From: Candidatus Omnitrophota bacterium | GTDB lineage: Bacteria; Omnitrophota; Gorgyraeia; Zapsychrales; JBAZNR01 | Assembly (NCBI GenBank): GCA_041649175.1 | Contig: JBAZNR010000001.1 | Coordinates: forward strand, 514,332 to 578,331 | Length of the DNA stretch: 64,000 bases | Direction of reading: 5' to 3' | The notes under the pieces: model-generated | The model's input: the letters and a program-made list of their open reading frames with translations, nothing else | What the model was told of the DNA's origin: nothing | Database searches by the model: none | Translations under genes and position numbers: made by a program | Shown: piece by piece, positions 1-64,000 of the stretch | How positions within the stretch are numbered: the first letter of the stretch is position 1 | Layout of the letters: every line of letters begins with the position of its first letter

Positions 1-1
1 C

Positions 2-934
2 GTGAGTGTTGTCAGCCTTCCCAGTGACGAAATGAAAGGGCGCATTATCGGCCGCGAAGGGCGCAATATCCGCGCACTAGAAATGGCCACGGGCGTTGAT
101 ATTATCATTGATGATACGCCGGAAGCGGTAACGATTTCCGGATTTGATATGGTTCGCCGAGAAATTGCCCGCATTGCCTTGGAAAGCCTTATTGCCGACG
201 GAAGAATTCATCCCGGCCGCATCGAAGAAGTCGTGGAAAAAGCCAAAAAAGAAATGGAAAACAAGATCAAAGAAGAAGGCGAGCGAGCAGCCTTTGATCT
301 TGGTATCCACGGCATGCATTTGGAATTATTGAAGCTGGTTGGAAAATTAAAATACCGAACAAGTTTCGGGCAAAATGCCCTTCAGCATACAAAAGAGGTG
401 TCACTTTTAATGGGGCTTATGGCCATGCAACTAGGATTAGATCCTAAGCTTGCCAAACGCGCCGGACTTTTGCATGATATCGGGAAAGTGGTCGGCCCGG
501 AAGTGGAAGGAACGCATGCTATCGTCGGAGGGAACTTAGCGCGTAAATACGGCGAATTAGAAGAAGTGGCCCGAGCGGTCGAATCACATCATGAAGAAAT
601 TGAGATGAGCACGATTTACGGCGTTTTAGTTTGTGCCGCTGATGCTATTAGCGCGGCGCGTCCCGGGGCGAGAGCCGAAACATTAGAAACGTATATTAAA
701 CGCTTGGAAAGCTTGGAGAAAATTTCTAGCGGTTTTAAAGGCGTTGAAAAAGCTTACGCGCTTCAAGCCGGCCGGGAGATCCGTATCATGGTCCAGCCGG
801 ATAAGATCACCGATGATCAGTCCATTGTGATGGCTCGAGATATTCGTAAAAAGATCGAAGAAACCATGGAATATCCCGGACAGATCAAGGTTATTGTGAT
901 TAGAGAAACGCGCGCCATTGAATACGCAAAATAA
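2..934 (+). CDS. rny: Ribonuclease Y, C-terminal part (5' partial at window edge)
   Basis: KH-domain motif [15 protein letters not shown] and HD-domain LLHDIGK/HH motifs. Architecture and the rny-ymdB gene order are typical of RNase Y. Confidence 0.85.
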
Positions 935-948
935 AAAGAAAGGTTTTA

Positions 949-1731
949 ATGAATATTCTTTGTATCGGCGATATCGTTGGACGGGCAGGGCGCAATGCCA
1001 TCATTGAATTATTGCCGTCTTTAAAGCAGGAACTTTCCGTTGATTTTACCGTTGTGAACGCGGAAAATTCTGCCGCAGGTTCTGGGATCACTCTGGATAT
1101 TGCCGAAGAACTTTTCAAAAGAGGCTGTGATGTTTTAACCAGCGGTGACCATATTTGGGATAAATCGGACATCAAAGATTATTTGAACCGCAATGAAAAA
1201 CTCCTGCGTCCCGCTAATTTTCCCGACGGAGTTCCTGGAAAAGGGTCTTGTGTTGTCACCGCACCTAACGGCGTTCGGGTGGGTGTTATCAATCTTTTGG
1301 GCCGTACTTTTATGCGGTATAATGTCACTTGTCCTTTTAAGAAACTCGAAGACCTTTCCCAAGAAATAAGAAAAGAAACGCCGGTGATCGTTGTGGATAT
1401 GCATGCCGAGGCTACCAGCGAAAAAGTTGCTTTAGGATTTTTTTCTGACGGGAAAGTTTCGATCGTGTTTGGAACACATACGCACATTCCCACCGCCGAT
1501 GAAACTGTTCTTTCCTCAGGAACAGCATATATCACTGACCTAGGAATGACCGGACCGTTTGATTCGGTGATCGGGCAAGTCAAAGAAAAGATCATTGAGC
1601 GATTTTTGACCAGTTTGCCGCATAAATTCGAAGTTGCCACCGGAGATATTCGCTTAAACGGCATTATCGTGGACGTCGATGAGAAAACGGGGAAAGCGCG
1701 CAGCATTAAACGTATTCAAAAAAAGTTATAA
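949..1731 (+). CDS. ymdB: YmdB-like metallophosphoesterase (2',3'-cyclic-nucleotide phosphodiesterase family, TIGR00282-like)
   Basis: N-terminus MNILCIGDIVGRAGR and metallophosphatase motifs (GDH, MHAEATSEK, GTHTHIPT). Located directly after rny as in Bacillus. Confidence 0.8.
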   Translation: MNILCIGDIVGRAGRNAIIELLPSLKQELSVDFTVVNAENSAAGSGITLDIAEELFKRGCDVLTSGDHIWDKSDIKDYLNRNEKLLRPANFPDGVPGKGSCVVTAPNGVRVGVINLLGRTFMRYNVTCPFKKLEDLSQEIRKETPVIVVDMHAEATSEKVALGFFSDGKVSIVFGTHTHIPTADETVLSSGTAYITDLGMTGPFDSVIGQVKEKIIERFLTSLPHKFEVATGDIRLNGIIVDVDEKTGKARSIKRIQKKL

Positions 1732-1796
1732 ACAAAAAATAAAGTGTGTGGTAGCATTGGTCGTAAGGCTATTTTGCTGACGAAAGGATTTGTGAC

Positions 1797-2186
1797 ATGA
1801 CAGGATGGGATGGTTTGAACCGGCGTAAATTTCCTCGAGCTAATTATCCGTGTTTGATCATCATTCGCCATAACCATGCCGGGCCGGAAGCGATGTTGAC
1901 CCATACGGAAAACCTAGGCATCGGCGGTGTGTGCGTTATTTTAAAGCGCAGCTTAAAACTTTTTACAACGGTTGAACTCGAATTAGACCTCTTAGACACT
2001 AATTTGCATATTAAATGTGAAGGAAAGGTTGTTTGGTCCGTCCAGCGGAAAAATCCCGAAGAAAAAAAGCCGTCCTTTTATGACACGGGAATAGAATTTT
2101 CCAGCATCAATGCGAAAGACGCGCAACGGATCATTGATGTGGTTGCCCGTTTAGTGAAATTAGGTTTTGAAACCCCGCCCACGTAA
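1797..2186 (+). CDS. PilZ-domain protein (putative c-di-GMP receptor)
   Basis: RRKFPR ... NLGIGG motif pair matching the PilZ RxxxR / (D/N)xSxxG signature. 129 aa. Confidence 0.55.
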   Translation: MTGWDGLNRRKFPRANYPCLIIIRHNHAGPEAMLTHTENLGIGGVCVILKRSLKLFTTVELELDLLDTNLHIKCEGKVVWSVQRKNPEEKKPSFYDTGIEFSSINAKDAQRIIDVVARLVKLGFETPPT

Positions 2187-2206
2187 ATCCCTATTCTTAA
2201 TCTACG

Positions 2207-3490
2207 ATGAACGAAATAAAAATGCGTGTTAGATTTGCCCCGAGCCCGACGGGGTTTTTGCATATCGGCGGCGCGCGTACGGCCCTTTTTAACTGGATGT
2301 ATGCCCGGTCGCAAGGCGGGCAGTTTATCTTACGCATTGAAGATACCGACCAGGCCCGTTCCAAAAAAGAATATGTCGATGAGATCTTAGACAGTATGAA
2401 ATGGTTGGGGCTTGATTGGGATGAGATCTATTTTCAAAGCCAGCGGTTTTCCATTTATAAAGAATATGCCGAAAGATTAGTCCAAGAAAATAAAGCCTAC
2501 CGTGAAGACAGTGCCATTATCTTGAAAATTATTCCCGCCGAAATTGTTTTTTATGACCTTATCCGCGGTGAAATCAAATTTGATACGGCCACCATCAAAG
2601 ACCAAGTCCTCATTAAATCCGACGGATCGCCGACGTATAGTTTTGCTTGCGTGGTGGATGATGCGCTGATGAATATTTCTTGCGTTGTCCGCGGAGAAGA
2701 CCATATTTCTAATACGCCGAAACAGATCGTTATTTATCAAGCGTTGGGATTGAAGATCCCTAAGTTTGCCCATTTGCCGCTTATTATGGATGAAGAAGGC
2801 GGACGGATGTCCAAGCGCTTCGGAGCGGTGGCGGTCACCGAATATCGCAATTTAGGATTTGTCCCGGAAGCCATTGTGAATTATTTGATGCTACTAGGCT
2901 GGTCGCCGGGAGAAAATCAAGAGATCGTTAAACTTTCCGACGCTGTTAAAAGATTTTCCATCAAAAAGATCAATAAAACAGCCGCGGTTTTTTCTATGGA
3001 TAAATTGCGCTGGATCAATTCTCAATATATCAAGAAAATGGAAACCGCCAAACTCGCAGAACTTTTAAAACCTTTTTTGACACAAAAAGGATATGCTTAT
3101 GGAAATACCTTAGAAAGTATTGTAAAATTATTTCAAGGTCGGCTTGCGACTTTGACGGATTTTTTGGATTGGGCGGATTTTATTTTTGTGGGTGATATCC
3201 AAATTTCTGAGGAGATAAAAGCAAAATTTTTTATCTCGGAGCGGAAAAAAGACCTTATAAGATTAATTGAGATCTTAGAAAATTTAGAGACATTTGATAT
3301 AAAGGCAACGGAAGAAGCGTTTCGTAAAGTTGTTGCCGAACAGGGGATCAATTCTTCCGAGCTGGTCCATCCGACGCGTGTGGCATTGACAGGAAAAGAG
3401 ATCGGCCCCGGGCTTTTTGATACGATGGTTGTTTTGGGAAAAGAAAAAACGATCGAACGGCTGAGGAAAGCAAAAGAATTTTTTAATTAA
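2207..3490 (+). CDS. gltX: Glutamate--tRNA ligase (GluRS). The true start may be the internal Met at 2222 (MRVRFAPSPTG).
   Basis: Class I aaRS motifs: RFAPSPTGFLHIGGARTA (HIGH region) and a KMSKR-type motif (RMSKRFG). At 427 aa it is relatively short. Confidence 0.9.
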   Translation: MNEIKMRVRFAPSPTGFLHIGGARTALFNWMYARSQGGQFILRIEDTDQARSKKEYVDEILDSMKWLGLDWDEIYFQSQRFSIYKEYAERLVQENKAYREDSAIILKIIPAEIVFYDLIRGEIKFDTATIKDQVLIKSDGSPTYSFACVVDDALMNISCVVRGEDHISNTPKQIVIYQALGLKIPKFAHLPLIMDEEGGRMSKRFGAVAVTEYRNLGFVPEAIVNYLMLLGWSPGENQEIVKLSDAVKRFSIKKINKTAAVFSMDKLRWINSQYIKKMETAKLAELLKPFLTQKGYAYGNTLESIVKLFQGRLATLTDFLDWADFIFVGDIQISEEIKAKFFISERKKDLIRLIEILENLETFDIKATEEAFRKVVAEQGINSSELVHPTRVALTGKEIGPGLFDTMVVLGKEKTIERLRKAKEFFN

Positions 3491-3510
3491 GGAAAGGGGG
3501 CAAGGACAAA

Positions 3511-3657
3511 GTGGCTTTTAGAAAAATTGTTCTTTGCGTGGTATTACTCTCATTCGTATACGGCTGCGAAACGGCAAAAGGGTTTCAAAAAGACGTTGTC
3601 AACGGTTGGGATAAAGCCAAACACGTCGATGAGTGGTTTAAAGAGAATATGTGGTAA
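3511..3657 (+). CDS. Small entericidin-like lipoprotein (48 aa, GTG start), absent from the ORF track
   Basis: Translation VAFRKIVLCVVLLSFVYGCETAKGFQKDVVNGWDKAKHVDEWFKENMW. It has a lipobox FVYGC followed by C-E-T-A-K-G-F-Q-K-D, resembling the EcnA/EcnB CNTxRGxGEDI core. Strong SD (aaggaaagggggcaagga) lies upstream. Confidence 0.55.
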   Translation: MAFRKIVLCVVLLSFVYGCETAKGFQKDVVNGWDKAKHVDEWFKENMW

Positions 3658-3730
3658 TCGTTGCTGTTTTCTCCGCCGGATTTCTCGCCATTTTTATTTG
3701 AAAGCCATTTGCTTTTCTCCTTTGATTTAC

Positions 3731-3802
3731 TGCCCTGTCGTCTAATGGTAGGACATGAGATTCTGGATCTCAGTGTCTAGGTTCGAGTCCTAGCGGGGCA
3801 AC
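3731..3802 (+). tRNA. tRNA-Gln (anticodon CTG)
   Basis: Cloverleaf with a 7-bp acceptor stem (tgccctg/cggggca), anticodon loop ttCTGga and T-loop ggttcgagtcc. No encoded CCA. Confidence 0.85.
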
Positions 3803-3817
3803 TTACGAAAGAATTTT

Positions 3818-4516
3818 ATGTCCCAAGAGAAGATATTGATCGTAGAAGACGAGAAAAATATTTCCAAACTTATTAAATATAATTTGGAAAAAGCCGATTA
3901 TGAATGCCAGACAGTCATTACCGGCGAAGACGCCTTAGACGCGCTTGAACAACAGGCGGTTGACTTGGTTATTCTTGATATTATGCTGCCTAAAATGGAC
4001 GGCTTGGAAGTGTGCCGCCGCCTTAAAAGCGATCCCCACCTTAAACAGATCCCCGTTATCATGCTTACCGCAAAAGGCGAAGAGATCGACCGTATTGTTG
4101 GCTTGGAGCTTGGCGCCGATGATTATATGGTCAAGCCCTTTAGCCCTCGCGAACTTGTCCTAAGAATAAAATCAGTCCTTAAAAGAGGAAAAACCGCAGA
4201 AGCAAAAAAAGACATCCTAAGGTCCGCGGATATCTTGCTCGATAATGCCCGTCATCAGGTCAGCGTCGGAGAAAAGAAAATAGACCTCACAGCCATGGAA
4301 TTTAAGTTGCTGGCTGTTTTGATGGAGCGCCAAGGACGGGTCCAAAGCCGGGATCAATTGTTATCTGATGTTTGGGGATTGGAATCAGATGTTTATACGC
4401 GCACGGTTGATACGCATATCAAACGGTTGCGGGAAAAGCTAGGAAAATCAGGAAAATCCATAGAAACTGTGATCGGTGTTGGATACCGCCTTAAACAACA
4501 AGACAATGACGATTAA
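3818..4516 (+). CDS. phoB: OmpR/PhoB-family response regulator
   Basis: REC domain (LIVEDE...DLVILDIMLPKMDG...MLTAKGEE) plus a winged-helix C-terminus (TRTVDTHIKRLREKLG). Sits next to phoR-like and pst genes. Confidence 0.85.
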   Translation: MSQEKILIVEDEKNISKLIKYNLEKADYECQTVITGEDALDALEQQAVDLVILDIMLPKMDGLEVCRRLKSDPHLKQIPVIMLTAKGEEIDRIVGLELGADDYMVKPFSPRELVLRIKSVLKRGKTAEAKKDILRSADILLDNARHQVSVGEKKIDLTAMEFKLLAVLMERQGRVQSRDQLLSDVWGLESDVYTRTVDTHIKRLREKLGKSGKSIETVIGVGYRLKQQDNDD

Positions 4517-6278
4517 GCTCCCTTGGAAGTTGACATTTATTTTCTGCCTGGCTGTTGCCGCCGGAGTTTTGGCGGGGTATTTTTATCTAGCCGATCATCT
4601 TAAAACTTATTTGGAAGATAATCTGAAAAAAAGTATTCAAAACGAACTTATTCTTGCCAGGGACATTATTGAATCTCATATTACCAGCAAAAAGAACTTC
4701 AGCGATGCCGACGTTTTAGCCGATCGAATAGGCAAGGAACTTAATTTAAGAGTCACCATTACTCTTAGAGACGGCACTGTGGTCGGTGATTCCAACCTAA
4801 GCGGCGATGAGTTTCAAACGGTTGAAAATCATATCAACCGTCCGGAAATCCAAGAGGCATTGACAAAAGGCCTTGGTATGGACCGGCGCTACAGCATGAC
4901 GGTAAAGAAATATCTTTTGTACATAGCTATGCCGTTTGAGAAAGAAAAAATATCCGGTGTTCTTAGGCTTGCTATGCCTTTGTCGCATGTTGAATTTCTG
5001 GAATCCAGCGTGAAAAAGATCATTGTTATCTCTCTTGTCTTGGTATTTGTTTTTAGCCTCGGATTTACTTTTCTGACATCCTTCTTTATTTCTAAACCTT
5101 TGGTTGAAATGGCCGGTATTGCCCGGGCTATGGCCCGAGGAGATTTCTCTCGGAAACCATCCGTCTATTCTCAAGATGAGATCGGAGAGCTGTCAAAGGC
5201 TTTAACGCACATGTCGGGTGAAATTAAAGAAAAAATAGAGATCATTGAACAGGAAAAGATAAAGCTCGATGCGGTTTTATCCAGCATGTTCGAAGGGATC
5301 ATGGTGGTTGATGAAAAGGGCAAGATCCTTATGATCAATCCTTCGCTTCAAAAACTTTTTTTTATTGATGCCAGCCCTGAGCATAAAAAACCTCTGGAAG
5401 TCATTCGCCATCGCGGAGTTCAAGAAACGGTGGATCAGATCCTTTCTTCGCAAAGCCCAATGATCAGCAAAGAGATCATCATTGAGCAACCGGAAGAGAT
5501 CGTCTTTAAGATCAACGCGGCGGCCATCATCAGAAATCATCAACTGCAAGGGGCGGTTTTAGTTTTTCACGACCTGACCGAGCTGCGCCGCTTAGAGAAG
5601 ATCAGGCAGGATTTTGTCGCCAATGTTTCTCACGAACTACGCACGCCCGTTGCCAGCATCAAAGGTTATGCCGAAACGCTTTTATCGGGCGCTTTAGATG
5701 ATCAAGAAAACCGCAAAGAGTTCGTCCACATCATTCATCAAGACAGTATTCGCTTGGCCAATCTTATTAACGACCTTCTGGACCTTTCCGGTATAGAATC
5801 AGGAAAAATGAATATGGTCTTTCTTTCCGTTGATATCCATCCGACCGTTAAGCTTTGCCTTAATGTATTAGAGAAGGCTATCAAGGCAAAGAATATTTCC
5901 GTACAAATCAATATCGCGAGTAGTTTACCCAAAGCCAAGGCGGATGAACAAAGACTTTCTCAAGTTTTCTTGAATCTTTTAGACAATGCCGTTAAATATA
6001 CGCCCCAAGACGGATCCATCCAGGTTAATGCTCAAGCTCAAGCAGGGCATATTCGCGTGGATATTATTGATAATGGCATTGGCATTGCCGAAAACGATCT
6101 TCCCCGTATCTTCGAACGGTTTTATCGCACCGACAAGGCGCGTTCCAGGGAACTTGGCGGTACCGGCTTAGGCTTGTCCATTGTTAAACATATCGTTTTG
6201 GCTCACGGCGGAGAAGTTTTTGTCCAATCTATGCCGGGGCAAGGTTCCACATTTAGCTTCACCATTCCGCAAGCGTAA
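4506..6278 (+). CDS. phoR: PhoR-like sensor histidine kinase (TM, PAS-like, HisKA, HATPase_c)
   Basis: H-box SHELRTP, N/G boxes (LLDNAVKYTP, GGTGLGLSIVKHIV) and two N-terminal hydrophobic segments. Probable start is the ATG at 4506, overlapping the end of phoB. Confidence 0.85.
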   Translation: MTIKLPWKLTFIFCLAVAAGVLAGYFYLADHLKTYLEDNLKKSIQNELILARDIIESHITSKKNFSDADVLADRIGKELNLRVTITLRDGTVVGDSNLSGDEFQTVENHINRPEIQEALTKGLGMDRRYSMTVKKYLLYIAMPFEKEKISGVLRLAMPLSHVEFLESSVKKIIVISLVLVFVFSLGFTFLTSFFISKPLVEMAGIARAMARGDFSRKPSVYSQDEIGELSKALTHMSGEIKEKIEIIEQEKIKLDAVLSSMFEGIMVVDEKGKILMINPSLQKLFFIDASPEHKKPLEVIRHRGVQETVDQILSSQSPMISKEIIIEQPEEIVFKINAAAIIRNHQLQGAVLVFHDLTELRRLEKIRQDFVANVSHELRTPVASIKGYAETLLSGALDDQENRKEFVHIIHQDSIRLANLINDLLDLSGIESGKMNMVFLSVDIHPTVKLCLNVLEKAIKAKNISVQINIASSLPKAKADEQRLSQVFLNLLDNAVKYTPQDGSIQVNAQAQAGHIRVDIIDNGIGIAENDLPRIFERFYRTDKARSRELGGTGLGLSIVKHIVLAHGGEVFVQSMPGQGSTFSFTIPQA

Positions 6279-6315
6279 TCTCCCACCAAAACCCTTCCAA
6301 ATCTTCTTTTTGAAG

Positions 6316-6343
6316 TTCACACAAAGTTCACATCCCCTTCATT
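6316..6343 (+). promoter_or_regulatory. Candidate Pho box: phased direct repeats TTCACA-N5-TTCACA-N5-TTCATT (11-bp periodicity), upstream of a TATACT -10
   Basis: agTTCACAcaaagTTCACAtccccTTCATT read directly from the sequence. Matches the PhoP/PhoB-type TT(A/T/C)ACA direct-repeat architecture. Confidence 0.45.
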
Positions 6344-6402
6344 TTCTTGGCACATCTCTTTTCTATACTTGAGGCAGTAAAAGGCGTGGAAGTTAATAAA
6401 AG

Positions 6403-6621
6403 ATGTTGGGCCTAAGAAAGATAGATATGTTTTTTACACGAGAATTATCGACGATACACAAAGAAATGATCGCCAACCAGTTACGTTTTCAATTGAGCAA
6501 GATCAACAAGGTCTTATACGTTCTTGAGGAAGATGAAGCGATGGATGTGGAATGCGTCAACGGAGAAATTAAAGAGATCGAGATCAATTTGCGGCGTATC
6601 AGAAAAACATTTCTTGATTAA
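6403..6621 (+). CDS. Hypothetical small protein (72 aa) downstream of the Pho-box-like repeats
   Basis: ORF only, with a weak RBS. Positioned between phoR and the porin gene. Confidence 0.25.
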   Translation: MLGLRKIDMFFTRELSTIHKEMIANQLRFQLSKINKVLYVLEEDEAMDVECVNGEIKEIEINLRRIRKTFLD

Positions 6622-6665
6622 GAACAAAAGTAAAAAGAAACAGTTAACGAAAGGAGAAGGGTAGG

Positions 6666-7991
6666 ATGAGACGAGTGATCAGTATTTTTATTTTAGGTGT
6701 TTTCTTGTTAGGGAACGCATCGCCAAGTTTTGCGGGGGCAACATCGGTTGATGCTTTGATCCGTAAATTAGTGGACAAAAAAATCTTAAGCAAAGAGGAA
6801 GCATTAGAGCTAAAAAGCGAGATTGCGGCCGACGAAAAAATGGTACGCGCGGAAGGTTTGAAAACCGATCTGCCGTCTTGGGTTAAAGATATGAAGCTCA
6901 AAGGGGATTTGCGCGTGCGTTATCAAAATGAACGGCGCGATTCGACTCAAAGCCGCAATAGAGGAAGAATCCGTATGCGCTTAGGGCTAGAAACAAAAGC
7001 CAATGATAAAGTTCAGCTTGGTGTTGGGATCGCGACAGGTTCCGGTGATCCTCGCTCCACTAATGAGACGAGTGAAAATTCTTTTGAGAAAATGGATCTT
7101 CGCCTCGATTATGCTTACGCTAAATATATGCCGACCACATGGGCGTCTATCACCGGTGGTAAAATGTTGAGCCCGTTCTGGACTCCAAAAGATTTGCTGG
7201 TCGACAGCGATATTTCTTATGACGGCGGTTCTGTAAATCTGACATCAAAAAAGTTTCTCAACGATCAGGTAGATTTCTTTCTTAATACAGGCTTTTTTAT
7301 TATGGATGAAGGTAATGGGGCGAGTACTTTAACAACAGAAAACTTCGATCCCTATTTATATGTTATCCAACCCGGCCTTAATATCAAGCCAACGGCAAAT
7401 ACAAAGCTTAAATTAGCTGCGACCTATTTTGGAATAGATAATATTAGAGGACAACGGCGTTTACAATATTCCGCCAGTACAAATACGACCAGGGCCTGTA
7501 CGGACGCTTCCGGCGCGGCACAAAGCTGTTATGCTCATGACTTTGAACCGGTCAGCGGAGGTATGGAGTTTACGATTGATAGCCCATTTGGGAATAATGG
7601 ATTTTTTAATGATATAGGATTTGACCAGATCGCTTTTCTGGGCGAATACGTAAAAAATGTGGCTGATATGGTTGATGAGCATAATGATGGTTATTTATTG
7701 GGAGCTAGAATTGGCGCTAAAAAAGTTTCTGGCCCTAGGCAATGGCAATTAGGTTATAATTTCCGTCGCTTAGAAAGAAACGCGTTTTTGGACAATTTAC
7801 CGGATTCTGACTTTTACGGTGGTGGAACGCATGTCCAAGGCCATGAAGTAGAATTTGCTTATGGTTTATCAAAGAATGTCAGCCTTAATCTTGATTATTA
7901 CCGCGCGGCGCCTATTGGCGGAGAAGAAATCGATACGCGCCAAGCAAAAGTTGAGAATATCATTCAGGCCGATCTTAACTTTAAATTCTAA
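6666..7991 (+). CDS. Outer-membrane porin, probably phosphate-selective (OprO/OprP-like)
   Basis: Signal peptide (ASPSFAGA) and a beta-barrel-like alternating pattern. C-terminal ...DLNFKF ends in Phe. Lies immediately upstream of pstS in the pho cluster. Confidence 0.6.
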   Translation: MRRVISIFILGVFLLGNASPSFAGATSVDALIRKLVDKKILSKEEALELKSEIAADEKMVRAEGLKTDLPSWVKDMKLKGDLRVRYQNERRDSTQSRNRGRIRMRLGLETKANDKVQLGVGIATGSGDPRSTNETSENSFEKMDLRLDYAYAKYMPTTWASITGGKMLSPFWTPKDLLVDSDISYDGGSVNLTSKKFLNDQVDFFLNTGFFIMDEGNGASTLTTENFDPYLYVIQPGLNIKPTANTKLKLAATYFGIDNIRGQRRLQYSASTNTTRACTDASGAAQSCYAHDFEPVSGGMEFTIDSPFGNNGFFNDIGFDQIAFLGEYVKNVADMVDEHNDGYLLGARIGAKKVSGPRQWQLGYNFRRLERNAFLDNLPDSDFYGGGTHVQGHEVEFAYGLSKNVSLNLDYYRAAPIGGEEIDTRQAKVENIIQADLNFKF

Positions 7992-8029
7992 AATAGAAAA
8001 TTTATTTATAAAAACATAAGGGAGGAAAT

Positions 8030-8941
8030 ATGAAAAACGTTTTAAAGATATTCTTATTATCTGTTGTGAGCTTCTTAAGTTGCCAAGCATTTGTTTTGGC
8101 CGCGGAGCCTATTAAAGCGGACGGTTCTAGCACAGTTTTCCCTATTACCGAAGCAGTCGCCGAAGAATTTGGTAAAAAAGGCGGTGCTAAAGCCATGGTG
8201 GGAATTTCGGGAACCGGAGGCGGATTTAAACGATTTTGCCGCGGTGAAACTGATATCAGCAATGCCTCGCGTCCTATCAAATCAAAAGAAGTGGATGCTT
8301 GTAAAGAAGGCGGAGTTTCCTATATTGAATTGGAAGTCGCCTATGACGGGTTAGCCGTTGTTGTTAATCCTCAAAATAATTGGGTTGATTACTTAACAGT
8401 GGCTGAACTTAAAACGATTTGGGAAACCTCAGCTCAGGGTATTGTTACGCGTTGGAGCCAAGTGCGTTCTAGTTTTCCGGACGAAGAAATACAGCTTTTT
8501 GGCCCCGGGACTGATTCAGGGACCTTTGATTATTTCACAGAAGTGATTAACGGAAAATCCGGCGCCAGCCGCGGCGATTATACGGCCAGCGAAGACGATA
8601 ATGTCTTAGTGGAAGGCGTTGCCAACAGCAAAGGCGGTTTAGGGTATTTTGGTGTTGCCTATTATGAAGCCAATAAAGATAAGATCAAGGTTGTTCCGGT
8701 CAAAGGGCCGAGTAATTCCAGCGGAGTTGTTCCCACAAAAGAAACTGTTTTAGACGGAACGTATGCGCCGCTATCGAGGCCGATATTTATTTATGTGAAC
8801 AAAGATTCTTTAGCGAAAAAACCAGCGGTCAAAGCATTTGTTGAATTTTATCTGCAAAATGCTTCCGTTTTGTCCGAGGAGGTCGGGTATATTCCTTTGG
8901 CACAGAGTAAATATGACGCGGATCTTATGAAAATAAAATAA
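8030..8941 (+). CDS. pstS: Phosphate ABC transporter substrate-binding protein
   Basis: Signal peptide and the PstS family motif [16 protein letters not shown]...GTGGGF. Confidence 0.9.
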
Positions 8942-8979
8942 TCCTTTTCTTTTTTAGGTTTATTTTTTAAACTGGATGC

Positions 8980-9876
8980 ATGTTGTTTAAGAAAAAAGTT
9001 AGTAAATTCAAGGAAGCTCTGGTCGAGAGGCTGCTATTTTGTTGCAGCCTCTTGTCCGTGTTAACGACCGCCGGGATTATTTATGTCCTTCTTTCGGAAT
9101 CCATCGGGTTTTTTAAAGAAGTTTCTCTTTTTAAATTTCTTACCGACACCCAATGGACACCGCTTTTTGTTGATAAGCACTTTGGAATTCTCTCATTATT
9201 ATGCGGAACGATCGTGACAACCGTCATCGCGATCGCTGTTGCCGTTCCTTTAGGGCTGATAAGTGCGGTTTACTTAAGCGAATATGCCTCACAAAAATCC
9301 AGAGTCATCATTAAGCCTATCTTGGAGATATTGGCGGCTGTTCCAACGGTTGTTTATGGATATTTCGCGCTTTTATTTGTAACACCGCTTTTACGAAAAT
9401 TAATTCCCGGATTACCGGGATTTAATGCTCTTTCTGCCGGGCTTGTTATGGGGATCATGATCATTCCGCTGGTTTCTTCGCTCAGTGAAGACGCCATGCA
9501 TGCGGTTCCTACGGGACTGCGCGAAGGCGCGTATGCGCTAGGATCGCATAAGATCCAAGTAGCATTTAAGATCGTTTTTCCTGCGGCGCTTTCGGGGATC
9601 AGCGCGGCGGTTATTTTAGCGATGTCGCGCGCTATTGGGGAAACCATGATCGTGGCGATTGCCGCCGGTCAGCAGCCCAGGCTAACACTTAATCCGTTGG
9701 TCCCTATTGAAACGATCACGGCGTATATCGTTCAGGTGAGTTTGGGTGATACGCCGCACGGGACTTTGGAATACAGGACGATCTTTGTTTGCGGGATGAC
9801 ACTTTTTCTTCTGACATTTTTCTTAAATGTGATCAGTTTTAAATTACGACGACGTTTTCAGGAAGTTTATGAATAA
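8980..9876 (+). CDS. pstC: Phosphate ABC transporter permease
   Basis: Multi-TM protein with an EAA-like loop ([24 protein letters not shown]). Confidence 0.9.
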
Positions 9877-10771
9877 AAAACAGTTTGATAAAAAAGTTGA
9901 TGCCAGCTTTAGCACGGTCGGGTTGATGGCGACTTTTTTTGGCTTGATCGTTTTAGCGGTTCTTGTTATCGATGTTTTTATGGACGGCTACAAGCGTTTG
10001 AGCTGGGATTTTTTTATGAATTATCCGTCGCGCAAACCTGAACAAGCCGGAATTCTTTCAGCTTGGGTAGGGACTCTTTGGATCATGGTCACTACCGCTC
10101 TTTTGGCGATTCCCTTAGGGGTTGGGTCTGGGATTTATTTGGAAGAATATGCCCGGCGTAACCGCTGGACAGATTTTATTGAGATCAATATTGCGAATTT
10201 AGCAGGCGTTCCCTCGGTTATTTACGGCATTTTAGGCCTAGGCCTTTTTGTGCGCATGATGCATTTAGACCGTAGTGTTTTAGCCGGGGGGCTTATTTTG
10301 GCCTTGCTTGTTTTACCGGTTATTATTTTATCAACACGTGAGGCCTTACGCAGTGTTCCTCATTCTATCAGAGAAGCTTCTTATGCCTTAGGAGCTACCA
10401 AATGGCAAACGGTGCGTTTTCAAGTTCTTCCGGCCGGATTTGGCAGTATTTTAACCGGAATTATTTTAGCGATGTCGCGCGCCATCGGAGAAACAGCGCC
10501 TCTGATCACCATAGGCGCCCTGACGTATATTCCATTTTTACCGTCGCCTCCGGTTTCTTTTTCAAAAGATCTTCCGTTTGTCAATGTGACGCTCAAAGGG
10601 TTCTTTGAGCCTTTTACGGTTTTACCGATCCAGATCTTTAATTGGGTTTCTCGTCCGCAAAAAGGATTTCTTATTAATGCCGCGGCGGGAATTATTGTTT
10701 TGCTGGCGATCACGCTGGCTATGAACGGATTCGCTATTTACCTTCGTTATAAAAATCAGAAAAGGTGGTAA
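9869..10771 (+). CDS. pstA: Phosphate ABC transporter permease
   Basis: Multi-TM protein with an EAA motif ([43 protein letters not shown]). Overlaps pstC by 8 nt. Confidence 0.9.
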
Positions 10772-10774
10772 GTT

Positions 10775-11533
10775 ATGTCGTCGATCGTTTTGCAAGTTAA
10801 AAATTTGGATTCTTATTACGGAAAGAAACAAGTTTTAAAAGATATTACGTTAGATATCCAGGAAAGATCCGTAACGGCCCTTATGGGGCCTTCGGGCTGC
10901 GGGAAAAGCACACTCATTCGCTGTTTTAACCGCATGAATGACCTGGTTTCTAAGTTCCATCTGAAAGGAAAGATCCTTTATAAAGGAGATGATCTTTATT
11001 CAAAAGATATTGATGTAACCGACCTAAGGCGAGAGATCGGCATGGTTTTTCAAAAACCTAATCCATTTCCGAAAAGTATTTTTGAGAATATTGTTTATGG
11101 GATGAAGATCCAGGGAGTTAGCGATCAAGAGTACATTCATTCTACCGTCGAAGAAGTTTTAAAGAAAGCCGCTTTGTGGGACGAGGTGAGCGACCGGCTG
11201 CATGAATCGGCGCTGTCACTTTCCGGCGGACAACAACAAAGGCTCTGCATCGCTCGGGCTTTAGCCGTTAAGCCGAAGGTCATTTTATTTGATGAGCCAT
11301 GTTCGGCGCTTGACCCTATTGCCACGGCAAAGATTGAAGAACTGATCGCGGAATTAAAAAAGAGCTACACCATCGTTGTGGTCACGCATAATACCGCTCA
11401 GGCGGCGCGTATTTCTGATTTTACGGCCTTTTTATACTTAGGGGAATTGATCGAATACGGTATTACCGATAAAATGTTTACCGCGCCCGATAATAAACGC
11501 ACCGAAGAATATTTAACCGGGAAATTTGGTTAA
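10775..11533 (+). CDS. pstB: Phosphate ABC transporter ATP-binding protein
   Basis: Walker [13 protein letters not shown] signature LSGGQQQRL and Walker B ILFDEP. Confidence 0.95.
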
Positions 11534-11573
11534 GTTGATAAAATAGCAGTTGTCATTTACGAAAGGGAAACCG

Positions 11574-12248
11574 ATGCAAAGACATTTCGATGAAGAATTA
11601 GCCGATCTCAAGCAAGATATTTTAAAGATGGGAACGATGGTCGAAGAGGCTATTTTCCAATCTGTGGAATCGCTCAAACAATTAAGCGTCGAGAATGCCA
11701 AGCGTGTTATCGCGGATGATCAATTGGTGGATGAATTAGAATTAAAAATAGAACAAAGATGCCTTGATCTCTTGGCTTTGCGCCAGCCAATGGCCTCCGA
11801 CTTAAGATTTATTACCATGGCCATGAAGATCACCAATGAGCTTGAGCGCATGGCGGATCTGGCGGTTGATATTGCTCAAAGAGTTTTAGGATTAACGGAT
11901 AAACCTCTTTTGAAGCCGTTAGTGGATATCCCTAAGTTAACAAAGATCGCCCAAAATATGACCCGGGATGTTATTAACGCATTCATTAATAAAGATATTG
12001 AGCTGGCCAAGCAAGTTATTTTTACCGATCCCGAAGCCGACAAGCTGCGTAATTTTGTTCAGGAAGAATTGATCAATGATTTTATGGCCAAAGACCCGGA
12101 AACGGCAACTAGGGCTGTTCCGCTTTTATTGATCGCGCGCCACTTGGAGCGTATTTGTGATCACGCGACGAATATCGCCGAGGATGTCATCTATATCACA
12201 TCAGCGAAAGTCGTAAAACATCATCCCGAAGAATTGCAAGGGCATTGA
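11574..12248 (+). CDS. phoU: Phosphate transport system regulator PhoU
   Basis: PhoU two-repeat helical protein (ALRQPMASDLRFI...ELERMADLAVDIA; RHLERICDHATNIAE). The likely start is the internal ATG with RBS gaaaggga; the longer ORF begins at 11550. Confidence 0.85.
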   Translation: MQRHFDEELADLKQDILKMGTMVEEAIFQSVESLKQLSVENAKRVIADDQLVDELELKIEQRCLDLLALRQPMASDLRFITMAMKITNELERMADLAVDIAQRVLGLTDKPLLKPLVDIPKLTKIAQNMTRDVINAFINKDIELAKQVIFTDPEADKLRNFVQEELINDFMAKDPETATRAVPLLLIARHLERICDHATNIAEDVIYITSAKVVKHHPEELQGH

Positions 12249-12322
12249 TTTTTTGAAGCGGGCTAATTCAAGCGGAAAAAACCGAATACGACGAGGCGAA
12301 GCGCAATAAATAAAATAATTAT

Positions 12323-12351
12323 TTGACAAAAAGGGCTAATTTAGTCATACT
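12323..12351 (+). promoter_or_regulatory. Sigma70-like promoter for cspA (TTGACA-N17-CATACT)
   Basis: Read directly: tTTGACAaaaagggctaatttagtCATACT. About 140-nt leader to the ATG. Confidence 0.5.
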
Positions 12352-12401
12352 TTCGTTAGGTGAGCAATAGTAGCAATAAGTCAAGACCGAAGAACATTTA
12401 T

Positions 12402-12441
12402 CCGCAAGATAGAAAATAATTCGTCTTGCGGTTTTTGTTTT
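12402..12441 (+). terminator. Intrinsic-terminator-like hairpin plus U-run inside the cspA 5' leader (possible attenuator)
   Basis: ccgcaag-N16-cttgcgg followed by tttttgtttt. Lies between the promoter and the cspA RBS. Confidence 0.4.
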
Positions 12442-12490
12442 GCAGACACCGGCTTATTGAAATCAACAAACAAGAAGGAGGAACAGACCA

Positions 12491-12691
12491 ATGGCTAAAG
12501 GTACAGTCAAATGGTTCAATAACCAAAAGGGTTATGGGTTTATCACGCCTGAATCAGGCAACGATGTCTTCGTGCATCACAGTGCTATTCAGGGAGAGGG
12601 TTACAAATCTCTCAATGAAGGTCAAAAAGTTGAATTCGAAATTCAAAACGGACCTAAAGGCGAACAAGCCGTTAATGTGGTGAAGCTGTAA
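12491..12691 (+). CDS. cspA: Cold-shock protein (CspA family)
   Basis: [18 protein letters not shown]...VFVHHSAI: RNP1/RNP2 motifs. 66 aa. RBS aaggagg. Confidence 0.95.
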
Positions 12692-12706
12692 TATATTGAA
12701 AAGTTA

Positions 12707-12760
12707 AAGGCTCCTTTGCTCCGCCTTTAGGCGGAGCAAAGGAGCCTTTTTCTTTTTCCC
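12707..12760 (+). terminator. Rho-independent terminator after cspA
   Basis: aaaggctcctttgctccgcc-ttta-ggcggagcaaaggagccttt followed by ttttcttttt. Confidence 0.85.
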
Positions 12761-12908
12761 GCCAAAGTTCTCTCTCAATATTCTTAAGAAATACGAAAAT
12801 TCTCTTGTTTCGCCTCTGAGACGACACTAAAATGATTTTATAGAATAGAAAAGCAGCGTTTTTATCTGAAAAATATTTTAGGATATTAAAACATAATTGC
12901 CCGCGGCT

Positions 12909-14387
12909 ATGACAAGAACCTTAAAGATCTTTCTTCTTTTTATTTTTGCATCATCCGGTTTCTGTCCCTTACTGTATGCTCAAGGGCAAGACAGCCTTTA
13001 TCTTCGCGCGCCTAAGATCAGCCAAGAAACAAAAACCGTAAAACAAAATTCCATCCAGAAAACTGATTCCGCCAATCCGCTTCAACCCGTTGAAACAAAA
13101 GAATATTATGATTCCGGAGAATTAAAAGCGAGTTATCTGTATCAAAACGGCAAGAAAAACGGCCCGGCCAAAACGTATTTTAAAAACGGCACTGTTAATG
13201 ATGAAGTCATTTATAAAAATGATAAACTCAACGGCAGTGCCCGCAAGTATTATGAAAACGGTATTCTTCATCAAGAGGCGTTTTTTAAAAATGGGGTCCT
13301 GGAAGGAAAAGGAAAGATTTATGACAGCAAAGGCCAATTAGCGGAAGAATATGTTTATAAAAAAGGAAAGCCAATTATTCCTCGAGGGAAACAAGAAGTT
13401 AAAAAAAGTGAGCCGCCAAAAGTAGTCGAAAAGAAAGAGCAGGAAAGATCCGATATGGATTCGGGCCTTTCCCCTGAAGAAGAAACAGCGCTTGTCTTAC
13501 GCGCTCCTCGGTCCGGAACGCAAAGTGAGCCGGAATTCTTTTATTTGCGTTCACCGGGATGGGCGGGAGCCCCGGGGTCAGAAAGCAAAAAAGAAGAAGA
13601 AACGGTGAAGAAAGAAGAAGCTTCGCCGTGGGAATTTGAAGCCGGATATGAAACCTCGCAAATCGTTTATAAAGAACCAACCGTTATGCGCCAATCCGGC
13701 TATATGCAGGGAGTATTTTTTTCTGTGACGCATCGCCCCAAATATCTTCAGATCAAAAGCTTGACGTATGAACCGTGGCTTAATATGTTCCGCTATGATT
13801 TTCGTTACGCGTTCGGCGAAATGTATTACAAGGGCCGGCTTTCCAACGGAACGCCTTATAATGTCGACGATATTCCGGATTATATGATAGAAACACGTCT
13901 GGTGGCTGGACATGAATTTGAGGAATTTGACCCAGCTAAATTAGCTTTATACTTTGGCTTGGGATATCGCTATCTTAATGATGATATGTCGATCGATCCT
14001 GCCGGCTATGAGCGTGAGTCGAATTATGTTTATATCCCGGTTGGTGTAGAGTATATGAAGCCTACAAAAGACGATTGGTGGTACGGAGGAATGTTGGAAT
14101 TTGACGGCCTTGTCGGCGGATGGCAGATCAGCCATGTCAGCAATGTGAACCCCGGTTACGGTGACTTAACAAATAATCAAACAAAGGGGTTTGGGGGAAA
14201 ATTTTCTCTTCGTCTGCAAAAAAAGGCTCAAGACCTGGATTTTCTTCTAGAACCTTATTATCGATATTGGTATATGGCTGATTCTGAATTAACACCCTGG
14301 CTTTTAAACGGCGTTTCGATCGGTTCCGGCCTGGAGCCTCGCAATCATTCCAATGAATACGGCGTAAGGTTCATTGCCCGCTTTTAA
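12909..14387 (+). CDS. Secreted MORN-repeat protein with a C-terminal beta-barrel-like domain
   Basis: Signal peptide (MTRTLKIFLLFIFASSGFCPLLYAQG). Three or four MORN/YwqK-type repeats (YYDSGELKASYLYQNGKKNG..., YFKNGTVNDEVIYKNDKLNG..., YYENGILHQEAFFKNGVLEG...). A Lys/Glu-rich linker, then a C-terminal region rich in aromatic-alternating strands ending ...RFIARF. Confidence 0.6.
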   Translation: MTRTLKIFLLFIFASSGFCPLLYAQGQDSLYLRAPKISQETKTVKQNSIQKTDSANPLQPVETKEYYDSGELKASYLYQNGKKNGPAKTYFKNGTVNDEVIYKNDKLNGSARKYYENGILHQEAFFKNGVLEGKGKIYDSKGQLAEEYVYKKGKPIIPRGKQEVKKSEPPKVVEKKEQERSDMDSGLSPEEETALVLRAPRSGTQSEPEFFYLRSPGWAGAPGSESKKEEETVKKEEASPWEFEAGYETSQIVYKEPTVMRQSGYMQGVFFSVTHRPKYLQIKSLTYEPWLNMFRYDFRYAFGEMYYKGRLSNGTPYNVDDIPDYMIETRLVAGHEFEEFDPAKLALYFGLGYRYLNDDMSIDPAGYERESNYVYIPVGVEYMKPTKDDWWYGGMLEFDGLVGGWQISHVSNVNPGYGDLTNNQTKGFGGKFSLRLQKKAQDLDFLLEPYYRYWYMADSELTPWLLNGVSIGSGLEPRNHSNEYGVRFIARF

Positions 14388-14510
14388 TTTCCACCCTATT
14401 TCTTAAAATAAACTCCCGTTGTTGACAAAGGCACCATTTCTTATAGAATACCTTTAATTTACCCTAGGTCTCAACAGGGTAAAAATGATACGAACAAAGG
14501 AGGTGAAAAT

Positions 14511-14975
14511 ATGAAAAAGACGATTTATATGATCCTAGCATTATGTCTCGTTGCCTCATTTGCTTTTGCGCAAGAAGAAGCGGTTATGGACGCTGATGTG
14601 AATGCGGTTGTGGCCGATCAACCTGTTGTTGACGAGGCGATGGCGGTAGACGAAGCAGTTGAAGAGGCGATGCCGACAGATGAGGGAGTTGTTGTCCTTC
14701 AGGGTTATGTTTTGGACAATATGTGCGCCCAGGCTCATCAGAACGACTTAGCCGAATTTGCACCGACACATCCGAAAACCTGTGCTTTAGAACCTGATTG
14801 CGCGGCTTCCGGATTTTCTATCTATGCGGATGGTAAGCTTTCTAAGTTTGACAAAGAAAGTTCAGCCAAAATAGAAGAATTCTTGAAAGCGGAAGGCAAT
14901 GAATCCAAGGTGGAAGTGACAGCCAAAGACGTCAACGGTGAATTAAGCCTCATATCCATTACCAACCAGTTATAA
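14511..14975 (+). CDS. Small secreted acidic protein with a 4-Cys C-terminal domain (hypothetical)
   Basis: Signal peptide MKKTIYMILALCLVASFAFAQ and an acidic V/A/D/E-rich repeat region. Perfect RBS aaaggaggtg. Confidence 0.55.
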   Translation: MKKTIYMILALCLVASFAFAQEEAVMDADVNAVVADQPVVDEAMAVDEAVEEAMPTDEGVVVLQGYVLDNMCAQAHQNDLAEFAPTHPKTCALEPDCAASGFSIYADGKLSKFDKESSAKIEEFLKAEGNESKVEVTAKDVNGELSLISITNQL

Positions 14976-15004
14976 TTCATCTTTTTTGATCAGAAATTAG
15001 AATA

Positions 15005-15047
15005 AGGGGCGGTTTTTCCTATAGGAAAAACCGCCCCTCCGTTTTTC
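15005..15047 (+). terminator. Rho-independent terminator
   Basis: aggggcggtttttcc-tata-ggaaaaaccgcccct followed by ccgttttt. Confidence 0.8.
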
Positions 15048-15269
15048 CGCTCATTTTTTCTTAAGAAAACTTTTTAAAAGACTTTAAGATCTTTAAATTC
15101 TAGCCCCCGCTTTGCGTTTTCTCCCATCGGCAAAAAAAACTTGACATTCTAATAAGGTGTGGTATTTTTGTAAAGCTTTAGTCTAGAAAACCGCTTTCTT
15201 TATAATGTCAAATTACCTAACCCATTCTAAATCTAGTACTTTTAACCCTCAAAAAAACATGGAGGATGC

Positions 15270-18200
15270 ATGCTTAGTTATATAGAACGCAGAAAAGACA
15301 ATATGTCTTTTAGGCTTATTTCTTTCTTTGTCTTGATCACTTTTGTCGCCAGCCTTGTTACTCCGCCCATGGGCTACGCACAAAGTTTTAATATCAACTT
15401 ACCCGTTCCGGGAACCATGCTTCTTCCCAGTCCTGTCTTTACGCCGCCTTTACTTCGTGGCATTGAAATTGACCCTGAAAATCCGCTTCATTTTGGTTTT
15501 ATTATGCACGGCGGCGACCAAAAGGTTAAAGGCGAAGAGCTGAAAAAAGAAGCTATGCAATCCATCAAGTACTTTTTAGCCGCCCTCACCATTCCAGAAA
15601 AAGACCTCTGGGTCAACCTTTCTCCATACGAAAAAGGGCGCATTGTTCCCGAAAAATTAGGTTTAACCGACTTAGGCCGCGACCTTTTAGGCCAAGATTA
15701 TCTTTTAAAACAACTGGCCGCGTCTCTTATATATCCCGAAAACGATCTAGGCAAGAAATTCTGGGATAAAGTCTACAAAAAAGCTTTCGATCTGTATGGC
15801 ACAACAGAAATCCCCATCAATACTTTCAACAAAGTCTGGATCGTTCCTGAGAAGGCAACTGTTCTTGAAACCAACGGCATGGCCATTGTCGCCGACAGCC
15901 ATTTAAAGGTTTTGTTGGAAGAAGATTATCTGGCGGTTAAAAACAATCTTTCCAACACCGAAAAAGGTACGGATATTTTAGAAGCCGCCAAAGTGAAAGA
16001 ATTAAGCCGCGTAACCTCACCGGTTGTGCGCGAAGTCATCATTCCGGCTATTGAAGAAGAAGTCAATGAAGGAAAAAACTTTGCTTTGTTGCGCCAAATC
16101 ACCAATGCCGTTATTTTGGCCACTTGGTACAAAAAAGCTTTAAAAGAAAGTTTATTAGGCAAAATCTATGTGGATAAAAGCAAGGTTTTAGGAATTAACC
16201 TTGAAGATACATCCGCTAAAGAAAAGATTTACGAGCAATATTTAGCCGCCTTCAAGCAAGGCGTCTACAACTATATTAAAGAAGACTATGACCCCAATAC
16301 TCAAGAAACCATTGAACGCAAATATATTTCCGGTGGGTACGGGACGGAATTAAATGGTATTCCTCTCTCTCAAAGGGTTGAGATTGCCGAAACAGTCTCC
16401 CAACTGCCCGCTGATGCCAGAAACGATGTGGCAAAACTTGTTTCCGAGCCAACCACTGTTACAAATTTTGATACTAATTTAACCGAACCTAATGAACCTC
16501 CTTCTCCTCTATCCAACAAAAAAGATGCAGGTATGGTCAGAAGCCTTTTGTCTGCCGTTACAGATTTTATGAATCAAAAAAGATTTGAACGTATTCGCCG
16601 TACTTGGTCAGCAAAAGATATTGCGGATCTATTGGGACGAGAAGTAGCTGTCGCAGAACCAAAATTTTCTAATTATTTAGCGGATAAGTTATTTGCAGCA
16701 ATGAAAATAGCCCAAGATAATAAATCGTTTATCGCGACCGGTGGTGTTATGGATGGCCCATCGGCAGCGGCGATGGCGGAAGCCGGACATACGGCGCTTT
16801 ATTTCAGCGGCTGGCAAGCTTCCAATCATTGGGGAGGGCCGGATTTAGCCAAGTACCCTTATGACGTTATTGCCAAGAATATAAAAGAAATCTATAAGTT
16901 CTTAGTAAATAAGGATCAAGATCAGCAAATTCGTATGCGTGCGATGTCAAATAAATTAGAAACACTTATGTCGAGGGTGTTCACAACTATACACGAAAAA
17001 GACAGTCTTGAAATAGAACAACAGAAAGATAAGTGGGTTGAAGAATTTATTAGTATTATTAAAAGCGATGACGCGATCTTTATCAACGATCTTCGCTATA
17101 ATCCTAAACTTATTTCTGAGTACGCGGAAGCTCTTATTACTGATGCGATCGCTCAAAAAGGAAAATTAGATCAAAAGATGAGGGATGGTATCCGCGATGG
17201 TATGTTTGGTTTCTTAAGCACGCACCTGGTAGATTATCTTATCCCTATTTTTGCCGATGGTGATACCGGACATCAAGCCGTTAAAGAAATGGTCAAGCTT
17301 TATGTTGAGGCTGGTGCTGCGGCTATTCACTTAGAAGATCAGGCGCATGGCTTAAAGAAATGTGGGCACATGGCAGGAAAAGTTTTGGTATCAACCCGTG
17401 AGCATCTCATGAGATTGCTTAATGCCAGGCAACAGGCCGATGAATTGTTCTCTAGAATTATGATCATTGCCCGTACCGACGCCGAAGCTGCCAATCTTTT
17501 AGCAACCAACGAAGACCCCGTTGACCATTATTTTATTACCGGAACGACCAACCAAAATCTTCCTTCTTTGTCCTATGTGATCCGCCTAGCTCGTCGAGAA
17601 GTGGCCGAATTTGATAAGAGAGCAAAAAATGATGATCTTATCGCTGAAATCCGAAAACTTATTCCCGGGATCAAGGACGGAGAATTGGAAGACATCCTTT
17701 CGCCTAAAACTCCGGAGCAATTGGTAGATGAATTATCTCAGAAATCTCCGGATATTGCTGCTGCCATACAAAAGGTATGGGCTTTACGCGGAGAAGTTAA
17801 CGGCCAACGATTAGAGCCAAACGATGAATTGTTTACCGAGCACGATAATTTTCCGATGACAGCTGGCTGGCTTTGGGATAATGCGGAATCGATTAGATTT
17901 AATGAAAACGATCTTATTAAGCTCAGCACAATTCTTAAGGCTCAAGACGGAAGCACAATGACCGTTGAAGAAGTTTTAAATCGTAAGCCCGCTAAAATTG
18001 CCGATGAAGTCAAAGCCATGGAAGCCTTAACCGAAACATGGGGCCAAAAAGCCGGCTTAAAGACGTATGGTGAAGCAGTCGTTGAATCTTTAAGTCAAAG
18101 TACGATTGAGAACAAGGAACAACTTATTGCGCAATGGAAAGAAGCAACAGATCCTCTTAAAAATACCCTTTCCCATGATCAATTAAAAGCTTTGGCTAAG

Positions 18201-21200
18201 AAATTCGGCGTTGAAATTAATTGGGATGCCGAAAAAGCCAGAACCTACGAAGGCTATTATCAATTGAACAAAAAATTGGGGGCAACGTTTGCCGCGGTCA
18301 GACAAAGGATCTTTGCTACCATTGCCGATAGTAGCTGGATGGAACAGGAAAAACCCGACGTCAAACAAGCAAAAATTTTTGTAGATAATGTTAATGCCGA
18401 TCCGAAGGCAAAAGGCGTTCTTTTTTCCATTAATCTTTCACCTTCTTTTAATTGGCTTAATCCGGATAACTGGAAATCGTCATTAACCGCGCAACAAATC
18501 GCCAATGTCAAAAAAGCCATGCAGTTTGGTAATTTTGATTGGAGCAATTGGGAGACATGGCGTGAATATCGTCCGGATGTTATGGCTATGCTTGACGCCA
18601 TTATGGAATTTAGCAGTGAAATGGGCAAGGCAGGTTTTAGTTTCCAATTTGTGACGATCTTTCAAGATCATATCAGCACACTGGCGATGTTTCAGGCTGG
18701 AAAAAGGCTTAAAGAATCCGGTGCCGGCGGTTTTGTTATGGTCGGGCAAGCTGAAGAGCAAAAACACCGTTCTCGTTTCTTAGAACATCAAGCGGCGGCC
18801 GGTGTCAAACGCGTTGGCGCTCAGGATAATTTAGTCGCGCGCGGTTCATCGGCAACGGGTGCGACCGGTAAGGGCGATACCATGGCGCAGTTTCAACCAG
18901 CTACTCCAAAAGCCGACAAAGGCCATGTGGTGACATTAACACCTCCGGAACAAGACAGATTGAACAAGCTTTCGGTTACATTTCCGGTTGACTTAGTCAA
19001 TAAAACAGCCGCGCAATTGACGGCTTTAGGATTACGCGGTGCCTTAAAGCGTGTTAATGATATTTTAAAGAAAGAAGGCGTTGACGCCGAACAAAAGCTT
19101 CTATCGCTTAATCTTCTTTTTTCTGATCTTTATCAAAGAACAGGTAAGGAAGAAATTGAAGCGGTTGTAGCGATGTTAGCCCAAAGACAAATTTCACCAA
19201 ACGCGTCAGAAATTCTCACCAAAGAAGAATTATCCAAGATCAGCCGCGCTATTAAAGATACCGCCGATGCCATGGCTAAACGCATCTTCCAGAAAATTTC
19301 GGAAGACGAAGGCATTATTTTAATGGTACGGGTGAGTGAAGGTTTTGGGCGCGATGAAGTCGCGGAAAGTTTTAAATCCAATGAAGTTATTGTGCCTTTG
19401 AATCTTAAAGGAGAGATCAATCGTATCTATGATGCGGTTGTGACTGGAAGCGATGTTTATCGCTCTGAAACCGACCAAAAAGTATATCCGATCGTTAATG
19501 CTGTTATCGATGTGATCGAAGGAACAAATATGTTCGTGACTAATTCTAACGATCATACGACATCCAGCATCAAGGATTCCGAATCGGGTTCTACCAGCGT
19601 GATCGTGACCGGGCCAGGCGTTGCCAGTTTAGGCAATGCGCCCGACGGTTACGTGGGACAATTTGAAACCAATTTGGGCGACAAGGCCGATGAATTCAAA
19701 CAAATTAAAGTCAGTGTCAAGGGCCAAGACTACGCGCTTTATGATCCCGAGCTTTATGCGGTGGCTCCGGAAATGGTCATTGAATACTTGAAATTTCTAG
19801 CTCGCAGCCGCAATCAATTGTTAAGCGATTTACAAGAAGAAATTGTGGTCATGGATCGTGTCCGCGAAGAAAAACTATTGCAGGCCTTGAAAAGCGCCAA
19901 AGAAACGTTCAATATTCAAGGTTTGAAAGTTACTACCATCAAGGATGGAACGGTGGCTCACGGCCTTAAGGCTTCTATGACGCCGGAAATGTTTAAACAA
20001 GCGACAGGGCAAGAGTATGGTGTTCATAAAACCATGATCACCATTGGCGGTTCGGCGGAAGGGTTTATGAATTTAGCCATCGCCGGTGGATTAAAGGCAA
20101 GCGGTGCTGTCGGAGCTTTACGCATTTATAGCGGTAAGATGAATAAAGACGACGATGGAGTGGAAGTTGATGACCACTCACTGCGTTATAGTTTTTGGTC
20201 TGATGAGATTGAAGATATTGTCATGTTGCGCGATGATGCTCAAGATGTTTTGGGTGGAGAGAAATTATTTACTCAAGCGGATGTTCAAGGTAGCGTGATG
20301 GGAGCTTTTTCGTTTATCAGCACCAACGGTGTTTTTGGCATAGAAGGCGCTACGTCTTCGGAAGAAGGAACAAGCGTCAAAACACTTATTATCAATGCGC
20401 TTGGGTCAACCCCGACTATTTCTATTACACAAACTGAAGTCACTCCCGCCGACCTCGCGATCTTCAGCGATAAAAAAGACGCGGGGCATGTGGTGATGCT
20501 GGAAACCGGAGACAAAACAGCCTTGGTTAGCCGTATTGATCCGGAATTAGGCAATGTTTTTGAAGCGTATGGAGACATTTTAACGCCGCAAGTGGTTCAG
20601 GTTTTAGAAAAAATTGCTCCACTAAGCGAAGAATTATCTGTTTTACGAGAGATCCGTGAAACACGTTATGTGGATCGCCAAATTAATCGTAAGAAAATCG
20701 ATTTCTTATCCGAAACAAATTCCGATGGATCAGATGCCGTTATTCCGGGAACAAATATTACGGTTAAAGATGCCAGAGCGGGAAAATTTGAAGGCGCTCC
20801 TATTCCGGCTGACCTACAGCGTCAATGGATCCAGCTAACCGGCCCCGCCGCTAAATCTCCGCAGGACAAGATCGGATTTTCAAAAGAACAATGGACTGAG
20901 GCTGATTTGCGCAATGTTGCCCATGCTCTTTTAAGCGGAGCGGACGGCATGATGTTCGACGGCGAAGATGCCTTAGGGCAATTGGGCACGATGTCTTTGG
21001 ACAATATTCGCGCTTTAACTTTGGCTTACAAGAAAGACCCGGTTTTCCTAAAAATAGCCGAAGAGGTTGCTAATGAATATATCAAAGCCGGAAAAAGGGA
21101 TGCGAGTTGGAATTGGAGAGAACTGATCGATAATAATTTCACAACCCGCATTTATCGTGTTCGCGGATTGCATTTAGATGACCGGCATACGCAGTTTAAG

Positions 21201-29953: not shown

Positions 29954-31633
29954 TCAAAGCGATTTTCTTTTCTGCAGTAAAACGGTTGTTCCTTCCAACA
30001 TCAAAAATAATGCCAAGAAAAGTAACAATAATCCTGTGATGCCTACTGGGTCGGTGGAGAATTTTTGTTCTACAAATATTTCCCTAAGCCAAGGCTGAAT
30101 AATAAGAATAAGAGAAATAACGGCTACCAGTGTCATAAAGATAGACGGGAGAAGCGTAAAGATATAATTTTTTCCTTTCTTGGAAAGCCATACGCTTAAT
30201 CCGAATAAAACCAAAGCCGCCAAGAGCTGATTACTGGAACCGAATGCCGTCCAAAATATTTTCCATCCTGGAACGATATTTCCTTGCGCGTCCGTTATCT
30301 TTTGAGTTAAAAAGATCACCGGTAAAATAAGCGTTACAAACGTTGCCGCGTAAGGGCTAAAACGCCCTTTCCATCCCGTGAGCTCTTGAAAAATGTATCG
30401 TCCTAATCTGGTGGCCACATCTAAGGTATCGTAAACAAAAGTGGCGAAGGCTAAAAGCGCGAAATTTAAAGCGAATTGTTTGTCGATGTGAAGGCTGCTT
30501 AAAAACGTTGCGATGCCATTGGCGTAAATTTGGCTTGGGTCTTGAAGGCTTTGAGTTTCAGAGACGCTTAAAATAACAACCGTAGAAAGCGCGATGACTG
30601 CGACAAAGCTTTCTAAAAGCATACTGCCGTAGCCGACGAGTTTGGCGTCGGTTTCTTTAGCTAGCTGTTTGGAAGTTGTTCCGGAAGCAATGAGGCAGTG
30701 AAATCCCGAACACGCTCCGCAGGCGACAGTGGTAAAAAGAATGGGTACTAAGGGCAAGCCCTGCGGGCTTGCCCAACCAGTAAATGCCGGATATTGAATG
30801 CTGTAATGTTGGGTAAAACTTCCTACGATAATACCAATAAAGCTTGCTCCGGCGGTAATTGCCAGGAAAAATCCTCCCAAATATCCGCGTGGCTGTAGCA
30901 ATATCCAAACCGGAATAACCGCGGCGATAAAGCAATACGCGATCAAAGCCATGTTCCAGGTTGTGCGTAAGTCCCATCCAAATAGGGTGTTTAGTTTGAG
31001 CGGAAAAATCGGCCCTAGAAAAATACAAACAAAAACAAACGGAAAAAAGATAAGTGTTGAGATTGATAAAGGCAAAGGCCATTTCCTTAAAATAATTCCC
31101 ATAATAAACGCTAATCCCAAATACATCATGGACGAAGAAGCAATGGCTGGCCCATTCGTTTCTTCGGCGAAAGTGCTGGCCGTAATATCGGTAAAAGCGG
31201 CAATGATGTAAACAAGAGAGAACCAAAGGAAAAATAAAAAGAGGATAAAGGCGCGCCGGCTCATTGTTTCTTTGATAACTTCGGCAATCGAACGTCCTTG
31301 ATGGCGTAAAGAGGCAACTAGTGAAGCCATATCATGAACACCGCCGACAAAAATACCGCCTAAAATGATCCAAAGGAAAGTCGGCAGCCAGCCAAACCAA
31401 AGTCCGGCTAAAATTGGGCCCACAATGGGGCCGGCCGCGGCGATCGCGGAGAGATGCTGGCCTAAAAGATAGAATTTTCCGGCTGGAACGAAATCGGTAT
31501 TGTTTTGAAATGTGACGGCAGGGGTTTGGGCGTTTTTTGCTAAGCTTAACCATCGGCTCAAAAAACGCCCATAAACAAAATATCCCGCTAAAAGGCAGAC
31601 GATTGATATAAGGATAAGAAATAAGATATTCAT
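29954..31633 (-). CDS. cstA: Carbon starvation protein CstA (peptide/pyruvate transporter family)
   Basis: Large polytopic membrane protein with CstA-typical blocks (FLSRWL, GPIVGPILAGLWFGWLP, GGFFLAITAGASFIG). The ATG at 31633 is preferred over the TTG at 31675. Convergent with the thiolase gene, 4 bp apart. Confidence 0.8.
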   Translation of the reverse strand: MNILFLILISIVCLLAGYFVYGRFLSRWLSLAKNAQTPAVTFQNNTDFVPAGKFYLLGQHLSAIAAAGPIVGPILAGLWFGWLPTFLWIILGGIFVGGVHDMASLVASLRHQGRSIAEVIKETMSRRAFILFLFFLWFSLVYIIAAFTDITASTFAEETNGPAIASSSMMYLGLAFIMGIILRKWPLPLSISTLIFFPFVFVCIFLGPIFPLKLNTLFGWDLRTTWNMALIAYCFIAAVIPVWILLQPRGYLGGFFLAITAGASFIGIIVGSFTQHYSIQYPAFTGWASPQGLPLVPILFTTVACGACSGFHCLIASGTTSKQLAKETDAKLVGYGSMLLESFVAVIALSTVVILSVSETQSLQDPSQIYANGIATFLSSLHIDKQFALNFALLAFATFVYDTLDVATRLGRYIFQELTGWKGRFSPYAATFVTLILPVIFLTQKITDAQGNIVPGWKIFWTAFGSSNQLLAALVLFGLSVWLSKKGKNYIFTLLPSIFMTLVAVISLILIIQPWLREIFVEQKFSTDPVGITGLLLLFLALFLMLEGTTVLLQKRKSL

Positions 31634-31808
31634 AATAATATTGTTTAATATAACGAACTTTTCCGTCGAGCACAATAGGAAAGTAGAAAAATATCTTAAG
31701 GGTGATTTTTACGTATTTTTGTCGATAAAAGCTCTTTTAAAAACAATCTTTTTAAAAATATTTTTTATGATAGAATGAAACCCATAATCATTAAAGGAAA
31801 AATGTTCT

Positions 31809-33038
31809 ATGCCCGCTGAAAAGAAAACAAAAAAACCTTCAATTAGCCAAGCAGACGAATTAAAACTCTTACGGCGCATTACCGAGATCACCAGCTCTGA
31901 ATTGGACGTCCACAAAGTCCTTGATGAGGTGGTCCGTTTGGTGACTGAAGCCATTGGCGCGGATTCTGTTTTCATTTATCTGATCGATGAAAAGATAAAA
32001 AGTCTCGTTTTAATGGCCTCTAAAACTCCGCACCAGAAAGAGTTAGGAAAGATCAATTTAAAGATCGGAGAAGGAATTGCCGGATGGGTTGCCAAAGAAA
32101 ATAAATTGGTCGCTATCAAGAAAAACGCCTATCAGGATCCTCGTTTCAAAAGTTTTGATATTTTACCGGAAGACCGCTATGAGGCGCTTCTATCGGTTCC
32201 CATTATCTATAAGGGAAAGACCATTGGCGTTATCAATGTTCAGCATCGAAAACCGCATGATTATTTTTTAGGTACGACAAGCTTAATTGAGATCATTGCC
32301 AAACAAGTCGGCGGGGTTATCGAAAATGCTCTCCTCTTTGAACAAACTAAACAAAAAGCCAGCCAATTTGACAGCCTTGCCAAGGTGAGCCGAACGATCA
32401 CCTCCGAACATTATTTGGATGAGATCTTAAACTTGATCGTGGTTGTGACGGCGGAAATGCTCAATTCTAAAATATGTTCCATTATGTTATTGGATAGCAA
32501 AGGCGAAGAATTGGCTATTAAAGCTACTCAAAGCCTCAGTGAAGAATATAAAAAGAAACCCAATATTAAAGTCAATAATAGCTTAAGTGGTGAAGTCATT
32601 AAATCTAAAAAACCGATGTTCTTTGACGATGTCCGCAGTGAAGAAAAATATGTTTATCGTGATCTGGCGGCCAAAGAGAATTTAACATCCATGATCTCGG
32701 TGCCGATGATCGTCAAAGATAAAGCCATCGGCATCATCAATGTGTATACCAAAACTCCGCACCAATTCACCCAGGAAGAAATTGATTGTTTGCAAATGAT
32801 CGCAAATCAAGCGGCTATTGCCGTCGAGAATACAAAATTGATGGAAGAATCTCTCAAGGCCAAAGAAGCCTTGGAAACGCGCAAACTGATCGAGCGCGCC
32901 AAAGGGATTTTAATGCGGATGAATAATTTAGGTGAAGAAGCCGCGCATCGATTGATCCATAAAAAGAGCATGGATTCTTGCCGCTCGATGAAAGAAATTG
33001 CGGAGTCGATCATTCTGGTTTCGGAGTTCAAGAATTAA
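31809..33038 (+). CDS. GAF-GAF-ANTAR RNA-binding antitermination regulator
   Basis: Two GAF domains. C-terminal ANTAR signature ETRKLIERAKGILMRMNNLGEEAAHRLIHKKSMDSCRSMKEIAESII. Confidence 0.8.
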   Translation: MPAEKKTKKPSISQADELKLLRRITEITSSELDVHKVLDEVVRLVTEAIGADSVFIYLIDEKIKSLVLMASKTPHQKELGKINLKIGEGIAGWVAKENKLVAIKKNAYQDPRFKSFDILPEDRYEALLSVPIIYKGKTIGVINVQHRKPHDYFLGTTSLIEIIAKQVGGVIENALLFEQTKQKASQFDSLAKVSRTITSEHYLDEILNLIVVVTAEMLNSKICSIMLLDSKGEELAIKATQSLSEEYKKKPNIKVNNSLSGEVIKSKKPMFFDDVRSEEKYVYRDLAAKENLTSMISVPMIVKDKAIGIINVYTKTPHQFTQEEIDCLQMIANQAAIAVENTKLMEESLKAKEALETRKLIERAKGILMRMNNLGEEAAHRLIHKKSMDSCRSMKEIAESIILVSEFKN

Positions 33039-33064
33039 AATTAAGAGTACCTCAAAAAAAGTTC

Positions 33065-33093
33065 TTGACAAAATCATCAGGCAATCATATACT
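33065..33093 (+). promoter_or_regulatory. Sigma70-like promoter for the amtB-glnK leader (TTGACA-N17-TATACT)
   Basis: Read directly from the sequence. Confidence 0.55.
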
Positions 33094-33123
33094 TCCATTG
33101 TAATTAAGTAGGGCAACGAAGTC

Positions 33124-33158
33124 CTCTTAAGATCGATGCTGGTCTTAAGAGTTTTTTT
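33124..33158 (+). terminator. Leader terminator/attenuator 1 upstream of amtB
   Basis: ctcttaaga-N10-tcttaagag followed by ttttttt. Confidence 0.6.
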
Positions 33159-33223
33159 ATGTGGGCAAAGACGTCCGACAGGTAAGTTTACTCGTCGGAT
33201 TATTTTTTTAAAATGGGCATTGA

Positions 33224-33271
33224 GGCCCTCTTAAAAACCAGCGCTGGTTTTCAAGAGGGCCTTTTTCTTTA
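33224..33271 (+). terminator. Leader terminator/attenuator 2 upstream of amtB
   Basis: ggccctcttaaaaacc-agcgct-ggtttttcaagagggcc followed by tttttcttt. Shares the cctcttaa motif with hairpin 1. Confidence 0.65.
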
Positions 33272-33340
33272 TCGAGACAACGACGTCTTTTTTAGGCCAC
33301 TGGCGGTTAATAGCAGTAAAAACAATTCAAGGAGGATGAA

Positions 33341-34576
33341 ATGGAAATGATCAATGCAGGTGATACAGCGTGGGTTTTGATTTCTTCTGCGCTAGTTATG
33401 TTAATGACACCCGGCCTAGCCTTTTTTTATGGCGGTATGGTCCGGCGCAAAAATGTTTTGAGTATTTTAATGCAGTGCTGTGTTATTTTAGGTTTGATCA
33501 GCGTGCAGTGGGTTTTGTTCGGCTATAGCCTTTCTTTTGCTCCGGGAAAAGGATTTTGGGGCGGTTTTGCATGGGCGGGGCTTAACGGTGTTGGTTTGGA
33601 ACCGTATGCGGATTATGCCGCCACCATTCCTCACCAAGCTTTTATGATCTTTCAAGCAATGTTTGCCATCATCACGCCAGCTCTTATTATCGGTGCTTTT
33701 GCCGAGCGGATGAAGTTCTCGGCGTTTCTCATCTTCATCTTATTGTGGGCTACCTTAGTATATGATCCTATTTGCCATTGGGTTTGGGGCATCGGCGGAT
33801 GGTTGAGAACCATGGGCGCATTGGATTTTGCAGGCGGAACCGTTGTTCATATTAGCGCCGGTATTGCCGCTTTAGCAACAGCCTTAGCTATTGGAAAACG
33901 AAAAGACTTAAACGGCCATGTTCCAGCGCCGCATAATCTTCCCTTTGTTGTTTTGGGAACCGGTTTACTGTGGTTTGGATGGTTTGGGTTTAACGCGGGC
34001 AGTGCTTTGGCGGCTAATGGTTTAGCGGTGAATGCTTTTGTGGTCACTAATACGGCTGCTGCTGCTGCGGGTTTAAGCTGGGCCTTAATTGAATGGATCC
34101 GCGTCGGAAAACCAACTATTTTTGGTTTTTGTTCTGGCGTTGTTGCCGGACTCGTTGCCATCACACCGGCAGCCGGATTTGTTAATGTTATCTCGGCCAT
34201 CATCATCGGCTTATTGGTGAGCGTATTTTGCTATACAGCCGTGGCGATTATCAAACCGAAATTGGGATACGATGATTCTCTAGACGCCTTCGGTGTTCAC
34301 TGCGTTGGCGGGATCTGGGGAGCCTTAGCAACGGGTTTATTTGCCACTAAGTCTATCAATGCGGCTGGGGCAGACGGGTTATTTTATGGTAACCCAGCCC
34401 AGTTTGTCATTCAGCTAAAAGCTGTTTTAATAACCGTTGTCTATAGCTTTGTGGTGAGTTTCGTGATCTACAAGGTTGTGGACTTGGTCGTTGGTATGCG
34501 CGTTAAAGAAGAAGACGAAAATGTCGGTCTTGATCTTACACAGCATCACGAACGGGCTTATACGGTTTTAGAATAA
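33341..34576 (+). CDS. amtB: Ammonium transporter (Amt family)
   Basis: MEMINAGDTAWVLISSALVMLMTPGLAFFYGG..., 11-12 TM. RBS aaggagg. Confidence 0.95.
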   Translation: MEMINAGDTAWVLISSALVMLMTPGLAFFYGGMVRRKNVLSILMQCCVILGLISVQWVLFGYSLSFAPGKGFWGGFAWAGLNGVGLEPYADYAATIPHQAFMIFQAMFAIITPALIIGAFAERMKFSAFLIFILLWATLVYDPICHWVWGIGGWLRTMGALDFAGGTVVHISAGIAALATALAIGKRKDLNGHVPAPHNLPFVVLGTGLLWFGWFGFNAGSALAANGLAVNAFVVTNTAAAAAGLSWALIEWIRVGKPTIFGFCSGVVAGLVAITPAAGFVNVISAIIIGLLVSVFCYTAVAIIKPKLGYDDSLDAFGVHCVGGIWGALATGLFATKSINAAGADGLFYGNPAQFVIQLKAVLITVVYSFVVSFVIYKVVDLVVGMRVKEEDENVGLDLTQHHERAYTVLE

Positions 34577-34658
34577 ATGACGGTGTGCTTTGCGCCGCAA
34601 AAATTGCGGCGCAAAGCACAGTTATTCCATAAATTGCGCACTCATTAAGGAGAAAACT

Positions 34659-35000
34659 ATGAAACTTGTCGTTGCAATTATACAACCACACAAATTAGAG
34701 TCGGTTAAAAAAGCCTTATACGCGGCCGATATTAATTTGATCACGGTTACTGAAGTTTTAGGCCACGGTCAGCAAAAAGGCGTCACCGAAGTTTACCGTG
34801 GTTCTAAAGAGACGGGAAATCTTTTACGAAAGATCCGTATCGAGATCGCCGTCAATGATAACTTTGTCGAACCGACGGTCAAAGCCATCATTAAGGGCGC
34901 TAAGTCGGGAAAGATAGGCGATGGAAAGATCTTTGTTACGTCATTAGAGCGCTGTATCCGTATTAGAACGGAAGAAGAAGGCTCTAAGGCCATCGGGTAA
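34659..35000 (+). CDS. glnK: Nitrogen regulatory protein P-II
   Basis: [20 protein letters not shown]...[10 protein letters not shown] (T-loop region). 113 aa. The ORF track extends further upstream, but the start at 34659 carries an RBS (aaggag). Confidence 0.9.
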
Positions 35001-35169
35001 GTATTTTTAAACCGCTTGGTTTTTCAGAAATCAGGCGGCAAGGGGCGAGGTTAATTCTATTGACGCTGTGCGAAAAGGTTGGTAAGATTTTAGCCTATTA
35101 TTTCGCCGGCGTTAATAGATTTAACTTTTTAACGATCACAAGGATTTTGTCAAAAGGAGGCCGGTTATT

Positions 35170-37353
35170 ATGGGAAAATCAACAAGGCTCCAGGAGATTC
35201 AGGCTTTAGCGAATCTTAACGGAGGAAATTCGTTGGAGGAAAAAATGATTAATGAATTATCTGAAGTAAAGAGTAACCATTCCGTCGCCGATCTTTACGG
35301 CAAAGATGTTTTTAGTCTTAAGGTGATGTGTAATTGTTTGTCAGAAAAGGCTTTTAAATCAATTAGTGCAACCATGAAAGAAGGCGGCCGCCTTGACCCT
35401 ACTATTGCCGATGAAGTTGCTGAGGCAATGAAAAATTGGGCTGTTTCAAAAGGGGCAACACATTTTACGCATTGGTTTCAGCCTTTGACCGGCACTACCG
35501 CCGAAAAACATGATGCCTTTATTGATCCAGATGGAGAAGGCGGAACTGTTCTGAAATTTTCTGGCAAAGAGTTGATCCAAGGTGAGCCCGACGCATCAAG
35601 CTTTCCCTCAGGTGGTTTACGCGCCACATTTGAAGCCCGCGGTTATACAGGCTGGGATCCAACGTCCCCCGCCTTTATTAAAAAAGGGCCGGAAGGTGCC
35701 ACACTTTGTATTCCAACTTTTTATATCGGCTACCATGGCGAAGCGTTAGACAAAAAAACACCTCTCCTTCGTTCCATGACAGCTCTTTCAAAACAAGTTT
35801 GTCGTCTGGCGAATTTGTTTGGCATTGAGATTAAAGGGAAACGTGCTTATTGCACGCTTGGCCCCGAACAGGAATATTTTCTAATCGATAAAAATCATTA
35901 TGAAGCTCGTATTGATTTAGTTCAGACCGGCCGCACACTTTTTGGTTCCAAACCGGCCAAACATCAACAACAAGAAGATCATTATTTTGGCGCCGTTAAA
36001 CCGCGCGTGATGGCTTTCATGGAAGACTTGGACCGCACATTATGGGGTTTAGGTATTCCTTCCAAAACACGCCACAACGAAGTTGCTCCCGCGCAATATG
36101 AAATGGCTCCGATCTTTGAAGATCTTAACGTCGGCGTTGATCACAATATGATTGCGATGGAAGTGATGCGCCAACTGGCTGACAAACACGGCTTGGTTTG
36201 TTTGTTGCACGAAAAACCTTTTGCCGGTATTAATGGCTCTGGAAAACATAATAACTGGTCTATTGTTGGCCCCGATGGAAAGAATTGGCTCTATCCTGGT
36301 AAAACACCGCACGATAATGCAAAATTTTTAACCCTGCTCTGTGCGGTTATTAAAGCTGTCGATACGTATGCTGATCTTTTGCGCGTCACGGTTGCTTCTG
36401 CCGGTAACGATCATCGTCTGGGTGCTAACGAAGCGCCGCCGGCGATTGTTTCAATTTTCTTAGGCGATCAATTGACGGATATCATTGAGCAGATCGAAAA
36501 GGGCGGCGCCAAAACATCCAAACAAGGAAGCGCTATTAACATCGGCGTTGATTCTATGCCAAACCTTGCCAAAGATACAACGGATCGTAATCGTACATCA
36601 CCTTTTGCATTTACGGGTGCGAAATTCGAATTCCGCGCGGTTGGTTCCAATATGAACCCTTCCGCCGCCAACATGGTTTTAAATACCATTGTGGCCGAAG
36701 CAATTAGTGATATCTGCAATGAACTCGAAACAGCCAAAAAATCCGGTAAGGATTTTAACGCTTCTTTGCAAAAAATTCTGCAAAGCATTATCAAAAATCA
36801 CAAACGTGTTCTCTATAATGGCGATAACTATGTTCCGGAATGGCATGCTGAAGCTAAAAAACGCGGGCTGCCGAATTTCAAATCGACCCCGGAAGCTCTG
36901 GAAGCCATCAAACTCAAAAAGAACATCGCGGTTTTGGTGAAGCATGGCGTTTTGAGCGAAAAAGAACTTGCGTCGCGTTATGAAATTAACAAACACGCTT
37001 ATGCAACGGTGATTGACCTCGAGGGAAATTGCGCGCTTTCAATGGCCCGTACGCAATTAATTCCTGCGGCGGTTGAATATCAAAAAGAGCTCTCCGAAAC
37101 GATTAAGACCGTCGGAGCAAGCGGCAAAACCACATCCCAGAAAAAGGTTTTAAAAACCATTTCCGGGTTGATTGACGAAGCCTTTGCAACTTGCGATACG
37201 TTGGAAGCGGCAATTCATAAACATGATTCTGCCAAAACCAACGCGGCGATGGTTGAGCTTCGTGAATCCATTGATGCGCTGGAAGGTTTTGTCCCGAGCA
37301 ATATCTGGCCGGTACCGTCCTACGCAGAAATGCTTCTGATGAATGCGCTTTAA
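35170..37353 (+). CDS. glnN: Glutamine synthetase type III
   Basis: At 727 aa the length and architecture are typical of GSIII. Catalytic-domain-like blocks are present (e.g. FGIEIKGKRAYCTLGPEQEYFLID). Confidence 0.8.
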   Translation: MGKSTRLQEIQALANLNGGNSLEEKMINELSEVKSNHSVADLYGKDVFSLKVMCNCLSEKAFKSISATMKEGGRLDPTIADEVAEAMKNWAVSKGATHFTHWFQPLTGTTAEKHDAFIDPDGEGGTVLKFSGKELIQGEPDASSFPSGGLRATFEARGYTGWDPTSPAFIKKGPEGATLCIPTFYIGYHGEALDKKTPLLRSMTALSKQVCRLANLFGIEIKGKRAYCTLGPEQEYFLIDKNHYEARIDLVQTGRTLFGSKPAKHQQQEDHYFGAVKPRVMAFMEDLDRTLWGLGIPSKTRHNEVAPAQYEMAPIFEDLNVGVDHNMIAMEVMRQLADKHGLVCLLHEKPFAGINGSGKHNNWSIVGPDGKNWLYPGKTPHDNAKFLTLLCAVIKAVDTYADLLRVTVASAGNDHRLGANEAPPAIVSIFLGDQLTDIIEQIEKGGAKTSKQGSAINIGVDSMPNLAKDTTDRNRTSPFAFTGAKFEFRAVGSNMNPSAANMVLNTIVAEAISDICNELETAKKSGKDFNASLQKILQSIIKNHKRVLYNGDNYVPEWHAEAKKRGLPNFKSTPEALEAIKLKKNIAVLVKHGVLSEKELASRYEINKHAYATVIDLEGNCALSMARTQLIPAAVEYQKELSETIKTVGASGKTTSQKKVLKTISGLIDEAFATCDTLEAAIHKHDSAKTNAAMVELRESIDALEGFVPSNIWPVPSYAEMLLMNAL

Positions 37354-37383
37354 TTAGCGCTTTACGCAGTTATTAAAAGCGAA

Positions 37384-37416
37384 GGGAAAAGGGGCGCGAA
37401 CCGCGCCCCTTTTCCC
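37384..37416 (+). terminator. Terminator-like hairpin after glnN
   Basis: gggaaaaggggcgcg-aacc-gcgccccttttccc. Confidence 0.55.
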
Positions 37417-37449
37417 TAGTCAATATTTACAATAGGTAGTATAATCCTT

Positions 37450-38139
37450 ATGATTTTGATCATTAAACATATTGCTGTGGAAGGGCCGGGGACCATTGCG
37501 TCGTTCTTTCAAAAGAAGAAAACACTAAAAACAATTGAGCTTAGCGCTGGCGATCCGTTACCTCGCGACCTAAAAGGCGTTGAGGCCGTGATCGTCATGG
37601 GCGGCCCGATGAATGTTGACGAAGAAGACAAATATCCGTTTCTTAGAGATGAAAATATTTTTATCCAGAACGTCTTAAAGAAAGAAATTCCGTATTTGGG
37701 TATTTGTTTGGGAAGTCAGCTTTTAGCCAAGGCCTCCGGAGCGAAAGTTGCCAAGTCACCGGTAGAAGAGATTGGCTGGTTTAAGGTTTCTTTAGAGAAA
37801 GATCCGATCTTTGAGAATTTAGAAAACAATATTGATGTTTTTCAGTGGCATGGGGATACATTCGATATTCCCAAGAGTGGAAAACTTTTAGCGACGGCCA
37901 CCGGATGCCATCATCAAGCGCTAAAAGTAGGAACAAATGCTTACGGACTTCAATTTCATGTTGAAGTAACGGGCAGGATCATTGATAGCTGGATAAAAGC
38001 ACATTTTAAAGGCGACACGCGAAAACAAAAATCAGAAGAAATGATAAGCACTTATTTAAAACTCAAAAGTGCTTTTAATAGAAATGCAGAAACTGTGTAC
38101 CAGAATTTTGAAAAGATTATTGAGCAAAGTAAGCAGTAA
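37450..38139 (+). CDS. Class I glutamine amidotransferase-like protein
   Basis: GATase1 triad context: GICLGSQLL (Cys nucleophile) and ...LQFHVEV (His). Confidence 0.7.
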   Translation: MILIIKHIAVEGPGTIASFFQKKKTLKTIELSAGDPLPRDLKGVEAVIVMGGPMNVDEEDKYPFLRDENIFIQNVLKKEIPYLGICLGSQLLAKASGAKVAKSPVEEIGWFKVSLEKDPIFENLENNIDVFQWHGDTFDIPKSGKLLATATGCHHQALKVGTNAYGLQFHVEVTGRIIDSWIKAHFKGDTRKQKSEEMISTYLKLKSAFNRNAETVYQNFEKIIEQSKQ

Positions 38140-38174
38140 GTAAAATTTTTTTAAATGAATCTGCCTAAAGATTA

Positions 38175-38228
38175 GGCAAATTCTTCTGCCTCTTTATATT
38201 CTTTCTTGACTCGCAGAAGAATTTGCCT
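38175..38228 (+). promoter_or_regulatory. 15-bp perfect inverted repeat (GGCAAATTCTTCTGC ... GCAGAAGAATTTGCC) upstream of nadE
   Basis: Seen directly. A 22-nt loop contains ttgact. Candidate operator or RNA element. Confidence 0.3.
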
Positions 38229-38278
38229 CGCTGTCACATTCTGGAAGAATGTAGCGGGGCATAATTAAGAAGAGTCCC

Positions 38279-39895
38279 ATGATACGCATCGCCTTAGCGC
38301 AAATCAATCCTACCGTCGGTGATCTTAAGGGAAATGCCTTAAAGATCATTGATTTTATCCGAAAGGCTCAAGCAGCTAACGCGGATATTGTCGCCTTTCC
38401 GGAATTAGCCGTTTGCGGTTATCCGCCGGAAGATCTGCTTTTAAAAGAACATTTCATCAGCGAAAATATCAAAACTCTTAAAGACATCGCTGCCCATGCA
38501 AAAAAAATTTCCGTGATCGTTGGTTTTGTAGATAGGGATAAAAAGAAGAATATTTATAATGCCGCGGCTTTACTTTCCGATAGGCGCATCAAAGGAATTT
38601 ATCATAAAGAACAGCTTCCCAATTACGGTGTTTTTGACGAAAAAAGATATTTTACGGCAGGCACAAAAAATCCTATTTTTAGCGTTAAGGGAATAAAATT
38701 TGCCGTCAATATTTGTGAGGATATTTGGCTTGAAACGGGGCCGCATAAAACTCAAGTTAAAAAAGGCGCTAAATTTCTTATCAATATCTCTTCATCACCG
38801 TATCACGCGGGAAAACTGCACGAGCGCCAGGCGCTTTTAAAAACCAGAGCCAATCAGGTGAAAGCGCCCATTTTTTATGTGAATATCGTTGGAGGGCAGG
38901 ACGAACTTGTCTTTGACGGCGCTAGCATGATCTTTGATAAAAAAGGAAAAACCATTGCCGCCGGAAAACAATTTGAAGAGGATATGATCTTTGCGGATAT
39001 TCCTTTGGACGCGCAAACTAAAAATAAATCACCACGGCCATTAGGGGAAATCGAAGAAATTTATAAAGCGCTAACTTTAGGTACGCGTGATTATATCCGT
39101 AAAAACGGATTTAAAAAGGTAACCATTGGTTTAAGCGGAGGCATTGATTCCGCGCTGGTCGCGGCGATTGCCGTTGATGCTGTTGGTCAAGAAAATGTCA
39201 CGGCTGTTTCCATGCCGTCGCAGTATTCGTCTTTAGAAACGATCAGTGACGCGCGTAAAATAGCCAAAAATCTGGGAATAAGATTCTTAGAAATTCCCAT
39301 CATGAAGGTTTTTTCTGTCTTTTTAGAAACATTGGATCATGAATTTAAGGGACAAGCCAAAGACATTACCGAAGAAAACCTTCAAGCGCGCATTCGCGGC
39401 AATATTTTAATGGCTTTCTCTAATAAATTCGGCTGGCTGGTTTTAACGACGGGCAATAAAAGCGAAATTGCCACGGGGTATTGCACGCTTTACGGCGATA
39501 TGGCGGGAGGTTTCGCGGTCATTAAAGATGTTCCTAAAACAACCGTGTACAAATTAGCCAAGTATCGTAATTCTTTGAATTCCAATGCCGTTATTATGCA
39601 AAGCATTATTGACCGCGCTCCGACGGCAGAATTGCGGGAAAATCAAAAAGACCAAGATACACTTCCCGAATATGATCTTTTGGATAAAATTTTAAGCGAT
39701 TATGTGGAAGCGGACAAAAGTTTAAGCGATATCAATAAAAAGATCAATAACGCAAAAGTCATTAAAGATGTGATGCGTTTAGTGGACCGAAGCGAGTATA
39801 AACGCCGCCAGGCTCCGCCGGGTGTTAAGATTACGCCAAGAGCTTTTGGCCGGGATCGGCGATTTCCTATCGTCAATCAATACCGTGAGTTTTAA
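38279..39895 (+). CDS. nadE: Glutamine-dependent NAD+ synthetase (nitrilase domain plus NAD synthetase domain)
   Basis: N-terminal CN-hydrolase domain (MIRIALAQINPTVGD...ICED) and a C-terminal PP-loop SGGIDSALVAA. Confidence 0.9.
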   Translation: MIRIALAQINPTVGDLKGNALKIIDFIRKAQAANADIVAFPELAVCGYPPEDLLLKEHFISENIKTLKDIAAHAKKISVIVGFVDRDKKKNIYNAAALLSDRRIKGIYHKEQLPNYGVFDEKRYFTAGTKNPIFSVKGIKFAVNICEDIWLETGPHKTQVKKGAKFLINISSSPYHAGKLHERQALLKTRANQVKAPIFYVNIVGGQDELVFDGASMIFDKKGKTIAAGKQFEEDMIFADIPLDAQTKNKSPRPLGEIEEIYKALTLGTRDYIRKNGFKKVTIGLSGGIDSALVAAIAVDAVGQENVTAVSMPSQYSSLETISDARKIAKNLGIRFLEIPIMKVFSVFLETLDHEFKGQAKDITEENLQARIRGNILMAFSNKFGWLVLTTGNKSEIATGYCTLYGDMAGGFAVIKDVPKTTVYKLAKYRNSLNSNAVIMQSIIDRAPTAELRENQKDQDTLPEYDLLDKILSDYVEADKSLSDINKKINNAKVIKDVMRLVDRSEYKRRQAPPGVKITPRAFGRDRRFPIVNQYREF

Positions 39896-39968
39896 GCATA
39901 TTTCTTAAACTCCGACGAGAGAAGAGATTTTTAGGCAGTTTATCCGACGAAAAAAATGTGATTTTCAG

Positions 39969-39996
39969 TTGAACAATCGCGAAAAATAGATACAAT
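39969..39996 (+). promoter_or_regulatory. Sigma70-like promoter (TTGAAC-N16-TACAAT) upstream of the fis-like gene and gltBD
   Basis: Read directly. Confidence 0.45.
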
Positions 39997-40012
39997 TGGA
40001 GAGATTATTCTT

Positions 40013-40231
40013 ATGACAACGGATACCATTAATCAATATTTCTCAACGGTGCAAAGCGGACAGATCTACCGTTGCGTTATCGAAACGACCGAAAAAATGC
40101 TGATCGAAAAAGCGTTGGCACAATCATCCGGTAATCAACTGATCGCGGCCAGGATCTTGGGGCTCAACCGTAATACATTACGTACCAAAATAAAAAAGCT
40201 TAAAATTGATTTTCGGGGATTCAAACTATGA
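40013..40231 (+). CDS. Stand-alone Fis-family (NtrC C-terminal-like) HTH DNA-binding protein, 72 aa
   Basis: ...IEKALAQSSGNQLIAARILGLNRNTLRTKIKKLKI matches the Fis/NtrC HTH_8 motif. The stop overlaps the gltB start (ATGA). Confidence 0.6.
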   Translation: MTTDTINQYFSTVQSGQIYRCVIETTEKMLIEKALAQSSGNQLIAARILGLNRNTLRTKIKKLKIDFRGFKL

Positions 40232-43200
40232 AAGCACAAGGCCTTTACGATCCTTTTTTTGAACACGACAGCTGCGGGGTAGGGTTTGTCGTGAATATGA
40301 AAGGAAAAAAATCTCATAAGATCATCCAAGATGCTCTTCAGATATTGGAGAATTTAGGGCATCGCGGAGCTTGCGGCTGTGATCCTAAAACCGGGGACGG
40401 GGCGGGTATCAACATTCAAATTTCCGACGCTTTCTTTCGAAAAGAATGTTCCAAAAATCACATCACCCTTCCTAAAGAAGGCGATTATGCCGTCGGGATG
40501 CATTTTATGCCCACCAATTCTACCGAACGGGATACCATCGAAAAATGGATGGGCAACATTATCCGCGATGAAGGGCAGAAATTTTTAGGCTGGAGAGGGG
40601 TTCCTCACGACGGTTCTGTTATTGGGGAAGTGGCGCGCTCAGGCAAACCGGAATTCAGACAGCTTTTTATCGGCCGCGGCGCGGATACGCCTGCCGAACG
40701 ATTTGATATTAAATTGCATGTTATCCGAAAAAGGCTTTATCAAAAGATCAGACAATCCGAGCTTGCCCAAAAAGGCTATTACTACCTTTGCAGTTTGTCG
40801 ACGAAAACCATCGTCTACAAAGGCCAGCTGATGGCAAATCAGTTAAAGCAATTTTTCCCTGACTTAAATGATCCCGCCATGGTCTCTGCGTTAGCCATGG
40901 TCCATTCGCGTTACAGCACTAATACGTTTCCGTCATGGGCCTTGGCTCATCCGTACCGTTTTATCTGTCACAACGGCGAAATTAATACATTGCGCGGTAA
41001 CATTAACTGGATGCATGCGCGTGAACATCAATTTTCTTCTAAGCTTTTAGGAAGTGACCTGCAGAAAATATTTCCGATCGTTATTCCTCTGCGTAGTGAT
41101 AGCGCCACGTTTGATAATGCGCTAGAAATGCTGGTCTTAGCCGGACGCTCTTTGCCGCATGCCGTTATGATGATGATCCCCGAGGCATGGAGCGGACATG
41201 AGTCTATGGATGAGGAAAAAAAAGCTTTTTATGAGTATCATTCCTGTTTGATGGAACCCTGGGACGGGCCGGCATCGATTGCTTTTACCGACGGGCGTTA
41301 CATCGGCGCTGTTTTGGATAGAAATGGGCTTCGTCCTTCCAGATATTTAGTCACCAAGGATGATGTTGTTATTATGGCTTCCGAAACGGGCGTGTTGCCT
41401 ATTGCTCCGGAAAATGTTTCCAGAAAAGGGCGTTTGCAACCGGGAAAAATGTTCCTTATTGATACTCAAGAAGGCCGCATCATTGACGATAAGGAACTCA
41501 AACATTTCTATGCTACCCGAAAACCTTACGGTCAATGGCTTAAAGAAAATTTAATTCATCTTAAAGAATTGCCGGAACCAAAAAAAGTTTTTGGCCTTGA
41601 TGAAAAAACGCTGGTGGAGCGCCAGAAGGTGTTCGGTTATACATTGGAAGATTTGAAAATGATCTTGCCTCCTATGGTGACCAACGGCGAAGAAGCGACG
41701 GGTTCTATGGGCGCGGATAATCCCTTGGCGGTTCTCTCAGACCGGTCTCAGCCTTTATTTAATTATTTTAAACAACTCTTTGCGCAGGTCACTAATCCGC
41801 CGATCGATGCTATCCGCGAAGAGATCGTCATGTCCGAAGATGTCTTTTTGGGCGCCGAAGGAAATCTTCTGGAAGAAACTTCCGAACATTGCCGACGGCT
41901 TAAATTATCACATCCGGTCGTGACCAATAGAGAGTTGGAAAAAATCCGTCAGGTCCACAAGCCCGGGCTTAAAGCGACGACATTGCCGATCCTTTTTAAA
42001 TCTGGTGATGGGACCGGCGGCCTTGAAAAATCCTTAAGCGAACTTTTTTCTGCTGCTGATGCGGCCATCAAAAAAGGTTTTACGATCCTTATCTTGTCCG
42101 ATCGTGGTGTTAATCGTGACAATGTTCCCATACCGTCTTTGCTGGCGTGCTCTGGGCTTCATCATCACTTAGTCCGTCAAGGAACGCGCACCAAGGTTAG
42201 CTTGGTTCTGGAAACCGGTGAGGCGCACGAGATGCACCATTTTGCGGTTTTGATCGGCTACGGCGCTAATGCCATCAATCCTTATCTTGTTTTAGAAACG
42301 ATCGCAAGCGAGATTAAAAAAGGTGTTTTACCATCTGATCTATCTTATGACCGGGCCGCCAAGAATTTTATTAAAAGTACGCGTAAAGGATTGTTCAAGA
42401 TCATTTCCAAGATGGGTATTTCTACCATTCAATCTTATTGCGGGGCGCAGATCTTTGAGGCGGTGGGTTTAGGGCAGGAATTGATCGATAAATATTTTAC
42501 CGCCACACCTTCACGGATCGGCGGCATTGACATCAAGATCATCGCCGAAGAAATGTTGCGCCGCCACGCCCAAGCCTATCCGGCTTTAGGCGATATGGAA
42601 AAGATCCTTGATCCCGGCGGAGATTATCAGTGGCGTCAAGACGGTGAATATCATCAATATAATCCGGAAACAATTCCTTTATTGCAATTTGCGGTTCGAA
42701 GCGGCCGGTATGAAACTTATAAACAATATGCCAAGATCATCAATGACCGAAATAAGAATTTAGCCAATATTCGCGGGCTTTTGAAATTTAAAAAAGGAAA
42801 CCCTATTCCCTTATCGGAAGTGGAACCGGCTTCTGAAATTGTAAAACGTTTTGCGACAGGTGCTATGTCGTATGGTTCTATTTCTAAAGAAACGCATGAG
42901 ACGCTGGCCATTGCCATGAACCGTTTAGGCGGATTTTCCAATACGGGAGAAGGCGGCGAAGATGCCGAACGTTTTAAACCCGATGCCAACGGAGATTTGC
43001 GCCGAAGCCGCATTAAACAAGTTGCGCAAGGCCGGTTCGGCGTTACCATTGAATATTTAGTGAACGGCGATCAGTTGCAGATCAAAATGGCGCAAGGCGC
43101 TAAACCCGGTGAGGGCGGACAACTTCCTGGACATAAAGTGAGCGAAGAGATCGCCCGCACCCGCTACACAATGCCCGGCGTGCAGCTCATTTCTCCGCCG

Positions 43201-44766
43201 CCGCATCATGATATTTATTCTATTGAAGATTTGGCGCAACTGATCCATGATCTGAAAAATGCAAACTCAAAAGCTGATATTAGCGTCAAGCTTGTCTCTG
43301 AAGTTGGCGTGGGAACAGTGGCGGCCGGTGTGGCCAAGGGTAAATCCGACCATGTTCTTATCAGTGGTTATGAGGGCGGAACGGGAGCGAGCCCGCAGAC
43401 GTCTATTAAACATGCCGGGCTTCCTATGGAATTAGGCATTGCCGAAACCCAGCAAGTTTTAGTCATGAATGATCTGCGCGGGCGTATCCGCGTTCAGACC
43501 GACGGCCAGCTTAAAACCGGCCGTGATGTGGCGGTGGTTGCTATGTTGGGTGCTGATGAATTTGGTTTTTCAACATTGGCACTCATTTCTTTAGGGTGCG
43601 TTATGCTTCGCAAATGCCATTTGAATACATGTTCCGTCGGTATCGCGACTCAAGATCCGGAACTTCGAAAGAATTTTACCGGAAAGCCTGAATACGTGAC
43701 CAATCTCTTTACCTTCATTGCCGAAGAATGCCGTGAGATCATGGCTGAGCTCGGGTTTAGAAAGTTCGATGATATGGTTGGGTGCGTGGACATGTTGGAA
43801 ACTAAAGAAGCCATCGATCATTGGAAAGCCAAAGGCCTCGATCTAACCTATGTGCTGCACAAGCCCGATGTGCCGGCGCATGTGGCGATTCGTCATACCA
43901 GCCGGCAAGATCATGATTTAGCGGGTGCTTTAGACCATGAGCTTATTAAACTTTGCAAAGACGCTATCGAACATAAAAAAGCGGTGAAATTAGAAATACC
44001 GATCAAAAATGTCAATCGTACCGTCGGGACGATGCTGTCCAGTGAAATCGCGCGGCGTTATAATCTGGCAGGGCTTGCGGATGATACGATCAAAATTAAA
44101 TTTACCGGTTCCGCCGGACAAAGTTTCGGCGCCTTTTTGGCTCATGGCGTTACGCTGACTTTGGAAGGTGACTCCAATGATTATATCGGAAAGGGTTTAT
44201 CCGGTGGAAAGATCATTGTTTATCCGTCCAAATCCGCCACGTTTATTCCGGAAGAAAATATTTTAGTCGGCAATGTGGTTTTGTATGGCGCGGTGATGGG
44301 TGAGGCTTATTTTCGCGGGCTGGCCGGAGAACGGTTTGCGGTTCGAAACAGCGGTGCGTGGGCTGTGGTGGAAGGCATGGGCGATCATGGATGTGAATAT
44401 ATGACCGGCGGACGTGTGGTGGTTTTAGGCCCGACGGGGCGAAATTTTGCCGCCGGGATGAGCGGAGGCATCGCCTATGTTTGGGATAAAGATAAAACGT
44501 TTAGGAATCGTTGTAATTTAAACATGGTGGAGCTTTTTCCGGTCCAGATAGAATCCGATATTGCTGAATTAAAGACATTGATAGAAAATCATGCGCGTTA
44601 TACGCAAAGCTCGGTTGCTGAATTTGTTTTAAAGAATTGGAATGCAGTTTTGCCGCAATTCGTCAAAGTGTATCCGAACGATTACCGTCGTGTTTTAGAA
44701 GAAGCCGCTAAAGTTTTGGAAGTCAAAGAGGAAGATTTGGAAAAAGAAGTAATGTCGGATATGTAA
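40228..44766 (+). CDS. gltB: Glutamate synthase large subunit
   Basis: Ntn amidotransferase N-terminus (Cys after Met: ...FEHDSCGVGFV), FMN-binding domain and C-terminal GXGXG domain. 1512 aa. Confidence 0.95.
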   Translation: MKAQGLYDPFFEHDSCGVGFVVNMKGKKSHKIIQDALQILENLGHRGACGCDPKTGDGAGINIQISDAFFRKECSKNHITLPKEGDYAVGMHFMPTNSTERDTIEKWMGNIIRDEGQKFLGWRGVPHDGSVIGEVARSGKPEFRQLFIGRGADTPAERFDIKLHVIRKRLYQKIRQSELAQKGYYYLCSLSTKTIVYKGQLMANQLKQFFPDLNDPAMVSALAMVHSRYSTNTFPSWALAHPYRFICHNGEINTLRGNINWMHAREHQFSSKLLGSDLQKIFPIVIPLRSDSATFDNALEMLVLAGRSLPHAVMMMIPEAWSGHESMDEEKKAFYEYHSCLMEPWDGPASIAFTDGRYIGAVLDRNGLRPSRYLVTKDDVVIMASETGVLPIAPENVSRKGRLQPGKMFLIDTQEGRIIDDKELKHFYATRKPYGQWLKENLIHLKELPEPKKVFGLDEKTLVERQKVFGYTLEDLKMILPPMVTNGEEATGSMGADNPLAVLSDRSQPLFNYFKQLFAQVTNPPIDAIREEIVMSEDVFLGAEGNLLEETSEHCRRLKLSHPVVTNRELEKIRQVHKPGLKATTLPILFKSGDGTGGLEKSLSELFSAADAAIKKGFTILILSDRGVNRDNVPIPSLLACSGLHHHLVRQGTRTKVSLVLETGEAHEMHHFAVLIGYGANAINPYLVLETIASEIKKGVLPSDLSYDRAAKNFIKSTRKGLFKIISKMGISTIQSYCGAQIFEAVGLGQELIDKYFTATPSRIGGIDIKIIAEEMLRRHAQAYPALGDMEKILDPGGDYQWRQDGEYHQYNPETIPLLQFAVRSGRYETYKQYAKIINDRNKNLANIRGLLKFKKGNPIPLSEVEPASEIVKRFATGAMSYGSISKETHETLAIAMNRLGGFSNTGEGGEDAERFKPDANGDLRRSRIKQVAQGRFGVTIEYLVNGDQLQIKMAQGAKPGEGGQLPGHKVSEEIARTRYTMPGVQLISPPPHHDIYSIEDLAQLIHDLKNANSKADISVKLVSEVGVGTVAAGVAKGKSDHVLISGYEGGTGASPQTSIKHAGLPMELGIAETQQVLVMNDLRGRIRVQTDGQLKTGRDVAVVAMLGADEFGFSTLALISLGCVMLRKCHLNTCSVGIATQDPELRKNFTGKPEYVTNLFTFIAEECREIMAELGFRKFDDMVGCVDMLETKEAIDHWKAKGLDLTYVLHKPDVPAHVAIRHTSRQDHDLAGALDHELIKLCKDAIEHKKAVKLEIPIKNVNRTVGTMLSSEIARRYNLAGLADDTIKIKFTGSAGQSFGAFLAHGVTLTLEGDSNDYIGKGLSGGKIIVYPSKSATFIPEENILVGNVVLYGAVMGEAYFRGLAGERFAVRNSGAWAVVEGMGDHGCEYMTGGRVVVLGPTGRNFAAGMSGGIAYVWDKDKTFRNRCNLNMVELFPVQIESDIAELKTLIENHARYTQSSVAEFVLKNWNAVLPQFVKVYPNDYRRVLEEAAKVLEVKEEDLEKEVMSDM

Positions 44767-44858
44767 AAGGGGAAGTATTTCGCCCCCATAGTTTTGTTTA
44801 AAGAAACAAACAAAACTAAGCATGGGGGTAATGCCAGATATTTAAGAGGGAAAGCATT

Positions 44859-46298
44859 ATGGGTGATATAAAAGGTTTTATGAAATATAATCGGCAGGAT
44901 TTTGATAAACAGCCTGCGGCTGAGCGCGTAAAGCATTGGAAGGAATTTACGGCTTCTCCTTCTGACGAAGATTTGCGCAAACAAGGCGGGCGCTGCATGG
45001 ATTGTGGTATTCCGTTTTGTCAACAAGGCTGTCCGATTGGAAACATTATTCCCGATTGGAATGATCTGGTCTATCGTGACCGCTGGTTAGAGGCCATCGA
45101 GCGGCTTCATAAAACGAATAATTTCCCGGAATTTACCGGCCGCGTCTGTCCGGCACCTTGCGAAAATTCTTGTACTTTGGCGATCAATCGCCCTCCTGTC
45201 ACCATTAAGAATATTGAACTTTCCATTATTGAAAAAGCGTATGAAAAAGGCTGGGTGAGGCCGCAACCGCCGAAATTCCGTACCGGAAAAAAAGTAGCAG
45301 TGATCGGCTCCGGCCCGGCGGGCTTAGCTTGCGCGGATCAACTTAACAAATCCGGACACAGTGTTACGGTCTATGAAAAAAATGAATATTTAGGCGGGCT
45401 TTTAGCGCTGGGCATTCCGGATTTTAAATTAGAAAAATGGGTCATAGACCGCCGAACTAACCGCATGCGTGATGAAGGTGTTGTTTTCAAAACAAAAGTC
45501 AACGTGGGGAAAGATATTAGCAGTAAAGAACTTGCTAAGAAATATGATGCGGTTGTTCTCTGCGGCGGCGCAGAAGCACCGCGCGACTTGCAGGTTGCGG
45601 GCCGTGAACTTCAAGGCGTTTATCAAGCGATGGAATATTTGCCTCAGCAAAACCGTATCAATCGCGGACAGAGCATTGACTCTAAAACGAAAATTAACGC
45701 GCAAGGTAAAAAGGTCATTGTCTTAGGCGGCGGTGATACCGGTTCAGATTGCGTCGGGACCGCTAATCGGCAAGGAGCTCTCTCGGTCAAACAATTTGAA
45801 CTTCTTCCCGAACCGCCCAAAGAGCGCGGCGCCAATAATCCTTGGCCGCAATGGGCGCTGATCAAAAGAAAATCGACGTCACACGAAGAGGGTGTTGAGC
45901 AGGATTATTGCATTATGACCAAACGTTTATCGGGTGAAGGCGGAAAGTTAAAGAAGCTTCATGCTGTGCGCCTGGAATTTGGAGCCAAAGATCCAAAAAC
46001 CGGACGCGCCGAGATGAAGGAAGTTTTGGGGTCAGAATTTACGGTTGATGCCGATCTTATTTTTCTGGCCATGGGATTTTTAGGCCCTGTTAAGTCGGGG
46101 ATGATCGAAGAATTGGGCGTTGCGTTAGATGAGCGTGGTAATGTTAAAACCAATGAACATAAGATGACTTCTGTTCCGGGTGTTTTTGCCGCCGGAGATA
46201 TGCGCCGAGGCCAATCGCTGGTCGTTTGGGCGATTAATGAAGGCCGCAGTGCCGCCGTCGGCGTTGACAGCTGGCTTTTAGCTCAAAAGAAGAAATAA
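44859..46298 (+). CDS. gltD: Glutamate synthase small subunit (NADPH-dependent)
   Basis: Fe-S cluster Cys pattern (CMDCGIPFCQQGCP ... CPAPCENSC) and a Rossmann GSGPAG motif. Confidence 0.9.
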   Translation: MGDIKGFMKYNRQDFDKQPAAERVKHWKEFTASPSDEDLRKQGGRCMDCGIPFCQQGCPIGNIIPDWNDLVYRDRWLEAIERLHKTNNFPEFTGRVCPAPCENSCTLAINRPPVTIKNIELSIIEKAYEKGWVRPQPPKFRTGKKVAVIGSGPAGLACADQLNKSGHSVTVYEKNEYLGGLLALGIPDFKLEKWVIDRRTNRMRDEGVVFKTKVNVGKDISSKELAKKYDAVVLCGGAEAPRDLQVAGRELQGVYQAMEYLPQQNRINRGQSIDSKTKINAQGKKVIVLGGGDTGSDCVGTANRQGALSVKQFELLPEPPKERGANNPWPQWALIKRKSTSHEEGVEQDYCIMTKRLSGEGGKLKKLHAVRLEFGAKDPKTGRAEMKEVLGSEFTVDADLIFLAMGFLGPVKSGMIEELGVALDERGNVKTNEHKMTSVPGVFAAGDMRRGQSLVVWAINEGRSAAVGVDSWLLAQKKK

Positions 46299-46320
46299 TA
46301 GAAAAGAAAAAGATTTTTAG

Positions 46321-46367
46321 AAGGCCCATCCGCCAAAATGTTTGGCGGATGGGCCTTATTATTTTCT
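46321..46367 (+). terminator. Rho-independent terminator after gltD
   Basis: aaggcccatccgccaaa-atg-tttggcggatgggcctt followed by attattttct. Confidence 0.8.
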
Positions 46368-46536
46368 GAACGGTTGACAAAAAATAATCGCAAGAGTATA
46401 TTGCCCTTTATTGGGGCAATGACGTCCCGGTAAGTTTTCTCTATTTATAGGGCAATGAAGTTCTATAAATTGTTTTGGTTTGGATAAAGGACAAAGAAGT
46501 TCTTTAGAAACAGCTCAATGATGAGGAGGATGTTCC

Positions 46537-48177
46537 ATGCTTGAATGGCCTAAGACTAACGATGCGATCGGGGCAGTTAATCGTGGTGATCCGGCGGAAT
46601 CCGGTTTGTGTACATTGTGCCGCGCGGATTGCAAGGGCAGATGTGAAACATGGCTTTCCAGTTTAAGAGGCAGAAGTCTTCTTTACCCCCGCGATTTTGG
46701 TGTTATTACCGCAGGAAGCAGAAATACATCTCACGTTGGCGTATCTTATAGTTCGCTAAGAATTCAAGGTTACAATTACGGAGCCCACGGCCTTCCCAAA
46801 GGTTTGTCGAATTCGGCAGACGATTGTATCTTCCCCAATGTTGACGTAGGAACAAAATTTGGCAGGGAAATCGAAACCAAGGTCCGTGTTCCTATTATGA
46901 CGGGCGCTTTAGGTTCTACCTTTATTGCCGCGAAATATTGGGATTCCTTTGCTATCGGTGCGGCTTTAGTAGGGATGCCGATCGTTGTCGGAGAAAATGT
47001 AGTTGGTGTAGACAAAGAATCAGAGATCAAAAAAGGAAAGATCATTAAAGCTCCGGAATTAGACAGGCGAATTGAAACCTATCTAAAGTTCTTTGATGGA
47101 TTTGGCGCTATCATTGTTCAGATGAACGTGGAAGATACTCGTAACGGTGTTGCCGAATATCTGATGAAAGAATATGGTGATAAAGTTATTATCGAGCTTA
47201 AATGGGGCCAAGGCGCAAAGGATATCGGCGGAGAGATCCAAGTCAGTAATCTTGATTATGCCATCTTCTTAAAGAAGCGCGGCTATATTGTTGATCCCGA
47301 TCCGACGGATCCGACGGTGCAAAAAGCTTTTGAGGAACGGGCGATCAAGACATTCGCACGTCATAGCCGTTTGGGAGGCACGGATGCCGCCAATCCGGAA
47401 GAAGTCCGTGAACAATTTATGAAGGAAGTGGAGTATTTACGTAAGATCGGCTACAAAAGAATTACATTAAAGACAGGTTCTTATGGGATGGAAGCACTAG
47501 CCATGGCCATCAAATACGCGTCGGAAGCCGAACTTGATCTATTGACCATTGATGGATCCGGTGGCGGAACAGGGATGAGCCCGTGGAATATGATGGAGAC
47601 TTGGGGTGTTCCGTCACTTTTACTTCATGCGAAGGCTCATGAATACGCGTCTGTTTTAGCCAGTAAAGGACATAAGGTTGTGGATATGGCTTTTGCCGGA
47701 GGCTTAGCGCGAGAAGATCATATTTTTAAAGCGCTGGCTTTAGGCGCGCCGTTTACGAAGCTGGTGTGTATGGGCCGCGCGGTGATGATCCCGGGATTTT
47801 TGGGGTCGAATATCGAAGGCGTTATTAATCCGGACCGAAAAGAAAAAGTGCACGGCAATTGGAGTGATCTGCCGGCAAATGTCACGCATTTTGGGGCTTC
47901 TCCGGAAGAGATCTTTTCCGGATATCATGATGTGCGCAAAAAAGTAGGGGCAAGCCATATGAAGGACATTCCTTATGGGGCGGTTGCCATGTGGACTTTG
48001 GTGGATAAGTTAACGGCTGGTTTACAACAACTTCTCGCCGGTGTGCGTAAATTCTCGGTCACACAGATCTCCCGAGATGATCTTTTAGCGGCTAATCGAG
48101 AGACAGCCCAAGAAACAGGAATTCCTTTTATTACCGAAGCGCTTGATGAAAGTGCTAAGAAAATATTAGGAGAGTAA
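46537..48177 (+). CDS. Archaeal-type glutamate-synthase-related FMN oxidoreductase (GltB central-domain-like stand-alone protein)
   Basis: N-terminal Cys cluster (CTLCRADCKGRCE) followed by a TIM-barrel FMN domain resembling GltS domain 2 (...GSGGGTGMSPW...). Confidence 0.7.
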   Translation: MLEWPKTNDAIGAVNRGDPAESGLCTLCRADCKGRCETWLSSLRGRSLLYPRDFGVITAGSRNTSHVGVSYSSLRIQGYNYGAHGLPKGLSNSADDCIFPNVDVGTKFGREIETKVRVPIMTGALGSTFIAAKYWDSFAIGAALVGMPIVVGENVVGVDKESEIKKGKIIKAPELDRRIETYLKFFDGFGAIIVQMNVEDTRNGVAEYLMKEYGDKVIIELKWGQGAKDIGGEIQVSNLDYAIFLKKRGYIVDPDPTDPTVQKAFEERAIKTFARHSRLGGTDAANPEEVREQFMKEVEYLRKIGYKRITLKTGSYGMEALAMAIKYASEAELDLLTIDGSGGGTGMSPWNMMETWGVPSLLLHAKAHEYASVLASKGHKVVDMAFAGGLAREDHIFKALALGAPFTKLVCMGRAVMIPGFLGSNIEGVINPDRKEKVHGNWSDLPANVTHFGASPEEIFSGYHDVRKKVGASHMKDIPYGAVAMWTLVDKLTAGLQQLLAGVRKFSVTQISRDDLLAANRETAQETGIPFITEALDESAKKILGE

Positions 48178-48203
48178 AGCTGTTAAGAAAAGAGGTTAAA
48201 GAA

Positions 48204-48246
48204 AGGCGCCCCGCCAAAAATTGGCGGGGCGCCTTTTTGATTTTTT
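48204..48246 (+). terminator. Rho-independent terminator
   Basis: aggcgccccgccaaaaattggcggggcgcct followed by ttttgatttttt. Confidence 0.85.
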
Positions 48247-48338
48247 AACAATTTTAACAAAGAGAATATGTTTTATCTTGCCGTAAACAGGCGCGGGCTG
48301 TAAAATAACGGCAAGCTTAAAAACCTAAAGGAGATTCT

Positions 48339-48536
48339 TTGATGACAAAGATCACGGATTTGATCGAGTGGGATTATCTCGGCGCTAAACATAGTATTTA
48401 TGTGAAACATTTCTTCGATGATGATCGACGCAAAGGAGCGACGATCATTTTTGAAGACCTGACAAGGGATACAGTGACTGAGATCGTTATTCCTTCCAGG
48501 GTATTTCCTAAATTTCTAAGGGCTATTAATGGTTAA
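48339..48536 (+). CDS. Hypothetical small protein (65 aa)
   Basis: ORF with a good RBS (aaaggag). Confidence 0.4.
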   Translation: MMTKITDLIEWDYLGAKHSIYVKHFFDDDRRKGATIIFEDLTRDTVTEIVIPSRVFPKFLRAING

Positions 48537-49005
48537 GGAAAGCATGCCTCTTTTCATCCAATGGATCATTAACGTTTTTGGGTTGATGGTCGTTGTTTGG
48601 GTTGTTCCCGGGATCCAATCCCAGCATTGGCTGATCACGGTGATCGCGGCTTTGGTCCTGGGAGTCTTTAATATCGGCTTAAAACCGGTGATCCTTTTAT
48701 TGACCTTGCCGATCAATTTTTCAACGCTGGGCATCTTCACGCTTTTTATTAACGGATTTATGCTTTATCTTGTTTCCAGATTAATTGACGGATTTTCTAT
48801 CGCTAATTTCTCAAGTGCTTTTTGGGGAGCGCTGTTGCTGAGCATGATCAGCTTTTTGTTGAACCTTTTTGTGAATCCATCCCATCAATTCAAGTTCTAT
48901 TTTTACGGAAATAAAAATATGCGCAGTTCACCTCATGATGATGTGATCGATGTGGAAGCGACGACGAAAGATGACGACGACAAACAGCGAATCAATTTCG
49001 ATTAA
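48529..49005 (+). CDS. YvlD-like small membrane protein (phage_holin_4_2 / PF04020-like)
   Basis: About three TM segments with the pattern LGIFTLFINGFMLYLVSRL...GFSIANFSSAFWGALLLSMISFLLN. Confidence 0.6.
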   Translation: MVKESMPLFIQWIINVFGLMVVVWVVPGIQSQHWLITVIAALVLGVFNIGLKPVILLLTLPINFSTLGIFTLFINGFMLYLVSRLIDGFSIANFSSAFWGALLLSMISFLLNLFVNPSHQFKFYFYGNKNMRSSPHDDVIDVEATTKDDDDKQRINFD

Positions 49006-49429
49006 AGCAAAAAAGATAACCGCGGATAACTTTCGGCCCTATGGCCGGGTTATTTTCTATCCCGGAAAGGCAAAAAAAAGCAAAAAAGTTAATTTATTTC
49101 GCATTGTTGTCAAAGAACCGGTTTATCGTGGCTGGAGGATCGCCTACCTTATTTTGCGCGATAAAATGATCAAGCGTTTAGAACAGCACCCGCATTCTTT
49201 TGAAAGCTTCGAACCTGTTACCGGCCAAACACTTCTTTATGTGGCCAGAAAACCACGTAAAAACCATATCAAATGTTTTTATTTGGATCGTCCCATCATC
49301 TTAAAGAAAGGTATTTGGCATGGGGTTGTAACACTTTCTAAGGAATCTGAAATAAAACTTACCGAAAATGCGAGCGTGCGCTGTGTTTATGCGCCTTTAG
49401 GGTGTTTGTTGGGGCCTTCGAAAAGATAA
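48971..49429 (+). CDS. Ureidoglycolate-lyase-like (AllA family) cupin protein. Start uncertain; overlaps the upstream gene.
   Basis: ITADNFRPYGRVI and HPHSFESFEPVTGQTLLYVA resemble AllA/PF04115 blocks. Confidence 0.45.
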   Translation: MTTTNSESISIKAKKITADNFRPYGRVIFYPGKAKKSKKVNLFRIVVKEPVYRGWRIAYLILRDKMIKRLEQHPHSFESFEPVTGQTLLYVARKPRKNHIKCFYLDRPIILKKGIWHGVVTLSKESEIKLTENASVRCVYAPLGCLLGPSKR

Positions 49430-49571
49430 AGTGATCTTTTTAAATTTTAGGGTTATTTTTAAGAAAGTGGCACGCTGATTATACTTGACTAACCGTTTTC
49501 AATGGATATAATGATGCTGTCTTAAAAAACGAATAACGACAATTTAGTTTTACAACAACAAGGAGGGGGAA

Positions 49572-49877
49572 ATGAAAAAAGTTGTTATTGGATTGGTTGC
49601 GTTGTTCGCGCTTGTATTTTTTGCATCGCCAAGTTTCGCGCTTTTAAGGAGAGATATACAGATCGCGCGCGGTGAAGTTGTCAGTACGGATATCATGAAC
49701 AGTCAAGTGACCATCAAAGACGGTGCCGGTGTTTTATCAACGTTCAATGTAGACGCTGGAACAGTCAGATCGCTTATGAAGGGGCAGCGTATCAATATTA
49801 TTCACAAGGCCGGCAGTAAAACAGCTCAAAATGTTTCTATCCAAGGTGCTGGCCGAGCCGGAAAAAAAGGATATTAG
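49572..49877 (+). CDS. Small secreted hypothetical protein (101 aa)
   Basis: Signal peptide MKKVVIGLVALFALVFFASPSFA. RBS aaggaggggg. Confidence 0.5.
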   Translation: MKKVVIGLVALFALVFFASPSFALLRRDIQIARGEVVSTDIMNSQVTIKDGAGVLSTFNVDAGTVRSLMKGQRINIIHKAGSKTAQNVSIQGAGRAGKKGY

Positions 49878-49916
49878 AGCGCTTAGGTTTTTAGTTTTGT
49901 AAGTTTCAAGCACTAA

Positions 49917-49957
49917 AAGATCCTCTACAGTCGATATGATGTTGTAGAGGATTTTTT
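49917..49957 (+). terminator. Rho-independent terminator
   Basis: aagatcctctaca-gtcgatatgatgt-tgtagaggat followed by ttttt. Confidence 0.75.
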
Positions 49958-50092
49958 AGGGAGTTTTTCCAAAAGAAATCTTTTTAAGAAGTACGGCAGC
50001 AGCGATCTTTCGTTTGACAGAGTAAGTTTATCTAATATATCGAAGGGCAGATTTTTCCCCATCGCATCAACGATTACGGCCTTTAGGATCAG

Positions 50093-51199
50093 ATGAAAAA
50101 AGCCATCCTATACCTTGAAGACGCAAAAACCTTTGAGGGCCGCTCTCTCCTCACGACAGGTGAATTCGCAGGTGAAGTTGTCTTTAATACCTCCCTTTGC
50201 GGCTATCAAGAAGTTTTGACCGATCCATCCTATGCCGGCCAGATCGTGGTGATGACTTATCCTTTGATCGGAAATTATGGCATCAATTTGGACGATATGG
50301 AGTCCAAAAAGATCTGGGTCAAAGGATTTATTGTCAAAGAATTCTGCCGCACTCCGTCCAATTTCCGCGCGACCAAATCACTCATTGATTATTTGAATGA
50401 AAATAATATCATGGCTGTTGAAGGCATTGATACGCGTGCCCTAACGCGTCATTTGCGCCTATTCGGAGCCATGAAGGCGATGATCTCAACCGAAGATTTT
50501 GATAAAAAAAGTTTAAGTAAGAAATTAAAAGCTGTTCCGTCCATGGAGGGCAGTGATTGGGTGCGAGAAGTTTCGTCAAAAGAAAAATATATTTGGGAAC
50601 CCGGGAAAAATTACCGCTTTCGTGTCGCGGCTATTGATTGCGGAATAAAATTCAATATTTTGCGCATCTTGGCAAACTTAGGATGTGAGACCCATGTTTT
50701 TCCGGCGACCGCTTCCGCTCAAGAGATAAGATCAATTAATCCCGACGGAATTTTCCTTTCCAACGGCCCCGGCGATCCGGCCGCGCTGCCATATATCATC
50801 AAAACCGTTCAGGAACTCATTGGCGTAGCGCCGATTTTTGGGATTTGCTTAGGGCATCAGATCTTAGGGTTGGCCCTAAAAGGGACAACGTATAAACTTA
50901 AATTCGGCCATCACGGTGCCAATCATCCCGTGAAAGACCTGAACTTAAATAAGATCGGTATTACATCGCAGAATCACGGATTTTGCGTAGACATTAACAG
51001 CCTTCCTAAAGAAGATGTTGAAATTACCCATATCAATCTTAACGATAATACTTTAGAGGGATTGCAGCATAAGAAATATCCGCTATTTTCCGTGCAATAT
51101 CATCCTGAAGCCGCTCCGGGCCCGCATGATGCTCAATATTTGTTTGAAAAATTTATCGGTTTAATGAATGAACATAAAAATAAGAAAGTTCCTGTGTAA
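50093..51199 (+). CDS. carA: Carbamoyl-phosphate synthase small (glutamine amidotransferase) subunit
   Basis: GATase triad region GICLGHQILGLA...HPE. Confidence 0.95.
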   Translation: MKKAILYLEDAKTFEGRSLLTTGEFAGEVVFNTSLCGYQEVLTDPSYAGQIVVMTYPLIGNYGINLDDMESKKIWVKGFIVKEFCRTPSNFRATKSLIDYLNENNIMAVEGIDTRALTRHLRLFGAMKAMISTEDFDKKSLSKKLKAVPSMEGSDWVREVSSKEKYIWEPGKNYRFRVAAIDCGIKFNILRILANLGCETHVFPATASAQEIRSINPDGIFLSNGPGDPAALPYIIKTVQELIGVAPIFGICLGHQILGLALKGTTYKLKFGHHGANHPVKDLNLNKIGITSQNHGFCVDINSLPKEDVEITHINLNDNTLEGLQHKKYPLFSVQYHPEAAPGPHDAQYLFEKFIGLMNEHKNKKVPV

Positions 51200-51202
51200 T
51201 TT

Positions 51203-54200
51203 ATGCCGCGCCGTAGTGATATAAAAAAGATTTTGCTCATTGGTTCAGGCCCCATTATTATCGGCCAAGCGTGCGAATTTGATTATTCGGGAACGCAAGC
51301 CTGTAAGGCGCTTCGGGAAGAAGGTTATGAAATTGTTCTGGTCAATTCCAACCCGGCCACCATTATGACGGATCCGGAAATTGCCGATCACACCTATATT
51401 GAGCCTTTAACAGCAGATTTTCTAGAACAGATCATCAAAAAAGAACGTCCCGATGCTGTTTTACCGACGCTGGGCGGACAAACCGGACTTAATTTAGCCG
51501 TTCAGCTTTATAAACGCGGTGTTTTTGAACAATACAATGTCAAGATGATCGGCGCCAATTATGAAGTTATTCAAAAGGCGGAAGACCGGGAATGTTTTAA
51601 GAAAGCCGTTCTTGAAGTCGGTTTAGATGTTCCCAAAAGCTGTTTTGCCCACACGCTGGAAGAAGCCAAAAAAGCGGTTGAGACAATCGGATTTCCTCTG
51701 ATCGTTCGCCCTAGCTATACCTTAGGCGGGACCGGCGGCGGCATTGTGCATGATATGGATGAACTGGAGCGCGTTGCTTCCTTAGGTTTAGAATCCAGCA
51801 TGATCGGCGAAGTTTTGATCGAAGAATCCATCGAAGGATGGAAAGAATATGAGCTGGAAGTTATGCGTGATTACAAAGACAATGTGGTCATTGTCTGCTC
51901 CATTGAAAATTTAGATCCGATGGGAATCCATACGGGTGATAGCATTACTGTGGCACCGGCGCAAACTTTGACCGATCGGGAATATCAGGAAATGCGTGAT
52001 GCCTCTATTCGCTTGATCCGGGAAATTGGCGTCGAGACGGGTGGTTCCAATATTCAATTCGCGGTTAATCCCCAAACCGGGCGTATGGTTGTTATCGAAG
52101 TTAATCCAAGAGTGTCGCGCTCATCGGCCTTGGCCAGTAAAGCAACGGGATTTCCTATCGCGAAATTTGCCGCGAAATTAGCAGTTGGGTATTCTTTGGA
52201 TGAAATTCGAAATGATATCACCAAAGAAACGCCTGCCTCGTTTGAACCGACCATTGATTATTGCGTTGTCAAAATTCCTCGGTTTACCTTTGAGAAATTT
52301 CCGGAAGCTAAAGATATTTTAGGTGTTTCCATGAAATCCGTCGGGGAAACGATGGCCATTGGGCGCACCTTTAAAGAAGCGTTGCAAAAAGGATTGCGCG
52401 GCCTGGAGATCGGCCATATCGGTTTGGACAATAAAATGGATTACCGCAACATTCCCGATGAGAAGATCGAATTAAAATTACGCCAACCGAATGCCTCGCG
52501 CATTTTTTATATTAAATATGCTCTGCAAAAAGGGATAAGCCAGAAAACGATTCATGAGTGGACCAAGATCGATCCTTGGTTTATCGCGCATATTGCCGAG
52601 ATCTTGGAATTTGAAAATACGCTCATCGAAACTTTCCAGAAAGAAAAGAATATTTCTGTGGAATTGTTACGACGGGCTAAAGAATTCGGGTTTAGTGATG
52701 CGCAGTTGGCGCAGATCATGGCCACCGATGAGCTAAAGGTGCGCCAACTGCGCAAGAAACTTGGGATAAAAGCGACCTTTAAATCGGTCGATACCTGTGC
52801 GGCAGAATTTGAAGCCTATACGCCGTATTATTATTCCACTTATGAAACAGAAGACGAAGCGGTTATCCAAGATGAAAAGCTCAATAAACTAAGCAAAGAA
52901 AAACGCAAAAAGATCATGATCTTAGGCGGCGGGCCTAATCGCATTGGACAAGGCATTGAGTTCGATTATTGCTGCTGCCATGCTTCGTTCGCTTTAAAAG
53001 AATTAGGTTATGAAACCATTATGGTCAATTCCAATCCCGAAACGGTTTCTACCGATTATGATACTTCCGACCGGTTATATTTTGAACCGCTCACCTTTGA
53101 AGATGTCATGAACATTGTGGATGTGGAAAAGCCAGATGGCATGATCGTACAATTCGGGGGACAAACACCGCTTAATTTAGCGCGCCGTTTACATAAAGCT
53201 GGAGTTCCCATTATCGGGACCAGTGTTGAGTCTATTGATCTGGCCGAAGACCGCAAGAAATTTTCGCAATTTATCGAGAAAATCGGATTGTCTCAACCCG
53301 CCAATGGTTCGGCAACGTCTGCCGAAAAGGCTATTGAGGTGGCATCTCGTATCGGCTATCCTGTTTTAGCCAGGCCTTCTTACGTTTTAGGCGGCCGGGC
53401 CATGCGCATTGTTTATGATAAAGAATCTTTATTGTCATTCATTGAAGAAGCAAAAGAAGTTTCTCAGGGGCATCCCATTCTCATTGATAAATTTATTGAA
53501 GACGCCATTGAAGTGGACGTTGACGGTATCTGCGACGGAGAAAAAACATTTGTCGCCGGAATTATGGAACATATTGAAAATGCCGGAATTCATTCGGGGG
53601 ATTCAGCCTGCGTTTTACCGCCGCATACTTTAAGCGAAGAGATCATTGCCGATATTAAGAAGTTTACTTGTTCCATCGCTCAAGGGTTAAAAGTGGTGGG
53701 GCTTTTAAATATTCAATTTGCCATCAAAGGAGAAACAATTTTCGTTTTGGAAGTTAATCCTAGGGCGTCGCGCACGGTTCCTTTTGTCAGCAAGGCCACA
53801 GGAACTCCGTTGGCAAAAATAGCCGCTCAAATCATGACCGGAAGAAAGGTGGACGACTTTAAATTTATTGATCCGCAAAGCTTGCTTCATGTCTCGGTCA
53901 AAGAATCGGTACTGCCGTTTTCGCGGTTTTCAGGTGTTGATATTGTTTTAGGGCCGGAAATGAAATCCACCGGGGAAGTGATGGGTATTGATATGACATT
54001 TGGCGCGGCCTTTGCCAAATCTCAGATCTGTGCCAACCAAGCACTGCCCAAAAAAGGAAAGATCTTCATCAGCGTCAATGACCAGGATAAACGTCACATC
54101 GTTTTTCTAGCAAAAAAGCTATTCGACCTAGGATTTAAACTGGTGGCAACCAAGGGAACGGTCAAAGTCTTACGTTCCAGCGGTGTGGACGTGGAAATGG

Positions 54201-54475
54201 TCGATAAATTTGGGGAAGGCAAAAACAATCTGTTGACATTAATTAAAAAAGGTGAGATAAATTTGATAATCAACACTCCTTCCGGTAAAAAAAGTCAATC
54301 GGATATGCGCGCTATTCGCGCAGCGGCAATTCTTTATAATATCCCGTGCATTACAACGCTTCAAGGGGCATGGGCGGCAGTGAATGGTATTGAGTCAAGT
54401 TTGCAAACAGATTTTTGCGTTCAATCCTTACAAGAATATTACAACCGAAGGAATGAGCAATGTGCGGTATCGTAG
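51203..54475 (+). CDS. carB: Carbamoyl-phosphate synthase large subunit
   Basis: Duplicated ATP-grasp domains (two [19 protein letters not shown] / [17 protein letters not shown] blocks) and a C-terminal MGS-like domain. 1090 aa. Confidence 0.95.
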
Positions 54476-55842
54476 GGGTTGCTAATCATAAACAAGCGGC
54501 AAAACTTGCCTTTTTAGGTTTGTACGCTCTGCAACATCGCGGCGAAGAAGCCTGTGGCATTGCCAGCTACGATGGCAAGAAAGTCCACCTCAGTAAAGCC
54601 TTAGGATTAGTCGCCGACCGGTTCAGCGAAGACATCCTCAAAGGCCTTAAAGGTAAAGTGGCTATCGGCCACTCCCGGTATTCAACGACCGGCTCCAGCA
54701 ATACGAAAAATATCCAGCCATTTTTAGTCACTCATAAAAATAAACCCGTTGCGATCTCTCACAACGGGAATCTAACCAATACTCAAACCCTTTATAAGAA
54801 ACTCGAAGAAGAAGGCTCTATTTTTCAGACCACGATGGATTCGGAGATCATTATCCATCTTTTGGCTAAAACAAAAAATGGAGACCTGAAAAGCTGGTTT
54901 ACGGCCGTATTTACGCAATTAGAAGGGGCTTATTCGGCTGTTTTTCTCGTCGGAGATTGTTTGGTCGGCGTGCGCGATCCGCAAGGCTTTAGGCCTTTAT
55001 GTCTAGGAAAAGTGGATGATGCTTATGTTTTAGCCAGCGAAACATGCGCCTTGGATTTGATTAAGGCAGAATTTATCCGCGAGATCGAACCCGGAGAAAT
55101 GGTCTTTATTAAAAATGGACAAATTGAGTCGCATTTCTTGCCGATGGTTGCCGGAAAAAACAAATCTTATTGTATTTTTGAGAATATCTATTTTGCCCGC
55201 CCGGACAGCAATATTTTTAATGACAATGTTTATGAAGTACGTAAGCGTTTAGGGATGCAGTTAGCTAAAGAAAGCCCGGTTGCGGGCGCTGATTTTGTGA
55301 TGGCTATTCCGGATTCAGGTAACTATGCCGCGGTAGGATATTCACAACAATTAAATATTCCCTTAGAGATCGGGATGATCCGCCATCATTATATTGGGCG
55401 TACCTTTATTCAGCCGTCGCAGTTTTTGCGTGATTTTAAAGTGCGGGTGAAGCTTAATCCTATCAATCATATTTTAAAAGATAAAAAGATCATTGTGGTG
55501 GAAGATTCTATTGTGCGCGGGACCACCAGCCGCAGCCGTATTGAAGAATTACGTAAAGCCGGCGCTAAAGAGATCCATATGCGCATCAGCTGTCCGCCGA
55601 TCAGGTTTCCTTGTTTCTTTGGCATCGATTTTCCTAACCGAAAAGAGTTGATCGCCGCCAATAAAACGGTCAAAGAGGTTGCTGATTTTATTCGGGTCGA
55701 TTCGCTGGAATATTTAAGCCTAGAGGGCATGTTAAGCGTTATGAAAGATTCAAAGAATTTTTGCCACGCGTGTTTTTCCGGAAAATATCCGGCTCCGATA
55801 CCTAAAAACAAAAGCAAATATTTATTAGAAGGGGCATTGTAA
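54460..55842 (+). CDS. purF: Amidophosphoribosyltransferase
   Basis: MCGIVGV N-terminal nucleophile Cys, a PRTase domain and a C-terminal Cys cluster. Overlaps carB by 16 nt. Confidence 0.95.
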
Positions 55843-55845
55843 AAA

Positions 55846-57504
55846 ATGAGTAAATTCATTTTTGTCACGGGTGGTGTTGTTTCTAGTTTAGGCAAAGGCA
55901 TTGCGGCGGCCTCCATTGGAAAACTCCTTGAGGCGCGCGGGCTTAAGGTAACTCTGATCAAGTGTGATCCTTATATCAATGTGGATCCCGGCACCATGAA
56001 CCCTTATCAGCACGGGGAAGTTTATGTTACTCAGGACGGCGCTGAAACAGACCTAGATCTAGGCCATTATGAGCGCTTCACTAACGCCCATCTTACCCAG
56101 GATAATAATATTACGACGGGAAAGATCTATTATTCGGTCATTACCAAAGAACGCCGCGGTGATTATTTAGGCAAAACCGTCCAGATCATTCCGCATATTA
56201 CCGATGAAATAAAAAAATGCATTAGAACGGTTTCGCATGAACGCGATGTTGATGTTACCATTGTTGAGATCGGCGGAACGGTTGGCGATATTGAAAGTTT
56301 GCCTTTTCTGGAAGCCATTCGTCAACTGCGCTGGGAATTGGGGATGTATTACGCGATCAATATTCATGTAACGCTTTTGCCGTTCATAAAGTCTGCCGGG
56401 GAACAAAAAACAAAACCGACGCAACACAGCGTCGGGAGGCTTCGAGAAATTGGTATTATTCCCGATATCTTGTTGTGCCGCACGGAGCGGACTATTCCCA
56501 AAGAACAAAAAGAAAAAATAGCCCTTTTTTGCAATGTGGAACGGGAAGCCGTTATTGAGGGGGTAGATGTAAAACATATTTACGAAGTTCCGCTGGCGCT
56601 GCGCAAAGAAAATTTAGATGACCTTATTTTAAAGAAATTAAATATTAAAAGTGAAGAGCGTGACTTAAAAGAGTGGCGGGAAATTGTTATTAAACGCGTC
56701 AAAACTCCTACCAAGGAAGTTAATATTTCGGTTGTCGGCAAATATATTGCCTTACCGGATGCCTATAAATCAATTTATGAAGCGTTAGTTCATGGGGGTA
56801 TTTATAATGACACAAGAGTTGTCATCAATAAAGTTGACTCAGAAGAGTTGACCGAGCATAACGCTCAAAAGAAATTAGGCGGGTCGGACGGCATTCTTAT
56901 TCCCGGCGGATTTGGGACCAGGGGGATCGAAGGAAAGATCCGGGCTGTGGAATATGCCCGTGTTAATAAGATCCCTTATTTTGGGATCTGTCTAGGTATG
57001 CAGGTGGCGACCATCGAATTTGCCCGTCATATTTGTGGACTTAAGGATGCTAACTCGACGGAATTCCATAAAGAAACGAAATATCCGGTCATTAGCCTTT
57101 TGGAAGAGCAAGCCCATGTCAAGAATATGGGTGCCACCATGCGCTTAGGCTCGTATCCATGTAAATTAATGAAACATACGTTAAGCGCTCAAGCCTATAA
57201 GAAAGAGAATATTACGGAACGGCATCGTCATCGTTATGAACTTAATAATCAATATCGGAAAATGTTCGAAAAAAAAGGCATGATCTTTGCCGGGTTAAAT
57301 ACGCGTAAAGATTTAGTGGAAATTGTTGAGCTTAAAAATCATCCGTGGTTTGTCGGCTGCCAGTTTCATCCGGAATTTCAGTCGAAGCCTGACCGGGCAC
57401 ATCCTTTGTTTGCACATTTTATTGCCGCGTCATTAGAAAAACGGTCCCAGTCGAACCGTAAACTGAAGAATACGGAAGAATCGATCTCTGAAGGGCAGCA
57501 GTAA
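55846..57504 (+). CDS. pyrG: CTP synthase
   Basis: [19 protein letters not shown]-terminus and the GATase domain GICLGMQ. Confidence 0.95.
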
Positions 57505-57640
57505 AAAAGATTTGGAGCAATTTCGCGCCCCGCGACAGCGGGGCGCTCAAGCTTGTTCTTTTAAGAAATCAAGAATGGTTTTCGCGTCCCCTAACGGGGA
57601 CTTTCAAACCTTTTCTAGAGTAGCATTATGGTAGGTTTTC

Positions 57641-57724
57641 GCGCGGGTGGCGGAATTGGTATACGCGCACGTTTGAGGGGCGTGTGGGGCAACCCGTGAG
57701 AGTTCAAGTCTCTCCCCGCGCATT
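57641..57724 (+). tRNA. tRNA-Leu (anticodon GAG) with long variable arm
   Basis: Acceptor gcgcggg/cccgcgc, anticodon loop ttGAGgg, a long extra arm and T-loop gttcaagtc. Confidence 0.8.
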
Positions 57725-57845
57725 GATTTGCGGCTTAGAGTTCTCCCGACGTTATCTAGAATTTCTTATTAAGGTCGTCGGGACCCCGACTACAATAAAA
57801 GATGTTAAGAAAACGTCGGGGAAGTCTCTCCCCGCGCATTGATTT
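57706..57845 (+). repeat. 24-bp perfect direct repeat (aagtctctccccgcgcattgattt) duplicating the tRNA-Leu 3' end 116 bp downstream. att-site-like scar.
   Basis: Copy 1 at 57706..57729 is the tRNA 3' end. Copy 2 at 57822..57845. The 92-bp spacer contains imperfect inverted repeats (ctcccgacg / cgtcgggga). Confidence 0.6.
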
Positions 57846-57947
57846 TCTTAAAGACGATCCTCTCAAGGCAAAACATATCGTCTCTTTTATATTCTGAATG
57901 TTTCTGCTTCTGTTCTATCCTCAAAGGAGGGCGCCTCATGCCTGATA

Positions 57948-58861
57948 ATAAAAAAAATTTAGGCCAGCTTTTAAGTAGCAGCTTGCCGCTTACAGTCGCG
58001 AGCCTGGGACGTCTTTTTGTTATTTTCCTTTTGACGGCCGTAACACTTCTAGTGATCTTTGCGGTATTTTGGATCTTGGCGTTGGTTTTAATGCGCGCCG
58101 ATAATCCTCAGTCATCTAGTGCTCTTCGAGAAGCCATGCGTAATCCCCAGATCATTGTTTTAGGTATTTTCTGTATTTTGGGATGGGTGATGTTAGCTTT
58201 TTTAAGCGGAATAGCAGCAATCAAGATCATTCAATCTGTTGATGAGCAAATACCGATAGGTCCTATCACGGCTATTCAAGAAGCGGCAGGGATTTTTAGC
58301 GCTTATTTGTGGGCTAGCATTTTAGTTTTTATCAGATTATTGTTTTGGTTCTTTCCTTTTTTGATCACGATCGGTTATGCGGTGATGCAAGCCCTTCGCT
58401 CTTTAAATCGTAATTCTCTCGACCCTAGTCCTTTTATGGGGATCATAGAAAACCTTCCGATCGGGGTGAAGGTTGCCTTTGGCATTGCAACGGTAACAAT
58501 GACGATCGCCGGCATTGTTTTTATGACTCTTTATGCTTATTCGGCCCTATCAGTTGTTTTAGATCAAAAAAGAGGGATTGAGGCGCTAGCGTATAGTAAG
58601 AAAATGATCAAGCCGAATTTCTGGCGATTTACCGGATATTGGGCGCTTCTTGTTATCTTGTTTCTGATCATCACTGCCATCGGAGAATTCATGGGGAAAT
58701 TGATCTTGCTCCAGATGCCGTCTACGCTCATCAGTGCTTTGCTAAAGTTGTTTTCACATCTTTTTAGCTTTTTAACGAGCTCTTATTTTGTAAGTTTTTC
58801 TTATCTGTTATACCGAGAATTTCAGAAAGAAAAAAGTTCTGTTGTTGAAGAAGCCAAATAA
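57948..58861 (+). CDS. Hypothetical polytopic membrane protein
   Basis: RBS aaaggaggg before the ATG at 57948, with multiple TM segments. The ORF track's longer form from 57839 is less likely. Confidence 0.55.
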
Positions 58862-58878
58862 TGCAAGGAATAAAGATA

Positions 58879-59586
58879 ATGCCTAAACCTATTCAAGTCA
58901 GCGCCAGCATCCTTTGTGCCAACTTTGCCAAACTTGGCGATGAGATCAAGCGCTGTGAAGACGCCGGGGTAGATGCTTTGCATGTGGATGTGATGGATGG
59001 ACATTTCGTTCCTAACATCACGATCGGCCCTTTGATCGTTGAAACCATTCGCCCTTTAACCAAGCTTCCTATTGAATCACATCTCATGATCGAAAATCCG
59101 TCGATGTATATCGATGATTTTTTAAACGCGGGAAGCGATATTATCTCAATTCAGGTTGAATGTTACGGGCCTTTAAAAGAGGCATCAAAGGGTTTGGGAA
59201 AATTCCCCAAGGAAATCGAATCGCTCAATGAAGACTTGATCCGCAAAGACATTGTGAAGATAAGAACAAAGGGTAAAAAAGTGTTTTTGGTGATCAATCC
59301 GGGAACACCTCTTTGCATTGAGAACCTTTTAAAAGATATCGATGGTGTTTTGTTGATGTCGGTCAATCCGGGATTTGCCAAGCAGAAATTTATGCCGGTA
59401 GCGCTTCCCAAGGCAGAAGCTTTACGCAAAGTATTCTCAAAAGATATCGCCATCGACGGCGGTATAAACGCCGAAACAGCTCCTTTAGCGGTTAAGGCGG
59501 GGGTCAATATCTTGGCGACAGCCAGCTATCTTTTCGGAGCGAAAGACCCGAAAGTGGCGGTCAAGTATCTTAAATCTCTAAAATAG
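58879..59586 (+). CDS. rpe: Ribulose-phosphate 3-epimerase (with an insertion of about 25 aa)
   Basis: SILCANFAKLGDE...DALHVDVMDGHFVPNITIGP, MSVNPGF and DGGIN blocks. Confidence 0.85.
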   Translation: MPKPIQVSASILCANFAKLGDEIKRCEDAGVDALHVDVMDGHFVPNITIGPLIVETIRPLTKLPIESHLMIENPSMYIDDFLNAGSDIISIQVECYGPLKEASKGLGKFPKEIESLNEDLIRKDIVKIRTKGKKVFLVINPGTPLCIENLLKDIDGVLLMSVNPGFAKQKFMPVALPKAEALRKVFSKDIAIDGGINAETAPLAVKAGVNILATASYLFGAKDPKVAVKYLKSLK

Positions 59587-59665
59587 ATCTTTAATTTGTA
59601 GTTTCGTAAACACTGGCCGGAAATTGAATTCCTCAGATGGGTATGTTATGATTTGAGTGAGGAGT

Positions 59666-59854
59666 ATGACGATGATGACAGCCGGAAAAATATCTCAAAA
59701 AGCACAAACCGCCATTGAATATCTCTTGATCTTTGCTTTAGTGGCGGTTATTGTTTTTGTGGGATTTAAAACGATCTTGCCGCGTACACAACAATCTGCC
59801 AATGTTTTCTTCAATAAGGTCACCGACGGTATTATGGGTGAACCGCCGCCTTAA
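59666..59854 (+). CDS. Flp/Fap-like pilin family small protein (class III signal peptide-like)
   Basis: AQTAIEYLLIFALVAVIVFVGF resembles the Flp motif G-x-T-A-I-E-Y-G-L-I, with Ala in place of the conserved Gly. RBS gagtgaggag. Confidence 0.4.
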   Translation: MTMMTAGKISQKAQTAIEYLLIFALVAVIVFVGFKTILPRTQQSANVFFNKVTDGIMGEPPP

Positions 59855-60780
59855 TTCTTCCTTTTATTTCTAACGTAAACACTGCCTTCAAGGCTTTTGG
59901 CGTATTTTTTTAATTCTGCTCCGATCTCACCGATCTGAGCAATGTGGGTTATTTTTTGGCTGGCACTGCTGACGATACCGACGGAGATAGATAAAAGGCC
60001 TATTCTCACCTCATTATTTTGCCGGTCCTTGGCTAGAATAAATCCATTTTTTCTATCTTCTTCATTGTAAAAGGTGGGAGAAATTTTATCAAATTCTTCG
60101 ATGATCTTTTGGCAAATGGCATCTGTTTTTTCATCATCCGCGACAAAAACAAAATCATCACCTCCGACATGCCCTAAGAAGGCATCCATGCCGCCCTTTT
60201 CTCGAACCGCTTTAATAAGAACGCGGGCCGTTTCTCTAATAACACTGTCTCCGTGCTCAAACCCGTATTTATCATTATAGGCTTTAAATTTGTCTAGATC
60301 GGCGTATCCGACGGCAAAATTGGTATTACTGTCAATGCGTTTTTGAAACTCTTCCATGATGGAAACATTTCCCGGAAGATGCGATAGAGGATTGGCGTCC
60401 AAGCTTCGCTCGGTGCGCCGTAATAGCATATGGATGCGCGCTAAGAGTTCTTCCGGCTCAAAGGGTTTGACCATATAATCATCGGCTCCGGCGTTAATAC
60501 CGCCAACTTTATCTTTCACTTCGCCTTTTCCGGTGAGCATGATGATAGGGATATGCTGCATGAGAATATCTTTTTTTAAACTCTGGCAGAATTGAAACCC
60601 GTCCATTATTGGCATTTTATAATCACAGATGACCAAGTTGGGAGATTTAGCGCGCGCCAGATCTAAGCCCTCTTGGCCGTTTTGGGCCTGAAAAACTTCA
60701 TAGCGCTCGGATAAAGTGAGTTTGAGAACGTCTAGAATATCCGGATCATCGTCAACCGTTAAAATTCTTGCTTTTCCCAT
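59851..60780 (-). CDS. Response regulator with REC plus a GGDEF-type domain carrying a GGDDF variant motif
   Basis: REC (ILTVDDDPDILD...ICDYKMPIMDG...MLTGKGE) and a GGDEF-like domain (...GHVGGDDFVFVADD...). Start taken at MGKARILTV; the ORF track extends to 60870. Confidence 0.75.
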   Translation of the reverse strand: MGKARILTVDDDPDILDVLKLTLSERYEVFQAQNGQEGLDLARAKSPNLVICDYKMPIMDGFQFCQSLKKDILMQHIPIIMLTGKGEVKDKVGGINAGADDYMVKPFEPEELLARIHMLLRRTERSLDANPLSHLPGNVSIMEEFQKRIDSNTNFAVGYADLDKFKAYNDKYGFEHGDSVIRETARVLIKAVREKGGMDAFLGHVGGDDFVFVADDEKTDAICQKIIEEFDKISPTFYNEEDRKNGFILAKDRQNNEVRIGLLSISVGIVSSASQKITHIAQIGEIGAELKKYAKSLEGSVYVRNKRKN

Positions 60781-60790
60781 ATGTTCTCTC

Positions 60791-62317
60791 TTAAGTGTTT
60801 TTGATCGGTAAGGTAAAATAAAATGTTGTTCCTTGGCTGGGTTTGCTGTTGAGCCATATTTTCCCGCCATGCGCTTCTACAATATTCTTAACCAACGTGA
60901 GGCCCAAGCCGGATCCTTTAACGTTTTGGTTGATCTCATTATCAACACGGTAAAATTCATCAAATAATCGCGGGGCATCAGCTTCTTTAATGCCAATGCC
61001 GGTATCGGTGATCTCAAAAAGAACTTCATTGTTTTGACGTGTTCCTCGCAGCGTTATAGAGCCATTGACTGGCGTGAATTTAACGGCATTACCTAATAAA
61101 TTGATAAAGACCCTTTCGATCTGACTTCCATCAATCAAGAGGATCGGGATCTGATCGGCGAGATTAACGGAAAATTGAATATTCTTTTCTTTCATTTGGG
61201 GGGCTAATAGATCTCGAATATTCTCAACTAAGGTAGCAATGTTATGTTTGTCAAAAGTCATTTGAACGCGTCCGGCTTCAATACGGGAAATGTCCAAAAG
61301 GTCATTGATAAAACGTACTAAATTATCTGAATGTTTGTTGATCTTTTCCAAGCGTTCTTTAACTTCTTGCGGAATATCGCCTAGTTTTCCGGCAAGCAAA
61401 ATGGACGCATAGCCTTTGATGGATGTAAGCGGTGTACGCAGTTCGTGCGAAACAGCCGAAATGAACTCTGATTTCATTTTGCTGATGCGTTTGACCTCTT
61501 CTAAAGCTAACTCCAGTTCTCGGGTCCGGTCTTGAATGTTAGATTCCAGGTCTTGGCGAGAGTTATAAACTTGCTCAAAAAGTTGGGCATTTTCTAAAGA
61601 TTGGCCGACCTGATTGGCTAGGATCGACAAGAGCTCCTCGTCGCCCTGGGTAATGGCGGCATCTAAAGAGGCATTACCGACAAAAAGAATGCCGACCATT
61701 CCGTCTTGAGACAGGATGGGACTTAAGATGAAATGCTCAACATCAAAGATCTGGATGATCTTCTCTTTTTTTTGTTTCGGCGCGTTAAACGAAGAGAAGA
61801 TGCGCCCTTCTTTAAGGATATTTTGCGCGGAATGATCTTCGCTTAAACGTAATATTTTTTGGACGGATTCTTTTGAGAAACCTGTTTCAATACGGCATTG
61901 GAACTTTTTCTCATTATCTAAGGCCAAGATCATGCATTTTTCAAAACCTAATTCATTGACTAAAGATTTGTTTAATCGGTTAAAGATCTCGTTGGCATCT
62001 AAGGTGGTGCTAATGAGCCTGGAAGTTCTCTGCAGGGCGTCTAAGCTGGATAATCTTTTATCGAGTTCTTCTTGGGCTTTGTTGAGTTCAAGATCTGTGC
62101 GGACGATCAATTTAGCCTGCTCGTCAAGATCGTTAAAAGAGCGATTTAATTTTTCGAAAGACTTTTTAAGCTCTCGTGTTTGTTCAAGTTTTCGTAAGAG
62201 GATAGCGGCCAAAACGACGACAGCGCTAAGGCTGATGACTCCGGCAACGATCAACAAAAGATCAAGGGGGGATTTGGTAAACAGTGTTTTAAATATTTCC
62301 ATATTAGGCGATGGCAA
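60791..62317 (-). CDS. Sensor histidine kinase: N-terminal TM, coiled-coil, GAF, HisKA, HATPase_c
   Basis: H-box SHELRTPLTSIKGY, N-box NLLGNAVKFT and G-boxes DTGIGI / GSGLGLTLVKNIVEAHGG. Confidence 0.85.
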   Translation of the reverse strand: MPSPNMEIFKTLFTKSPLDLLLIVAGVISLSAVVVLAAILLRKLEQTRELKKSFEKLNRSFNDLDEQAKLIVRTDLELNKAQEELDKRLSSLDALQRTSRLISTTLDANEIFNRLNKSLVNELGFEKCMILALDNEKKFQCRIETGFSKESVQKILRLSEDHSAQNILKEGRIFSSFNAPKQKKEKIIQIFDVEHFILSPILSQDGMVGILFVGNASLDAAITQGDEELLSILANQVGQSLENAQLFEQVYNSRQDLESNIQDRTRELELALEEVKRISKMKSEFISAVSHELRTPLTSIKGYASILLAGKLGDIPQEVKERLEKINKHSDNLVRFINDLLDISRIEAGRVQMTFDKHNIATLVENIRDLLAPQMKEKNIQFSVNLADQIPILLIDGSQIERVFINLLGNAVKFTPVNGSITLRGTRQNNEVLFEITDTGIGIKEADAPRLFDEFYRVDNEINQNVKGSGLGLTLVKNIVEAHGGKIWLNSKPSQGTTFYFTLPIKNT

Positions 62318-63524
62318 AAATGGTTATTGTTCCGTTTTGCAGCTGAGAGCCTTCATTGCTTTGTTCAGATTTCAGTAAAGAGATTTCACCGTAGCTATAC
62401 ATTCCCGCGACAGGGACGGATGGACCGAAGATCTCTTTAATGCTTTTGATCTCATCGGACGAATCCCGTCCGAGCAATTTATGGCGCGTTAATGATTCAA
62501 AGATCAAAATAAGTTTTGGCTGTTTATCCGCTAAGTTTCTTTTTACATCCCAAGCGGCTTCAATGCCAGAGGATTTGCAGAAATCTTTATTATTGATCAT
62601 GACATGGACTTCTGCGCCAGCGGGAATATCGCCCCGGCAAACAAGACTACCGTCTTCTGCAATATCGATGATATCACGCAAAAGGTATTCTTTGTGATGT
62701 TCTAGATAAATTCCTAAAGGATAAAGAGCCAGCTCATTGTTGGCATGCGCTTTTTTAAGATTCTTGAAATCTAAGCTAAGATAATCCTCATAGATAGCGC
62801 AGGCTTTTTTCCCGTCGATGGTTTTAATGACATGATTGTCCACTTTGTCGACGTATCGCGGTTTTCCTAAAGGCTTCCATCCGTGGCGGCTGGCGGTTGA
62901 CACGGTCAGCTGTCCGCCCAAAAGAAGGGCAACGACGGATCTTGTGAGAGGTTTATCCTGAAAATATTGATGTGTTTCTTTAAAATGGAAAAGGTCGCTG
63001 CTTCCAGCGCCGACAATAGGGAACATTCTCCCCAGCATTTCTTGGATACCGGTAATGAACGGAGAATAATTTGCGATCAATCCATCAGAAAAAAGCAGCA
63101 TAGATTGCCGCTTGCTTTGTTCCGGGCTGCCGACGATGTTTTTTGCGAGCATTGCCCCCAAGGGGCGCAGGTCATTTTGTGCGATATTTTCCATGACGGC
63201 TGCGCTGAATTTAATATCCTGCGAACTAATGGCAATAATGGTAATTCCGCGCATTTCCACGGCTGATGAAACGATAAGCCCGGCTGTTGAGCATCCTACT
63301 ATTTTTGCGGGATTAAGGGTTTGGCGGATCACGTGAAGCGTTTCTAGCGGGCTGTAGTGAGGTGTGCAAAAAACGATGGCAACGTCAACGCTTGACTGCC
63401 GGGTTTGCGCTTTAGCTTCCAGGGCAGCCTCACGAGCGGCCAAGAGGGTTGTTAATTCGCGGCTAAAACCGATCCCGATATGTGTTTTTTCGACGGAGGA
63501 AAGATTTAGATGGCTTGATGGCAT
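62304..63524 (-). CDS. FIST-domain sensory protein
   Basis: FIST_N/FIST_C-like architecture, about 400 aa. Overlaps the downstream HK by 14 nt, consistent with an operon. Confidence 0.6.
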   Translation of the reverse strand: MPSSHLNLSSVEKTHIGIGFSRELTTLLAAREAALEAKAQTRQSSVDVAIVFCTPHYSPLETLHVIRQTLNPAKIVGCSTAGLIVSSAVEMRGITIIAISSQDIKFSAAVMENIAQNDLRPLGAMLAKNIVGSPEQSKRQSMLLFSDGLIANYSPFITGIQEMLGRMFPIVGAGSSDLFHFKETHQYFQDKPLTRSVVALLLGGQLTVSTASRHGWKPLGKPRYVDKVDNHVIKTIDGKKACAIYEDYLSLDFKNLKKAHANNELALYPLGIYLEHHKEYLLRDIIDIAEDGSLVCRGDIPAGAEVHVMINNKDFCKSSGIEAAWDVKRNLADKQPKLILIFESLTRHKLLGRDSSDEIKSIKEIFGPSVPVAGMYSYGEISLLKSEQSNEGSQLQNGTITIFAIA

Positions 63525-63679
63525 TTTTATGGTTTTCTAGAATGAAGAATCCGGATAAGAATTAACGAAACGGTTTCATTCTATCCGTTGCCTTAGGGAG
63601 TGTCAATAATTTTTGTTGACCTCGAGGGGGAATGTGATAAGATTTTAATCCACATTTGCTTTTTTACCTTTTCAGATGA

Positions 63680-63757
63680 GGCCCCATCGTCTAGCCTGGT
63701 CCAGGACGTCTGCTTCTCAGGCAGAAAACACGAGTTCGAATCTCGTTGGGGCTACCA
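63680..63757 (+). tRNA. tRNA-Glu (anticodon CTC), CCA encoded
   Basis: ggccccatcgtctagcctggtccaggacg...ttCTCag anticodon loop...cgagttcgaatctcg T-arm...tggggctacca. Confidence 0.8.
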
Positions 63758-63783
63758 AATATAAAATAATCAGGAAAAAATCA

Positions 63784-64000
63784 ATGCGCTATCTGTTTTT
63801 TACGATATGTATTTTCTTATCAGCCAGCAATGTCTTTGCCGCCATTCATACGGAAACTGTGGAATACAAACAAGGTGATGTTCTTTTGGAAGGTTATTTG
63901 GCGTATGATGACGCGCTCGCAGGCAAGCGTCCCGGGGTTCTAGTTGTTCACGAGTGGAAAGGCATTGTTCCTTACACAAAAACGCGGGCTGAAAAACTGG
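63784..64000 (+). CDS. Dienelactone-hydrolase-family protein (3' partial at window edge)
   Basis: Signal peptide plus the ...GKRPGVLVVHEWKGI block typical of DLH-family carboxymethylenebutenolidases. Confidence 0.5.
   Translation, partial: MRYLFFTICIFLSASNVFAAIHTETVEYKQGDVLLEGYLAYDDALAGKRPGVLVVHEWKGIVPYTKTRAEKL

Follow-up and report, generated by a model that had tools for sequence, protein, structure and literature searches.

In Geobacter sulfurreducens, the GnfK/GnfR system controls nitrogen-limitation genes by ANTAR antitermination in the amtB, glnK and nif leaders, whose terminators are preceded and overlapped by a conserved GGC-AANGGC-GCC element bound by the ANTAR protein (Ueki and Lovley, 2010; PMC2995071). 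A hexaloop rule, with A at position 1, G at position 4 and a second hairpin that overlaps the terminator, was formulated together with the dual-hexaloop model for EutV by authors who stated that no GAF-ANTAR protein had been characterized (Ramesh et al., 2012; PMC3369931). The same work predicted ANTAR nitrogen regulons in Desulfotomaculum acetoxidans and D. reducens, in which A1/G4 hairpins overlap terminators before PII, ammonium transporter, glutamine synthetase and glutamate synthase genes (PMC3369931). In NasR, which acts on nasF in Klebsiella, and in NasT/NasS, ANTAR works with a fused or coupled NIT sensor for nitrate/nitrite, the regulator gene adjoins the target operon, and the targets serve nitrate assimilation. 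At the level of gene order, functionally related operons can stay adjacent across genomes without forming a single transcript, and such conserved gene neighborhoods were reportedly termed "uber-operons" by Lathe and colleagues in 2000. Both ANTAR nitrogen regulons and conserved gene neighborhoods are thus already known kinds of system.

We analyzed a 64,000-nt stretch of DNA (the window) from a metagenome-assembled genome of Candidatus Omnitrophota, an uncultured bacterium. A 25.7-kb block at positions 31809-57504, on the + strand throughout, had been described as a supercluster of glutamine-metabolizing genes. Pfam and NCBIfam profile matches confirmed the named genes with their order, strand and place, but four small unrelated genes at 48342-49877 had been left out of the original prediction.

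31809-33038, + strand, GAF-GAF-ANTAR one-component regulator, 409 aa (Pfam GAF_2 twice; ANTAR, 72 bits)
33341-34576, + strand, amtB, ammonium transporter (PF00909 Ammonium_transp, 446 bits)
34659-35000, + strand, glnK (PII), 113 aa (PF00543 P-II; AAGGAG Shine-Dalgarno site at the ATG)
35170-37353, + strand, glutamine synthetase type III, GSIII (PF12437 GSIII_N, 252 bits; Gln-synt_C; Gln-synt_C-ter)
37450-38139, + strand, stand-alone class-I glutamine amidotransferase (GATase), GuaA-N/PRK07053-like (PF00117, 82 bits)
38279-39895, + strand, glutamine-dependent NAD+ synthetase NadE (NF010588, 756 bits, over cutoff; CN_hydrolase and NAD_synthase)
40013-40231, + strand, Fis/NtrC-C-terminal-type HTH (HTH_8), 72 aa (NF002517, 1.6e-12; TIGR01818 ntrC C-terminus, 6e-10)
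40228-44766, + strand, gltB, glutamate synthase large subunit (four domains: GATase_2, Glu_syn_central, Glu_synthase, GXGXG)
44859-46298, + strand, gltD, glutamate synthase small subunit (TIGR01317, 703 bits)
46537-48177, + strand, glutamate-synthase-related (GltS-related) FMN TIM-barrel protein (partial PF01645, 65 bits, residues 292-418)
48342-48536, + strand, 64-aa ORF
48529-49005, + strand, PF04020 membrane protein, four TM
48950-49429, + strand, ureidoglycolate-lyase-like cupin (weak match)
49572-49877, + strand, 101-aa ORF, hydrophobic N-terminus
50093-51199, + strand, carA
51203-54475, + strand, carB
54460-55842, + strand, purF (N-terminus MCGIVG)
55846-57504, + strand, pyrG

The longest glnK ORF opens at TTG 34590, the PF00543 match begins at its residue 24, and glnK orthologues have 113 aa; the start is likely ATG 34659. 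The class-I GATase scored 173 bits against NF005458, under the family cutoff. The stop codon of the 72-aa HTH gene overlaps the gltB start codon (ATGA), and the two genes are translationally coupled. The genes for the 64-aa ORF, the PF04020 protein and the cupin overlap one another and are a conserved part of the block, with no link to glutamine in their annotation; the product of the 101-aa ORF is possibly exported. The carA-carB-purF-pyrG genes, said to be packed with overlaps, do form a tight conserved unit, but only carB and purF overlap (junctions +3, -16 and +3 nt). As a whole, the block encodes ammonium uptake, the GS/GOGAT cycle and four or five enzymes that consume the glutamine amide. 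The pairs amtB-glnK and gltB-gltD are widespread and also occur here; the window exceeds them in holding GS, GOGAT, AmtB/PII, NadE, a GATase and CarAB-PurF-PyrG within 25 kb. We consider it probable that the 25.7-kb run is a conserved gene neighborhood of a Candidatus Omnitrophota clade and not an operon, with ANTAR control of two of its units only.

The first GAF domain of the regulator resembles that of PtsP/EI-Ntr (NF008283, 4e-39; PDB 3ci6, 2e-23) and the second that of NifA (TIGR01817, 5e-27), while the ANTAR part matches 6wsh, Rv1626 and NasR. The best 120 of 2686 homologues (E <= 1e-10) were 72-79% identical, and those among them with a named source were all from Omnitrophota. The amtB-glnK leader, directly downstream of the regulator gene, contains the following features.

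33065-33093, + strand, sigma-70-like promoter TTGACA-17-TATACT, 11/12 consensus matches
33110-33158, + strand, attenuator unit 1: hairpin AGGGC-AACGAA-GUCCU at 33110-33125, terminator at 33124-33151 with U7 tract
33162-33209, + strand, attenuator unit 2: hairpin UGGGC-AAAGAC-GUCCG at 33162-33177, terminator at 33173-33200 with U tract
33215-33269, + strand, attenuator unit 3: hairpin GGGC-AUUGAG-GCCC at 33215-33228, 17-bp terminator at 33222-33263 with U tract
33274-33289, + strand, fourth hexaloop hairpin GAGAC-AACGAC-GUCUU, followed by UUUU

The hairpin motif is an ANTAR-type hexaloop, GGC-ANNGAN-GYC, and three of the four hairpins abut or overlap three tandem terminators. In unit 1 the overlap between the hairpin and the terminator base is limited to 2 nt, and the centroid fold contains both structures. 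In unit 2 the 3' arm of the hairpin doubles as the 5' arm of the terminator, and in unit 3 the loop and 3' arm lie inside the terminator 5' arm. Each terminator has one adjacent hairpin, not a close P1/P2 pair. The motif GRCAWNGAVGYY occurred 8 times in the window against 1.17 expected, a count reached in none of 100 shuffles, and all occurrences but one (7/8) were on the + strand, within just two leaders. A relaxed scan of all 13 intergenic regions found A1/G4 hexaloop hairpins only before amtB and the GltS-related gene and a dubious one before nadE, but none before GSIII, gltBD or carA. Orthologous amtB leaders (L082, L084, L086, L174) have the same promoter-hairpin-terminator layout, with an equivalent TTGACA/TATACT promoter in the first three.

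As in the GnfK/GnfR system, ANTAR-type elements accompany terminators in amtB/glnK leaders, and the GnfR site CAGGCAANGGCGCC of the Geobacter amtB/glnK/nif leaders is almost identical to the hairpin sequence of the window (PMC2995071). Unlike GnfR, a kinase-activated REC-ANTAR response regulator, the window protein is a one-component GAF-GAF-ANTAR protein encoded beside its predicted target; the amtB leader also differs in its three tandem terminators, and the window system includes no nif genes. The loops in the window obey the hexaloop rule of Ramesh et al. (PMC3369931), and several attenuators per genome, with A1/G4 hairpins that overlap terminators ahead of nitrogen genes, are common to Desulfotomaculum and the window. 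However, the canonical EutV-type substrate is a close P1, P2 pair, whereas the amtB hairpins here are spaced 52-60 nt from one another and each has a terminator to itself. The fusion of ANTAR to a sensory part and the position of the gene next to its predicted target recall NasR and NasT/NasS, but two GAF domains replace the NIT sensor, and control is predicted to fall on ammonium uptake and an orphan FMN enzyme in place of nitrate assimilation.

The second leader belongs to the GltS-related gene. It and the other predicted signals of the block are listed below; promoters and terminators are consensus matches only.

34583-34621, + strand, amtB/glnK intercistronic hairpin, 16 bp, no U tract (read from sequence)
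35060-35088, + strand, GSIII promoter-like site TTGACG-17-TAAGAT, TG-extended
37383-37417, + strand, 16-bp GC-rich palindromic hairpin 3' of GSIII, terminator-like, poor + strand U tract
38162-38178, no strand assigned, palindrome TGCCTAA-AGA-TTAGGCA, 102 nt upstream of nadE, with no second copy in the window
46321-46357, + strand, intrinsic terminator 3' of gltD, 17-bp stem, U-rich tail
46374-46402, + strand, promoter of the GltS-related gene TTGACA-17-TATATT, 11/12 consensus matches
46407-46525, + strand, atypical ANTAR-type leader with hexaloops at 46407-46434 (AAUGAC), 46443-46470 (AAUGAA), 46485-46506 (AAAGAA) and 46514-46525 (AAUGAU)
48200-48238, + strand, strong intrinsic terminator 3' of the GltS-related gene, 18-bp stem and U tract
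49485-49512, + strand, promoter of the 101-aa ORF TTGACT-16-TATAAT
49920-49952 (to 49957), + strand, terminator hairpin 3' of the 101-aa ORF with U tract
50014-50041, + strand, candidate carA promoter TTGACA-16-TATATC, imperfect

The leader of the GltS-related gene holds three or four atypical hexaloop hairpins with stems extended to 8-11 bp. The first itself scores as terminator-like, the last contributes its 3' arm to the Shine-Dalgarno site, and, unlike in the dual-hexaloop model, a separate overlapping terminator is absent from this leader. Only one hairpin of this kind is present in L175, its closest relative, and a canonical P1-P2-terminator arrangement precedes the gene in eight other loci (L023, L029, L069, L070, L075, L076, L077, L081). 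The protein carries an N-terminal CxxCx3Cx3C motif. Its label as an archaeal-type GltS-like protein was not supported: the PF01645 match is partial, no NCBIfam equivalog was matched, and the AF2 model (pLDDT 62.8) retrieved generic FMN barrels in Foldseek. In the few non-Omnitrophota loci whose immediate neighbors were checked, no GATase/GXGXG partner gene was present.

We suggest that the GAF-GAF-ANTAR protein binds the GGC-ANNGAN-GYC hairpins in the nascent amtB-glnK leader and blocks the three tandem intrinsic terminators, which would lead to antitermination, presumably under nitrogen limitation. The same regulator would also act on the related hairpins in the GltS-related leader. The GAF domains may sense glutamine and/or 2-oxoglutarate, ligands proposed solely because of the family resemblance to the EI-Ntr and NifA GAF domains, and GlnK may modulate the regulator. 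In this genome, GSIII, GOGAT, NadE and CarAB-PurF-PyrG have their own predicted promoters and lack a recognizable ANTAR element. The sequence allows direct regulatory coupling to be deduced for just two units, amtB-glnK and the GltS-related gene.

Alternatively, the whole block might be a co-regulated nitrogen regulon, clustered by selection for co-expression, in which GSIII, NadE, GOGAT and CarAB-PurF-PyrG also respond to nitrogen status through extra shared signals. PII interactions, or a palindrome bound by the Fis/NtrC-type HTH protein, could be such signals. Besides the copy ahead of nadE in the window, the TGCCTAA-N3-TTAGGCA palindrome is present in seven Omnitrophota loci, 36 to 44 nt upstream of the GltS-related gene, and in L023 upstream of fis/gltB; the coupling of the HTH gene to gltB also fits this idea. 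In addition, distant Omnitrophota have ANTAR-type hairpin-terminator units before GSIII (L023, L027) and before carA or pyrG (L061, L069, L076, L079, L081), so that the phylum links these operons to the same type of switch. However, the palindrome occurs just once in the window, and 22 of 100 shuffled windows contained at least one copy. That the HTH protein binds it is pure conjecture, the regions upstream of GSIII, fis-gltB and carA in the window revealed no common motif, and relatives tolerate large insertions between units. We therefore regard a block-wide regulon as rather unlikely.

The neighborhood with two ANTAR-controlled units is also preferred over the idea that one long operon, or a small number of very long operons, is transcribed from the amtB promoter, with the internal hairpins acting as RNA-stability or processing elements. 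The genes do share one strand with short gaps, and the hairpins at 34583-34621, 37383-37417 and 57525-57546 have no good U tracts. The first lies between amtB and glnK, genes that are co-transcribed in other bacteria, indicating that strong hairpins in this region are not all terminators; some, notably 37383-37417, may be stability elements, and GSIII, the class-I GATase gene and nadE could form one transcript. However, 17-18-bp stems and U-rich tails characterize the hairpins at 46321-46357 and 48200-48238, which are followed by promoter-like sites (11/12 and at best 9/12 consensus matches, respectively). In relatives, these junctions hold toxin-antitoxin pairs, a PfkB or PPDK_N gene, or a 15-28-kb stretch of unrelated genes. 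Nor is the orientation special to the cluster, since the strand bias extends over the entire 60 kb: the + strand carries nearly all ORFs from 1 to 59.6 kb, and 30 of 32 two-kilobase bins have a positive GC skew, with values of about zero in the other two. A single operon is thus very improbable. Terminator-like hairpins after GSIII, gltD, the GltS-related gene and the 101-aa ORF, promoter-like sites before amtB, GSIII, the GltS-related gene and the 101-aa ORF, the restriction of ANTAR-type elements to two leaders, and the insertions in relatives all speak against the original prediction insofar as it treated the run as one transcriptional or regulatory entity. The block would comprise at least five transcription units, probably seven or eight: the regulator; amtB-glnK; GSIII, possibly with the GATase gene and nadE; fis-gltB-gltD; the GltS-related gene; the small-gene trio; the 101-aa ORF; and carA-carB-purF-pyrG.

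The arrangement also exists outside this assembly. Contig CAZEUO010000017.1 (where L174 and L173 overlap) has the full ANTAR-to-pyrG order, and halves of the block recur in about ten further Omnitrophota contigs. Overall, the left module occurs in L082-L087 and L174 and the right module in L168-L173 and L175. The class-I GATase gene adjoins GSIII in L023, L082, L084, L086 and L174; the 72-aa HTH precedes gltB in L174 (called as HTH_8), L079 and L023; the small-gene trio or a pair precedes carA in L171, L172, L173 and L175; and carA-carB-purF-pyrG followed by rpe is conserved in L168-L173. The claim that such co-localization is unusual was borne out, since ANTAR, GSIII, GATase1, nadE, GltS-like, carA, carB and pyrG were found in none of 80 gltB-anchored metagenome loci outside the clade. 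Of these loci, 73 had gltB-gltD only, three had an amtB match (one with glnK and purF), and seven others a weak purF-like match. We found no paper describing such a gene arrangement. Selection for full juxtaposition seems weak, because the car-pur-pyr operon lies about 15-28 kb away in some relatives, with unrelated genes between the halves, and because three of the four loci with a gltB 71-72% identical had readable flanks and these lacked the other cluster genes (the 10 kb upstream in L089; in L090 and L131, about 8.5 kb past gltD). Toxin-antitoxin insertions are also tolerated between units.

Co-localization is nevertheless far beyond chance: a rough hypergeometric estimate, using assumed genome totals, gave <=1e-10 when genes were counted and about 1e-6 to 1e-8 for transcription units. 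A chance juxtaposition, chimeric assembly or recently acquired island, for which one could cite the variable slot 3' of gltD (GltS-related gene in the window, L079 and L175; PfkB in L172 and L173; PPDK_N in L171) and the 73-79% identity of the GltS-related protein across phyla, which suggests horizontal movement of this one gene, is the least credible explanation given a chance estimate of <=1e-6, the recurrence of the order in independent assemblies that differ in sample and pipeline (Logan L001, NCBI GCA_964515035.1, JGI contigs), uniform GC content (0.40-0.48) and skew, and conserved flanking synteny (giant protein, sucD or in some relatives sucC, thiolase, rpe). L001 is identical over the 8.1 kb that it covers, from part of gltB to the start of carB. 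The flanks, with pstSCAB-phoU, sucCD, thiolase and CstA upstream and tRNA-Leu and rpe downstream, have no link to nitrogen metabolism, so the block boundaries hold.

All genes listed in the original prediction were recovered by domain and profile matches at 31809-57504, in the order and on the strand given there. The block reads as follows.

31809 onwards, plus strand, in this order: GAF-GAF-ANTAR regulator, AmtB, PII, glutamine synthetase type III (GSIII), stand-alone class-I glutamine amidotransferase (GATase1)
Plus strand, next in order: NadE (CN_hydrolase and NAD_synthase domains), 72-aa HTH protein, four-domain GltB, GltD, 546-aa protein
Between the 546-aa gene and carA: 64-aa ORF, PF04020 membrane protein, weak ureidoglycolate-lyase-like cupin, 101-aa ORF
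Up to 57504, plus strand, last in order: CarA, CarB, PurF (N-terminus MCGIVG), PyrG

The glutamine synthetase is of type III, with a PF12437 GSIII_N domain (252 bits), a catalytic domain and a length of 727 aa (about 700-730 aa expected for this type). GltB and GltD represent bacterial NADPH-GOGAT, the large subunit having four domains and the small subunit, encoded next, matching TIGR01317, and the stop codon of the 72-aa Fis/NtrC-type HTH gene overlaps the gltB start. The four small genes before carA had been missed; the product of the 101-aa ORF has a hydrophobic N-terminus and is possibly exported. The description of carA-carB-purF-pyrG as packed with overlaps was correct for carB and purF, which share 16 nt; at the other two junctions the genes are 3 nt apart.

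Upstream flank: gltX, phoR-like kinase, pstSCAB-phoU, cold-shock gene, 2950-aa ORF, sucCD, DRTGG protein, thiolase
Upstream flank, minus strand: CstA
Downstream flank: tRNA-Leu, rpe, REC-GGDEF gene

Both flanks are unrelated to nitrogen metabolism, and the borders of the block had therefore been drawn correctly. Plus-strand bias extends over the whole region, comprising nearly all ORFs to 59.6 kb, with positive GC skew in 30 of 32 2-kb bins. The shared orientation is thus a regional property and not a feature of the cluster. With genome totals assumed, the window-corrected chance that 11 of 18 consecutive genes are related is at most 1e-10, or about 1e-6 to 1e-8 when estimated by transcription units. 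In the flanks, we also noted that the 2950-aa ORF (15270-24122) has a 2481-aa counterpart at the same syntenic position in L174 (L-numbers denote loci on other contigs or metagenome assemblies). A tRNA-Leu(GAG) directly after pyrG (57641-57722) was missed by the Rfam scan at gathering thresholds and found by an Rfam E-value scan and by ARAGORN. A copy of about 20 nt from its 3' end (CTCTCCCCGCGCATTGATTT) lies about 105 nt downstream (57826-57845), like a remnant att site.

The arrangement is found again in several diverged genomes that were assembled independently. A Candidatus Omnitrophota MAG (1.23-Mb contig) encodes proteins identical to the regulator, CarB and the 546-aa protein, and an independent Logan assembly matches 8 kb of the region without a difference. 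The whole order from the ANTAR gene to pyrG is present on CAZEUO010000017.1, pieced together from the overlapping loci L174 and L173, where the regulator is 78% and carB 81% identical to the window. Synteny on this contig extends beyond the block (giant protein, sucD and thiolase upstream, rpe after pyrG), and PfkB occupies the place of the 546-aa gene. The left module, regulator-amtB-PII-GSIII-GATase1-NadE-(HTH)-gltB, was identified in four further lineages (L082/L083, L084/L085, L086/L087, L174), sometimes with toxin-antitoxin pairs or a second glutamine synthetase between the genes. The right module, carA-carB-purF-pyrG, was found in seven lineages (L168-L173, L175), followed by rpe in L168-L173. 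The insertions into relatives' clusters recur as PhdYeFM/ParE, HicB and DUF433/DUF5615.

L084 19853-20359: toxin-antitoxin insertion
L086 18192-18410 and 20339-20816: toxin-antitoxin insertions
L173 3255-3775: toxin-antitoxin insertion
L086 13332-14798: extra type-I glutamine synthetase (Gln-synt_N and Gln-synt_C) between glnK and GSIII

The slot after gltD is variable, since different genes follow in L171 (gltB-gltD-PPDK_N-PF04020-...-carA), in L172 and L175 (variants of gltD-(546-aa gene)-PfkB-...-carA) and in the more distant L079 (HTH-gltB-gltD-546aa-carA-carB). There were also exceptions to the close arrangement. On contigs of 340 kb and 400 kb, carA lies about 28 kb (L082) and about 15 kb (L084) beyond gltB, with ECF sigma, VWA, Lnt, glpK and glpD genes among those in between. 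In four metagenome loci gltB is 71-72% identical. The flanks of three of them could be read, over 10 kb on the upstream side in L089 and over about 8.5 kb beyond gltD in both L090 and L131, and contained no other cluster gene; in the fourth, L088, hardly any flank is available. A scan anchored on gltB, run on metagenome contigs to find the whole block, yielded for the most part gltBD loci from outside Omnitrophota and was used solely as an outside control. None of the 80 gltB-anchored loci outside the clade contained ANTAR, GSIII, GATase1, nadE, the 546-aa gene, carA, carB or pyrG. Only gltB-gltD was present in 73 of them; amtB was matched in three (L107 also had glnK and purF), and a weak purF-like match occurred in a further seven. 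The arrangement, unmatched in this control and unusual as had been proposed, is real and inherited, yet loosely constrained. The original observation stands with the corrections made here, and so does conserved co-localization as part of its interpretation; the other part, a single co-regulated unit, is not supported in this genome.

Predicted signals within the block, both terminator-like hairpins and promoter-like sites, argue against a single operon.

46321-46357, plus strand: terminator-like hairpin after gltD, long, GC-rich, U-rich tail
48200-48238, plus strand: terminator-like hairpin after the 546-aa gene, long, GC-rich, U-rich tail
49920-49957, plus strand: hairpin and U tract after the 101-aa ORF
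37383-37417, plus strand: 16-bp palindromic hairpin after GSIII, poor U tract
33065, 46374 and 49485, plus strand: promoter-like sites, 11/12 consensus, of amtB, the 546-aa gene and the 101-aa ORF, respectively
35060, plus strand: weaker promoter-like site before GSIII; a further one lies before the HTH gene

In the sigma-70 scan, promoter-like sites overall were not enriched over shuffles, and weight was given to the 11/12 matches only. The gap between amtB and glnK holds a hairpin comparable to the others without a U tract (34583-34621), indicating that not every hairpin is a terminator. GSIII-GATase1-nadE may form one transcript, and the block as a whole is predicted to comprise at least five, probably seven or eight, transcription units. 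Long, GC-rich, near-perfect hairpins with 3-4-nt loops recur like a family in many intergenic spaces (34583-34621, 37383-37417, 46321-46357, 48200-48238, 57525-57546). As some of them are without U tracts, these hairpins may function in RNA stability or be REP-like, and not act as terminators. Rfam searches of 31-58 kb, at gathering thresholds and at E<=5, detected no glutamine, PyrR, NAD+ or other riboswitch, and the terminators drew sub-threshold matches only.

Four short hairpins, each with a six-base loop (AACGAA, AAAGAC, AUUGAG, AACGAC), lie in the leader of amtB (33094-33340). All are closed by C-G, and the first and fourth loop bases are A and G, respectively. Three of the four extend into an intrinsic terminator's 5' arm, with a U tract behind the terminator; the overlap is full in units 2 and 3 and 2 nt at the terminator stem base in unit 1. 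The hairpins are spaced by 52, 52 and 60 nt, each with its own terminator, and do not form a tight P1/P2 pair. Substrates of ANTAR proteins have a six-nt loop with A1 and G4, occur as a tandem P1/P2, and overlap the 5' arm of a terminator with the 3' hairpin (Ramesh et al., 2012, PMC3369931). Judged by sequence, the predicted hairpins carry the defining loop features of ANTAR substrates and, in the amtB leader, the terminator overlap as well. Their sequence is also nearly that of the GnfR site CAGGCAANGGCGCC, which in Geobacter lies in the leaders of amtB, glnK and nif genes (PMC2995071).

In the 64 kb, 8 copies of GRCAWNGAVGYY were counted against 1.17 expected, and 0 of 100 shuffles reached this number; 7 of the 8 copies lie in just two leaders, those of amtB and the 546-aa gene. 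When the 13 intergenic regions of the cluster were all scanned with relaxed criteria, hexaloop hairpins were placed only before these two genes, with one poor candidate before nadE. Hexaloop matches at 12556, inside the cold-shock protein gene, and at 62556 (minus strand), inside an ORF, were dismissed as chance. The promoter-hairpin-terminator design is shared by the amtB leaders of L082, L084, L086 and L174, in which two to four units follow one another. Canonical close hairpin pairs are present in L075, L076, L077, L082 and L086. Terminator loop length varies too much among the units to allow dependable alignment, and little information resides in the hairpin alone. In relatives, the spacer between regulator and amtB is much longer (0.7-0.9 kb) and contains ORFs of 47-84 aa between two attenuator sets; these are absent from the window.

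L082 11519-11859: spacer small ORFs
L174 11499-11705: spacer small ORFs
L084 11217-11471: spacer small ORFs

In the window, the leader of the 546-aa gene contains three hexaloop hairpins (loops AAUGAC, AAUGAA, AAAGAA) and a fourth small hairpin with its 3' arm within the Shine-Dalgarno sequence. This leader is atypical: the hexaloop stems are 8-11 bp, the hairpins are the long stems themselves, and no separate terminator overlaps them. The leader of its closest relative, L175, is atypical too. The canonical form, found before the 546-aa gene in L023, L029, L069, L070, L075, L076, L077 and L081, consists of promoter, P1 and then P2, with the P2 loop and 3' arm serving as the 5' arm of the terminator.

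The ANTAR domain of the regulator (PF03861, residues 351-402) scored 72.2 bits against a cutoff of 27.3, and residues 298-404 matched the sequences of PDB entries 6wsh (RNA-bound ANTAR domain), 1s8n (Rv1626) and 4akk (NasR). The N-terminal input part consists of two GAF domains (138 bits), of which GAF2 is closest to the GAF domain of NifA (TIGR01817, 5e-27). NifA GAF domains are known for 2-oxoglutarate binding or reception of the PII signal. GAF1 is closest to the GAF domain of PtsP/EI-Ntr (NF008283, 4e-39; PDB 3ci6, 2e-23), and the EI-Ntr GAF domain binds glutamine (PMC4848567).

Beyond these sequence features, we infer a mechanism in which low glutamine or high 2-oxoglutarate would free the ANTAR domains. 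The regulator would then hold the hexaloop hairpins in the nascent leader, binding being predicted, the three terminators would consequently fail to form, and amtB-glnK would be transcribed. GlnK may in turn feed back on the regulator.

With hexaloop hairpins confined to the leaders of amtB and the 546-aa gene, co-regulation of the entire glutamine supercluster finds no support in this genome. The idea has a partial echo elsewhere in the phylum. In more distant Omnitrophota, ANTAR-type hairpin-terminator units precede GSIII (L023, L027) and carA or pyrG (L061, L069, L076, L079, L081). The latter leaders start with a single hexaloop hairpin (e.g. AAAC-AAAGGC-GUUU) that overlaps an intrinsic terminator and lies directly 3' of a TTGACA/TATAAT promoter; L077 likewise has a single hairpin.

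L061 15028-15045: carA/pyrG hexaloop hairpin
L069 11924-11939: carA/pyrG hexaloop hairpin
L076 11398-11415: carA/pyrG hexaloop hairpin
L079 11805-11816: carA/pyrG hexaloop hairpin
L081 15060-15075: carA/pyrG hexaloop hairpin

These predicted units suggest that the car/pyr operon is under ANTAR-type attenuation in those relatives, not in the window.

The 546-aa protein is annotated in the sources as "glutamate synthase-related" or "FMN-binding glutamate synthase family protein", and had been called an archaeal-type GltS. It shares with this family a GGTGxSP FMN-phosphate motif, the only region aligned by BLASTP with GltB of the window, and a partial PF01645 (Glu_synthase) match (profile positions 189-309 of 369); the profile search against PDB GltS was marginal (E=0.03), with no full-length match. 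No NCBIfam equivalog or solved relative was found. Structure prediction was mediocre (pLDDT 62.8, below 50 for the N-terminal 100 residues) and points only to a generic FMN TIM barrel, nothing narrower. Where checked, no GATase (GltB1) or GXGXG (GltB3) partner genes lie beside the 546-aa gene, except for the complete gltB in the window. Outside Omnitrophota, the neighbourhood is variable; one or two neighbouring genes per locus were checked in four cases.

Moorella L017: IclR regulators and PTAC protein
Brevinematales L024: galT/galK and transposase
Desulfosporosinus L064: ion-channel-domain protein
Syntrophorhabdus L038: gene without Pfam match

In the other non-Omnitrophota loci, tblastn with gltB identified no GATase or GXGXG part beside the 546-aa gene. 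The partial match, the generic fold and the lack of equivalog and partner genes do not support an archaeal-type GltS.

Pairing of the protein with a GltD-like subunit was also considered and is weakened. A gltD paralogue lies upstream of the 546-aa gene in L023, L069, L075, L076, L077 and L081; in L070, the "gltD paralogue" at this position is half of an NfnAB/SudAB-like pair (NfnA/NfnB-like) in a separate unit. In all seven loci, promoter and attenuator separate it from the 546-aa gene. Across Omnitrophota, Moorella, Desulfosporosinus, Syntrophorhabdus, Syntrophus and Brevinematales (loci L002-L081, at least five phyla), the 546-aa protein keeps 73-79% identity and, in addition to GGTGxSP, an invariant N-terminal CxxCx3Cx3C motif. 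By its sequence it is a strongly constrained orphan enzyme, for which "nitrogen-regulated orphan FMN/Fe-S enzyme" is the safer label.

Very few members of the phylum Omnitrophota are in culture. A literature search found no paper on this cluster, the carA-carB-purF-pyrG operon or nitrogen regulation in Omnitrophota. Elsewhere, ANTAR control of nitrogen genes was shown for Geobacter in 2010 (PMC2995071) and predicted widely in 2012 for PII, ammonium transporter, glutamine synthetase and glutamate synthase genes; GAF-ANTAR architecture is listed in reviews and was reported as uncharacterised (PMC3369931). Both parts of the finding fall into known classes: ANTAR-type attenuation of nitrogen genes, and neighbouring operons conserved as a group. 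The supercluster is mainly of use for annotating the clade and marking its synteny, and reveals no new mechanism. The attenuators provide a concrete, testable view of nitrogen control in Omnitrophota (regulator, RNA sites and first targets) and a natural case of three ANTAR-type attenuators in series; for the highly conserved orphan FMN enzyme, its own leader would place it in the nitrogen-limitation response. A broader reading, rather improbable as a whole, is that GAF-GAF-ANTAR would be a one-component sensor reading glutamine and/or 2-oxoglutarate directly. It would govern a phylum-wide modular attenuator regulon that always includes amtB-glnK, usually the 546-aa enzyme, and in some lineages GSIII with carAB/pyrG. 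The 546-aa enzyme would then be an assimilation or redox enzyme specific for nitrogen starvation, and the supercluster the genomic trace of the regulon.

Two further elements were noted. In seven Omnitrophota loci a palindrome, TGCCTwA-N3-TwAGGCA, lies downstream of the attenuator at a fixed spacing of 36 to 44 nt before the 546-aa gene; further copies precede fis/gltB in L023 and, in the window, nadE (one copy).

Window 38162-38178: palindrome
L023 9943-9957 and 21326-21340: palindrome
L061 9951-9965: palindrome
L069 3960-3974: palindrome
L070 9949-9963: palindrome
L075 9950-9964: palindrome
L076 6322-6336: palindrome
L077 8877-8891: palindrome

Its geometry resembles that of NtrC-type sites, and the stand-alone 72-aa HTH_8 protein may, speculatively, be its binder. 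The spacer between GATase1 and nadE, which is not conserved in relatives, additionally contains a perfect 15-bp inverted repeat (38174-38240) without an Rfam match, GGCAAATTCTTCTGC and GCAGAAGAATTTGCC separated by 23 nt, followed by a 7-bp hairpin.
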